In this document: positions 1 to 49,713 of the stretch, piece after piece
How positions within the stretch are numbered: the first letter of the stretch is position 1
How the letters are laid out: the number at the start of each line of letters is the position of its first letter
From: Candidatus Hadarchaeales archaeon
GTDB lineage: Archaea > Hadarchaeota > Hadarchaeia > Hadarchaeales > Hadarchaeaceae
DNA length: 49,713 nucleotides
Reading direction: 5' to 3'
NCBI GenBank assembly: GCA_038851075.1
Contig: JAWCLG010000006.1
Coordinates: 1-49,713 of the forward strand
Position numbers and translations under genes: made by a program
Notes under the pieces: model-generated
What the model saw: only the letters and a program-made list of their open reading frames with translations
What the model was told of the DNA's origin: nothing
Database searches by the model: none

Positions 1-121
1 CCGTATCTCCGTACGGGTTGCGTTTAAAGTCCCATGCGGATGTGAGACCGGTGCTCCACGTGGTGTCGGTGTAGGTCCTGACGTTCTTCATGTTCTCTGT
101 GGTCTTTCCGGTGCCTCCCGC
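1..121. repeat. Identical block 2, inverted copy of 33059-33179
   Basis: Reverse complement matches 121/121 nt up to the window edge. Confidence 0.95.
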
Positions 122-1996
122 TGGACTAGTAGATTGACCAGATGTTTCGGTATCCCAAAAACAGTTGGTAACCGTTCCTGAACCATGCCCAATCAGTCCT
201 CCGACGTTCGTGTTCCCCTGCACAAGCCCCTTGGAGTAAGATTTTGATATTGTCGGATTAGTTCCAATACTCCCGATAAGACCACCAACAATGTTATCGC
301 CGCTCACATTGCCAGTTGCATATGAGTTCAGAGTGCTGCCACCGTATCCCTGTACTCCGTGGAGCCCGCCAACATAGTTTTCACCGACCACATTTCCGGT
401 TGCATAACATCGATACACATTTACTCCATTATAACAAGCACCAACCAGCCCTCCCGTATAGCTGGAGCTGCCTGTTACGTCCCCTGTTGAGTATGAGTTT
501 TCTATTGTCGTATAGTTGGTAGCAGACCCAATCAGTCCCCCCACATAGTTACCGCTTCCGGTCACGTCACCTGTTGAGTGTGAGTTTTTTATTATTGTGC
601 TGTATGAAGCATATCCTACCAGTCCCCCCACATAGTTACCGCTTCCGGTCACGTCACCTGTTGAGTACGAGTTTTCCATTATCGCTGATGTGTAAGAAAA
701 CCCCACCAGCCCACCCACATTGAAAACGCCGGTAACGCTTCCGATTGAATATGAGTTCTCTACCCTCGCGTATTCATTTAAATATCCGACCAGCCCACCC
801 ACATTATTTTTGCCGTTAACGTCACCCGTTGCGTAGGATCTGGAAACTGTTCCGTAAATTATTCCTGCAAGTCCGCCCATGTAGTTTTCACCGTTCACAG
901 TCGCTCCAGCGTTACAGTTTTCAACGGTTCCGTACTTATTATATCCAACAAGCCCTCCAACGTAGTTGCTCCCGCTTGTGGTCCCGACCGCGTATGAGTT
1001 CTCAATGGTTCCATTTTCATTTAACCCGACGAGGCCTCCGATGTTGTCTCCGGAGCCGCTCACGTTTCCGGAGGCATAACAGTTACGGATAATGCTATTT
1101 CTCTGAAAGTCGGATCCATTCCAACCGACCAACCCGCCCAGCAACTTCGGGCCGCTAACGTTTCCAGTAGCATAACAGTTCTCAATGGTGCCGTACCTGA
1201 ATCCTCCATTTACTCCGACCAACCCTCCGGCACAGCCGTAGTAGTCGCTGGATGTACAAACGACATTTCCGGCCGCGAAACTGTTTGTTATAATTCCCGT
1301 TCCGCTGGCTTCATAGGCGTTCCACCCGACCAGCCCGCCTGCGGTAGGACCGCTAACGTACGCCACGGAATGACAGTTGTCGATGTCTCCATCATTCCAC
1401 CCTACTAGCCCTCCCGCATCGTACTCTCCCAGCGCTGTCACAATGCCTGTCGTGTAACAATTGAAGATAGACCCAGCGTTGTGTCCGACAAGGCCTCCAA
1501 CTTCATCTTTTCCGGTCACATTCTCGTTCTCAATCCCAACGTTCTCCACAATTCCGTCTGACGACACTGATCCAAACAGGCCGACGTAATCTATGCCGGG
1601 TCTGTTTATGTAGAGGTTTTCTATCACATAACCAGCCCCATCAAATATCCCCGAAAAAGGACCAACAGGCTCAAAACCCTGTCCGCCGTTCCACGTTTTG
1701 GTTACGGATGCATCGATGTCGTTTTTAAGCCTGTAGCATGCTGAGAGGTTCTCCTTCATTGCCTGCAGGCCCTCCACGTTCTCTATCATGTACGGGTCAT
1801 CAGGAGTCCCGCTCCCGCTGTATGGAAAGGGATGAGCGGAAACAGCAGGGGTAGTTGATGAGAACAGGAACAGCAACACCATCACGATAAAAGTGAATGT
1901 AAAAGTGACGCTCAGAACTCTAACCCTCGGGTTTCGTACAGGAGTAAGATAAAGAGAAGCGATCATAACTGGCGCCCCTCTAACCGTACCGCTCAT
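1..1996 (-). CDS. Secreted GLUG-repeat surface protein, paralog of 31838-35656 (3' end runs off window)
   Basis: Manual translation from ATG 1996: MSGTVRGAPVMIASLYLTPVRNPRVRVLSVTFTFTFIVMVLLFLFSSTTPAVSAHPFPYSGSGTPDDPY...; many VGGLVG repeats; still in frame at 121. Absent from the ORF track, consistent with no stop inside the window. Confidence 0.88.
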   Translation of the reverse strand, partial: MSGTVRGAPVMIASLYLTPVRNPRVRVLSVTFTFTFIVMVLLFLFSSTTPAVSAHPFPYSGSGTPDDPYMIENVEGLQAMKENLSACYRLKNDIDASVTKTWNGGQGFEPVGPFSGIFDGAGYVIENLYINRPGIDYVGLFGSVSSDGIVENVGIENENVTGKDEVGGLVGHNAGSIFNCYTTGIVTALGEYDAGGLVGWNDGDIDNCHSVAYVSGPTAGGLVGWNAYEASGTGIITNSFAAGNVVCTSSDYYGCAGGLVGVNGGFRYGTIENCYATGNVSGPKLLGGLVGWNGSDFQRNSIIRNCYASGNVSGSGDNIGGLVGLNENGTIENSYAVGTTSGSNYVGGLVGYNKYGTVENCNAGATVNGENYMGGLAGIIYGTVSRSYATGDVNGKNNVGGLVGYLNEYARVENSYSIGSVTGVFNVGGLVGFSYTSAIMENSYSTGDVTGSGNYVGGLVGYASYSTIIKNSHSTGDVTGSGNYVGGLIGSATNYTTIENSYSTGDVTGSSSYTGGLVGACYNGVNVYRCYATGNVVGENYVGGLHGVQGYGGSTLNSYATGNVSGDNIVGGLIGSIGTNPTISKSYSKGLVQGNTNVGGLIGHGSGTVTNCFWDTETSGQSTSPAGGTGKTTENMKNVRTYTDTTWSTGLTSAWDFKRNPYGDT
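533..666. repeat. 47-bp exact direct repeat, 87-bp period, inside GLUG cassette
   Basis: CAGTCCCCCCACATAGTTACCGCTTCCGGTCACGTCACCTGTTGAGT at 533-579 and 620-666. Confidence 0.92.
1641..1843. repeat. Identical block 1, inverted copy of 31988-32190
   Basis: Reverse complement matches 202/203 nt (one synonymous GGT/GGG change). Confidence 0.95.
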
Positions 1997-2060
1997 GGTC
2001 CTCTCATCCAATCTCTGTCCTCCTTGTTTTTTATCTTATCCATCGCAGAAAACGAAAATA

Positions 2061-2582
2061 TCAGAATTTTTCAATGTGCACGACCTCGTCAAACGAGATT
2101 CTGCCAGGCATCCTCGGTCTCTCAGCGGGTTTTCCGAGTAGAATCATCGCCACGGGCCTGACGCCATCCGGTGCGCATACGGCCCGCGCTGCCTTCCCCT
2201 CATCGAAAGCGCCCACCCAGCATGTTCCGTATCCCATAGAGTACGCCATGAGGAGCATGTTCTGAACAGCGGCGGCGGTGTCCTGAATGCAGTAAAGCTC
2301 AGCGCCCCGCCTGCCGTACCTGGCAGAGGTCCTCGGGATGTTCGCACAGACCACTATCACGACCGGTGCCTCGACGATAAAGCGCTGTCCGTGCGCCGCC
2401 TCGGAGAGCGCCTGTTTTCTACTCGCATCGCGCACCACCACGAACTCCCAGGGCTGGCAGTTTCCGGCGCTGGGCGCATGAATTCCCGCTTCGAGTATTG
2501 CCCTGAGATCAGACTCCGGAACATCATCCGGCTTGTACTCCCTGACGCTTCTCCTGCCCCTTATTGCCTGTGATAGGTCCAT
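2061..2582 (-). CDS. Nitroreductase family protein
   Basis: RRSVREY, APSAGNCQPWEF, GYGTCWVG; start trimmed to MDLSQAI. Confidence 0.9.
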   Translation of the reverse strand: MDLSQAIRGRRSVREYKPDDVPESDLRAILEAGIHAPSAGNCQPWEFVVVRDASRKQALSEAAHGQRFIVEAPVVIVVCANIPRTSARYGRRGAELYCIQDTAAAVQNMLLMAYSMGYGTCWVGAFDEGKAARAVCAPDGVRPVAMILLGKPAERPRMPGRISFDEVVHIEKF

Positions 2583-2631
2583 TCCGTCCCCGTTAGTTTT
2601 TAAGCGTCCGTCTCTAAATGATTTCGGTAAG

Positions 2632-2892
2632 ATGCCAGACCTTTCCAGTCTCAACTGGATAGTGCAGAAGGCCGCTGAACTCCTCGAGGACAAGGTCAGG
2701 GACGCCCCGCTGACGTACAGGGATGTCGAGATGGCGTTCGAGATGTATGCCCTCCCGAGGCTGAAGAACCTGGAGGAACAGGCACAGCTGCCCACAAGCT
2801 GGGAGCAGGCGAGGGACTTTGTGACCATGAAACTGCAGGAACGGGCAAAGCAGCTGAACTCAGAGATCTGGAAAAAACCGGAGCTTGTCTGA
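2632..2892 (+). CDS. Small hypothetical protein
   Basis: MPDLSSLNWIVQKAAELLEDK..., helical, divergent from nitroreductase, fills the gap. Confidence 0.65.
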   Translation: MPDLSSLNWIVQKAAELLEDKVRDAPLTYRDVEMAFEMYALPRLKNLEEQAQLPTSWEQARDFVTMKLQERAKQLNSEIWKKPELV

Positions 2893-2946
2893 CCTCTGCG
2901 GTAAGGTTAAAGCCAACCATGAGAAACTTTGCGGGTGCGTGGAAGC

Positions 2947-4770
2947 ATGAAGTTCTACATCACGACACCGATATACTACATAAATGCCGTCCCGCACATC
3001 GGGCACGCGTACACAACCGTTATCGCGGACGCGGTTGCGAGGTGGCACAGGCTCAGAGGGGATGACGTCTTCTTCCTCACGGGTCTGGACGAGAACTCCG
3101 AGAAGACAGTGGAGGCGGCGAGGGAGCAGGCCTACGCTGACGTCAGGGCTTACGCCGACTTCATGGCTGAGACATGGAAGAAGGCGTGGAGGGCGCTTGA
3201 GATAAGCAACGACGACTTCATCAGGACGACCGAGGAGAGGCACAGGAGTAACGTTCACGAGCTGCTCGAGAGAGTCAGAAAGGCTGGAGACATATACAAG
3301 GGTGTTTACGAGGGGCTCTACTGCGATGGCTGTGAGGCCTACCTGACCGAGAGCGACCTTGTCGATGGAAAATGCCCGCTGCACGGGAAGGCGCCAAGGG
3401 CAGTCAACGAGGAGAACTACTTCTTCAGGCTTTCAAAATACGCGGACAGGATACTCGAGCACATCGAGAAAAATCCTGATTTCATAATGCCCGAGGGCCG
3501 CAGGAACGAGGTGATGAGCTTCCTGAAATCCGGACTGAAAGACGTGAGCATCAGCAGGAGGGGCGCGAAGTGGGGGATAGATTTCCCAGGAGATCCTTCA
3601 CACAGGGTCTGGGTCTGGTTCGACGCGCTCTGCAACTATCTGGCGCCGAAAGGACGATGGCCTGCAGACGTCCACATCATCGCCAAGGACATACTCAGGT
3701 TCCACTGCGTGATATGGCCGGGCATGCTCCTGTCAGCGGGATTAGATCTCCCGAGGAGAATATTCGCCCACGGATTCATCACAATCGAAGGAAAGAAGAT
3801 CAGCAAGTCGCTGGGCAACGTTGTCGATCCGGTCCACCTGGCGGAGGAGTATTCACCGGACGTGGTAAGATACTACCTCCTGAGGGAAATATCGTTCGGA
3901 CAGGACGGTGACTTCTCGGAAGAGGGGCTGAGGAAGAGGCTGAACGACGAGCTGGCCGATGTGCTCGGCAACTTCGTGCACAGGGTGCTGACTTTTATAA
4001 GGGACAGGTACGGGGGTGCCCTGCCTGATGGAAAGCCCGACATGAAAATCGGCGGTGCTGTTGCGGAGAAGATCTCCAGGATAGACCGGCTCATGGAGGA
4101 CCTCAGGGTGTCTCAGGCGCTGGAGGAGATACTGGCGCTCGCTGGACTCGGAAACGAGTACTTACAGGCAAACCGCCCGTGGGAGGCGCTGAAATCGGAT
4201 CCGGGCAAGGCGGCCCGATGCATCATCACGTGCGCGAACCTTGCAAAGGCCCTGTGCGTCTTACTGCACCCGTTCATGCCATCGGCCTCAGAAGACTTTG
4301 CCGGACAGCTGGGGATAAGGATAGAAAACCTCGACCAGGCGAAGGCATTCGACCTCGGGCCGGGCCACAGGATAGGAGAGCCGAAGCCGGTGTTCACCAA
4401 GGTGCCTGAAAAGAAAAATCCGGGAGAGAGGAATAACCCGGGCCCGGACGCGGTGTCGCCAGGAGATTTTGAAAAGCTGGATATCAGGGTGTGCGAGGTG
4501 GTCGAGGCCGGCAGAATCGAGGGTTCCAAGAAGCTCCTCAGGCTGGTTCTGGACACTGGCTCAGGCAGAAGGACAGTTGTGGCCGGGATAGGGGAGAGGT
4601 ACGGGCCGGAGGATCTCGTGGGAATGAAGGTCGTGGCGGTGGTCAACATGAAGCCGGTGAAGCTCATGGGGGTGGTATCCGAGGGAATGATCCTTGCAGC
4701 GGATGACGGCAGCGAGCTGTCGGTCATCTCACCGGACAGGGACCTTCGCCCGGGCTCCAGGGTGAGATAG
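2947..4770 (+). CDS. metG: Methionine--tRNA ligase with C-terminal tRNA-binding domain
   Basis: YITTPIYY, HIGH, KISKS, Zn knuckle, C-terminal Trbp111-like SEGMILAA. Confidence 0.97.
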   Translation: MKFYITTPIYYINAVPHIGHAYTTVIADAVARWHRLRGDDVFFLTGLDENSEKTVEAAREQAYADVRAYADFMAETWKKAWRALEISNDDFIRTTEERHRSNVHELLERVRKAGDIYKGVYEGLYCDGCEAYLTESDLVDGKCPLHGKAPRAVNEENYFFRLSKYADRILEHIEKNPDFIMPEGRRNEVMSFLKSGLKDVSISRRGAKWGIDFPGDPSHRVWVWFDALCNYLAPKGRWPADVHIIAKDILRFHCVIWPGMLLSAGLDLPRRIFAHGFITIEGKKISKSLGNVVDPVHLAEEYSPDVVRYYLLREISFGQDGDFSEEGLRKRLNDELADVLGNFVHRVLTFIRDRYGGALPDGKPDMKIGGAVAEKISRIDRLMEDLRVSQALEEILALAGLGNEYLQANRPWEALKSDPGKAARCIITCANLAKALCVLLHPFMPSASEDFAGQLGIRIENLDQAKAFDLGPGHRIGEPKPVFTKVPEKKNPGERNNPGPDAVSPGDFEKLDIRVCEVVEAGRIEGSKKLLRLVLDTGSGRRTVVAGIGERYGPEDLVGMKVVAVVNMKPVKLMGVVSEGMILAADDGSELSVISPDRDLRPGSRVR

Positions 4771-5406
4771 TTGCTCAAGCTCGATCTCCATGTCCACACC
4801 TCGCACTCAGTCGACGGGATGTTCTCCGTCAGGGAAATGGTGGACGCGGCGAAGAGGAAGGGACTGAGCGGAATGGCCATAACCGATCACAATACGATCT
4901 CAGGTCTGAAGGAGGCTGCCGGGCTCTCCTCCAACAAGTTTCTGGTGATACCCGGTGTGGAGATATCAAGCGGCGGAGCACACGTTGTCGCCCTCGGGAT
5001 AAAAAAGGAAATTCCCAAGGGGATGCCGCTGAAGGATACAGTCTCCCTCATAAAGAAGCAGGGGGGCGTCGCGATAGCAGCGCATCCCTTCGTGCCTGGA
5101 AGAAACCCCGACGCTGTTAAAGAGGTCAGGTTTGACGCGATAGAGGGGCTCAACTCCAGGGCGTTTTTTCTGAGCAATCCTCTCGCCAGAAGGTACTCCA
5201 GACTGACGAACCTTCCTATGGTCGCCGGATCTGACGCCCATCACGCTGACGATGTGGGCACCGCTTACACCTGCATCGATTGCAGACCCGACATCGAAAC
5301 GGTTCTGGACGAGATAAGGGCGGGCAGAACTTCAATTGAGGGGAAAGCGCTTCCCGTGCCGACCCTTCTCTGGAGGTTCGTTCAGAGGGCTTTGAAGAAA
5401 AGATGA
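4771..5406 (+). CDS. PHP-domain phosphoesterase
   Basis: DLHVHT, AITDHN, AHP, GSDAH. Confidence 0.9.
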   Translation: MLKLDLHVHTSHSVDGMFSVREMVDAAKRKGLSGMAITDHNTISGLKEAAGLSSNKFLVIPGVEISSGGAHVVALGIKKEIPKGMPLKDTVSLIKKQGGVAIAAHPFVPGRNPDAVKEVRFDAIEGLNSRAFFLSNPLARRYSRLTNLPMVAGSDAHHADDVGTAYTCIDCRPDIETVLDEIRAGRTSIEGKALPVPTLLWRFVQRALKKR

Positions 5407-5409
5407 TCG

Positions 5410-5440
5410 GGAGGGGCGCGAGCGAAGCCCGCGCCCTTCC
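5410..5440. terminator. GC-rich hairpin between convergent genes, possible terminator
   Basis: GGAGGGGCGCG pairs with CGCGCCCTTCC; T-tract follows on the minus strand. Confidence 0.5.
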
Positions 5441-5486
5441 TACACCCCTTTGGAGGCTGGACCGAGGAGGTGGGGGTGACCGTGAA

Positions 5487-5663
5487 CTATTTCTTCTTGT
5501 AGTCGAGCAGGCCTTTGAAGCCGAGCTCCTTCATGACCCAGTCATGGATCATTTTCCTGACGACCTCGCTGCGGTTCGTGCCGTAGCCGGTCCCTATGAG
5601 GTCGTCTATAACCTTGAGGTAAAGACCGTCGACAAAAACCCGGATTTCCTCCTTTTTCTCCAA
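5487..5663 (-). CDS. Ribbon-helix-helix (CopG/CdrS-like) protein, 58 aa, not in ORF track
   Basis: TTG start after GAGGAGGGGGG; MEKKEEIRVFVDGLYLKVIDDLIGTGYGTNRSEVVRKMIHDWVMKELGFKGLLDYKKK; beta strand plus G-Y-x-x-NRSE helix. Confidence 0.85.
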   Translation of the reverse strand: MEKKEEIRVFVDGLYLKVIDDLIGTGYGTNRSEVVRKMIHDWVMKELGFKGLLDYKKK

Positions 5664-5722
5664 AATTCCCCCCTCCTCATACCCTCCAGATAAACTGCAT
5701 CCATACTACACCTAACCTGCAC

Positions 5723-5734
5723 TTTATATATAAA
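5723..5734. promoter_or_regulatory. Palindromic, possibly bidirectional TATA box
   Basis: TTTATATATAAA placed to serve the RHH gene (-) and the candidate ncRNA (+). Confidence 0.55.
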
Positions 5735-5775
5735 TGTTGTGGTGTTGTAAAAAAACCCTGCAACTCAACATTTGA

Positions 5776-5887
5776 TCAGGTCGGAGCGCCTAACCGCCAG
5801 GCTATCGTTGTTCAGTTAACAGGCGCTGCTAATAAAGCGCGTGGTACATGCTAAACAGCGGTCGTCACTTTGAAGGGGCCGACCTGA
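5776..5887 (+). ncRNA. Candidate structured pseudoknotted RNA of unknown family
   Basis: 9-bp closing stem, crossing 7-bp and 5-bp helices, internal hairpins with G-U pairs valid only on +. Confidence 0.45.
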
Positions 5888-5929
5888 AAAATTTGTTTAA
5901 CAGGCGCCCGGCCTGCCCACCATTATTGT

Positions 5930-6226
5930 TTATCTCCGGTCTGCTCTCTCATGTTTAGCGGTCTTCAGTATCTCAAATATCTCGACACCTATCTCTCCAA
6001 AGAACTTCATACCATTATCGGTTATCGAGTAAAGTTTCCTCGGTCTGCCTACCGAGAACGTCACCTCGTCTGATACCGAGACAAGATTGAGCTTCTCGAA
6101 ACGTTTGAGTATTCTGGCCACTTTCCACTTCGGCAACCCTGTGGCACTCACGATATCACTAATTGATTTCTTTGTCCTTGAGGCGATCATCTCTCGCGCT
6201 ACGAGCGTGGCTTCTTTCTTAGACAT
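5930..6226 (-). CDS. Winged helix-turn-helix regulator
   Basis: SISDIVSATGLPKWKVARIL HTH; wing GRPRKLYSITDNG. Confidence 0.85.
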   Translation of the reverse strand: MSKKEATLVAREMIASRTKKSISDIVSATGLPKWKVARILKRFEKLNLVSVSDEVTFSVGRPRKLYSITDNGMKFFGEIGVEIFEILKTAKHERADRR

Positions 6227-6398
6227 TTATATCCCTCGGAGACACTGTCCTACCATCTTTAGGTATGTTTTTTTCAATAAAAAAGTTTTTATAACATATA
6301 AAAAACTATTTTATAAAATATAAAAAACCAATAAAATGCGCGTAAAAAAGACTAATACTAACCCCTAATAACTCCAACGGAGAAGTTATGGTGATGGT

Positions 6399-7781
6399 AT
6401 GGAGTCAATCTTCAATCAGGTGCTCGCACGTATAAAGCCATCGGTCGCTGAGCGGAGAAGGGCCGAGAAAGCGGCTGCGGAAATCGTTGAGCTTGTAAAT
6501 GAAAAGTGCGAGGAACTCGAAATAAAAGCTGAAGCGAAACTTGTTGGGTCTCTGGCAAGAGGCACCTGGCTAAAAAAAGAGAAGGATATCGACGTCTTCA
6601 TATTTTTCCCGGAGCACCTCCCGAGGGAAGACATGGAAAAGCAGGGGATGGCGGTCGCAAGGGCTGTGGCTGGAAAGGCGGGGGTCGAGAGGTACGCGGA
6701 GCACCCCTACGTGAGCATGAAATACAGAGGATTCGATGTGGATCTCGTACCATGCTACGATGTTCCGGACCCTGCGAGAATAAAGAGCGCGGTCGACAGA
6801 ACTCCGCATCACCAGCGATACATCAGGGAGAGAATCACCGCCCCACTGATCGACCAGATACTCCTCACAAAGGCATTCATGCGAGGAATCGGGGTTTACG
6901 GTGCGGAGCTGAAAATCCATGGGTTTTCAGGATACCTCTGCGAACTCCTCACGCTTCACCACGGATCTTTCAGCGCTCTCGTGCGGGCCGCAATTGAGTG
7001 GAAACCTGCAACCGTAATAGATCCGGAGAAGAAATACGCAGACAGCTCCGAGCCGAGACAGATTTTCGAGGGATCCCCGCTAATAGTGATCGATCCAACG
7101 GACCGGGGCAGAAACGTCGCTGCATCGGTGTCAGCGGTGAGTTTCTCTACCTTCGTCAGAGCATGTCAGGACTTCGTATTGTCCCCAGATGAGAGGTTCT
7201 TTTTCCCGAGAGAGGTAAGGCCGATGACACACTCACAAGTAATGGCGACGGTCAGGAGGAGGGGCACCAGGCTGCTATGTCTGAAGTTCAGGGCACCAGA
7301 TCTTGTCCCGGATGTTCTCTACCCTCAGCTCAGGAAGACCGAGACCGCCATACTGAACAAGCTCAGCCAGGAAGGTTACGATGTGGTCAGGAGTGATGTG
7401 TGGGCAAACTCGTTTGTCGTCCTGCTTTTCGAACTCTCATCTCTGAAGCCCGCCGGGGTGAGAACCAGAATAGGACCTCCGCTGCCGTTTCCGGGAAACG
7501 AGTTCATCAGGGAGCACATCGGATCTAAAGAAAGACTGGCCGGTCCTTTCATAGACCGCGCCGGGAGGCTTGTGTTCGAGATGAGCAGGGAGGGGACCGC
7601 CGCGGATGAGATAAGTAAGGTCATCAGGGACAGGGGGAGCCTCGGAAAAAACATCGCGAAGGCCATGACTGAGGACTTGGAGATACTCGATGAGAGGTCA
7701 ATGAGGAAGCTGCTCAGGGACAGGGGATTCAAAAAATTCGTATCCGAGTACCTTACTAAATGCCTGCCCTGGTACAGATAG
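6399..7781 (+). CDS. cca: Class I CCA-adding enzyme
   Basis: VGSLARGTWL..DIDVF, YAEHPY, SAVDRTP, GFSGYLCEL. Confidence 0.97.
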   Translation: MESIFNQVLARIKPSVAERRRAEKAAAEIVELVNEKCEELEIKAEAKLVGSLARGTWLKKEKDIDVFIFFPEHLPREDMEKQGMAVARAVAGKAGVERYAEHPYVSMKYRGFDVDLVPCYDVPDPARIKSAVDRTPHHQRYIRERITAPLIDQILLTKAFMRGIGVYGAELKIHGFSGYLCELLTLHHGSFSALVRAAIEWKPATVIDPEKKYADSSEPRQIFEGSPLIVIDPTDRGRNVAASVSAVSFSTFVRACQDFVLSPDERFFFPREVRPMTHSQVMATVRRRGTRLLCLKFRAPDLVPDVLYPQLRKTETAILNKLSQEGYDVVRSDVWANSFVVLLFELSSLKPAGVRTRIGPPLPFPGNEFIREHIGSKERLAGPFIDRAGRLVFEMSREGTAADEISKVIRDRGSLGKNIAKAMTEDLEILDERSMRKLLRDRGFKKFVSEYLTKCLPWYR

Positions 7782-7787
7782 GGGGAC

Positions 7788-8342
7788 TCAGAGGCAGGCT
7801 TCAGCGATCGTGCTGTATATTGGTCCCTGAGGGGTGAGCCTGCTCTGCCTGAGCTTCACGGACTTTACTTCCATGGTTCCAAAATCCAGATCCGACATGG
7901 CCCTCAACTCATCTATGAGCCTCTCCCTGCCCCTCGGAGATCTCACCCTTGCAAGAGTGATGTGCGGAACGAAACCCGACTCACGCTTGAAACCAAGGCT
8001 CTCCATCCCAGCGTCGATTCCACGCTGCAGCTCGACTATCCTATCAGCTCCATCGCTGACACCAGCCCACACAACCCGAATATACCTGAGATCGGGAAAA
8101 ACTCCGACCCCCCGAACGCCCGCCTTAAATGCTCCCCCTTTCGGGACCGACCTTTCCATCGTCTCTGAGATTCGACCGATCATTTCCTCTCCAACCTCAC
8201 CCAGGAACTTTAACGTAAGGTGTACGTTCTCTGGCTCCACAAGTTTTAGGTCAGCACCTGTTGCTTTTATCCTCCCCTGAGCCTTGACGAGCTCTGCCCT
8301 TATCTCGTCAGTGATATCTATCGCGAGAAACAGGCGCATCAT
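7788..8342 (-). CDS. thpR: RNA 2',3'-cyclic phosphodiesterase (2'-5' ligase)
   Basis: Two HxT motifs (HLTLKFLG, PHITLAR). Confidence 0.95.
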   Translation of the reverse strand: MMRLFLAIDITDEIRAELVKAQGRIKATGADLKLVEPENVHLTLKFLGEVGEEMIGRISETMERSVPKGGAFKAGVRGVGVFPDLRYIRVVWAGVSDGADRIVELQRGIDAGMESLGFKRESGFVPHITLARVRSPRGRERLIDELRAMSDLDFGTMEVKSVKLRQSRLTPQGPIYSTIAEACL

Positions 8343-9022
8343 ATCACCGAGAACTCGACAACGTCAGGCAGCTCGCTGACGCTCCCCACTATCGCATCGG
8401 GCCCATATCTCTCGAGAAGTTCTCTCCTCATACCACCCGTGAGCACCGCCACGGTTTTTGCACCTATGGCTTTTCCATCCCGTATGTCATTCCAGTAGTC
8501 TCCAACTACCACGAGATCAGATGGGCTCATTCGCAGCCTCTCCGCGGCCAGCGCCATGATCTCCTTTTTTGAAAAGTGGTGTCCTCTCTCAAGCTGCCGC
8601 ACGACATCATGAGCTGTGGCAATCGCCCTGACATACCTGCCTATCCCGAGATCATCCAGCTCTCTCCTCAGCTTCTCAACGGGCACTATGCAGCTGGTCA
8701 TCACCGCAACCGGGACACCGCGTGAGTGCAGCCCTTTCATGAGCTCCGTCACACCCGGGATAAGCTTCGCCCTGGGATTCTCCCTGTACCTCCTCAGAAA
8801 CTCCATCCAGAACGAGTGAAGCTCCCTTTCTCTATCATGGGAACCGGGAGGAGATATAAGATCGTCCAGTTCGTCCGCCACATAGACCCTCCAGAACTCA
8901 TCCCTGTTCAATGTTCTCCTGCCCCTCTCTGCAAGCATTGCGTTAAACAGCTCGAAGTACCTGTCAAGGGTGTCCACGAGCGTGCAGTCAAGGTCAAACA
9001 TCACACCTCTCGCCTTTATCAA
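8339..9022 (-). CDS. HAD-superfamily hydrolase
   Basis: FDLDCTLVD, VGD..DIRDG; probable TTG start at 9022 after GGTGGTG. Confidence 0.88.
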   Translation of the reverse strand: MIKARGVMFDLDCTLVDTLDRYFELFNAMLAERGRRTLNRDEFWRVYVADELDDLISPPGSHDRERELHSFWMEFLRRYRENPRAKLIPGVTELMKGLHSRGVPVAVMTSCIVPVEKLRRELDDLGIGRYVRAIATAHDVVRQLERGHHFSKKEIMALAAERLRMSPSDLVVVGDYWNDIRDGKAIGAKTVAVLTGGMRRELLERYGPDAIVGSVSELPDVVEFSVI

Positions 9023-9091
9023 CCCCACCACCTTTTTGAATTTTGCAGAATAGTATTTAACCCACGTCATTCCTAAAATATTTCGAGTTCG

Positions 9092-9748
9092 ATGAAGGCG
9101 GTTTGTCTGCTCTCTGGGGGACCCGATAGCGCTGTTTCGGCGGCTCTGGCCAAGAGAGAGGGATACGAACTATACTGCATATCATTTGACTACGGTCAAA
9201 GGGCAAGAAAGGAGCTGGAAAGCGCCAGAAGTATGGCAAAATTTCTGGGAGCGAAAGAGCACAGGATCATAGACATGTCCTATATGAAGGACATATACGG
9301 CCGGGGAGTCACAGCTCTGACAGACGAGAGCATGGAAATGCCTGAAAGCTTCAAGCCGACAGTTGTGGTGCCCTTCAGGAACGGCATAATGCTTTCAATT
9401 GCGGCGGGATATGCATCCGCACTTGGGGCCAGAGCGATATTCTACGGTGCCCACAGGGATGACTCCAGGTTTTATCCTGACTGCAGGGATGAATTCGTGA
9501 GGGCGATGGAGAGAGCAGTACTGAAGGGAACCGATGAAAAAATTGAGATCAAGGCTCCCCTCCTGAAGCTGAGAAAATCTGACGTGATAAAGCTGGCCGC
9601 CGAGCTCGGGATTCCGCTGGAGCAGACATGGAGCTGCTATCTAAGCGAAAAACTGCACTGCGGAGCATGTGAGTCGTGCATGAACAGGAAAAGGGCCTTC
9701 AAAGAAGCAGGGTTGGAAGACCGGACCAAGTACTCCTCCAGATCATAA
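9092..9748 (+). CDS. queC: 7-cyano-7-deazaguanine synthase
   Basis: LLSGGPDS, FDYGQR, VPFRN, YPDCR, TWSCY..HCGACESC. Confidence 0.96.
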   Translation: MKAVCLLSGGPDSAVSAALAKREGYELYCISFDYGQRARKELESARSMAKFLGAKEHRIIDMSYMKDIYGRGVTALTDESMEMPESFKPTVVVPFRNGIMLSIAAGYASALGARAIFYGAHRDDSRFYPDCRDEFVRAMERAVLKGTDEKIEIKAPLLKLRKSDVIKLAAELGIPLEQTWSCYLSEKLHCGACESCMNRKRAFKEAGLEDRTKYSSRS

Positions 9749-9888
9749 AAAACATGATGGATTCTACAAAAACGGCTGATGAATATACGTCATTTTGAAG
9801 CCAGTAAATGGGAACGTTTCTTCTTTAGAGCCAGATTTTTGAGGCACGATTAATTATATTAAAAATAGCATCAAATGAATTTGAGACA

Positions 9889-10920
9889 ATGAAACTCACA
9901 TGCGATGAGGAGAAGCGCATCATATCCAAACTTCTCACAGCTGCCGGATCCAACGCTGAAGAGGCTGAAGCGGTGGCGGAGGTTCTCACTGAGGGTGATC
10001 TCCGTGGATTCTCATCTCACGGAATACTGCGCCTTCCATACATACTGAGGGCTATGAAACGCGGGACGATCATCGGAAATGCGAAAGTCAGAGTTGTGAG
10101 AGAAACCCCGGCCGCCGCACTTCTGGATGGAGGCCACGGACTAGGGCATTACGTGGCTAAGAGAGGCATGGAAATTGCCATTGAAAAGGCGAGAAAACAC
10201 GGCATCGGTGCCACCGGAATATTTAACACGAATCACTTTGGCATCGCGGGCTACTACGCGGAGATGGCTATAAAGGAAGGGATGGCCGGCATTATCGCCA
10301 CCACCACTGACGCACTGGTCCACCCTTGGGGAGGAGTGGAGCCCCTTCTGGGAACAAACGCGCTGGCGATAGGGCTGCCCACGGAGCCCCCCACGCTTCT
10401 TGACATGGCTATGAGCGTTGCGGCAAGGGGAAAACTTGTGGATGCTATGAAAAAGGGAGAGAGGATTCCTGAGGGATGGGCAATAGACAGCCAGGGCAGA
10501 CCGACCACCGACCCGGCTGAGGGGCTTAAAGGAGCGCTGACTCCATTCGGAGGGCCAAAGGGTTACGCGCTGGCGTTTGTGCTCGAACTGCTTGCCGGAC
10601 CGATGGTGGGTGCGGCCGCCGGAAGGGACGTTGTCGGGACCCTCGAACCGAAGGAAGGATTTTCAACAAAAGGTGACTTTATGATCGCAATCGACCCTGC
10701 GGCTTTTGTCCCGATGGATGAGTTCCGCTCGCGTTCCAGAAAGTTCATAGAGGATATAAAAAGTTCAAAAAAGGCGCCCGGCTTTGGCGAAATAATGATA
10801 CCTGGAGAACCAGAGACGAGGGCCAGAGAGAAAAACCTGCGCGAGGGGATAAACATAGCGGACAGTGTCTGGGCGGATCTGGAAACCATCGCCAGAGAAA
10901 TGGGTGTCTCTCTGCGCTAG
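9889..10920 (+). CDS. Ldh_2 family malate/sulfolactate dehydrogenase
   Basis: DLRGFSSHG, NHFG, LGTN, LDMA, PFGGPKGY. Confidence 0.9.
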   Translation: MKLTCDEEKRIISKLLTAAGSNAEEAEAVAEVLTEGDLRGFSSHGILRLPYILRAMKRGTIIGNAKVRVVRETPAAALLDGGHGLGHYVAKRGMEIAIEKARKHGIGATGIFNTNHFGIAGYYAEMAIKEGMAGIIATTTDALVHPWGGVEPLLGTNALAIGLPTEPPTLLDMAMSVAARGKLVDAMKKGERIPEGWAIDSQGRPTTDPAEGLKGALTPFGGPKGYALAFVLELLAGPMVGAAAGRDVVGTLEPKEGFSTKGDFMIAIDPAAFVPMDEFRSRSRKFIEDIKSSKKAPGFGEIMIPGEPETRAREKNLREGINIADSVWADLETIAREMGVSLR

Positions 10921-10955
10921 ATGCCGTGACCTCTCGAGAATCGCCAATGTTAATG

Positions 10956-11534
10956 TTATGGATTCAGTTTCCACGGCTTTTTAAGGTATGAGAGGAGCGC
11001 CTTTGGTATAAACGGTCTTCCGTTCACGACAGGATAGGCAAACGGCAGGACGACCGAGTGACCGGGCTGCAGCTCTATCTCCACACCCGCTCTTACAGGT
11101 ATTCTACTCAGAGGCACGCCGCCATGTATCCTCTTTGCAACGTAAACCGCCCCATCAACAGAAAACTGATGAGGCCCGATGTTTCTGACCTCGACTCCGG
11201 GAGCAAACCTGGTGAGCATCGATTCGGTTCTGCCACGCGGAGGATCATCTCCCAGTATCCCTCCCAGAACCACAGCCATTTTTCCTTTCATGTCGTCCGG
11301 GGTCAACGTGTATCTGGCGCCGGGATCCAGAATTATGATATCTCCCTCATCGAAGATATCGAAAGCGCGTCTTCTGTCGACCCTTGCAACTCTAGACAGC
11401 ATTTTAGCATCTCTTCTCCTCGTCACATTTGTTATGATGAGGTTTTCCCTTCCAGCTATTTTAGCAGCATGCGAGTACTCTATCATAATCCATTCGCTGA
11501 GCTCCGGCTCCAGATGATCTATCAGGAAGAGCAA
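10956..11534 (-). CDS. SPOUT methyltransferase, Sfm1-like
   Basis: HLEP..SEW..IEY.H, GGILGDDPPRGRT, QFSVDGA. Confidence 0.85.
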   Translation of the reverse strand: MLFLIDHLEPELSEWIMIEYSHAAKIAGRENLIITNVTRRRDAKMLSRVARVDRRRAFDIFDEGDIIILDPGARYTLTPDDMKGKMAVVLGGILGDDPPRGRTESMLTRFAPGVEVRNIGPHQFSVDGAVYVAKRIHGGVPLSRIPVRAGVEIELQPGHSVVLPFAYPVVNGRPFIPKALLSYLKKPWKLNP

Positions 11535-11544
11535 TCCCGCTCCC

Positions 11545-12870
11545 TTATCCCATTTTTCTTATCAGAGCATCGGCGGCGACCTGAAGGGGACCAATCAGAT
11601 CTGAAATCGAAGGCATGTAACAGTGCTCGTAATCCCTGAGGTCTTCAACTGCCGCTCCGGATGATATCGCGAAAGAGAGGAGGTCAACCATCTCAGCAAC
11701 ACCGTTCCTTCCTATGATCTGCCCTCCCACAATCTTCCCGCTGCCCGAGTCCGCCAGAAGCTTCACGAGCAAATGCTCACCTCCGGAGTATATGGGTCGG
11801 TCCAGAACTCTGACCCTCGCAGAAACCACCTTAAAACCCGCCTGCTCCGCGCTTTGAAGATTCAGCCCGGTGGCCCCCGCGGTCAGATCTCCCACGCTCA
11901 CCACGGTTGAGCCAAGCACGCCGCGGAATTTCGCATTTCCTCCGGCGGCGTTAATGCCGGCAGCCCTCCCCATTGCCATCGCGGTGCTCGCCAGAAAAGA
12001 GACAACAGGTTTGTTCGTTATCATATTTTTTGTCTCGGCGCATTCTCCGGCAGCGAAAACATCCTCGGCGCTGGTCCGCATCCGATCATCGACCTGAATT
12101 CCCCCGGTTCTCCCGACCTTTATCCCTGAACATTCTGCGACTGACACCTCCGGCTTAACTCCTGCCGCAACAACCACGAGGCTCGCTGGTTGCTCATCTC
12201 TTCCAGCAATGACTCCAGTGACCTCTTTTTTCCCTACCAGCTCAGAAACCGCTTCACCGCAGATCACCTGAATCCCCTCAGACTCAAGCTTTTTTGCAAT
12301 CTGATCCGACATGTCGGGGTCCAGCATTGATGGAAGAAGATGCGGCATCTGCTCTACAACCGTCACTCTAGCGCCCCTTTTTGCGAGAGAGAACGAGACC
12401 TCAACGCCCACGGGTCCACCTCCAACAACTGCTGCGCACTTAACCAGATGCAGCCTTCTGAGTATCGCCTCTCCATCCTCAACTGTCCTCAGCGTGTATA
12501 CTCCATTCAGGTCAATCCCGGGGATGTCTGGCCTGACCGGCTTTCCTCCAGTTGCCACAACAAGCGAATCGTAAGATATGAGACTCTCTTTTCCGCTCGA
12601 GACCTCACGCAGTCTCAGCTTTTTTGATTCTTGGTCGATTTCCACCGCCTCGGTCCCGCAGATCAGCTTGACACCCGGAGGCGCAGACCGATGCAGAAGA
12701 TCCTTGAAATCCACATCTCCTCTGATTGCGAGAGGAATGCCACACGGATGATAGAGTCCGTAGGGTCTTTTTTCAATCAGAGTGACCTCAGCACCTCTGT
12801 TTAAAACCTTGGCATAAGATGCTGCCGTGAATCCTGCGCTCTGACTTCCCAAAACCACAATGCAGGTCAA
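11545..12870 (-). CDS. NADH oxidase / CoA-disulfide reductase family flavoprotein
   Basis: Redox Cys (PCGIP), ATG, VGGGPVG, TS...FAAGEC. Confidence 0.9.
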   Translation of the reverse strand: MTCIVVLGSQSAGFTAASYAKVLNRGAEVTLIEKRPYGLYHPCGIPLAIRGDVDFKDLLHRSAPPGVKLICGTEAVEIDQESKKLRLREVSSGKESLISYDSLVVATGGKPVRPDIPGIDLNGVYTLRTVEDGEAILRRLHLVKCAAVVGGGPVGVEVSFSLAKRGARVTVVEQMPHLLPSMLDPDMSDQIAKKLESEGIQVICGEAVSELVGKKEVTGVIAGRDEQPASLVVVAAGVKPEVSVAECSGIKVGRTGGIQVDDRMRTSAEDVFAAGECAETKNMITNKPVVSFLASTAMAMGRAAGINAAGGNAKFRGVLGSTVVSVGDLTAGATGLNLQSAEQAGFKVVSARVRVLDRPIYSGGEHLLVKLLADSGSGKIVGGQIIGRNGVAEMVDLLSFAISSGAAVEDLRDYEHCYMPSISDLIGPLQVAADALIRKMG

Positions 12871-14078
12871 GCGCGAACCTTCGTGAGCATTTCTACAACG
12901 GGAAGCTTTTCTCCGGATAGAAAGCTTATGCAGGCCCCTCCTCCGGTGCTGATGTGTCCCATTTTTCCAGCCAGCCCGGAGGACTCGGCGGCCGCCACCA
13001 TGTGCCCTCCTCCTATCACCGTGAACGCTCTGGATTTTGCCATGGCCTCGAGCACTCCAAAGGTTCCTCTCTCATAACCCCTCTTTTCAAAAACTCCAAG
13101 CGGACCGTTTGCAACAACCGTCTTTGCTCCGGATATTATCTCAGAGTACTTTTTCACGGTTTTGCTGCCTATGTCTTGAATGGGATACTGCGTGGGCAAG
13201 GCATCGACCGGGACCTCTGCCGGAGCCCCATCTCTGTTGACAACGAAATCAACGGGTGTAACTATCTTATCTCCATACTGCGACAGAAGCTTCCTCGCCC
13301 TCTCGGCTTCCTTATCAAATCCCTTATCCGTTATGACCTTCATGTTAACGTCTCCAAGATTAACACCCCTCGCGACAAGAAACGCGTTTGCAAGCAGTCC
13401 TCCTGTTAGAACGGTGTCCGCGATGCCCCTGCTCAGGATATTCTCGATCATCACCATGGAGTCCTTCGCCTTCCCGCCGCCGAGCACATAAACGCATGGC
13501 TTTTCAGGGGAGAGCGCCTTCCCCAGCCCCCTCAGTTCCCTCTCCATCAGCCTTCCTGCATACGTGGGCAGCACGGCTCCAAAACCCACCAGAGATGGCT
13601 GGTCCCTGTGCGCGGCGCCGAATGCATCGTTGACAAAAACATCGGCCACGGATGCAAGCCTCCTGACGAGGAAGGTCTTCGCCATGTCCTCCGGGCTTCC
13701 CTTCAGTCCCTCCTCTGCAAGGAATCTCACGTTTCCGAGGAGAAGTACGTTCCCCGGCCTGAGTTCATCTATTGCTGCGATGGCGGCCGGACCGATCACG
13801 TCGTCAACATATTTAACCGGCATGCCGATCGCGGACTCTAGCTTCTTTGCATGTTTTTCGAGCGTGGTAAAGTCCTCATCACCGGCCCTTCCCTGGTGTG
13901 CTATCACGACAACCTTTGCCCCCTTTGAGGAGAGCTCCTTTATCGTTTGAGAGCACTCCCTGATTCTCTTGTCGTCAAGGATCTCCCCCGTGTTTGGGTC
14001 TATGGGTGAGTTTATGTCAACCCGGAGCAGTACAGTTTTACCCCTGACGTCCGCATCGTCAAGAGTTGGAAACTTCAT
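12867..14078 (-). CDS. pgk: Phosphoglycerate kinase, archaeal type
   Basis: RVDINSP, AHQGR, NDAFGAAHR, HISTGGGA; start trimmed to MKFPTL. Confidence 0.97.
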   Translation of the reverse strand: MKFPTLDDADVRGKTVLLRVDINSPIDPNTGEILDDKRIRECSQTIKELSSKGAKVVVIAHQGRAGDEDFTTLEKHAKKLESAIGMPVKYVDDVIGPAAIAAIDELRPGNVLLLGNVRFLAEEGLKGSPEDMAKTFLVRRLASVADVFVNDAFGAAHRDQPSLVGFGAVLPTYAGRLMERELRGLGKALSPEKPCVYVLGGGKAKDSMVMIENILSRGIADTVLTGGLLANAFLVARGVNLGDVNMKVITDKGFDKEAERARKLLSQYGDKIVTPVDFVVNRDGAPAEVPVDALPTQYPIQDIGSKTVKKYSEIISGAKTVVANGPLGVFEKRGYERGTFGVLEAMAKSRAFTVIGGGHMVAAAESSGLAGKMGHISTGGGACISFLSGEKLPVVEMLTKVRA

Positions 14079-14086
14079 TTCACTCC

Positions 14087-15124
<1,038 letters not shown>

Positions 15125-15160
15125 TTAAATCTTTTGGAAATCGTACGGATTTGGGATAAT

Positions 15161-15176
15161 ATCTCATTTTTTAGAC
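15161..15176 (+). promoter_or_regulatory. Candidate RbkR operator
   Basis: Imperfect palindrome ATCTCA-TTTT-TTAGAC upstream of a TATA-like CTTAAAAT and the HTH-riboflavin kinase. Confidence 0.4.
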
Positions 15177-15235
15177 GCGTTCCTTAATTGGTAAGGCTTA
15201 AAATAGATGGAGAACACCTTTCTACGGGCTGGACA

Positions 15236-15882
15236 ATGGACCCAGAGGATATTATGGTGCTGATCGAGCTGGCGAGAGAGGGGCCAGGAGAAACCAGGTG
15301 CTCCCTGAGCAGACTCGCGGAACGCATGAAAATTTCAAAACAGACGGCTTCCAGGAGGCTCGCGTCGCTGGAGAAGGCCGGAATGATAAAGAGGAAAGTG
15401 AGCCCCTCCGGACAGACAGTTGGCGTGACCTCATCAGGCTTCGCAGCAATACGATCGCTTCACCGGGAATTAGGAAAAATATTAAAGGCAAGCGGTGGTC
15501 CGGTCGAACTCCGCGGCAGGGTAACCACCGGTTTTGGCGAGGGGAAGTACTACCTGAGCAGGGACGGATACATCAGACAGTACTGGAAGCTGGGATTCAA
15601 ACCGTACCCGGGCACGCTTGATATAAAGCTCGATGAAAAATCGCTCGCGATCAGGGAGATACTGCTCAGGAATCCATCCGACAGGCTCGACGGGTTCAGA
15701 ACCAGCGAGAGGGAATTCGGCCCGGTGAAGTTCTTCAGGGGCAGGCTTGAGGGTAGAGACGTGGCCATAATTTTTCCGGAAAGGACGCACCACTCGGATG
15801 TTGTGGAGGTCGTTGCCCCTGTTAACCTGAGGAAAGCGCTGGGTCTGAGCGATGGATCTGCTGTCACTGTGGTGGTTGATAT

Positions 15883-15886
<4 letters not shown>
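15236..15886 (+). CDS. ribK: HTH-fused CTP-dependent riboflavin kinase / regulator (RbkR type)
   Basis: SKQTASRRL HTH; GFGEGKYY, PYPGTL, PERTHH, NLR. Confidence 0.93.
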
Positions 15887-17033
<1,147 letters not shown>

Positions 17034-17037
17034 GAAA

Positions 17038-17451
17038 TTGGTAAAACTGGCAATCTGCGCGAGCGAATTCAACTTTGACATCGTTGCACCCATGATGGAG
17101 TTCGCGAGGAAACATGCGGAGTTCCTAGGGGCACAGGTGACCGCCGAGCTGCTGGTCCCGGGAGTCTACGATATGCCCACAGCAGTGAGGAAACTTGCGA
17201 TGAGAAGCGATGTTGACGCGGTCGTGACACTCGGAGCTGTGATTGAAGGAGAGACGCAGCACGACGAGGTAATAATGCAGCAGGCGACAAGGAAGATGAT
17301 GGATATATCTGTGGAAACCGGAAAACCCGTGGCTCTTGGGATCTCAGGCCCCGGAGTGACAAGGCTTCAGGCGATGGAGAGGGTCACGGACTACGCGAAA
17401 CGTGCTGTCGAGGCCGCAGTGAAGATGGTGAAAAGGCTGGAGAGCATCTAA
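17038..17451 (+). CDS. ribH: Lumazine synthase
   Basis: SEFN, VPGVYDMP, LGAVIEGETQHD. Confidence 0.95.
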   Translation: MVKLAICASEFNFDIVAPMMEFARKHAEFLGAQVTAELLVPGVYDMPTAVRKLAMRSDVDAVVTLGAVIEGETQHDEVIMQQATRKMMDISVETGKPVALGISGPGVTRLQAMERVTDYAKRAVEAAVKMVKRLESI

Positions 17452-17480
17452 TAGGGGTTGGGCAAAAGGTGCCCGTTCAG

Positions 17481-18245
17481 TCAAAAAAACGGGACAAATA
17501 GCATTCTCACGCCTATCAGCGCGATTACAATCGCCATGACCTTCCTGAGAGTTGTGGCACGCGACCTCACCGAAAGATATGGCCCGAGCTGACCGCCCAC
17601 CACTCCCCCCGCTGCAAGCGGAATGGCGTACTCGAGCACAACGTTGCCGAGCATCCAGTGAGGAACAACCGCGGAAACCGTGGTCAGCGCCATTCCGAAC
17701 ATTGCCGTTGCCGCCGAGAGGTGGACCGACATGCCGAGGATGAAGATCATGACCAGCTCGTCCACGACTCCCCCGCCGATTCCAAACATTCCGGATACTA
17801 TGCCGCTGAGGAAACTTCCCATCATGCATGCGGTTATCACGCGCCTGTTCAGCTCCGGCCTGCCCCCGCCCCCTTTCTCAGGTTTAGAATTTTTTCTGAG
17901 GAAAGCGTAAAACGATATGAACACGAGCATCAGGCCGAACATTCCCGCGAGAATGCTGGATCGCACCATGGTTGTGATGTACGCTCCAATAAAAGCGCCC
18001 GGAACGTCAAGGGCGTCCAGAATCAGCCCCACTCTGAAATCAATTCGTCTTCGTGCTGCGTATCCTAACGCGGCTGAAATGGTGATGAAGGTGACCGCAA
18101 AAAGACTGACGCCGACGGCCTTCTGCGTGGCGAGGCCAAACCCGAGCACAAGCAGTGGGACTATGAAACTCCCGCCAGCCAGACCGACCATCGAAAAAAC
18201 AGTGGCTATCAGAAAACCTGCAGCAGACAGAATCATCCAGCTCAA
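17481..18245 (-). CDS. TauE/SafE (TSUP) transporter
   Basis: Duplicated G.GGG motifs, about 8 TM segments. Confidence 0.9.
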   Translation of the reverse strand: MSWMILSAAGFLIATVFSMVGLAGGSFIVPLLVLGFGLATQKAVGVSLFAVTFITISAALGYAARRRIDFRVGLILDALDVPGAFIGAYITTMVRSSILAGMFGLMLVFISFYAFLRKNSKPEKGGGGRPELNRRVITACMMGSFLSGIVSGMFGIGGGVVDELVMIFILGMSVHLSAATAMFGMALTTVSAVVPHWMLGNVVLEYAIPLAAGGVVGGQLGPYLSVRSRATTLRKVMAIVIALIGVRMLFVPFF

Positions 18246-18251
18246 ATTTCA

Positions 18252-18491
18252 TCACTTCACGTGGCCGAGTTCTTTTCCGGTTTCGAGGATGGCCCACGCC
18301 CAAACCAGACATTCAAAGCTCCTCACCAGGTCACCCTTACGCAGAAAGTGATCGGAATCGCTCCGGTATGCCCTTGCGTTCTCAATCATCCTGGCTCCGG
18401 TTTCATCCACAGCGCCGACTCCGTAAAGCGCATCATCCAGCCTGACCGACCACTTTTCGATTTCTGCCCTCAGATCCGACTCGACTCCCAT
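18252..18491 (-). CDS. DUF357 protein
   Basis: AY.SDSDHFL.KGDLVRSFE...WAWA.LE.G. Confidence 0.85.
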   Translation of the reverse strand: MGVESDLRAEIEKWSVRLDDALYGVGAVDETGARMIENARAYRSDSDHFLRKGDLVRSFECLVWAWAILETGKELGHVK

Positions 18492-18493
18492 CG

Positions 18494-19162
18494 TCACACT
18501 TCCAGCTCTGCCTCTGGCGGTATTCCTATTTTGGCAACCGCAACCGCTCCTGTTATTTCGCCCCTTTTCAAAAGCCCGGTCTTCATCCTGTGGAATGTCA
18601 TCGTAACATCGGCTCTGACAGCACGTCCGCATATATTTCCGTCAAGCGGATCTAGACCGGAAGGAACATCGACCGCGACCTTGAACGCCCTGCTTTTATT
18701 TATTATATCTATGGCGGACGCGTGCGGCTCCCTGAGCTCCCCTTCTATCCCCGTCCCGAATATGGCGTCGACTATCACCCGGGCCTCACCAGCCGCCTTT
18801 CTGAGCTCATCCATGAGCGAGCTGTCCGAAAGGGTGAAAACTTCTATCGAGCTCCGCATCCTGAGAATCACCTCAAGGTTTCGCGAGGCCTCCTGTGTCC
18901 TCACATTTTCCTTTCTTCCGAGGAGGAAAACCCGAACCGGAAATCCATAACCGGCAAGATGTCTGGCTGCCACAAAACCGTCCCCTCCGTTGTTTCCCGT
19001 TCCGCAGACAACCACAATCAGGGAACCAGCGGTCTCCACCCTGCTCGCGATAAAGTCGGCGACGGCTTTTCCCGCGTTCTCCATCAGCATGAGCCTGGAA
19101 ACTCCGAGCAGCTCTGCCCTGTCCTCTATTTTCCTCATCTCATCCGGCGTCACCGTCTTCAA
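18494..19162 (-). CDS. nnrE: NAD(P)H-hydrate epimerase
   Basis: LMENAG, GNNGGDG, DAIFGTG, DVPSG. Confidence 0.95.
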   Translation of the reverse strand: MKTVTPDEMRKIEDRAELLGVSRLMLMENAGKAVADFIASRVETAGSLIVVVCGTGNNGGDGFVAARHLAGYGFPVRVFLLGRKENVRTQEASRNLEVILRMRSSIEVFTLSDSSLMDELRKAAGEARVIVDAIFGTGIEGELREPHASAIDIINKSRAFKVAVDVPSGLDPLDGNICGRAVRADVTMTFHRMKTGLLKRGEITGAVAVAKIGIPPEAELEV

Positions 19163-19926
19163 GATATCATCTCCTCCGGCGCACCGGCAAAAACTCTAAG
19201 CGCATCCGCCTCAACAAAGTGAAGTTTTCCCGGGACCACGAGAACATGCGGTGGTTTTCCAAAATCAACCTCAACCAGCCTTTTTGCCGCGTCTGCCCTG
19301 ATCACCTGGTCATCCCACCCTGCGCGGGCTATTCCGACGGCCAGTCTGTTCTCGGTGAAGACTCCCCGGCGCAACTTTTTTTCAAGATCAAACATGATTC
19401 CAACGGCCTCGGCTATCGTCATCGACCTCCCCTCATCCGCCCTCACGTCAAGCAGGAGAAGCGTATGAAGACCGCGTTTCAGGTTTTCCTCGAGAACCTC
19501 GTAAGGTCTGGAGGAGGGATTGTCAGAAAATGGGACGGTTGCTGACGGGCCGAACCTGTAGCTCTGAAGTCCCGTGAGGCCCGGGGCAGCGGATGAAATC
19601 GAAGCGGAGGGAACGACCATTGTGTCCACGCCGGACTTTGCGGCAAACAGCCGGAGCGCGACGTGAGTGGTTGCGATCATCGGATCTCCTGGTACCAAGA
19701 AAACCACATTTGACTCTCTTGCATCTCTGACTATCTTTTCAGGGCACTCCTCCACAAGTTTTCTGTCCACCATACGCACCTCCTTCCCAATGGTTTTCTC
19801 CAGATCGGTTTCCGGCAGCGGGCTCGTATACAGCTCGGCGTAAACGATGTCCGCCTTCCTCGCAATCTCAAGACCTCTCAGGGATATCCCGCCGGGGCCG
19901 ATCCCAAGTCCGACGAACGTCAACAT
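19159..19926 (-). CDS. dph5: Diphthine synthase
   Basis: E.YTS, GDPMIATTH, GLQSYRFG, GLHTLLLLD. Confidence 0.95.
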   Translation of the reverse strand: MLTFVGLGIGPGGISLRGLEIARKADIVYAELYTSPLPETDLEKTIGKEVRMVDRKLVEECPEKIVRDARESNVVFLVPGDPMIATTHVALRLFAAKSGVDTMVVPSASISSAAPGLTGLQSYRFGPSATVPFSDNPSSRPYEVLEENLKRGLHTLLLLDVRADEGRSMTIAEAVGIMFDLEKKLRRGVFTENRLAVGIARAGWDDQVIRADAAKRLVEVDFGKPPHVLVVPGKLHFVEADALRVFAGAPEEMIS

Positions 19927-19963
19927 CGCAAATAATTAATTAGGCATCTGATAAATCAATTCG

Positions 19964-20080
19964 GGGCCCGTGGCTCAGTCTGGTAGACGCTGAAAAAAGC
20001 GGCCGAAAGCAATCGGCTCTTAACGGCAGAGCCGGGAGCCAACCGATGGGTCGTGGGTTCGAATCCCACCGGGCCCGCCA
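19964..20080 (+). tRNA. tRNA-Lys(CTT) with two introns (19987-20007 at 22/23; about 20023-20041 at 37/38)
   Basis: Acceptor GGGCCCG/CGGGCCC-G-CCA, T arm GTGGG TTCGAAT CCCAC, anticodon stem ATCGG/CCGAT; removing 21+19 nt gives a 77-nt cloverleaf. Confidence 0.9.
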
Positions 20081-20140
20081 TTTCACACTTTACAAACGCA
20101 ACAGCCGCGGGTTTTCTTTTTAAAGCGCCGGTAACCGTGG

Positions 20141-21022
20141 TTAAATGGTCCAGTCGCCGGCGTACTGGTCGTACATCACCGGGTTCATCTTTTCGCCGTA
20201 CTGTGTCATCACGAATCCACTGGCAAGGGGGGCCGCATATGCAAATGCGTTCTCGACAACATTGTATTTTTGCAGTCCAGCCGCTTCATTTCCCACAAAA
20301 TAGTATGAAAAGACCCCGTTCTTCTGTTCTTTGGTTCCATCGTACGAGTATTCCTCCTCACCGCATGCTGCGACCACCACGCGTCCATTGCCGTTCAGAT
20401 CATCCATCCCCCCGGAGAAGCAGCTGTCAAAGACAAGCGTTATCTTCGTCGAGGAAAACGTGGATAACTTCTGTCTCAGCTGCCCGTCCAGTATCAGGTA
20501 GAGATCTGATGAAACTATAGCCTCATCTGTGTACTCCGCGTCTCCATCGTTGTAGCCATCGTACGCGCTTCCATGCCCGCTGTAGAAGATGACCACCTCA
20601 GAGTTTGGCCCCTCCCATGAGTTGAGCCAGTCCAGGGCCGCCATTATGTTCTTAGCGGTGGCGTTGCCGTCCAACAGGAGCTTTATGTTGCCAGCCGGAT
20701 AGCCCCTGGACAGAAGATAGCTGTACATGTCTCTGGCATCGTCGTCGCAGTACTGGAGGTCGTACTGTCTCCCCCTGTAGTCGGAGATCCCTATTACAAC
20801 CGCCCACCTGTCAACCGATGGGTTCGGCTGCGGCGCCGGAGGTTTTGCCCTGCCCTGCTCCACCACACGACCGCCCGCGGACCTTTCGCTGTAAACCTCC
20901 TTTGGACCATGATACAATCTGGCGCCCTCAGAGGGCGAAAACGCCGTCGCCAGCGAAACGGAAAATGCTGTCAAACAAAACGTGATGACAAGACATGCGA
21001 CCAATCTTGAATGCAATTTCAT
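20141..21022 (-). CDS. Secreted caspase-family (peptidase C14) protein
   Basis: Signal peptide; WAVVIGISDY, DDA, YSGHG, FDSCFSG dyad. Confidence 0.9.
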   Translation of the reverse strand: MKLHSRLVACLVITFCLTAFSVSLATAFSPSEGARLYHGPKEVYSERSAGGRVVEQGRAKPPAPQPNPSVDRWAVVIGISDYRGRQYDLQYCDDDARDMYSYLLSRGYPAGNIKLLLDGNATAKNIMAALDWLNSWEGPNSEVVIFYSGHGSAYDGYNDGDAEYTDEAIVSSDLYLILDGQLRQKLSTFSSTKITLVFDSCFSGGMDDLNGNGRVVVAACGEEEYSYDGTKEQKNGVFSYYFVGNEAAGLQKYNVVENAFAYAAPLASGFVMTQYGEKMNPVMYDQYAGDWTI

Positions 21023-21133
21023 CCGATCCTCTGTGAGAAACTGACACGCATCACGTATAAACCTATTCGCCTGTCGGGATTCAGCGTTCAGCAAACGTCT
21101 TTAGACCCAAACGCAAGGAAAATCGGGAAAAGC

Positions 21134-22549
21134 ATGAGAACCGGGTACGGACGTGAGAGTGTAGAGTACACCGAAGGCGTGAAACTTCTTCTCGGGGAGC
21201 CCAGAAAGGCGATTCTGAAACTCTCCATACCCATGGTTGTCGCCATGCTGGTTCAGACAACATATAATCTGGTTGACGCCATATGGGTTTCAGGACTTGG
21301 CACCGCGGCGCTTGCGGCAGTCGGTTTCGTGTTTCCGTTCTACACGATGCTCAACGCCATATCGACAGGCATCGGGGTCGGCGCCACGACAAACATATCA
21401 AGAAGAATCGGGGCTGGAAACAGGAGGGGTGCCGGAAGTGTGGCTACTCATTCCCTGCTCATGCCACTGCTCCTGTGGACGGCTTTCTCGCTGCCGCTTC
21501 TGCTGCTATCCGGACCGGTATTCCGAACGGTCGGAGCGGGGGATGTTCTGGATCAGACCTACGCATACGGAAGCGTGATACTGGCAGGGTCTCTGTTTCT
21601 CATGTTTTCAAACATCGGAAACGCCGTTCTGCGCGGGGAGGGTGATGCGAAGAGGGCGATGACTGCGATGGTTATCGGCGCCATGCTCAACATCTTCCTG
21701 GACCCGGTTTTCATATACGCGCTCGACATGGGGATAGCCGGAGCGGCCTGGGCAACCATCCTCTCACTATCGGTTTCCTCCATGCTCATGATTTACTGGA
21801 TGATCATGAAAAGGAGCACTTACGTTGAAATCGGATTCAGAAAATTCAGGCTTGACGGAAACGTTGTGAAGGACATTTTCAGGGTGGGAATACCGTCCTC
21901 CGCAATACAGCTTTCGATGTCTTTCTCGATGGTCCTGATCAACTTTCTTCTGGTGGCGCTGCCCTCCGGAGGAACGGACGGCGTTGCCGTGTTCGGGACC
22001 GGCTGGAAGGTTGTGACCATCGGGACCATGCCGCTCTCAGGCATAGCGACAGCCGTGATAGCCATCAGCGCTGCGGCGATCGGGCAGCGGCTTCCAGAAA
22101 AACTCAGCGCGGTTCACCTAGAGGCGATAAAAATTGGTATGGCAATGGAGATCCCGATAATGATCGCCACCGCAGTTTTTGCCCCGCAGATCGCGCTCGC
22201 GTTCACTTACTCCGAGGGCTCCGCACGCATCTATGGAGACATCGTGAGATTTCTGAGGACGATAGTTATCTTTTACCCGTTCCTCTCGTTCGGAATGATT
22301 TCATCTGCAATGTTCCAGGGGGTGGGCAGAGGGATATACTCGCTCGCCGTGACGGTAACGAGATCGATATTCCTGATCTGGCTCTACATATTCGCCCTGG
22401 CGTTCGCGCTGAACATGGGGTTGCCCGGAGCGTGGTGGGGGATAGTGCTGGCGAACGTGACAGGATCGATCATCGGGTTCACCTGGGCGAGAATTTACAT
22501 AAGAAGACTTCAGAGGCACGGCAACGAAACAAAAAACCTAGAAAAATGA
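21134..22549 (+). CDS. MATE efflux transporter
   Basis: YNLVDAIWV, LRGEGD, LDPVFI..GIAGAAWAT; about 12 TM. Confidence 0.95.
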   Translation: MRTGYGRESVEYTEGVKLLLGEPRKAILKLSIPMVVAMLVQTTYNLVDAIWVSGLGTAALAAVGFVFPFYTMLNAISTGIGVGATTNISRRIGAGNRRGAGSVATHSLLMPLLLWTAFSLPLLLLSGPVFRTVGAGDVLDQTYAYGSVILAGSLFLMFSNIGNAVLRGEGDAKRAMTAMVIGAMLNIFLDPVFIYALDMGIAGAAWATILSLSVSSMLMIYWMIMKRSTYVEIGFRKFRLDGNVVKDIFRVGIPSSAIQLSMSFSMVLINFLLVALPSGGTDGVAVFGTGWKVVTIGTMPLSGIATAVIAISAAAIGQRLPEKLSAVHLEAIKIGMAMEIPIMIATAVFAPQIALAFTYSEGSARIYGDIVRFLRTIVIFYPFLSFGMISSAMFQGVGRGIYSLAVTVTRSIFLIWLYIFALAFALNMGLPGAWWGIVLANVTGSIIGFTWARIYIRRLQRHGNETKNLEK

Positions 22550-23767
22550 AAGGAAGACCATGTAAACGGCCGCGTTCACCAGTGTGAGCGGTGCTCCGAC
22601 CTTAACGAAATCAGTAAAGCTCAGCGTGCTTCCCCTCTTTTCAGCATTCTGAACTATTATGACGTTGCTTGCAGCGCCCAAAATCGTGAGGTTTCCGGCT
22701 ATAGTGCTTCCTGCCGCCAGAGCCATGAGGCCGGCCGTCGGCGCCTTTGCGACGAGAGGAAGGATCAGGGCGACGAGAGGAACGTTGGAGATGAACTGGC
22801 TCAGAACTACGCTGAAAGCGACAATAGAGTAATTTGAAAGAAAAGTTCCCTCGCCGATCAGCGACTGTATGAAACCGGTTTCCCACACGCTCTCCATCAA
22901 AATGAACATCGACGCGAAGAAAACCAGGGTTTGCCAGTCCATCTTTCGCAGTATTTCCTTTCTCCTCGGTCCCATCAATAGGACAGGTGCAGCCGCCGCG
23001 AGTGCGATTATCGTCAGGCTGAAGTCGATCCCGGTGTTCAGGAGGGCAAGCGCTATCTTAACCGTGACCATGGCTCCGAGAACAAAAAGGGATATCCTAC
23101 AGGTCGTGGCAAGCTTTTTGTCCCGGACCTCCCCGCCAGCATTCCTGATTTTTCTCATCCCGAACTCCTTTCTGAAAAACACCCTCAGAAGGAGATACGC
23201 AAGAAGGAGGTTGATAAAAGTGGGGATTAGGAGGTACTGGAAAAATGTGATGAACGGACTGCGCACACCTCCCCTTACGGCTATCAGCAAGTTCTGCGGG
23301 TTACCGATCGGACTCATCGCGCTGCCTATCGTGACCGCAAACGCAAGCGAGAGAAGCATGAGCTTGGGCGAGATGCGGTGCGACCTGGCCAGCAGCAGAA
23401 CGAGCGGGGTGCCGATTATCGCCATCGTGTCGTTCATCAGGAACGCTGAGGCGAAACCCACGAAGAAAAGAACCGAGAGGACAAGCGAGTCCACGGAACG
23501 TGCCCTGCCGAAGAGAACGCGGGAAATGCGCGAGATGTATCCGCTCTCGTCAAGAGCCTGTCCGACCACGAACATCCCGAAAAGAAAAAACATCACGTTA
23601 AGATCTATAGAAAGTGCGGCATTCAACGGGGATATCTGCCCGGTCACTAGGACCGCCGCAGCACCTGCGAACATTATCTGCCATATCTGAAGCCTGAGCC
23701 CCCCAACCTGCCTGATTGCCACCAGCAGAAAAACAACAGCCAGCACTACAACCGGGATTACGGCCAT
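22538..23767 (-). CDS. ArsB/NhaD/CitM-family anion permease
   Basis: LMND, SPIGNPQN, ISNVP, GNLTILGAASN. Confidence 0.9.
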   Translation of the reverse strand: MAVIPVVVLAVVFLLVAIRQVGGLRLQIWQIMFAGAAAVLVTGQISPLNAALSIDLNVMFFLFGMFVVGQALDESGYISRISRVLFGRARSVDSLVLSVLFFVGFASAFLMNDTMAIIGTPLVLLLARSHRISPKLMLLSLAFAVTIGSAMSPIGNPQNLLIAVRGGVRSPFITFFQYLLIPTFINLLLAYLLLRVFFRKEFGMRKIRNAGGEVRDKKLATTCRISLFVLGAMVTVKIALALLNTGIDFSLTIIALAAAAPVLLMGPRRKEILRKMDWQTLVFFASMFILMESVWETGFIQSLIGEGTFLSNYSIVAFSVVLSQFISNVPLVALILPLVAKAPTAGLMALAAGSTIAGNLTILGAASNVIIVQNAEKRGSTLSFTDFVKVGAPLTLVNAAVYMVFLSFF

Positions 23768-23851
23768 GTGAGACCTCCAGACGATCGACGAACCGCCATT
23801 CTCCTACACCCGGCAAGTTAATACATTTTGGCATCAGAAAACGTAACTGGT

Positions 23852-23948
23852 AGCCCCGTGGTGTAGATTCGCCCTTAAAGCGGAGCACATCGGTCAAGCA
23901 TCCGGGCCTTTGGAGCCCGTGACGGCGGTTCGAATCCGCCCGGGGCTA
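23852..23948 (+). tRNA. tRNA-Gln(TTG) with 24-nt D-loop intron (23867-23890, position 15/16)
   Basis: AGCCCCG/CGGGGCT-A acceptor, CGGGC CT TTG GA GCCCG, GGCGG TTCGAAT CCGCC; CCA not encoded. Confidence 0.92.
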
Positions 23949-26075
23949 TCACAGGTAGAAAAAGGATGGGACGCTTTTAGGCCTATCGACCACTCTGAAC
24001 GTGTCCTCGTTTTCGGCTATTGTCCTGCCCCTGTGCCTGATCACTGCCTTAACCTTCCACTGCCCGGTTTCCGCATTCGGCGGAATTGGAATGACCTCCA
24101 TGGGCCTCAGCGGATATACGGTCCTCACACCATCCGCAGGTATGTCGATTCTGCCCTCTTTCTCAAAAAGTACCTTTCCAGAAGGAGACTCTACCCACCA
24201 CCTGTAACTCGCACCGTCGAACTCGGCATGAAGATCATTTATCACCGTGAATTCACCGAAGAATCCTGCTCCCCGGGAGAACTCCTCTCTGGGCGGGGTG
24301 AGCATGATGTAGATCGGAGAATAGACCTTCTTAAGAGTGAAATATGCCTTCTTTGGTCTTCTGTAATAGTCAACCACCGACCATGTAATGGCCGGCCATG
24401 GATCAACAAACATGAACTGAAAAACTCCGGTCACTCCGGTGTACTTCCTTCTCCTGTACTGCTCAATCGCGAACTTGAGAAGCCTCGACTGGTAGTCCTG
24501 AGAGTTCTCGACAAATTCCTCAAGCGATTTTCCCATTTCTACCTTCGCCGCCCTGAACGTCTCCTCGTACTGAAAGTTGTGAAACGCCCATCTCTTCCAG
24601 TTTGGCGGCCAAGCATCTTTACCGAAAGCCCTCTTCATCGAATCAACGTTCATCAGCGCCTGAGCCCCGAATTCGGTTGGGCACGGACACCCTGGAATCC
24701 CGATGTACATGTGATAGTCTCCGTGATACCAGCCGGGGTAAGGATGCTCTCTGAACTCGCTCGCCATGTGGACGTGCCTCGTGACGTCCAGTCCTTTCGC
24801 AAGCCTGTAAAGGGCGCTGTCTAGTTTCCGGTTGAACTCCTGCGGCTCGTTATGGCAGCACCACACCACGATGCTCGGATGGTTGAAAAAGGTGCTGATC
24901 ATCTCTTTCATCATCGGGAGCGCCTTGGTTGCAATGCTGTTGTCGTAGGACCACTGCAGAGGAAAGTCCTGCCATATGAGTATGCCCATCTCGTCGGCAA
25001 CATCGTAAAGTTCATCCCTCTCCACATGCGCGTGAACCCTCACGAAGTTCACATTGCATTCCCTGATCATCCTGAAATCTCTTTCGTATCTCTCCCTGTT
25101 CATCTCAGACAGCCACTGAGTGTGTATTACGTTGGTTCCCCGCGGGAAGAATCTCCTTCCGTTGATTCGCCAGGTCCAGTCCCGATCGAGCGTTAGCCTT
25201 CTGACGCCGAACCTCCCGCGCACCCTGTCGCTGATCCCGGCCTCGGTTCTGACCTCAAGCTCGAAGAAGTACATGTCCGGCACACCCTGATCCCACTGCC
25301 ACCAGAGCCGTGGTCGGTTCAGCAGGAGCTTAAAATCAGTCCGATTCACGCCGGGTTTAAGTTCAACCTTTTTTCTCAACCTGCAGGCTGACCATTTAAA
25401 TGTCTCCCCGCCGATTTGAAGTTCAATCTCCGCACCAACCTTTTCGGTTCCCAGATTTCCCAGCAGAACGCGCGGACGGACAAGCGCCTGTCCTTTTCCG
25501 AACTCCTGGAAAATATTAACCGCGTCAACCTTGACCTGACCGGTGGTTATGAGCTGCACGGAGTTCCATATCCCACCGGTGTTCCACCTCTGGCCATCTC
25601 TGCTCACGCCGCCGGGCCTGCAGTCGTGGTGCCCGTAAACTCCCTTCACAATCCTTTTGCGATTGGGCCAGTCCTCCTCCCTCTCCCACGGTGAATCCAC
25701 CTCAACCGCAAGCAGGTTTTCCTTTTCCAAAATTCCGCTAACGTTGAACTCAAAAGGCGCGAAGTATCCCTCATGGCGCCCCAGATATCTTCCGTTCAAC
25801 CATACCCGGGCAGCATAGTCAACCCCGTTGAACCTCAGCGTTGCCCATCCGGAGTCCCGGGCCCTGAAGTTCTTTCTGAACCATACCTTTCCGTGATAAT
25901 CCTCCAGTCCGCCCAGATGCCAGTTCACCGGAATTCTCATCCGACCCCAGCCGGAATCGCTAAGATCCGGGGCTTGCGGGCGATCTGCCGTTACTCTGTC
26001 AGATGTTCTGAACCTCCAGACTCCATCGAGGCCCTGCAGATATCCTTTTTCTCTTGACAGGAACAAAACAGGCAC
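23949..26075 (-). CDS. Glycoside hydrolase family 2 (beta-mannosidase/galactosidase-like)
   Basis: F.GVDY, HEGYFAPF, WQDFPLQW, HPSIVVWCCHNE, TEFG. Confidence 0.93.
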   Translation of the reverse strand: MPVLFLSREKGYLQGLDGVWRFRTSDRVTADRPQAPDLSDSGWGRMRIPVNWHLGGLEDYHGKVWFRKNFRARDSGWATLRFNGVDYAARVWLNGRYLGRHEGYFAPFEFNVSGILEKENLLAVEVDSPWEREEDWPNRKRIVKGVYGHHDCRPGGVSRDGQRWNTGGIWNSVQLITTGQVKVDAVNIFQEFGKGQALVRPRVLLGNLGTEKVGAEIELQIGGETFKWSACRLRKKVELKPGVNRTDFKLLLNRPRLWWQWDQGVPDMYFFELEVRTEAGISDRVRGRFGVRRLTLDRDWTWRINGRRFFPRGTNVIHTQWLSEMNRERYERDFRMIRECNVNFVRVHAHVERDELYDVADEMGILIWQDFPLQWSYDNSIATKALPMMKEMISTFFNHPSIVVWCCHNEPQEFNRKLDSALYRLAKGLDVTRHVHMASEFREHPYPGWYHGDYHMYIGIPGCPCPTEFGAQALMNVDSMKRAFGKDAWPPNWKRWAFHNFQYEETFRAAKVEMGKSLEEFVENSQDYQSRLLKFAIEQYRRRKYTGVTGVFQFMFVDPWPAITWSVVDYYRRPKKAYFTLKKVYSPIYIMLTPPREEFSRGAGFFGEFTVINDLHAEFDGASYRWWVESPSGKVLFEKEGRIDIPADGVRTVYPLRPMEVIPIPPNAETGQWKVKAVIRHRGRTIAENEDTFRVVDRPKSVPSFFYL

Positions 26076-26477
26076 CTACTGTTTCAGGTAGTTCTTCCAG
26101 TTCTTCATAACGAGAGCGGCACCGCCGAAAACCATCGCTATGCCGGTTACGGCAATCAGCATTCCGGTAAGAGCAGGCTGCCACTCTGCCGCCATGAGCC
26201 AGACCCCCACAACCAGGAGGAAAATGCCAAACGCAACACAGGCCAGGTTGTTTGAGGGCTTTGTCTGCCAGACTCTGCTCGCACCCGCGAATATCATCAG
26301 CACGCCTGCGACGAACAAGCAGACTCCGACCACCACGGTCCTGGAGGTGCTCATGGTGCCTATTCCGTGGTTGATCGCGAGCGCACCTCCTATGATCAGA
26401 GCAAATCCTGCTATGATCAAAACGAAGTACTTTGTCGGATCAGGAAGTCTGGGCGGCGTGTACGCAACCTCTGACAT
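26076..26477 (-). CDS. Four-TM membrane protein
   Basis: Four hydrophobic segments; abuts GH2 start. Confidence 0.7.
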   Translation of the reverse strand: MSEVAYTPPRLPDPTKYFVLIIAGFALIIGGALAINHGIGTMSTSRTVVVGVCLFVAGVLMIFAGASRVWQTKPSNNLACVAFGIFLLVVGVWLMAAEWQPALTGMLIAVTGIAMVFGGAALVMKNWKNYLKQ

Positions 26478-26539
26478 CAAATGCACCTGCCAATATCATA
26501 TCGCTGGGCTTATCAATTTTTTGCAACCTCCTGACAGGC

Positions 26540-27871
26540 TCAGCCCGCCCCCCAGAGCACCAGCTCAAGCATAAGCGTTGCGCATGCGACTAGGGTTACG
26601 GGAATCATGACCGCAAAACCGTATTTTGAAAACTTTGAAAATGAGATGTTCTGTCCCCTCTCCGAGAGTATGTCTGCCCACATTATGCCGGCCAGGGCCC
26701 CTATCAGGGTGAGGTTCGCCCCAAAGTTGCTGCCCGCTATCAGCGCTAATGACGAGCCGAGCCTCTGGGTCGCCGGGAGCTGCAGGCCCTGGATGCCTCT
26801 CACGAAGAAAATGACCATCGGATGGTGGTTCATCAGACACGCCATCAGGGATGAAAGAACACATACCCCGAACACCATTCCCAGCATGCTTCCGGAGAGA
26901 TATCCTACTACATCGGAAAACAGCGATATCCAGCCTGCGGACGCCATGCTCTCAATTATGATGAACAGTCCGAGGAGAAATGGAACAGTCTTCCAGGGGA
27001 CTTTTGACACAACATGAAAGACGCCAGAACGGTAACGAAGGGCGTCATTGACCAAAACCGCAGAGGCCATAATCAGGGGAAAAATCCAGACAGGCAACCC
27101 GGTCCAGCTGGATGGAATGCTCATGAGGACAATGACCAGTATGAGCGCAAGCAGACCGAACGAGGCGCTCTTTTTATCACGGATGGAAACTACCGAGAGC
27201 CCCGGACCGTCAATCTTCTGTGGGATATCCTGCCTGAAAATCAACCAGAGCATGCCCAGACACGCCACCGCAGAAACCAGTGATGGAAGCAGCATCCATT
27301 TCGCGTACTCAGCGAAGTTTATCCCTGCGGCGTCGGCGACCACGATGTTTGTCGGGTTCCCTATGTAGAGCGCCATCCCCGCTATGTTGACCGCAAAAAA
27401 TTGGGCGAAGAGGAAGGGCATCGGTTTCATTCCTGAATTGCGGGCTATGTAGAGGACTATGAACGTCATGGTCAGTATTATTATGTCATTGTCCGTGAAG
27501 AGAGTCAGCAGCAGCGTTAACAGGAATATATACAGAAAGAGCCTCCTTCCGGAGTTCCCGGCCAGCCTAGCCACCCTGAGCGAAATATATTCGAAGAAGC
27601 CTGAGATCTCCAGAGAGATGCATATGTAAGAGAGAGAAAGTATCAGGATCAGTACGGAATAAGGTTTGAGGCCGTCTGAACCGAATATTCCGCTGAGGAC
27701 AACGGCGGGCGGCGCGGAGAGCGTGATGATAAGAAAGATCACGCCCAGAACCGGCGCCAGCCCGTAGTCGAGGTGAATGTACTTGTATGTGAGGGGGATC
27801 CTGACAAAAGGGTGTTTGAAAACCAGAAAGATCGTCGCTATGAAAACAGCAAGGGGCAGAGGATTGTACAA
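26540..27871 (-). CDS. ArsB/NhaD-family transporter
   Basis: TDNDIIIL, IGNPTN, GSNFGANLT.IGALAG. Confidence 0.9.
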   Translation of the reverse strand: MYNPLPLAVFIATIFLVFKHPFVRIPLTYKYIHLDYGLAPVLGVIFLIITLSAPPAVVLSGIFGSDGLKPYSVLILILSLSYICISLEISGFFEYISLRVARLAGNSGRRLFLYIFLLTLLLTLFTDNDIIILTMTFIVLYIARNSGMKPMPFLFAQFFAVNIAGMALYIGNPTNIVVADAAGINFAEYAKWMLLPSLVSAVACLGMLWLIFRQDIPQKIDGPGLSVVSIRDKKSASFGLLALILVIVLMSIPSSWTGLPVWIFPLIMASAVLVNDALRYRSGVFHVVSKVPWKTVPFLLGLFIIIESMASAGWISLFSDVVGYLSGSMLGMVFGVCVLSSLMACLMNHHPMVIFFVRGIQGLQLPATQRLGSSLALIAGSNFGANLTLIGALAGIMWADILSERGQNISFSKFSKYGFAVMIPVTLVACATLMLELVLWGAG

Positions 27872-27889
27872 GCAATTTCACCCATCAAG

Positions 27890-28288
27890 TCACTTGCCCT
27901 CCTCGGCCCTCTTCACAACCACCACCGTACATGGCGCGTTCTTAAGTATGTAATCGGTAACGTTTTCGGAGATGGCGCCGAGGATTCCCTTTTTAGGTAT
28001 CGTGCCGGTGACTATAATGTCGCAGTCGTTCTTTTTCGCAAAAGATACTATGGCTCCACCCACCTCGGTCGCCTCCACAAGCTCCAGCCCGGCATCAATC
28101 CCCTCCCTATTGAGAGCATCTATAATCCACGCAAACCTCTCAGCGGCATCCTTTTTCACAAGCTCGCTCAGCACCCTCACCACGTTCAGAACGATGACTT
28201 TTGTCTCCCTGCTGCAAAGCTTTGCCGCAACATTAACAACCTCCTCGGGCGTGGCATCGGTCACGCAGAGAACCATTCTCCGGTACAA
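27890..28288 (-). CDS. Universal stress protein
   Basis: DIIVTG..G..G...V.DYILKNAPCTVVVVK; probable TTG start (MYRRM). Confidence 0.9.
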   Translation of the reverse strand: MYRRMVLCVTDATPEEVVNVAAKLCSRETKVIVLNVVRVLSELVKKDAAERFAWIIDALNREGIDAGLELVEATEVGGAIVSFAKKNDCDIIVTGTIPKKGILGAISENVTDYILKNAPCTVVVVKRAEEGK

Positions 28289-28342
28289 AACTACACCCAA
28301 TCTGGATAACGCTGGAAACATTAAAAGGTTGGGGAGGCGGAT

Positions 28343-28759
28343 TCAACCGAAGTAGCTCGGACTCTCTCCTTCCTGCTTCTGTGGAGGCCTGACGCCAGGG
28401 AGCGGTACCGGAGGGGGTACGTTGAGGCTTCTAGAGACTATCGTGGCCTCCACCAAGGAGGTGCTCGTTATGGCCTGGAGAAGGACCTGCGGCGGTGCTT
28501 TCTTATCTCTGTATCCTTCCCTGATCTTCTCAATCTCATCCTTTGGACCGGATACCAGCGCCTGCCCCTTTATGTTTATCTGAGCGATTGAAGGCGTGTA
28601 CCCTATCGTCACGACGAACGGAAGCACCAGCTTGTCGTCCTTCGGCTCCACTCCCACTATATTTATGTTCGTGGAGATGTGCACACCCTGAGGAGCGGGC
28701 TCATCCCTTCCCCAGAAGCGCTCGGCTGAGATGTAGTTGATGTCAACTCGAACCTGCAG
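28343..28759 (-). CDS. Hypothetical protein (SecB-like layout), probable CTG start
   Basis: Frame extends 25 codons upstream of the ORF-track start to CTG CAG GTT CGA after GGTGGT; C-terminal VPPPVPLP. Confidence 0.75.
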   Translation of the reverse strand: MQVRVDINYISAERFWGRDEPAPQGVHISTNINIVGVEPKDDKLVLPFVVTIGYTPSIAQINIKGQALVSGPKDEIEKIREGYRDKKAPPQVLLQAITSTSLVEATIVSRSLNVPPPVPLPGVRPPQKQEGESPSYFG

Positions 28760-28810
28760 ATTACCACCGGTTCACAATATCCCATCACGGTATTAAAACT
28801 GTCGAGTGCA

Positions 28811-30109
28811 TCAGTGATCCCTCTCCTCCATTCTCACACGAAACTCGCGCACGAGAGGTCTAGCAAGGTGTCTCCTAGCCCTGGGGGGCACCTCATACGC
28901 CCCAACGTCAAGATCCCTCCGAACCTCAGCCAACCTAGTCGCACCGGGAGGGGCTCTGATTTTGCACCTCCTGCAGGAGTACCCCTTGTTCTTTCCCTCA
29001 GATTTCATCCGCTTTCCACAGGTCGGACAGGCCGGATTGCTCTTTTTGAAAATCCGGGAAAGGCCAATGACTGCTAGCTTTTCGAGATTTATTGTCAATG
29101 GCAGCCCGGGCTTTTCCTTGACGCCACCGCACGCAAGCACTGTGTCCCCCGGTACCAGTTTTTTTACAACATTCCTAAAGTGCCTAGTTGGCTCATACGC
29201 CGCGCAGTGTATCTCTCCAGTATCGTCCTTGAGCCTGAATATCACGTGCCCTCCGGGTATGACCTCAGGAGCACTTGAGACCTTACCCTCCACGATCACG
29301 GACCAATAAGGCTTCACCTCTGAAATCTTAGCCCTTCTTAGATGCTCGTCTGTGCCCTGATTAGTCACAAATATAACGGTCCGATTGACCGGCTCTAGCG
29401 GCCTCAGAATTTTTCTAGCCCTTTCCAATATTTCGGGGCTTTCACCCCTAATACCGTACAGCACGGGACAGGGAGTATGAGGCGTTATCCTAATCTCTCC
29501 CGTGAGCGGATCAATGTTGTCGAATGTTCCAGGATATGTCAGAGAGTCCATTTTGACAACTGACTCGGGATCTACTTTCCTCGGCTTTCCCCAGTTTTCG
29601 GGTGTCCGGTACGCCATCAGCTCGTACGTCCGGTCTTTCTCAAGAGTGTTCCCTATGGCTGCAAGGGCTCCTATTATTCCCCTGCCAAGCTTGAACTTAT
29701 ACAACTCTGCACCGATCTCTTGCGCCAGGGTTTCCGCCTCGTCAATCGTCACTATTTCCTGCACGGCTCTTTTCGAGAACTCCCTGAGGCTATCCGGAAC
29801 CCTGCTCCCACAGTAAAACGCGACGCCGGGATCCGTGCCCTCTGCTTCAATCTCCGCGAGTTCTCCAACCGTTTTCAAAACGATGTCCCTGACCTCCCGA
29901 GTCTGCGATTCGGAAACATCGAGCGAAAAAGCTACGCTGCAGTTTCCTCGGGTTTTATACGGGCACCCGGGATTGAGCCTTATCAGCTTAGGAAAACCTC
30001 TCACAGAAAATCCTCTTTTTTTAAGCCTAGATAGCGCCACCGCCGCAACATACGTGGTACACATCCCTTTTCTGGAGTCGGTATCGTCTATTCCAACCTG
30101 AAAGTTCAC
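28811..30109 (-). CDS. tiaS: tRNA(Ile2)-agmatinylcytidine synthase
   Basis: GIDDTDS..GMCTTY, RLNP..PYKTRGN, TNQGTD, AAYEPT, Zn ribbon; GTG start after GGTGA. Confidence 0.96.
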   Translation of the reverse strand: MNFQVGIDDTDSRKGMCTTYVAAVALSRLKKRGFSVRGFPKLIRLNPGCPYKTRGNCSVAFSLDVSESQTREVRDIVLKTVGELAEIEAEGTDPGVAFYCGSRVPDSLREFSKRAVQEIVTIDEAETLAQEIGAELYKFKLGRGIIGALAAIGNTLEKDRTYELMAYRTPENWGKPRKVDPESVVKMDSLTYPGTFDNIDPLTGEIRITPHTPCPVLYGIRGESPEILERARKILRPLEPVNRTVIFVTNQGTDEHLRRAKISEVKPYWSVIVEGKVSSAPEVIPGGHVIFRLKDDTGEIHCAAYEPTRHFRNVVKKLVPGDTVLACGGVKEKPGLPLTINLEKLAVIGLSRIFKKSNPACPTCGKRMKSEGKNKGYSCRRCKIRAPPGATRLAEVRRDLDVGAYEVPPRARRHLARPLVREFRVRMEERDH

Positions 30110-30217
30110 GCTGATCACCTGCGATAATATGTCTCGCAGGCTTATTATTCGCATCTTGTACGCACACCACAAAATTAAAACGCCCTGCTACCCAAACGGT
30201 GGGCTGGAGGTAAGCAG

Positions 30218-31231
30218 TTGCCATGCATGATCGTAGCGGGGGGGCAGTGGGGTGACGAGGGGAAGGGAAAAATCATAGCATACCTTGCGCTGAAGGACAG
30301 GCCCGATATAATAGCAAGGTCAGGTGTTGGGCCAAATGCGGGGCACACAGTATACTGGAACGGAAAAAAGTTCGGGCTCAGACAGATACCGTGCGGTTTC
30401 GTTTACTCCGATACAAGACTTCTGATAGGCCCGGGTGTGCTGGTCAATCCCAAGGTGCTGATCGATGAAGTTGAGCTGACCGGATCCAAAAACAGAATTG
30501 GAGTTGATGGAGGCTGCGCGATCATAGAGCCCCAACACATCAACGAAGACATGTCTTCTGACTACCTCAAGGAAACAATAGGGACAACAGGCACAGGGTG
30601 CGGCCCGGCCAACGTGGCTAGGGTCAACAGAAAGGTGAGACTTGCCAGAGACGTTCCTGAACTGAAGGATTTCATAGCGGACGTGCCTCTGGAAGTTAAC
30701 CAGGCTATAGACTCGGACAAAAACGTGTTAATTGAGGGGACTCAGGGCTTCGGGCTCTCGCTCTATCACGGCACATATCCCTACGTCACCAGCAAGGACA
30801 CATCAGCGAGTTCGCTCGCCGCCGACGTTGGCGTGGGGCCGACAAAAATCGATGATGTCATGCTGGTTTTCAAGGCGTATGTGTCCCGCGTTGGTGCCGG
30901 ACCTTTCCCAACTGAAATACCTGTCGAGAAGGCCGAGGAGATGGGGATAGTGGAGTTCGGCACTGTTACGGGAAGACGGAGAAGGATAGGAACGTTTGAC
31001 TTCAACCTGGCCAAACGGGCGGTGATGATAAACGGCGCGACCCAGATTGCCATCACATGCATAGACAGGATGTTTAAAGGAGCATCAGGATCCAAATCGT
31101 GGAACAGCCTTCCATCCGACGCCAAAAAGTTCGTTGAAAACGTGGAAAACGAGCTGAAGATCCCTGTCACGATAGTATCTACGGGAGCAGACCTTGAGAA
31201 CATAATCGACATGCGGGCTGAGAAAACTTGA
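30218..31231 (+). CDS. purA: Adenylosuccinate synthetase (short archaeal form)
   Basis: GQWGDEGKGK, NAGHT, EGTQG, GTVTGRRRR. Confidence 0.97.
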   Translation: MPCMIVAGGQWGDEGKGKIIAYLALKDRPDIIARSGVGPNAGHTVYWNGKKFGLRQIPCGFVYSDTRLLIGPGVLVNPKVLIDEVELTGSKNRIGVDGGCAIIEPQHINEDMSSDYLKETIGTTGTGCGPANVARVNRKVRLARDVPELKDFIADVPLEVNQAIDSDKNVLIEGTQGFGLSLYHGTYPYVTSKDTSASSLAADVGVGPTKIDDVMLVFKAYVSRVGAGPFPTEIPVEKAEEMGIVEFGTVTGRRRRIGTFDFNLAKRAVMINGATQIAITCIDRMFKGASGSKSWNSLPSDAKKFVENVENELKIPVTIVSTGADLENIIDMRAEKT

Positions 31232-31824
31232 AGCGAATGGTAATTGCAGTTACCGGAACGCCAGGAACTGGAAAAACCGTTTTCGCTGAAAAACTATCAG
31301 GGGAGCTCAACGCCGGGCTGATACGCATAAACGATCTTATCGAAAAGAGAAAAATATATGAACTTGACAGGGATGGCACAAAAATAGTTGAGGTCAAAGC
31401 CCTGAAAAGGGAACTCAAAAAAGAGATTTCGAAATTCGAGGGGACCGTGATTGTTGAGGGGCACATGTCACACTTCATGCAGGCTGCCACCCACGTTGTG
31501 GTGCTGAGAACCAGCCCAGAGGTTCTCATAAATAGACTCGAGAGCAGGGGGTATTCCGCCAGAAAAGTGATGGAAAACGTGGAGGCTGAGGCGCTCGACA
31601 TAATCCTGTGGGAGGCTGTCAAAGAGCACGGGATAAAAAAAGTGTTTGAAATTGACACCACGGGAAAAAAGGTGGACGAATGCGTAAGAATCTTTCTCAG
31701 CGCACTTAAAAGGAAGTCCAAGCTAAAACCGGGCAGAATAAGCTGGCTGGAGAAATACCTGAACATGCAAAACAGTTCCGAACTTAAAAAATGCAAAATT
31801 AAAAATACAAAGGAGAAAAAGTAA
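31228..31824 (+). CDS. Atypical adenylate kinase (AK6/Fap7 family)
   Basis: GTPGTGKT, VEGH, RGY...KV.ENVEAE. Confidence 0.92.
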   Translation: MKRMVIAVTGTPGTGKTVFAEKLSGELNAGLIRINDLIEKRKIYELDRDGTKIVEVKALKRELKKEISKFEGTVIVEGHMSHFMQAATHVVVLRTSPEVLINRLESRGYSARKVMENVEAEALDIILWEAVKEHGIKKVFEIDTTGKKVDECVRIFLSALKRKSKLKPGRISWLEKYLNMQNSSELKKCKIKNTKEKK

Positions 31825-31837
31825 TAACACGAGATTA

Positions 31838-34800
31838 ATGAGCAGCATTGACGTCGTCCAGCCCAATATTAGTTCAATAAATTCATTTCACTTCAACCAA
31901 AAATTTCGGAGTATTATTGTTGTAGTTGCTTTTACGGTGCCCCTCGTTGTATCTCTAATCCTCCTTTTTTCTTCAACCGCCCCGGCCGTTTCCGCTCATC
32001 CCTTTCCATACAGCGGGAGCGGGACTCCTGATGACCCGTACATGATAGAGAACGTGGAGGGCCTGCAGGCAATGAAGGAGAACCTCTCAGCATGCTACAG
32101 GCTTAAAAACGACATCGATGCATCCGTAACCAAAACGTGGAACGGCGGACAGGGTTTTGAGCCTGTTGGGCCTTTTTCGGGGATATTTGACGGAGACGGA
32201 CACAAAATAGAGAATCTATACATAAACAGAAATTCAGACAATGTTGGTCTTTTTAGCGTTATTGGAGCCACTGGAGTTGTGGAGAATGTTGGGTTAGAAA
32301 ATGAGAACATAAATGGCGAATTCCGTGTTGGGGGGCTGGCTGGGGCTAATTTTGGAACGGTTTCGAACAGTTATACAACGGGTGTGGTCAGTTGCGAAGA
32401 GGGACTAGGAGGAGGATTAATTGGCTCAAACGATGGGATTGTGGATAATTGTTTTTCAACCAGCAACGTGGTGGGTTCTAATGACCGGGTTGGAGGGCTG
32501 ATTGGGGGTAATTACGGAACCGTTGAGAACTGTTACTCAACAGCAGACAATGTGAGCGGTGGCAGTTGCGTTGGAGGGCTGATTGGGGTTAATTACGGAA
32601 CCGTTGAGAACTGTTACTCAACAGCAGACAATGTGAGCGGTGGCAGTTACGTTGGAGGGCTGATTGGGTGTACATATCAAAGCGTTTTAAATTCATACAC
32701 CACTGCTAACGTTTCAGGAACCACACACGTTGGAGGGCTAGTCGGATGGAGTACTGGTAACGGCTATATACGCAGATGTTACGCGATCGGTTCTGTCAGC
32801 GGTTCTTTAAACGTGGGGGGTCTGGTGGGAAATTCGAGTTATGGGGGTGGAGTTTATGACTCCTACGCTAGAGGAGATGTAAGCGGGAGCAGCAATGTGG
32901 GCGGGCTTATTGGATTTCTTCAGTATTCCACTATGCATAGGACATACTCCACAGGAGCGGTAACCGGCACGACCAACGTGGGCGGCTTGATCGGGAGTAC
33001 TCCTCACGGACCGTACAATGCGTTCTGGGATATCAACACCTCAGGCCAGGCGACGAGCGCGGGAGGCACCGGAAAGACCACAGAGAACATGAAGAACGTC
33101 AGGACCTACACCGACACCACGTGGAGCACCGGTCTCACATCCGCATGGGACTTTAAACGCAACCCGTACGGAGATACGGGCAACGATGACGTGTGGGCGA
33201 TCGACACCGTCACGAACGACGGCTACCCGTACCTCTCCTGGCAGCCGCACGTCCTGCTGCTCTCACCCGAGAACGGGCTGACCACGAAAGACAACGTTCT
33301 GACGCTCACATGGGACAACGTGGTCGTGCCCGACAACTTTGAAGTATGGGTTGACAACAATCCTGACTTCTCCTCGCCGGTGGTCCTTGACAACACCGGG
33401 GACAACTTCTACGACCTGCCGGAACTCCCGGACAACATATACTTCTGGAGGGTGTTCGCCTACTCCGGCGGCGAGGTGGTCCTCATCTCGGACAACTGGA
33501 GCTTCATCATCGACACCCTTCCCCCTCATGTGCCGACGCTCACCCTCCCGGGAGACAACCACGGCACGGACAACCGCATGCCCAGCTTCACCTGGACATG
33601 CCAGGACAACACGTCCCGCACTGACAACGTGAGCGGGATAGAGAACTATGAGATACAGATCGCCACGGATAACGGGTTCGGATCCCCGCTTGTGCACGAG
33701 AACGTCTCATTATCCATATACACCCCCCCGGACAACCTGGACTGGGGAACCTACTACTGGAGGGTGAAGGCCCGGGATAAAGCCGGAAACGAGGGTGGCT
33801 GGTCAGAGAACAGAGCCCTGAAGATACTTGACTTCGACGTGACGACCGACCCGACATCGCTTGAGATGATGAGGGGAGGAAGCTCTGACGTGACCGTTAA
33901 CGTGGTCAACCTGCACGGTCCCGGTGAGAACGTGTACCTGACCGGGAGCTGGGTCGGGACAGCACCGTCGGGCGTCACCGCAAGCTTCAGTCCGTCAAAC
34001 GGGATAACCGACTTCAGCAGCACACTCACCTTCACCACGACATCGAGCGCCGACGAGGGCACGTTCACCTACCGGGTCACCGCGGCCAACAGCTCTGGAG
34101 AGATAGTAAGAACAGCAGACGTGAGCGTGAGCATAGCCGCCATGATATTCTCGGTGGACGCCTCCGAGAAGTCCATCACCCTGATGAGGACGGACTCTGC
34201 CACGTCCGAGATAACAGTTGACTTCGTGTGGGGCTCGCCCAAGACCGCCACTCTGAGCGGTGCATGGATCGGGACCGCGCCCACCGGAGTCACGGCCAGC
34301 TTCAGCCAGACATCGGGCACACCGACCTTCAGCTCCACCCTCACCTTCGTCACCTCGGGCAGCGCCTCCCCCGGCAGCTACACCTACAGGGTGACCGCAA
34401 AGTCTGGCATATCCAGGACGGTCAGCATATCTGTGGTCATAAACTCCAGCATGACCCTGACAGTCGCCACCGACAGGGACAACTACGTCAGGGGGCAGTA
34501 CATCAGGATATCGGGCACCGCGCTTGACCCGAAGGGCTCCCAGGCGGCGGAGGGAACGATCAGCCTGTCGCTGTCCTGCGACAACTGGAGGAAGAGCCTC
34601 ACCGCCGAGATAGGCAGCGGGACCTACTCGGTCACCCACTTCATAAACTTTGACCAGCCGGTAGGGACCTGGACCATCAGCGCGACCGCATCGGACAACA
34701 GGGGGAACACCACAGCGAATGCTGTTACAAAGACGGTGTCAGTGTCCGAGAGCGCCGTCCACAGGTTCTACACGGTGACAGTCCTGAACCCGCCGCCCGG

Positions 34801-35656
34801 CATCATAGTCTACAGGGGGGACTCAGTGCAGGTGACCGTTGAGGTGAAGGACGGGAACCTGGCGGTCCAGGGGGCGGAGGTTCTCTTCAGGACGAAAAGC
34901 GGCAGGACCGTCAGGCTCACAGAGACATCAGCGGGCATATACTCCACAGTTTACACCGTCGGATGGGACGAGGACGTGGGCGACTGGTCGCTCACCGTGA
35001 CAGGGATAAAGGACCTTGGAGGCTACTTCAGGGGAGGGAGCACGGTAAACGTCCTGGAGGTCGCACCGGCGCGGCTGAGCCTGAGGCTGGTCGCTCCCTC
35101 CGGGAGCGTTGAGGCGGGTCAGACCGTAGAGGTCAGGGTGAGGGCGACATATCCCGACGGAACTCCGCTGGAGCAGGGGGCCCTCGTGGTCAGGACCTCT
35201 GGAGGTGAGAGCCTCTACCTGACCCACGCCGGAGACGGTGAATACGTGGGCAGATACACCGTCAGGGATCGGGATGTGGGCACATGGAGCCTGCAGATCT
35301 CAGGAGTTGACGCCCACGGGAACTCTGGCACAGCAACGGCAACCGTCACGGTAAGGCCGACTTCCATAGGAGGATACGTCGTCCAGTACTGGTGGGCGGT
35401 GGCATGCGCCATCGCCGTTGCATGCGCCGCAGCCACTCCTTTCGGCATAAAGCAGTCCAGGCTGCACAGGCTCAGGTCCACAACGAAGGAGCGCCAGAGG
35501 GTGGAGGTGCTGAAGCAGGAGGCCGCCATAGAGTACTTTGTCAGGAGGAAGATCACCAGGGAGGCGTATGAAAAGCTGCTGCACGACTACGACGTACGTC
35601 TGGGAGAGCTGCACAAGATCGAGATGGAGCTGAAGTGGAAGCTTAAGATGAAGTGA
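31838..35656 (+). CDS. Large surface protein: signal/TM, GLUG repeats, Ig/FN3-like domains, C-terminal TM and coiled tail
   Basis: GSGTPDDPY, repeated VGGLIG, YYWRVKARDKAGN, TM WWAVACAIAVACAAA. Confidence 0.9.
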   Translation: MSSIDVVQPNISSINSFHFNQKFRSIIVVVAFTVPLVVSLILLFSSTAPAVSAHPFPYSGSGTPDDPYMIENVEGLQAMKENLSACYRLKNDIDASVTKTWNGGQGFEPVGPFSGIFDGDGHKIENLYINRNSDNVGLFSVIGATGVVENVGLENENINGEFRVGGLAGANFGTVSNSYTTGVVSCEEGLGGGLIGSNDGIVDNCFSTSNVVGSNDRVGGLIGGNYGTVENCYSTADNVSGGSCVGGLIGVNYGTVENCYSTADNVSGGSYVGGLIGCTYQSVLNSYTTANVSGTTHVGGLVGWSTGNGYIRRCYAIGSVSGSLNVGGLVGNSSYGGGVYDSYARGDVSGSSNVGGLIGFLQYSTMHRTYSTGAVTGTTNVGGLIGSTPHGPYNAFWDINTSGQATSAGGTGKTTENMKNVRTYTDTTWSTGLTSAWDFKRNPYGDTGNDDVWAIDTVTNDGYPYLSWQPHVLLLSPENGLTTKDNVLTLTWDNVVVPDNFEVWVDNNPDFSSPVVLDNTGDNFYDLPELPDNIYFWRVFAYSGGEVVLISDNWSFIIDTLPPHVPTLTLPGDNHGTDNRMPSFTWTCQDNTSRTDNVSGIENYEIQIATDNGFGSPLVHENVSLSIYTPPDNLDWGTYYWRVKARDKAGNEGGWSENRALKILDFDVTTDPTSLEMMRGGSSDVTVNVVNLHGPGENVYLTGSWVGTAPSGVTASFSPSNGITDFSSTLTFTTTSSADEGTFTYRVTAANSSGEIVRTADVSVSIAAMIFSVDASEKSITLMRTDSATSEITVDFVWGSPKTATLSGAWIGTAPTGVTASFSQTSGTPTFSSTLTFVTSGSASPGSYTYRVTAKSGISRTVSISVVINSSMTLTVATDRDNYVRGQYIRISGTALDPKGSQAAEGTISLSLSCDNWRKSLTAEIGSGTYSVTHFINFDQPVGTWTISATASDNRGNTTANAVTKTVSVSESAVHRFYTVTVLNPPPGIIVYRGDSVQVTVEVKDGNLAVQGAEVLFRTKSGRTVRLTETSAGIYSTVYTVGWDEDVGDWSLTVTGIKDLGGYFRGGSTVNVLEVAPARLSLRLVAPSGSVEAGQTVEVRVRATYPDGTPLEQGALVVRTSGGESLYLTHAGDGEYVGRYTVRDRDVGTWSLQISGVDAHGNSGTATATVTVRPTSIGGYVVQYWWAVACAIAVACAAATPFGIKQSRLHRLRSTTKERQRVEVLKQEAAIEYFVRRKITREAYEKLLHDYDVRLGELHKIEMELKWKLKMK
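31988..32190. repeat. Identical block 1, partner of 1641-1843
   Basis: 202/203 nt inverted identity. Confidence 0.95.
32489..32668 (+). repeat. 81-bp tandem repeat (about 2.2 copies) in GLUG cassette
   Basis: GTTGGAGGGCTGATTGGG at 32489, 32570, 32651; units 1 and 2 differ at 2 nt. Confidence 0.93.
33059..33179. repeat. Identical block 2, partner of 1-121
   Basis: 121/121 nt inverted identity. Confidence 0.95.
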
Positions 35657-35725
35657 GAAAAATAATTGCCAGTCTTAAAATTGAATAAATTTAAATGTGC
35701 TCATTCATAAAAGTGAGGGATTCAG

Positions 35726-36580
35726 ATGGGCGGAACCTTGCGAACAGCTGCGCTGATGTTTACTCTGACTGCAATGCTGATGATGATCGGATTTATCGCG
35801 GGGTATCTCACTGGGATTCCTATAACATATACGATAGGGGCCTTCACGCTGCTGGCATCCTTCATGAATCTGCTGATATACTGGTACGCAGACAGGTGGG
35901 TGCTCGGCATTTACAGGGCAAGACTTGTATCTGAGGATGAAGAGCCAAAACTCCACAAAATCGTGGAAAATTTGGCCTCCAGAGCAGGACTACCCAAACC
36001 AAAAATTGCTGTCGTCCCGGTTGATGTGCCGAACGCGTTTGCCACAGGCCGCTCACCGTCTCACTCGGTTGTGGCAGTTACAAACGGCGCGATCAGAACT
36101 CTAAACGATGAAGAGTTGGAGGGAGTACTCGGCCACGAAATCGCGCACATAAAGAACAGGGACATGCTGATAAACACACTGGCCGCAATAATGGGGGCGG
36201 TGATAACCTACGTGATGTATTTCTCGCTATTTTCGGACAGAAGGAACAGAAGCGACTCTGGCGGGCTGCTCATGATACTCGGTCTCTTTCTAATACCTTT
36301 CTGCGCAATGCTCGTCAGGCTCTCCATATCGCGCGGCAGAGAGTACTGGGCTGACGAAACCGGGGCAAAAATAACTGGAAAACCGATTGCCCTGGCGAAT
36401 GCGCTGAAAAAGATAGAGAGGGCAACTTTGGCTTCTCCGCTGAGATCTGGAAACCCCTCCACGGCATCCCTGTTCATAGTCAACCCTTTCAGAGGACTGA
36501 GGCTTCTATCTCTATTCTCAACCCACCCACCGACTGATCTCCGGATAAAGCGCCTCGAAAGCATGGGCACGGCCGCATAA
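35726..36580 (+). CDS. htpX: Zinc metalloprotease HtpX
   Basis: PNAFATGR, HEIAH, SRGREY.AD, FSTHPP. Confidence 0.96.
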   Translation: MGGTLRTAALMFTLTAMLMMIGFIAGYLTGIPITYTIGAFTLLASFMNLLIYWYADRWVLGIYRARLVSEDEEPKLHKIVENLASRAGLPKPKIAVVPVDVPNAFATGRSPSHSVVAVTNGAIRTLNDEELEGVLGHEIAHIKNRDMLINTLAAIMGAVITYVMYFSLFSDRRNRSDSGGLLMILGLFLIPFCAMLVRLSISRGREYWADETGAKITGKPIALANALKKIERATLASPLRSGNPSTASLFIVNPFRGLRLLSLFSTHPPTDLRIKRLESMGTAA

Positions 36581-36582
36581 AA

Positions 36583-36744
36583 TCAGAAAACCGGGAAAAT
36601 TCTGAGGACGATTTCCAAGATGATCAGGGCGACCGAGAAGACGATTACTGCCTTTGGTGATATCTTTATGCCGTGGCCCTCTTCCCTGAAGTACCTTATC
36701 AGACCTGCCCCTGTCGGCGGCATTGATTCCTCGCGTCTTCTCAT
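36583..36744 (-). CDS. secG: Preprotein translocase subunit Sec61beta
   Basis: AGLIRYF.EE...IKISP plus one TM. Confidence 0.9.
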   Translation of the reverse strand: MRRREESMPPTGAGLIRYFREEGHGIKISPKAVIVFSVALIILEIVLRIFPVF

Positions 36745-36816
36745 ATCATCCCACACATCCTGCGCTTTCATCCTTTTTAGCCCTGACGCTGGCCTCTGCA
36801 ACCGTATTTAATAGGG

Positions 36817-38226
36817 GTGGCGAAAACTGTAAGGGGTGATAAGCTGAAGCGCTACGTTCCGGACGAAAGCGTGCTAACCAACGGGCTCCTGCGCAGGATG
36901 ACCGAGGCCGAGCTGCGTGACGCCGAGATAATAATACCTCACGGACTGATGGCAAATCTTGAGCATCAGGCGAAGATGATGAAGGAATCCGGAGTGATCG
37001 GGCTGAAGGAGATAAAGAGAATAAAAGAGGCAGGGAAAGAAAGAGGGATAACTGTTGTGTTTTCACCAGCCCCCGAAGAGAAGAATGATCACATGACGCT
37101 CGAAGACGAGATAAGAAAAATCGCGATGGAGAGCGGTGCAACGCTTATAACAAGCGACCAGGTAAGCGCAGAGGTTGCCGGGATACTCGGAATAGAAACG
37201 ATGTACCTGGAGCCCGGAGAGACGGGATTCAGTACAAAGCTGATGAAATACTTCGGACCTGACACAATGTCGGTGCATCTCAAGGCGAGGGTAAGACCGA
37301 TGGCAAAGGTCGGAAGGCCCGGCAGGTTCAAGCTGGAAGTGCTTGATGAGAGACCCATGGACGAGAGAGAGCTGAAGGAGATTGGCCACGAGATAATGGA
37401 GCTCGCAAAAAGGGACCCGGACTGCTTCATAGAATTTGAGAGGGAGGGCGCAAGCATGGTCCAGCTCAGAGAGTTCAGGATTGCAATCACAAGACCGCCC
37501 TTCAGCGACGGTTTCGAGATAACCGCGGTAAGGCCGGTTGCAACCGTGAAACTGGAGGACTACAGGCTCTCCGAAAAACTGAAGAACAGGCTGAAGGCGA
37601 GGGCTGAAGGCATACTGGTAGCCGGGCCCCCCGGCGCCGGAAAAAGCACTTTCGCACAGGCGCTCGCAGAGTTCTACCGCTCACAGGGAAAGATAGTAAA
37701 AACGATGGAATCTCCGCGTGATCTCCAGGTAAGCGAAGAGATAACGCAGTATACTGCGCTGGAGGGAGACATGGCAAAGACAGCGGATCTCCTGCTGCTG
37801 GTCAGGCCTGACTACACCATTTACGATGAGCTAAGAAAGACCAGCGACTTCCAGATATTCGCAGATATGAGGCTGGCGGGCGTCGGAATGATAGGAGTTG
37901 TTCACTCCACGCGGGCGATAGATGCGGTACAGAGGCTGATAGGCAGGGTTGAGCTGGGTATGATACCGATGATAGCTGACACCGTGATATTCATAAAAAA
38001 TGGAGAGCTCAGAGAGGTGTACTCTTTGAGGACCACGGTTAGGGTCCCTTCCGGAATGTCTGAGGCCGACCTCGCACGCCCCCTCATCGAGGTCGCGGAC
38101 TTCGAAACAGAGGAACCGAGGTACGAGATATACACTTTTGGAGAGCAGGTCGTGGTCGCCGACGTGAGAGAGCAGACCGCGCAGCCAAGGACCCACAGAA
38201 GGAGATACCGGTATCAATACAGGTGA
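36817..38226 (+). CDS. PIN-domain ATPase PINA (start may be CTG 36844)
   Basis: PIN VPDES, MSVHLK, GPPGAGKST, ESPRDLQ, DMRLAGVG. Confidence 0.93.
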   Translation: MAKTVRGDKLKRYVPDESVLTNGLLRRMTEAELRDAEIIIPHGLMANLEHQAKMMKESGVIGLKEIKRIKEAGKERGITVVFSPAPEEKNDHMTLEDEIRKIAMESGATLITSDQVSAEVAGILGIETMYLEPGETGFSTKLMKYFGPDTMSVHLKARVRPMAKVGRPGRFKLEVLDERPMDERELKEIGHEIMELAKRDPDCFIEFEREGASMVQLREFRIAITRPPFSDGFEITAVRPVATVKLEDYRLSEKLKNRLKARAEGILVAGPPGAGKSTFAQALAEFYRSQGKIVKTMESPRDLQVSEEITQYTALEGDMAKTADLLLLVRPDYTIYDELRKTSDFQIFADMRLAGVGMIGVVHSTRAIDAVQRLIGRVELGMIPMIADTVIFIKNGELREVYSLRTTVRVPSGMSEADLARPLIEVADFETEEPRYEIYTFGEQVVVADVREQTAQPRTHRRRYRYQYR

Positions 38227-38258
38227 AATCCGGAACTCGACTGCCCACCGCCTGAAAT

Positions 38259-38765
38259 TCATCTGGGCAGAAAACTGTTCTGTGCGGCGACCACCTCGGT
38301 GCTGTTCCTGGCCGAGCTGTAAGCGGCTAGGGGTTCCTTGTTAAGCTCGATGAAAACCGGTCCCCACTTAAACGTCTTCAATAGCTCGCGCGCCCTTTCA
38401 CTCTCTCCAAGTATGAAAAGCGCGGCTGAAAGGGCCTCAACCGTGCTGAGAGTGGTGGGGCGTCCATAGTAAGTGGGATTAGCCGCCACAAGATACGGCA
38501 GCGCGCGGGCTTCCCTCCCGGGCCTGAGATCCTCAAATATTTTTATTCGCCTCCACGAACAGTCGACCGCGACCAGTCCTCCCCTCGCGGCAAATTTTAG
38601 GTCTTCTCTTGAGAGAGATTTCTCCGAGAAAGGGTCCAGAAGAACGGATCCTGACGGTATCTGACGCTGGGATCGCACAAGCTCTATCTTCCCTGACCTG
38701 TGAAGCTTTCTGGCGGTGCACCTTTTCGGATCGCACTCGCCAAGATCATAGACTACCAGGCGCAA
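38259..38765 (-). CDS. tsr3: 16S rRNA aminocarboxypropyltransferase
   Basis: CDPKRCT, DCSW, RALPYLVAANP.YYG, FKWG..F..LN. Confidence 0.95.
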   Translation of the reverse strand: MRLVVYDLGECDPKRCTARKLHRSGKIELVRSQRQIPSGSVLLDPFSEKSLSREDLKFAARGGLVAVDCSWRRIKIFEDLRPGREARALPYLVAANPTYYGRPTTLSTVEALSAALFILGESERARELLKTFKWGPVFIELNKEPLAAYSSARNSTEVVAAQNSFLPR

Positions 38766-38816
38766 ACAACCACCGCTTTAACTTAAGAGATGTCACACAA
38801 ATAATATTCGAAAATC

Positions 38817-39932
38817 ATGACAAAAGTTGTTCTCTCAAATGCAGTTGTGCTGGAAGGGGAGGACCTCGAACCGGTTGAGACGAACATTGTAGTGAGGGAT
38901 GGGAAGATAGAGAGAATCGACAAAGCCGCCTCCCTTAAGGGCATCAACCTCAAGAGAAGCATAATCATGCCACCATTCGTGAACTCTCACACGCATATTC
39001 TTGACTCTATCGCAGCTGAGCGTTATCTTGGCAGGACACTCGATGAGGTGGTTGGGCCCAGCGGCGAAAAATTCAGAGCGCTGGAACTGACATCGAAGGA
39101 GCAGCTGGTAAAATCTGCAGCGGCGACCTTGAGGGATATGCTCGCAACGGGCACACTTGCCCACTGCACCTTTTGCGAGAAGGGGCGCGCCGGCCTGAGT
39201 ATGATAAAATCAAAAGTCCCAGTACAGATCGTGCTCGGACGACCTGTTAGAAACGGAGACCTGTCCGACGTGATCGGCCACGCAGACGGTATCGGGCTCT
39301 CCTCACCAGTCCACCACACAAAATCGGAACTAAGGAGGATAGCGGAAGAGGTGCACAGAAACGGTAAAATCCTCTCCATGCACATCGCGGAGGATGGACC
39401 ATGCGCAGATCTGGAATTCAGGGATGTGCTGAGGCTGAGGCCGACATTTTTAGTGCATGGAACCCATCTCACAGACGCGCAGCTCTCCGAGCTATCAAAA
39501 TCTGAGATTCCTCTGGTATTCTGCCACAGAGCGAACCACGTCCTCGGGGCCGGGGAGCCGAAGCTGAAAAAAGCGATGGAAGCCGGCGTGAGGTTCTTTA
39601 TAGGGACAGACAACGCGATGGTATGCCAGCCGGACATGTTCTGCGAGGTCTCGTTTGCATGGGCGCACATGAGGCTGAACGATCCATCCTGCGGCCCTGA
39701 TGAGGCCACCGCCCTTTTGAGATCAGCGACTCTGGATCCGGCTGCATTTTTCGGGCTCCCGTGGGGCTCTATTGAAGAGGGCAGCAAAGCAACATTCATC
39801 ATTCTCGCGAGAAAGAACAACCTCAGGGACGTTTCGGACGTGCGTGCTGGAATCGTCAACAGGGCGAGGGCCGACAACCTGCGCGAAGTTTACTTTAACG
39901 GCAAGGCACAGCTCAAACTCCAGGACGTTTGA
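38817..39932 (+). CDS. Metal-dependent amidohydrolase
   Basis: NSHTH, HIAE, VHGTH, GTDN. Confidence 0.9.
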   Translation: MTKVVLSNAVVLEGEDLEPVETNIVVRDGKIERIDKAASLKGINLKRSIIMPPFVNSHTHILDSIAAERYLGRTLDEVVGPSGEKFRALELTSKEQLVKSAAATLRDMLATGTLAHCTFCEKGRAGLSMIKSKVPVQIVLGRPVRNGDLSDVIGHADGIGLSSPVHHTKSELRRIAEEVHRNGKILSMHIAEDGPCADLEFRDVLRLRPTFLVHGTHLTDAQLSELSKSEIPLVFCHRANHVLGAGEPKLKKAMEAGVRFFIGTDNAMVCQPDMFCEVSFAWAHMRLNDPSCGPDEATALLRSATLDPAAFFGLPWGSIEEGSKATFIILARKNNLRDVSDVRAGIVNRARADNLREVYFNGKAQLKLQDV

Positions 39933-39986
39933 GAGGATATTTATTTAAATCGACGCGACAAAGTGAATTGATTCTGAGGAAGAAGG

Positions 39987-40832
39987 GTGAGAAAAATGCT
40001 GGTAAAGGATGTGATGACAAAAGACGTGAAGTACGTGGAGATACCCGGCACCAGGACCGAGGCCATGGAGCTCCTCAGAAAGCTCAACGCCAGCGCGATT
40101 CCAGCGGTCAAATCCGGAACGGGAGAACTCATCGGCATGGTCACGCTCAGAAACCTGTTCGAGCATCCTGACGAGGACCAGCTGGCGATGCTTGTTGACC
40201 GGAACTTTCTCACGGTCGGTCCGGAGGATGGGATAGAGGAAGCCGCAAGAAAGATGGTGAGTTCGTTCATAAGAAGGCTGCCCGTGATCAAGGACAACAA
40301 AGTTGTCGGCATAATCACCGTCAAGGACATTGTCAACCGGGCCCTCTCTGAGATGAACATAGAAAAACCGGCTGCGGACTACATGAGGCCCCACGTCATA
40401 GCGATATGGGAGGGGACCCCGCTTAAGGCAGCGGTCGAGATAATGTATCTGGCAAATTTCCGGGGCCTTCCGGTGATCAACGAGAACGGGGACCTAGTCG
40501 GGATAATAGACGATTCCGACGTAATGAAGGTCTGCGATGTGGAGATGGGATCCAGAATGAGCCAAGTTTCAGGAAAAACCGAGGGCGACAGCTGGAGCTG
40601 GGACAGCGAGGCCAGGGTGTACATCACTAAAAAGGAGATCAAAATCCCGAACATTGCGGTAAAGGATGCTATGACAAAGGACCTGATAACGATAACTAGA
40701 AAAACCTCGATAAGCAGGACCGCCCAGCTGATGAAACAGCACAGGGTTGACCAGACCCCGGTTCTGTCCGGAGAAGGAAAAATGGTTGGACTGGTCAGAG
40801 ACATTGACCTGCTGAGGGTCCTAGTCAAATAA
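39987..40832 (+). CDS. Four-CBS-domain protein
   Basis: Repeated VKDVMT / LPV..G.LVGII motifs. Confidence 0.92.
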   Translation: MRKMLVKDVMTKDVKYVEIPGTRTEAMELLRKLNASAIPAVKSGTGELIGMVTLRNLFEHPDEDQLAMLVDRNFLTVGPEDGIEEAARKMVSSFIRRLPVIKDNKVVGIITVKDIVNRALSEMNIEKPAADYMRPHVIAIWEGTPLKAAVEIMYLANFRGLPVINENGDLVGIIDDSDVMKVCDVEMGSRMSQVSGKTEGDSWSWDSEARVYITKKEIKIPNIAVKDAMTKDLITITRKTSISRTAQLMKQHRVDQTPVLSGEGKMVGLVRDIDLLRVLVK

Positions 40833-40864
40833 GCTTTTTAGGTTTTTGAACGCTGTAAAATGCG

Positions 40865-42370
40865 GTGTGTTATTTGCCGTCCGATGAGCTGATGGAGCTT
40901 GCAAAGAGGCGCGGGTTCATCTGGCCTGCCTTCGAGATATACGGTGGAGTTGGCGGATTCTATGACTTCGGGCCGCTCGGGACCGCGCTCAGGAACAAGA
41001 TAATCCAGAGGTGGAGGGAGATATACGTCAACGGGGAGTGCTTTTTCGAGATAGACTCCCCCACGGTGACTCCCGAAGAGGTGCTGAAAGCCAGCGGCCA
41101 TGTGGATCATTTCGTCGACGCGATGGTTGAATGCAAAAAGTGCGGGGAAGCCTTCAAGGCCGTGGACCTGATAAAGGAAAAAACGGGCAAGGATCTGGAA
41201 GGCAGGCGAAAAAATGAGATGAAAGCGGAAATCGAAAAAAGCGGGCTCCGCTGCCCGGAATGCGGCGGGGAGCTTGGAGATGTCTTTGACTTCAACGCGA
41301 TGTTCAAGACAACAATAGGGCCTGGAAGCAAGAGAGTTGGTTACCTTAGGCCAGAAACCGCACAGGGGATATTCGTCTCCTTCAAGAGATTGCAGAGGCT
41401 CTCTCGCGGAAAGCTGCCGTTCGGCGTGGTGCAGATAGGCAAGGGATACCGGAACGAGATATCGCCGCGCCAGGGCATAATAAGGCTGAGGGAATTCACG
41501 ATGGCGGAGGCGGAGGTATTCTTCGACCCTGAAAACCCCAACCACCCGAACTTCAAGGATGTGGCTGGAGAGAAGGTCAGGCTCTGGCTGGCAAAGGACC
41601 AGCAGAGCGGTGTTGAGAGGATCACCGAAACGACCGCAGGGGATGCCGTGAAAAACGGGATAATATGCAACGAGCTTATGGCGCGATACATCTGCCTCAC
41701 AAAGAGATTCCTGCTTGACATAGGTATACCGGAAAACGCTCTCAGGTTCAGGGAGCAGACACCGGGGCAGAGGGCCCACTACTCGAGGGAGACATGGGAC
41801 GCGGAGGTATTCACAAACAGGTTCGGATGGGTTGAAGTCGCGGGGCTGGCCTACCGTACCGATTACGATTTATCGGGGCATGCCAAGTACAGCAAGGAAG
41901 ACCTCACCATATTTGATCAGGAAAAAAACAGAAAAATACTGTGTCACGTGGTAGAACCGTCGTACGGCATAGACAGGCCGTTTTATTGCGTGCTCGAGCA
42001 CTCATATACCTCTGAGGGAAAGAGAACTTACCTGAAGCTCAAGAAGTGGCTCGCGCCTGTTTCTGCCGGAGTGTTTCCTCTTGTTAACAAAGACGGGTTG
42101 CCAGAAAAAGCGATGGAGGTATGCCAGATGCTCAAACGCTCTGGGCTGACGGTGGAGTACGATGACGCGGGTTCAATCGGAAGAAGGTACGCAAGAGCTG
42201 ACGAAATAGGCACACCGTATTGCATTACTGTCGACTATGATACTCTGCGAGATGAAACCGTGACGATAAGAGACAGAGACACGACAAAACAGGAAAGAGT
42301 GAAGATAACGGAGCTGCCCGACCTTTTGAAAAAGCTGCTATCTGAGGACAGGTCACAGGAACAGTATTGA
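40865..42370 (+). CDS. glyS: Glycine--tRNA ligase (alpha2 type)
   Basis: LRPETAQG, RNEISPRQG..RLREF, EPSYGIDR, SIGRRYARADEIG. Confidence 0.97.
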   Translation: MCYLPSDELMELAKRRGFIWPAFEIYGGVGGFYDFGPLGTALRNKIIQRWREIYVNGECFFEIDSPTVTPEEVLKASGHVDHFVDAMVECKKCGEAFKAVDLIKEKTGKDLEGRRKNEMKAEIEKSGLRCPECGGELGDVFDFNAMFKTTIGPGSKRVGYLRPETAQGIFVSFKRLQRLSRGKLPFGVVQIGKGYRNEISPRQGIIRLREFTMAEAEVFFDPENPNHPNFKDVAGEKVRLWLAKDQQSGVERITETTAGDAVKNGIICNELMARYICLTKRFLLDIGIPENALRFREQTPGQRAHYSRETWDAEVFTNRFGWVEVAGLAYRTDYDLSGHAKYSKEDLTIFDQEKNRKILCHVVEPSYGIDRPFYCVLEHSYTSEGKRTYLKLKKWLAPVSAGVFPLVNKDGLPEKAMEVCQMLKRSGLTVEYDDAGSIGRRYARADEIGTPYCITVDYDTLRDETVTIRDRDTTKQERVKITELPDLLKKLLSEDRSQEQY

Positions 42371-43306
42371 GATTATGGGCAGAACTATGAAAAGCGAGAT
42401 CAGCGTGCTGTAGAACATCATCGCACTGTACAGCTTTGTGTCAAGCCTGTAATGTACGGCCAGCACGATGTTGAACACGGCGGGGGGCATGACCGACTGG
42501 ATGAGGGAGGGCAGCGGAGTAAGGTCTGACCTGAAACTCAGCCCAAGGGCCACAACTGACAATATGACCACAAGAGGAGAGATGACAAAACGGATAAAAC
42601 CAATCTCTGTAAGCATGCCAAGATACTTGCTGGGCCTTACGACTGTCATCTGGTAACCCACCACTACGAGCATCAGGAAAAAGAACGGCTTTGTCAGGTG
42701 CGAATCAAAAATATTGATTAGCGGATCTGGCACGGGTGCTCTGAACCATACAAAAAGCATGGCAACGATCAGCGCGAAAGCTGCAGGGAATGTAACCACG
42801 GTTTCCATAAGGGATCCAATCGAAACGCGCGTCTTTGAGGCGGATGAAGCAAGCGCCACCCCGAACACGAGATTCAAAATTCCCACCCCCATTGCGTAAA
42901 GGCTGGCGGGCCCGAGAAAATCAGGTCCAAGGAGAGCATAGACCGCCGAAAGACCGAGATGTGTAACGTTCATGAATGCCGCGTTGAGCACAAGCGCCAC
43001 GGTGGTCCTCCGGTCATAATTCCTGTAATGCGAGATGAGATACGCAAAAATAAAACAGACGCCCATGCTGATGAAAGCCATCAAGAACGCATTTCCGAAT
43101 CCGAGTATTTCGTTTATGCTGTACCTCGCTATGGAGAAAAAGACCACAACAGGCAAAATGCACCACACGGCAAAACCCATCAGCGCTCTGAAAAAAGGTC
43201 TGCCGAACATCCCGAGAACTTTAAACCTATCGCACGCCATTCTTATGAGCGCCCCGAGAAGCACTACTCCAAGCACATAAGTTGCGGGACGAAGAAACTC
43301 CTCCAT
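42353..43306 (-). CDS. AEC-family transporter
   Basis: About 10 TM; F.N...LG, MPPAV. Confidence 0.8.
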   Translation of the reverse strand: MEEFLRPATYVLGVVLLGALIRMACDRFKVLGMFGRPFFRALMGFAVWCILPVVVFFSIARYSINEILGFGNAFLMAFISMGVCFIFAYLISHYRNYDRRTTVALVLNAAFMNVTHLGLSAVYALLGPDFLGPASLYAMGVGILNLVFGVALASSASKTRVSIGSLMETVVTFPAAFALIVAMLFVWFRAPVPDPLINIFDSHLTKPFFFLMLVVVGYQMTVVRPSKYLGMLTEIGFIRFVISPLVVILSVVALGLSFRSDLTPLPSLIQSVMPPAVFNIVLAVHYRLDTKLYSAMMFYSTLISLFIVLPIISILFL

Positions 43307-43346
43307 TTATCTCACCCCGCAAATACTCTTCTCCGCCCTATTAAGC

Positions 43347-43841
43347 TCAATCAAGAACAATTCCCTTCACCTCAAGCCCTATCTCCTCAGCACGCTTCAT
43401 CACTTTCTTTGCTGTCTGTCCTAACTCCTCAGGGCCTTTTTTTATCATTTCCTCCAGCCTTGCAATGCATTCATCAAGTTTTTTTAGCACAGCGTCTTTT
43501 TTTATATCCTCCCTGAGTTTTCCCTTTATCTCGTTTTCATAGATCTCATCGATAGAGCTGGATATGCTGACAATCTCAAGCAGGTGCCCCATCCTCAGAA
43601 TCTCAGAAGCGACCATTCTTCCAATATCAGTAAGTCTCACGACCCTCACCCTTCCCTGCTCGCTCGACTTCACCAGACCGAGTATCTCCAACTTCTCCAA
43701 GACCCGAAACGCGTGGGCATATGTGCTCTCGGCCGCCTCCGCCAGCCCTGCTATGTACATGGGCTCGGTCGCCTCTACCAGTGCCCTCATTATCCTCACG
43801 GGCTTTTCCTGCAAAAACAGGTCTTCAGGTTTTGTCTTCAA
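43347..43841 (-). CDS. MarR-like wHTH protein with helical C-terminal extension
   Basis: FLQEKP, STYAH...L..LE..GLV...QGRVRVVRLTD.G. Confidence 0.88.
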   Translation of the reverse strand: MKTKPEDLFLQEKPVRIMRALVEATEPMYIAGLAEAAESTYAHAFRVLEKLEILGLVKSSEQGRVRVVRLTDIGRMVASEILRMGHLLEIVSISSSIDEIYENEIKGKLREDIKKDAVLKKLDECIARLEEMIKKGPEELGQTAKKVMKRAEEIGLEVKGIVLD

Positions 43842-43903
43842 ACCCGCGACCCCCCTCGCATAATATTAGATCCACCTCCTTATAATATTTACTATAATAT
43901 ATG

Positions 43904-43941
43904 TTTTAAAATATATATTTGCTCAAATATATATTTTAAAA
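43904..43941. repeat. Perfect inverted repeat, 18-bp arms, 2-nt spacer
   Basis: TTTTAAAATATATATTTG-CT-CAAATATATATTTTAAAA. Confidence 0.95.
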
Positions 43942-43987
43942 GATACATTTAAAACCGGAAAATGAAAATCTGGACAGGAACACGATA

Positions 43988-44215
43988 TTACCCATTAAAG
44001 GTAACGATCCGAAAAACCTGGGATGAAAGAAGATGGAAATTTGGGAAAGAAGGTGGATGATTTAGGCCAGTTACTTTTGTAAGGGTAACCCGGGAAAATG
44101 AGAATTCGGCGTGAGTGTTGCAGGGGGAGCCATTATGGGTAAAAAAATTACCCTGGATAAGCATTAAATAGCAGAATTACCTATTAATGAGGGAGAAGTT
44201 ACCCTTGAAAGGTGA
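43988..44215. promoter_or_regulatory. Array of TTACC(C) half-sites, probable protein-binding sites
   Basis: Seven exact TTACC/GGTAA in about 230 bp, two arranged as TTACC-N7-GGT(A/G)A. Confidence 0.6.
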
Positions 44216-44219
44216 AAGT

Positions 44220-44579
44220 ATGGAAGAGAGAAGCGGGGCCGAGAGGCTTTTGAACCTGGCTTATGGGAATCATCCCAAGAGCGCAGCGCTGAAGCCCAAG
44301 GCGTTGAGAGTCCTGAGAGCGTTGCGGGAGGGGGCGAAAACCGTGGAGGAGCTGGGTGGCATACTGGAGCTTGACCTGAACACCGCCGCGGGCAAGAAGA
44401 AATTTTATGTTTTGGTTAAACCGCTCAGGGAAACTGGGATGATCTCGGTAAGAAGGACAGGAGGGAAGACCTTCTACTACCTGAGCTATGAGGGGTTCAA
44501 CCAGTACCTAAGGGAGATAAGGAAGGAGGCAGAGTATTGGCTAAACCCGACCCAGACCCAAGCGAAAAACAGTATATAG
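44220..44579 (+). CDS. Winged-helix DNA-binding protein
   Basis: ATG after GGTGA; LRALREGAKTVEEL...LRETGMI..RRTGGKTFYYLS. Confidence 0.82.
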   Translation: MEERSGAERLLNLAYGNHPKSAALKPKALRVLRALREGAKTVEELGGILELDLNTAAGKKKFYVLVKPLRETGMISVRRTGGKTFYYLSYEGFNQYLREIRKEAEYWLNPTQTQAKNSI

Positions 44580-44610
44580 GAAAACGAACAGGAGAGAAAG
44601 AGGGATTGGT

Positions 44611-44961
44611 CTGACGAGAAAGACAGGGAAGGCCGCCGTGAAGGCCAGACAGCAGATGAAGAGCGCCAAGCTCGCTAGGTACAAGCGCGAGCTTGCGCAG
44701 GCCGGAGTGAAGCTCAGCCTGCCAAAGCCTTCAGCGAAGGCTCAGAAGGAGAAGGAGGAGGAACTGAAGCGCCTCTATCTGGAACTTTTCCCGGAAGCCG
44801 CTGCGAGGAAGGAAGAGCCGGCCGAGGCCCCTTCGGAGGGGTCCACATCCGAGGAATTGCCCCCCGAGGCCGAACCGCAGGCTGAGGAAAAATCTCAAGC
44901 CTCCAGCGAGGAGACCTCAGGGGAAAAAGCTGAAGCTGAAACGCCGCAGCAAGAGAGTTGA
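44611..44961 (+). CDS. Hypothetical protein, basic N-terminus and acidic low-complexity tail (CTG 44611 or GTG 44638 start)
   Basis: Open frame, K/R-rich then E/P/A/S-rich. Confidence 0.7.
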   Translation: MTRKTGKAAVKARQQMKSAKLARYKRELAQAGVKLSLPKPSAKAQKEKEEELKRLYLELFPEAAARKEEPAEAPSEGSTSEELPPEAEPQAEEKSQASSEETSGEKAEAETPQQES

Positions 44962-44967
44962 GCATCG

Positions 44968-45540
44968 GTGGCCTTGCGAAGTATGAGGTGGATCGGAGCC
45001 ATCTGCGGCATAGCTGCGCCGGCAGTTGCGTTCATAGCCATAGCGACCTCCATCCTGCTTTCTCCGTGGTTCAGCTGGCATTCCAATGCACTGAGCGATC
45101 TGGGAAATTATGCGAGAAGCACCGCGGCAATCGTGTTTAACACGGGGCTTTTTATCTCCGGGGTGTTGACGTCGGTCTTCGGGATGGGAGTCATCAATGA
45201 GTTTAAGGACAGCAAAGTAGGAAAAGTGGGCGCGATTTTTCTTTTCGTTGCTGGGATTGCTCTTGCTTGTATAGGAATACTCAGCGAGGATGCTGGAGTG
45301 GTGCACTTCTACGTCTCGGTTGCTTTCTTCTCGGCATTTCCGATATCCTTGCTCATCCTTGGTCCTGCCATATTCATGAGGAGAAAGCCCTGGCTCGGCG
45401 CTTTTACATTATTGATAGCTTTCCTGACAGCATTCCCCTGGAGCTTTCAGTGGGATGGTGTCGCAATCCCAGAGGCAATATCCGCGACCTTTGCCTCCCT
45501 ATGGGCCATCACAATATCCCTGAAAATGCTCAAGGGCTAA
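44968..45540 (+). CDS. DUF998 membrane protein
   Basis: PWFSW..NALSDLG, FN.GL, H..VS..FF, AIPE. Confidence 0.88.
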   Translation: MALRSMRWIGAICGIAAPAVAFIAIATSILLSPWFSWHSNALSDLGNYARSTAAIVFNTGLFISGVLTSVFGMGVINEFKDSKVGKVGAIFLFVAGIALACIGILSEDAGVVHFYVSVAFFSAFPISLLILGPAIFMRRKPWLGAFTLLIAFLTAFPWSFQWDGVAIPEAISATFASLWAITISLKMLKG

Positions 45541-46229
45541 GTCCAACTGTGCGTCAAGTCGACAATGTTTGCCCCCAGTTTTTCCTTAAGCCATCTCAGC
45601 AGCTCACCACATATCCTCAGCTTAATGATCTTTCGTTTCGGGTCCTTCTTCCCAGAGTACCTTCCTATCTTGTCCCCAAGATCCATTCCGATCAGATATA
45701 TCCTTGACGCCCCGAGCTCATGGGCGAGAAAGGCAGCACGATCCCCATCTGTGAATCCACCGAAGTTGAAGAGTTTCCCAAACGGTTTAACCTGCGTGGT
45801 TCCAATCACGCGCTCTTTTAAATTTGGTACAACCTTGCGTATACTCCTGACATTGTCTCCGTGCGCGTGAACGACCATCCATGACCCGTTCTTCCATGCG
45901 TCAAGCTGGTCGCCAGTATTTCCATCCAAATCCGTGACGATGATGTCAGGGACGCGGTGCTCCAGAACTGCGCTTGTGGCGCCATCCGCCGCTATGATCG
46001 TGAGGTCCAGCATGCCAGATCTCTGGAGCCCCAGAAGATCTTCCACAAGGGAGGGTCCAGCTCCCACCACTATACACTCCGCGTTTTTCACAATTTTTCT
46101 CATATGCTCCATCATAGGTTCTGGCAGGAGGGAGTCCAGCAACTTCGCTGCTATTTCATCAGACCGGATATCCAGTCCAAGCTCCGCCGCTATCCTTTCG
46201 TACCACGGTTTCCAAGTTTTCCACTCCAC
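45537..46229 (-). CDS. mptE: 6-hydroxymethyl-dihydropterin diphosphokinase (MptE-like)
   Basis: GAGPSL, AADGA, TDLDG, HAHGDN, GGFTDGDRA. Confidence 0.92.
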   Translation of the reverse strand: MEWKTWKPWYERIAAELGLDIRSDEIAAKLLDSLLPEPMMEHMRKIVKNAECIVVGAGPSLVEDLLGLQRSGMLDLTIIAADGATSAVLEHRVPDIIVTDLDGNTGDQLDAWKNGSWMVVHAHGDNVRSIRKVVPNLKERVIGTTQVKPFGKLFNFGGFTDGDRAAFLAHELGASRIYLIGMDLGDKIGRYSGKKDPKRKIIKLRICGELLRWLKEKLGANIVDLTHSWT

Positions 46230-46241
46230 AAAATCACCCGG

Positions 46242-48026
46242 TCACATGGTTTCCCTTACCATTTCATATCCGGCAAGCACTTCAACCCAGGTCTGCTCCG
46301 TCTGCCGGTAGACATCGTATGGCAGGTTTCCGATGTACAGCGCCGGGCGCTTTGATTGCGGCTCAAGGGACACCCACCCCTCGCCAGGGATCAACGCCTG
46401 CGCCCAGGCATGGCTGGCCACAGTCCTCCCATCAGGGGTTTTCGTGACAACGAATTCCCATCCAGCCGGAGGAGTCCACTCAGATGTGATCCACCCGTAG
46501 ACTCTTCTGGCAGGAACGCCGGCTGTTCTGGCCAAGGCGAGATAGACGTTGGTGAAATCCCTGCACTGCCCACGACCTATCCGCATTATCTCCTCGGAAG
46601 TGGGTGGCTTGAAGTAAAGTCCATATGTGATGTTTGAGCCTGTCCAGTTGCATATTTCCTCCACAGTCTTCCTGTTGTCGAGGCCTGAGGGAAGGTTTTC
46701 CAGTACCTCGAGCGCCTGCTTCCCTTTCACGACCACATACGGTTCCGAAAGCAGATAATACGCGTTTTCTGCCCCCAGGGTGTGGCTTCCCCAGGCCAGC
46801 TCACCGCGCGGCACCGGAGCCACCATCACCCTCTCAGGGAGACGACACGATCGCCTGAAGTCGGAAAGGATGCGAAGGAAGGTGTAGAGGAGATCCGAAG
46901 GCCTCATCCTTCCAGCCGGGGTTTCAAACCATGCCGGTATGGACTCCAGGCCCGCCACCTGGGCTGCGAGCCGGAGGTAATCTTCCATTGAGAGCTCGGC
47001 CCAGCAGGTGCTCCAGTCCCCGACCTCTTGGGACGGCCACCGAGTATCCGGCACCTCCTCCAGCGTGAGTTCGGATCCCTCAGAGATGGACAGTATGGCC
47101 CGGGCGGAACCTCTGAATATCTGGGAGGGGGAAAGCCAGCGCCATCCCTCGAGGCAGATCGGGTAGTTTTCCTCCATCTCCCTCCCATATTTCAGATCGA
47201 GCCTCACCCACTCGAGGGTGTCCAGAAATGAGAGGTTTTCTGGACCCGGGCCCGAATATTCAACAACGCGCTCGGAGTAATTTTCAAGGAACTCCTCCAG
47301 CGTTATCGTCATCTCGTTTTCCGTGGACGTCACCTCAACTGTGTTTTCAACCAACATGTATCTCCCGTCTGATGTCAGCAGCCCGACCGAGCCCCTCTGG
47401 TATGACCCGCCACCGTAGTCCATGAAATACGACTCCTCCCTCAGCCTCACGTCAGTCGCTCCCTCCGGAAAGTATGTGATGTCCTCCGAGATAACATGAT
47501 AGAAGGCGAAGTTAAGTCCGATCGCCGTTACTAGGCTCCGCATCTGTATCCAGCTCCTGTCCGCATCGGATATGTAGTCCTCGGCCCCCATCCTTCTGTC
47601 CACCCAGCTCAGGTCAACCTTCCACAGGTCTCCATCCCACCTCGCGAGGTACGGAATCCTCCACGTCATGGTGACTGTGAAGTTCTCGTTATCCCCCAGT
47701 CCGGATATGCTTCCCGAGAAGTTCTCAAGCTCAAGGCCCATCATGGCGTACAATTTCCTGATGTTCGCCTCATAGCTCGTCATAATGTCGTTTTCCCCTA
47801 TGCTCAGGGCAATTGTCTTAAAATAGGATGTGAGCTGTGATGGGGGCATCCAGGCCACCAGCCTGCACTCCGCGCTGCCGTCCCAGTTTATGCGGGTTTC
47901 ACCGATATGATACTCGTAGAAATCCGCGAATTTGGGCTCCCCCTCCGGCCCAAAACTTAGGAACACCACAGCTCCGATGGCGACCAGCGCCCCCAATATC
48001 AGAGCGATATAATATCTCCCAGACGT
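46242..48026 (-). CDS. Membrane-anchored transglutaminase-like protein with PMBR-like repeats (start uncertain: TTG 47996 or ACG 48026)
   Basis: N-terminal TM; GQCRDF, SHAWAQ, W..LEP triad. Confidence 0.85.
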   Translation of the reverse strand, partial: TSGRYYIALILGALVAIGAVVFLSFGPEGEPKFADFYEYHIGETRINWDGSAECRLVAWMPPSQLTSYFKTIALSIGENDIMTSYEANIRKLYAMMGLELENFSGSISGLGDNENFTVTMTWRIPYLARWDGDLWKVDLSWVDRRMGAEDYISDADRSWIQMRSLVTAIGLNFAFYHVISEDITYFPEGATDVRLREESYFMDYGGGSYQRGSVGLLTSDGRYMLVENTVEVTSTENEMTITLEEFLENYSERVVEYSGPGPENLSFLDTLEWVRLDLKYGREMEENYPICLEGWRWLSPSQIFRGSARAILSISEGSELTLEEVPDTRWPSQEVGDWSTCWAELSMEDYLRLAAQVAGLESIPAWFETPAGRMRPSDLLYTFLRILSDFRRSCRLPERVMVAPVPRGELAWGSHTLGAENAYYLLSEPYVVVKGKQALEVLENLPSGLDNRKTVEEICNWTGSNITYGLYFKPPTSEEIMRIGRGQCRDFTNVYLALARTAGVPARRVYGWITSEWTPPAGWEFVVTKTPDGRTVASHAWAQALIPGEGWVSLEPQSKRPALYIGNLPYDVYRQTEQTWVEVLAGYEMVRETM

Positions 48027-48040
48027 GGATCCATCTCCCC

Positions 48041-49045
48041 TCAGTGATCGATCGACCTTCTGGCAGACCTGGCGGCCTCCACCATCACCTCAAGCTTTCT
48101 CACGGCCTCATCGACTGTTCTGGTCTTCAGTCCGCAGTCCGGATCTATCCAGAGCTGTTCAGGTTTGACCGCCTCGAGGGCGGCCCTGATGCGGGCCTCC
48201 ACTGTTTTCTGCTCCTCGACAACGTGAGAGTGAACATCCACCACTCCGAAGGATATGTCCTTCGTGAACGGATGCTTCTTGAAAAGCTCGACGAGGTCCA
48301 GGTTTGAGTTAGAGGTTTCCAGGTCAAGGTTGTCGACCGGCAGGTTCAGCATCTCCGGGTATATGAACTCAAATGCCCCATAACAGACGTGTGTTATGAA
48401 GTATGCCTCCACGCCGGAAGTTACTATCCTCATCGCCTCCACAGCAAACTCCGGCAGCTCATTTGGCCGAGCCGAAAGGGCAGGCTCATCCACCTGTATT
48501 ATCCTTGCTCCCGCCCTCGCCAGCGCCTTCACCTCCTCGTGCAGGCACCTTGCCAAGGCGAGGCAGGCATCTCTGCGGCTCGGATAGTACTCGTTGAACG
48601 ACCAGTCCATCATTGTGTAGGGCCCCGTTATCATTCCCTTCACCGGCTTTTTCGTCAGGCTCTGCGCGAACTTCCACCAGTCTACGGTTATGGGACCCCT
48701 CCATCTCACCTCCCCCCTTATCACGGGCTTGCGGTAATACCGGTTCCCATAGCTTCTCACAAGCCCGCTTATGCCAAATCCATCCATGTTTTCTGCGAAA
48801 TACGTCGCCATGTCTCCCCGGTACATCTCACCGTCAACCAGCACATCCAGGCCGATCCTCTCCTGTGTCTCAATCCACTCCCTGGTCGCCCTCTCCTCCA
48901 GCTCGCGCAGCTCATCCGCGCTCATCTCCCCAGCCGAGTGTTTCCTCCTAGCCTCGAGCAAGTAGTCGGGTTTTGGAAAGCTGCCCACGGAGGTCGTGGG
49001 GAGCAAGGGGAGCTTTATTCCGAGCCCTTCCAGCTTTTTCCTCAC
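48041..49045 (-). CDS. metE: Cobalamin-independent methionine synthase, catalytic half
   Basis: TSVGSFPKP, DGE.YRGDM..YF, THVCY, PDCGLKT. Confidence 0.93.
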   Translation of the reverse strand: MRKKLEGLGIKLPLLPTTSVGSFPKPDYLLEARRKHSAGEMSADELRELEERATREWIETQERIGLDVLVDGEMYRGDMATYFAENMDGFGISGLVRSYGNRYYRKPVIRGEVRWRGPITVDWWKFAQSLTKKPVKGMITGPYTMMDWSFNEYYPSRRDACLALARCLHEEVKALARAGARIIQVDEPALSARPNELPEFAVEAMRIVTSGVEAYFITHVCYGAFEFIYPEMLNLPVDNLDLETSNSNLDLVELFKKHPFTKDISFGVVDVHSHVVEEQKTVEARIRAALEAVKPEQLWIDPDCGLKTRTVDEAVRKLEVMVEAARSARRSIDH

Positions 49046-49713
49046 GCCACCCCCTCCTTGATCCTCCCGGCTATCCTCGCCAAGTTCTGAAGCTTTCTGA
49101 AGGCCACGTCACGGGGTAGGTACTCGAGGCCGCAGGACGGGCACAGGTAAATCCGCTTTCCCCTGAACCCCTCAAGCACGCTTTCAACTTTCCTGACCAC
49201 GTCCTCCTCGGCCTCCATGCGGGTGTTCCTCCCGTCGATGATGCCGATGCCCAGATCCTTGTCACAGCCCGTGTCCTCAATGATCCCCACCAGATCCTTG
49301 CCGTATGTGAAATCGAAGCTGAGGGCGCCCACCGGAAGATCAAGCATCTTCGAATACATCCTGCTCGGATCTCCGAAATACACGTGGAGGATCAAATCCG
49401 CATCCCGGCCGGCCCTTGAGAGCACATCGAGCGAGGACCTGAGCACATCTAGATCCTCCGGGTGCCCGAGTATCGCGGGCTCGTCGATCTGTATGATCTT
49501 GGCACCGGCCTCCGCCAGATCTCCCACCTCCTCTGAGGCCACCTGTGAGAGCTCCTCTACGAGCCGGGAGAGGCCAGCTTCCCTGCGGTCTATTGAGAGC
49601 CTCGCGAGGGTGTATGGTCCAGTGATGACAGGTTTTACTGTCCTAGGGGATACGCTTGCCGCGAACTCGAACTCCCTTTTGAGGATCGGAGCCCTCCTCC
49701 GCATCCTTCCCAT
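49042..49713 (-). CDS. MetE N-terminal-half-like protein (5' truncated by window)
   Basis: KPVITGPYTL, QIDEP, GIIDGRN, PSCGLEYLP; HVYF instead of HxC. Confidence 0.85.
   Translation of the reverse strand: MGRMRRRAPILKREFEFAASVSPRTVKPVITGPYTLARLSIDRREAGLSRLVEELSQVASEEVGDLAEAGAKIIQIDEPAILGHPEDLDVLRSSLDVLSRAGRDADLILHVYFGDPSRMYSKMLDLPVGALSFDFTYGKDLVGIIEDTGCDKDLGIGIIDGRNTRMEAEEDVVRKVESVLEGFRGKRIYLCPSCGLEYLPRDVAFRKLQNLARIAGRIKEGVA

Follow-up and report, generated by a model that had tools for sequence, protein, structure and literature searches.

Many bacterial pathogens are known to vary their surface by recombination, whereas, to our knowledge, such variation is hardly documented in archaea. In the sap system of Campylobacter fetus one promoter lies on a short invertible element between homologues, the other homologues are silent and variation is RecA-dependent. 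Anaplasma msp2, Neisseria pilE–pilS and Borrelia vlsE each use one expression site together with many truncated silent donors. Homologous exchange can also keep paralogues alike, as in tufA and tufB of Salmonella, inverted paralogues that show concerted evolution by gene conversion. The duplicated mtrA of methanogens is a further example of concerted evolution by gene conversion (PMC4632066).

The locus considered here belongs to an uncultured archaeon of the Hadarchaeales from a hot spring and contains two surface-protein genes, copies A and B, in opposite orientation and separated by about 30 kb. The window, by which we mean the whole stretch of 49 713 nt that was analysed, starts at the first position of contig C6 of a metagenome-assembled genome (MAG) of 29 contigs (1.0 Mb, 88% complete). 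The features of the two genes are listed in Table 1. The pair looks like the outcome of ordinary recombination between gene copies, and not like a demonstrated switching system.

Table 1. Features of copies A and B and of the segment that separates them, in window coordinates
Feature	Position	Strand	Description
Copy A gene	2011 to window edge (position 1)	-	5′ end and partial coding region only
5′ end of copy A	1844..2011	-	Signal-peptide region of its own, different from that of B; signal peptide read by eye
Block 1 of copy A	1641..1843	-	203 nt, 202 identical to B 31988-32190
Core A, GLUG repeats	122..1640	-	1519 nt; Pfam GLUG E-value 1e-65, 9 stretches
Block 2 of copy A	1..121	-	Final 121 nt before contig end; identical to B 33059-33179
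Housekeeping segment between copies	2061..31824	.	About 30 kb
Copy B gene	31838-35656	+	Complete ORF
5′ end of copy B	31838..31987	+	Own signal-peptide region
Block 1 of copy B	31988..32190	+	In run X1 a separate 203-nt contig with branch points at both ends
Core B, GLUG repeats	32191..33058	+	868 nt
Block 2 of copy B	33059..33179	+	Contigs of runs X1 and X2 begin exactly at 33059
C-terminal part of copy B	33180..35656	+	Ig-like domains, hydrophobic span (YWWAVACAIAVACAAA), charged tail

Copy A starts either at TTG 2011, with GGAGG 7 nt upstream, or at ATG 1996. Each gene has its own start codon and a predicted signal peptide, and each is found behind a co-directional gene, copy A 49 nt after a nitroreductase gene and copy B 13 nt past the stop codon of an AAA-kinase gene. 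The intervening segment encodes these two proteins together with MetRS, CCA-adding enzyme, TiaS, AdSS and others. Block 1 of copy A encodes the onset of the mature N-terminal domain (HPFPYSGSGTPDDPY...GIFDG) and block 2 the segment that closes the GLUG region (AGGTGKTTENMK...NPYGDT). The C-terminal part of copy B has Pfam matches to Big_13, Ig_Rha78A_N, MG2 and Invasin_D3, and its hydrophobic span YWWAVACAIAVACAAA, read by eye, is a candidate membrane span. The best explanation, which we hold with moderate confidence, is that A and B are two real paralogous genes for large, putatively membrane-anchored cell-surface proteins. The architecture that we would propose for each, rather more plausibly than not, consists of a signal peptide, an N-terminal cap, a GLUG-repeat region, Ig-like domains, a C-terminal membrane span and a charged tail. 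Copy A is probably a full-length gene, with a predicted product of about 1495 aa.

A search of the window for repeats returned two inverted pairs, 1601-1869/31962-32230 (269 nt, 92%) and 1-121/33059-33179 (121 nt, 100%). A preliminary description of this DNA had reported 202 of 203 identical positions in the first block and 121 of 121 in the second, and both figures are reproduced: in a base-by-base comparison B 31988-32190 equals A 1843-1641 apart from a single mismatch (B 32170 G, A 1661 T on the coding strand), and A 1-121 is exactly B 33059-33179. It had also described divergent in-frame cores and different signal peptides, and rightly so, as the cores (A 1640-122, 1519 nt; B 32191-33058, 868 nt) both have lengths of 1 mod 3 and N-terminal amino-acid identity is 0.20-0.30 in the first alignment windows. 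When a codon-aware alignment is read in 20-codon windows, third-position identity is 1.00 inside the blocks and 0.15-0.60, mostly 0.2-0.4, in the cores, where amino-acid identity is 0.3-0.7; the GLUG cores are saturated at synonymous sites between the copies. The identity of the blocks thus far exceeds what protein conservation explains. The mosaic consists of tracts that are identical at synonymous sites and have sharp borders beside diverged sequence of the same genes, as is expected of concerted evolution, and such blocks on either side of saturated cores require the recent recombination that had been suggested. RadA, earlier presumed to be the agent, is encoded in the MAG (on contig C5, both copies being on C6, which derives from the metagenome assembly) and may well have acted here.

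Both proteins match the GLUG family above the Pfam gathering score (cut-off 20.5), copy A with 214 bits in 9 stretches and copy B with 68.7 bits. The partial protein of copy A has 16 GG[LF]xG motifs in total, and core A contains three 87-nt units at 441-701; copy B has 9 such motifs within its first 447 residues, and core B contains two adjoining 81-nt units that are 98% identical (32489-32650). The G+C content of core B is, as noted before, lower than that of the C-terminal part (0.49 vs 0.605). This is no sign of a foreign origin of core B, since core A has a similar value (0.50) and the low G+C content is therefore a property of the GLUG region.

GLUG-motif (PF07581) repeat proteins are widespread in bacteria and archaea and are often combined with Ig-like domains. 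Thousands of database proteins have a similar architecture at 30-49% identity, and the protein database search gave no relative above 49% outside the source genome. With the C-terminal region of B, only B itself and a paralogue on contig C18 (58%) were found, and no other relative exceeded 41%. Relatives of both genes occur on seven other contigs of the MAG, several of them at the very contig ends. Blocks 1 and 2 are the best-conserved parts of the family (83 and 82.5% against other paralogues, 81% against a homologue of the same genus). The 83% match of block 1 extends over 48 nt and the 82.5% match of block 2 over 63 nt, and these are the best in the rest of the 1.0-Mb, 88%-complete MAG; the further copies or silent cassettes that had been envisaged were found there for neither block. 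With P0002 as query the PDB yielded no sequence match at E 0.01, and the AlphaFold2 model computed from the single sequence of B residues 46-470 is all-beta with a mean pLDDT of 46.6 and is unusable. The literature search returned no paper on a Hadarchaeota surface protein, and none on the present gene pair among the matches listed. An Rfam search of 43800-44700 gave a chance-level match only.

Identity that runs up to a window edge at a contig end usually indicates a longer, collapsed repeat. Since position 1 is a contig end, and exact repeats of 89-127 nt occur at 10 of the 58 contig ends of the MAG, the identity up to the edge reflects a break in the assembly and not a biological border. 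The contigs of four public runs (X1 to X4) were assembled at k=31 and break at the 203-nt block; X1 is perhaps the MAG's own sample and so gives no independent support. From 33059 contigs run unbranched to 35016 (1958 nt, X1) and to 34577 (1519 nt, X2), and contigs in three of the four runs (X1, X2 and X3) bridge 33179/33180, which supports the earlier suggestion that the C-terminus may be common to both copies. In X2 the loose end at 33059 coincides letter for letter with core A 122-151, so that both cores feed one C-terminal contig. Copy A probably carries a near-identical copy of the C-terminal part of B, from 33059 on and for at least 1.5-2 kb, and the inverted repeat is probably about 2-2.6 kb long and not 121 nt. 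The C-terminal part of B was assembled once, with no second copy in the MAG.

Double depth from 33059 on had been put forward as a check on this sharing. The C-terminal contig of X1, with a depth of 11.3, stands at 2.2 times the last core B contig (5.04) but at only 1.4 times the flanks (7.89 and 8.11), and depths of k=31 contigs are no valid basis for ranking parts of a gene. Gaps in cover (X3 at 31500-31952 and in core B, X2 at 31802-32405, X4 patchy) were not used as evidence. In X1 the 3′ end of the gene (35512-35658) forms a separate 147-nt contig, and in X2 and X3 it runs, directly past the stop codon, into a different downstream flank. This alternative flank would be the predicted downstream neighbour of copy A, but a 30-mer of it is not in the MAG, so that it is not assignable to that copy. 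At several sites between 34370 and 35593 the contigs of all runs depart from the window sequence, and an X1 contig matches 34996-35541 at 99% and then diverges, so that more than two versions circulate; a mixture of strains may lie behind the variable C-terminal versions. Further loose ends at 33065 and 33068 (before) and 33133 (behind) were considered as additional cores on the C-terminus and were not counted, since they may be single contigs with about 65-70 nt of block 2 in common; their 30-mers are not in the MAG.

The reading that we favour, and think somewhat better than an even choice, is that of two paralogues with ends recently homogenized by homologous recombination. Copies A and B would be old paralogues, since synonymous sites are saturated in both the signal peptides and the GLUG cores, which would have diverged long ago, and their most conserved parts would lately have been overwritten by gene conversion, presumably dependent on RadA. 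Conversion would have covered two tracts, the 203 nt with which the mature protein begins and, over no less than 1.5-2 kb, all sequence from where the GLUG region closes (33059 on). The cores would have escaped conversion and would vary independently through gain and loss of 81/87-nt units, and the contig would end 121 nt into the common C-terminal part where the assembler placed the long repeat once only. Some points count against this reading: conversion needs two separate tracts in genes that are only about 50-60% identical in the adjoining sequence, the X1 depth is no clean doubling, and the possible origin of X1 from the MAG's own sample, the more than two circulating versions and the unassigned downstream flank weigh in the same direction. 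Full-length copy A, moreover, is in no collection searched: the best match was 47% in a scan of metagenome contigs with P0001, 48% among longer database proteins and 49% among database proteins of similar length (the window's own fragment was not among these matches), and a scan of genome contigs with P0002 gave no match.

The same mosaic is predicted by a recent duplication of the whole gene body into a pre-existing paralogue, followed by replacement of one GLUG core through a double crossover in the blocks; the incoming core would come from another paralogue or another strain in the spring, and the flanks would be remnants of the duplication and not conversion tracts. Metagenome sequences that match block 2 at ≥90% over 65-70 nt and then diverge make donors available, and the place of the blocks among the best-conserved parts of the family fits as well. 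We nevertheless regard this course of events as unlikely, as the identity has its 5′ border within the coding region (31988) and the two signal peptides are not alike, so that an extra recombination event is needed there, and neither the MAG nor the collections searched yielded a donor for either core.

We consider it distinctly improbable that the mosaic is an artefact of assembly or strain mixture, with cores or flanks from different strains joined by chimerism at the 203-nt repeat or by graph simplification, and present in no single genome. The metagenome has visible strain variation (the sites at 34370-35593 and the extra loose ends), a 182-nt exact repeat within block 1 exceeds common k-mer sizes and many contigs of the MAG break at repeats. 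However, the mean word depth of block 1 in X1 (16.3) is about the sum of its neighbours (7.89 for the upstream flank, 7.15 for the core B contig and 7.43 for a contig that leaves 32190 into another core), and its k-mers are thus truly shared, not merely collapsed. The unique 5′ end of copy A is joined to the nitroreductase–MetRS segment, which is syntenic with the same-genus genome G001, and an X3 contig carries the signal-peptide sequence of copy A into block 1 and 35 letters past it.

The surroundings of both genes are conserved. Collinearity with contig C7 of G001 extends over positions 2061-27871 (25 window proteins), and in G001 the nitroreductase gene abuts a convergent ORF and no GLUG gene is present at the copy A locus. 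Copy B sits between the AAA-kinase and M48 peptidase genes, which are neighbours in two of the four loci examined in relatives; of the remaining loci, one is truncated at the end of its contig and the other has no M48 gene within 943 nt. On balance, each gene would best be explained as a lineage-specific insertion into a conserved housekeeping neighbourhood. An inversion had been proposed for the segment between the copies, but the assembled AdSS–AAA kinase–[copy B]–M48 peptidase arrangement has the order and orientation of the two relatives without the surface gene, and the assembled isomer is thus the ancestral one.

Recurrent variation, in which a RadA crossover in block 1 or the C-terminal part inverts the 30-kb segment or conversion swaps the cores, would place varied combinations of promoter, signal peptide and core in the population. 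The two inverted full-length surface genes would then be a RadA-driven variation device, a very doubtful proposition, with the cap block and the stalk/anchor as recombination handles; it is just as doubtful that the two loci reshuffle their GLUG cores and promoter/signal-peptide units with each other and with the alleles of strains living alongside, the 30-kb flip being a by-product. Inverted near-identical repeats (203 nt and probably about 2 kb or more) do flank 30 kb, RadA is present, and cores that stay different while the flanks are homogenized would fit selection for diversity. Such variation is nonetheless very unlikely, as the k=31 contigs, which end at the 203-nt block and could reveal no alternative junction, showed none, the MAG assembler threaded both copies of block 1 in one configuration, that of the ancestral gene order, the MAG is without silent cassettes, each gene has a start of its own, neither protein would be altered by a crossover in the long C-terminal repeat, and a search confined to tyrosine recombinases (PF00589) found none in the 88%-complete MAG.

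If homogenized paralogues are the correct reading, the pair is a clean archaeal case of a surface-protein family that undergoes concerted evolution in part of its length, and its repeats show how such gene families fragment MAGs. It would be more important if both orientations, or cores that had changed places, were seen in reads; a true variation device would amount to an archaeal system that varies the cell surface through recombination.

Set against the known systems, the pair differs from the site-specific invertase switches Hin, Fim and the shufflons, which have short inverted sites beside the gene for a dedicated recombinase. For such an enzyme neither the PF00589 search of the MAG nor a Pfam scan of 20 ORFs of the window gave a candidate. 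The parallel with msp2-type cassettes drawn in the preliminary description holds for the conserved–variable–conserved layout, which is also that of pilE–pilS and vlsE and in which the flanks could guide segmental conversion; it fails for the donors, as the 88%-complete MAG has no third copy of the flanks and the pair comprises two probably complete genes, not one expression site plus silent copies. With sap the pair has in common oppositely oriented surface-protein homologues, a conserved 5′ coding block and a divergent remainder. The parallel does not appear to extend to a single invertible promoter, since each gene has its own start behind its own co-directional gene. The segment between them is 30 kb of housekeeping genes, and the 3′ part is probably also common to both. 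There is also a likeness to tufA/tufB and mtrA. Unlike these, copies A and B encode surface proteins and not conserved enzymes, their conversion is a presumed one, and they are homogenized at the flanks only, around a large repeat core of saturated divergence. In both cases, however, paralogues in one genome would be kept partly identical by homologous recombination, and exchange of this kind can also turn round whatever lies between two inverted copies.

Copies A and B, an inverted pair of GLUG-repeat surface-protein genes some 30 kb apart, are mosaics of nearly identical and highly diverged segments. A repeat search of the window recovers two inverted pairs, one of 269 nt at 92 % identity (1601-1869 and 31962-32230) and one of 121 nt at 100 % identity (1-121 and 33059-33179; block 2), and base-by-base comparison shows that 1843-1641 of copy A equals 31988-32190 of copy B over 203 nt (block 1) with a sole mismatch, at 32170 of copy B. 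Between the two blocks lies a core of 1519 nt in copy A and of 868 nt in copy B. In a codon-aware alignment read in 20-codon windows, all third positions within the blocks are identical; third-position identity in the cores is 0.15-0.60, mostly 0.2-0.4 and near saturation, and the amino-acid identity of the signal-peptide regions is 0.20-0.30. Purifying selection or chance cannot give such identity in the blocks, which argues for their recent copying between two otherwise old paralogs. All three comparisons thus bear out the near-identical blocks around divergent cores reported in the preliminary description, which also rightly had core B lower in G+C than the C-terminal part of copy B (0.49 vs 0.605); core A is likewise low (0.50), and low G+C is therefore a property of the GLUG region as such.

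Extent of the two inverted surface-protein genes
Gene	Position	Strand	Open reading frame
Copy A	from 2011 (TTG; ATG at 1996) off window edge	-	670 residues visible
Copy B	31838-35656	+	1272 residues

The product of copy A matches the Pfam GLUG motif in nine stretches (E-value 1e-65) and that of copy B at an E-value of 2.6e-19, with 16 GG[LF]xG motifs in the visible part of copy A and nine in the first 447 residues of copy B. Downstream of GLUG, copy B has Ig-like Pfam matches to Ig_Rha78A_N and Big_13 and weaker ones to MG2 and Invasin_D3, and its C terminus has, by eye, a hydrophobic span followed by a charged tail of about 70 residues, which suggests a membrane-anchored surface protein. Core B contains two 81-nt tandem units (98 % identity, 32489-32650) and core A three 87-nt units (71 %, 441-701); these apparently young units point to ongoing gain or loss of repeat units in the GLUG cores. 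Relatives of both genes are found in the same metagenome-assembled genome (G000) on contigs C18, C10, C8, C11, C22, C25 and C9, several of them at contig ends, the nearest being on C18 (57-58 % identity to the C-terminal part of copy B). There, two adjoining relatives of copy B occupy positions 2824-8402 (minus strand): an open frame of 1461 aa, which has GLUG repeats and shares 57 % identity with copy B over the C-terminal part, and another of 433 aa resembling the last 400 residues of copy B. Neither a closer homologue nor a full-length copy A was found in any collection searched, no solved structural relatives were found, and structure prediction from the single sequence gave no usable model (mean pLDDT 46.6). 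The named relatives found via a window housekeeping protein are Candidatus Hadarchaeales/Hadarchaeia, and the sequencing runs containing window sequence are hot-spring metagenomes.

The 121/121 identity described as reaching the window edge is exact, but that edge is a contig end and reflects the assembly. Position 1 is the first base of contig C6 of G000 (1,009,249 bases in 29 contigs, 88 % complete), and at 10 of the 58 contig ends the terminal 89-127 nt recur exactly elsewhere in the genome; repeats are therefore where its contigs generally break, and the 121-nt block is ended by an assembly cut at the start of C6. Such repeat-bounded ends lie on contigs C3, C5, C7, C10, C13, C23, C25 and C27. 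C13 starts within its own inverted repeat (1-102 vs 1391-1492, 1.3 kb apart), the same geometry as that of the copy A/B contig end.

The course of copy A beyond this cut can be followed in public Logan contigs (k=31) from four runs of one study, X1 to X4, of which X1 may be the sample of the genome itself. Block 1 is a separate 203-nt contig in X1, exactly 31988-32190, implying a branch point at each end, and its mean word depth is 16.3; the upstream flank contig reaches 7.89 and the first of the core B contigs 7.15. From exactly 33059, an unbroken contig extends to 35016 (1958 nt) in X1 and to 34577 (1519 nt) in X2, and one in X3 also crosses 33179/33180, so that three of the four runs bridge the point where copy A stops in the window; X4 covers only 33023-33081 here. 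In X2, the sequence of the loose end at 33059 matches the final 30 nt of core A exactly (122-151 of the window, minus strand), so both cores enter one C-terminal contig, with no exit at 33180. Together, the branch points and the bridging indicate that, most likely, copy A goes on into a C-terminal part nearly identical to that of copy B, at least to about 34.6-35.0 kb. The C-terminal contig of X1 has a depth of 11.3, 2.2 times that of the last core B contig (5.04) but just 1.4 times the flanks, contig depths being poor measures. The last 147 nt of the gene (35512-35658) form a separate X1 contig (depth 14.9 vs 8.11 for the downstream flank of copy B), and in X2 and X3 contigs continue beyond 35658, which lies two bases past the stop codon, into different sequence that is absent from G000; in these springs the 3′ end of the gene thus also occurs in a second genomic context. 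Window and run contigs differ at about 12 sites (34370-35593). A 2471-nt X1 contig matches 34996-35541 at 99 %, lacks 296 nt (34700-34995) and then departs from the window sequence; this makes it a third version of the 3′ end from the same spring, and more than two versions of the gene are thus present.

Between the nitroreductase gene (2061-2828) and a transporter gene (26540-27871), both included, the window is collinear with contig C7 of the same-genus relative G001, 25 of 48 crude window ORF translations matching C7 in the same order. To the left of the G001 nitroreductase gene, at a distance of 3 nt, is the end of a convergent ORF. This contig has no match to P0001 or P0002, the products of copies A and B, and its right end lies inside the transporter gene, so that the copy B side is out of view. 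C7:1-4085, the 4 kb to the left of the nitroreductase gene, has no match in all of G000 (tblastx, E-value 1e-8); its counterpart is probably within the unassembled 12 %, and possibly beyond copy A. In family-level relatives MetRS and AdSS are far apart or on separate contigs, and the 30-kb block is therefore not conserved as a unit. At two of the four loci examined in relatives (G008 and G012), the genes for AdSS, an AAA kinase and an M48 peptidase adjoin one another on the same strand; the G002 contig ends within the kinase gene, G010 has no M48 gene in the remaining 943 nt, and a GLUG gene is absent from the AdSS-kinase locus in all four. In the window, the kinase gene stops at 31824 and the peptidase gene starts at 35726, with copy B between them. 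These copy-free neighbourhoods indicate that both copies are lineage-specific insertions, and since kinase and peptidase flank copy B in the same orientation as in the relatives, the assembled isomer is the non-inverted one. Elsewhere in the window, 43993-44542 (550 nt) has 96 % DNA identity to G001:C46:5190-5739, the neighbouring genes sharing just 55-90 % or so protein identity between the two genomes; ORF 44187-44579 has no Pfam match and only a chance-level Rfam match. An Rfam tRNA match at 19964-20077 (plus strand, 114 nt, 44.6 bits), not reported by ARAGORN, probably represents an archaeal tRNA gene with an intron.

On the most economical account, copies A and B are two old paralogs in which homologous recombination would recently have homogenised the best conserved parts and left the GLUG cores and signal peptides unconverted. 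RadA is encoded on contig C5; no tyrosine recombinase was found in the 88 %-complete genome, and no recombinase among the 20 window ORFs scanned against Pfam. A duplication followed by replacement of a core from another allele fits the mosaic nearly as well. The inversion of about 30 kb, or exchange of cassettes, originally proposed with RadA as presumed agent is geometrically possible, and its inverted repeat is probably longer than was then thought. Against a dedicated switch, however, crossing over within the long C-terminal repeat would leave every protein unchanged, each gene has its own start behind a co-directional gene, and G000 has no silent cassettes: the further copies envisaged did not materialize for either block, the best other matches being 83 % over 48 nt and 82.5 % over 63 nt. 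As a less likely alternative, the contig may be chimeric or may mix strains.

No paper combining 'Hadarchaeota' with 'surface protein' was found in the literature searched. Copies A and B show none of the hallmarks of sap-type inversion or msp2-type cassette systems that could be examined here. The closest known process to recent homogenisation of old paralogs is concerted evolution by gene conversion, as in tufA and tufB of Salmonella. Among archaea, the duplicated mtrA (PMC4632066) provides a comparison case for gene conversion between paralogs.
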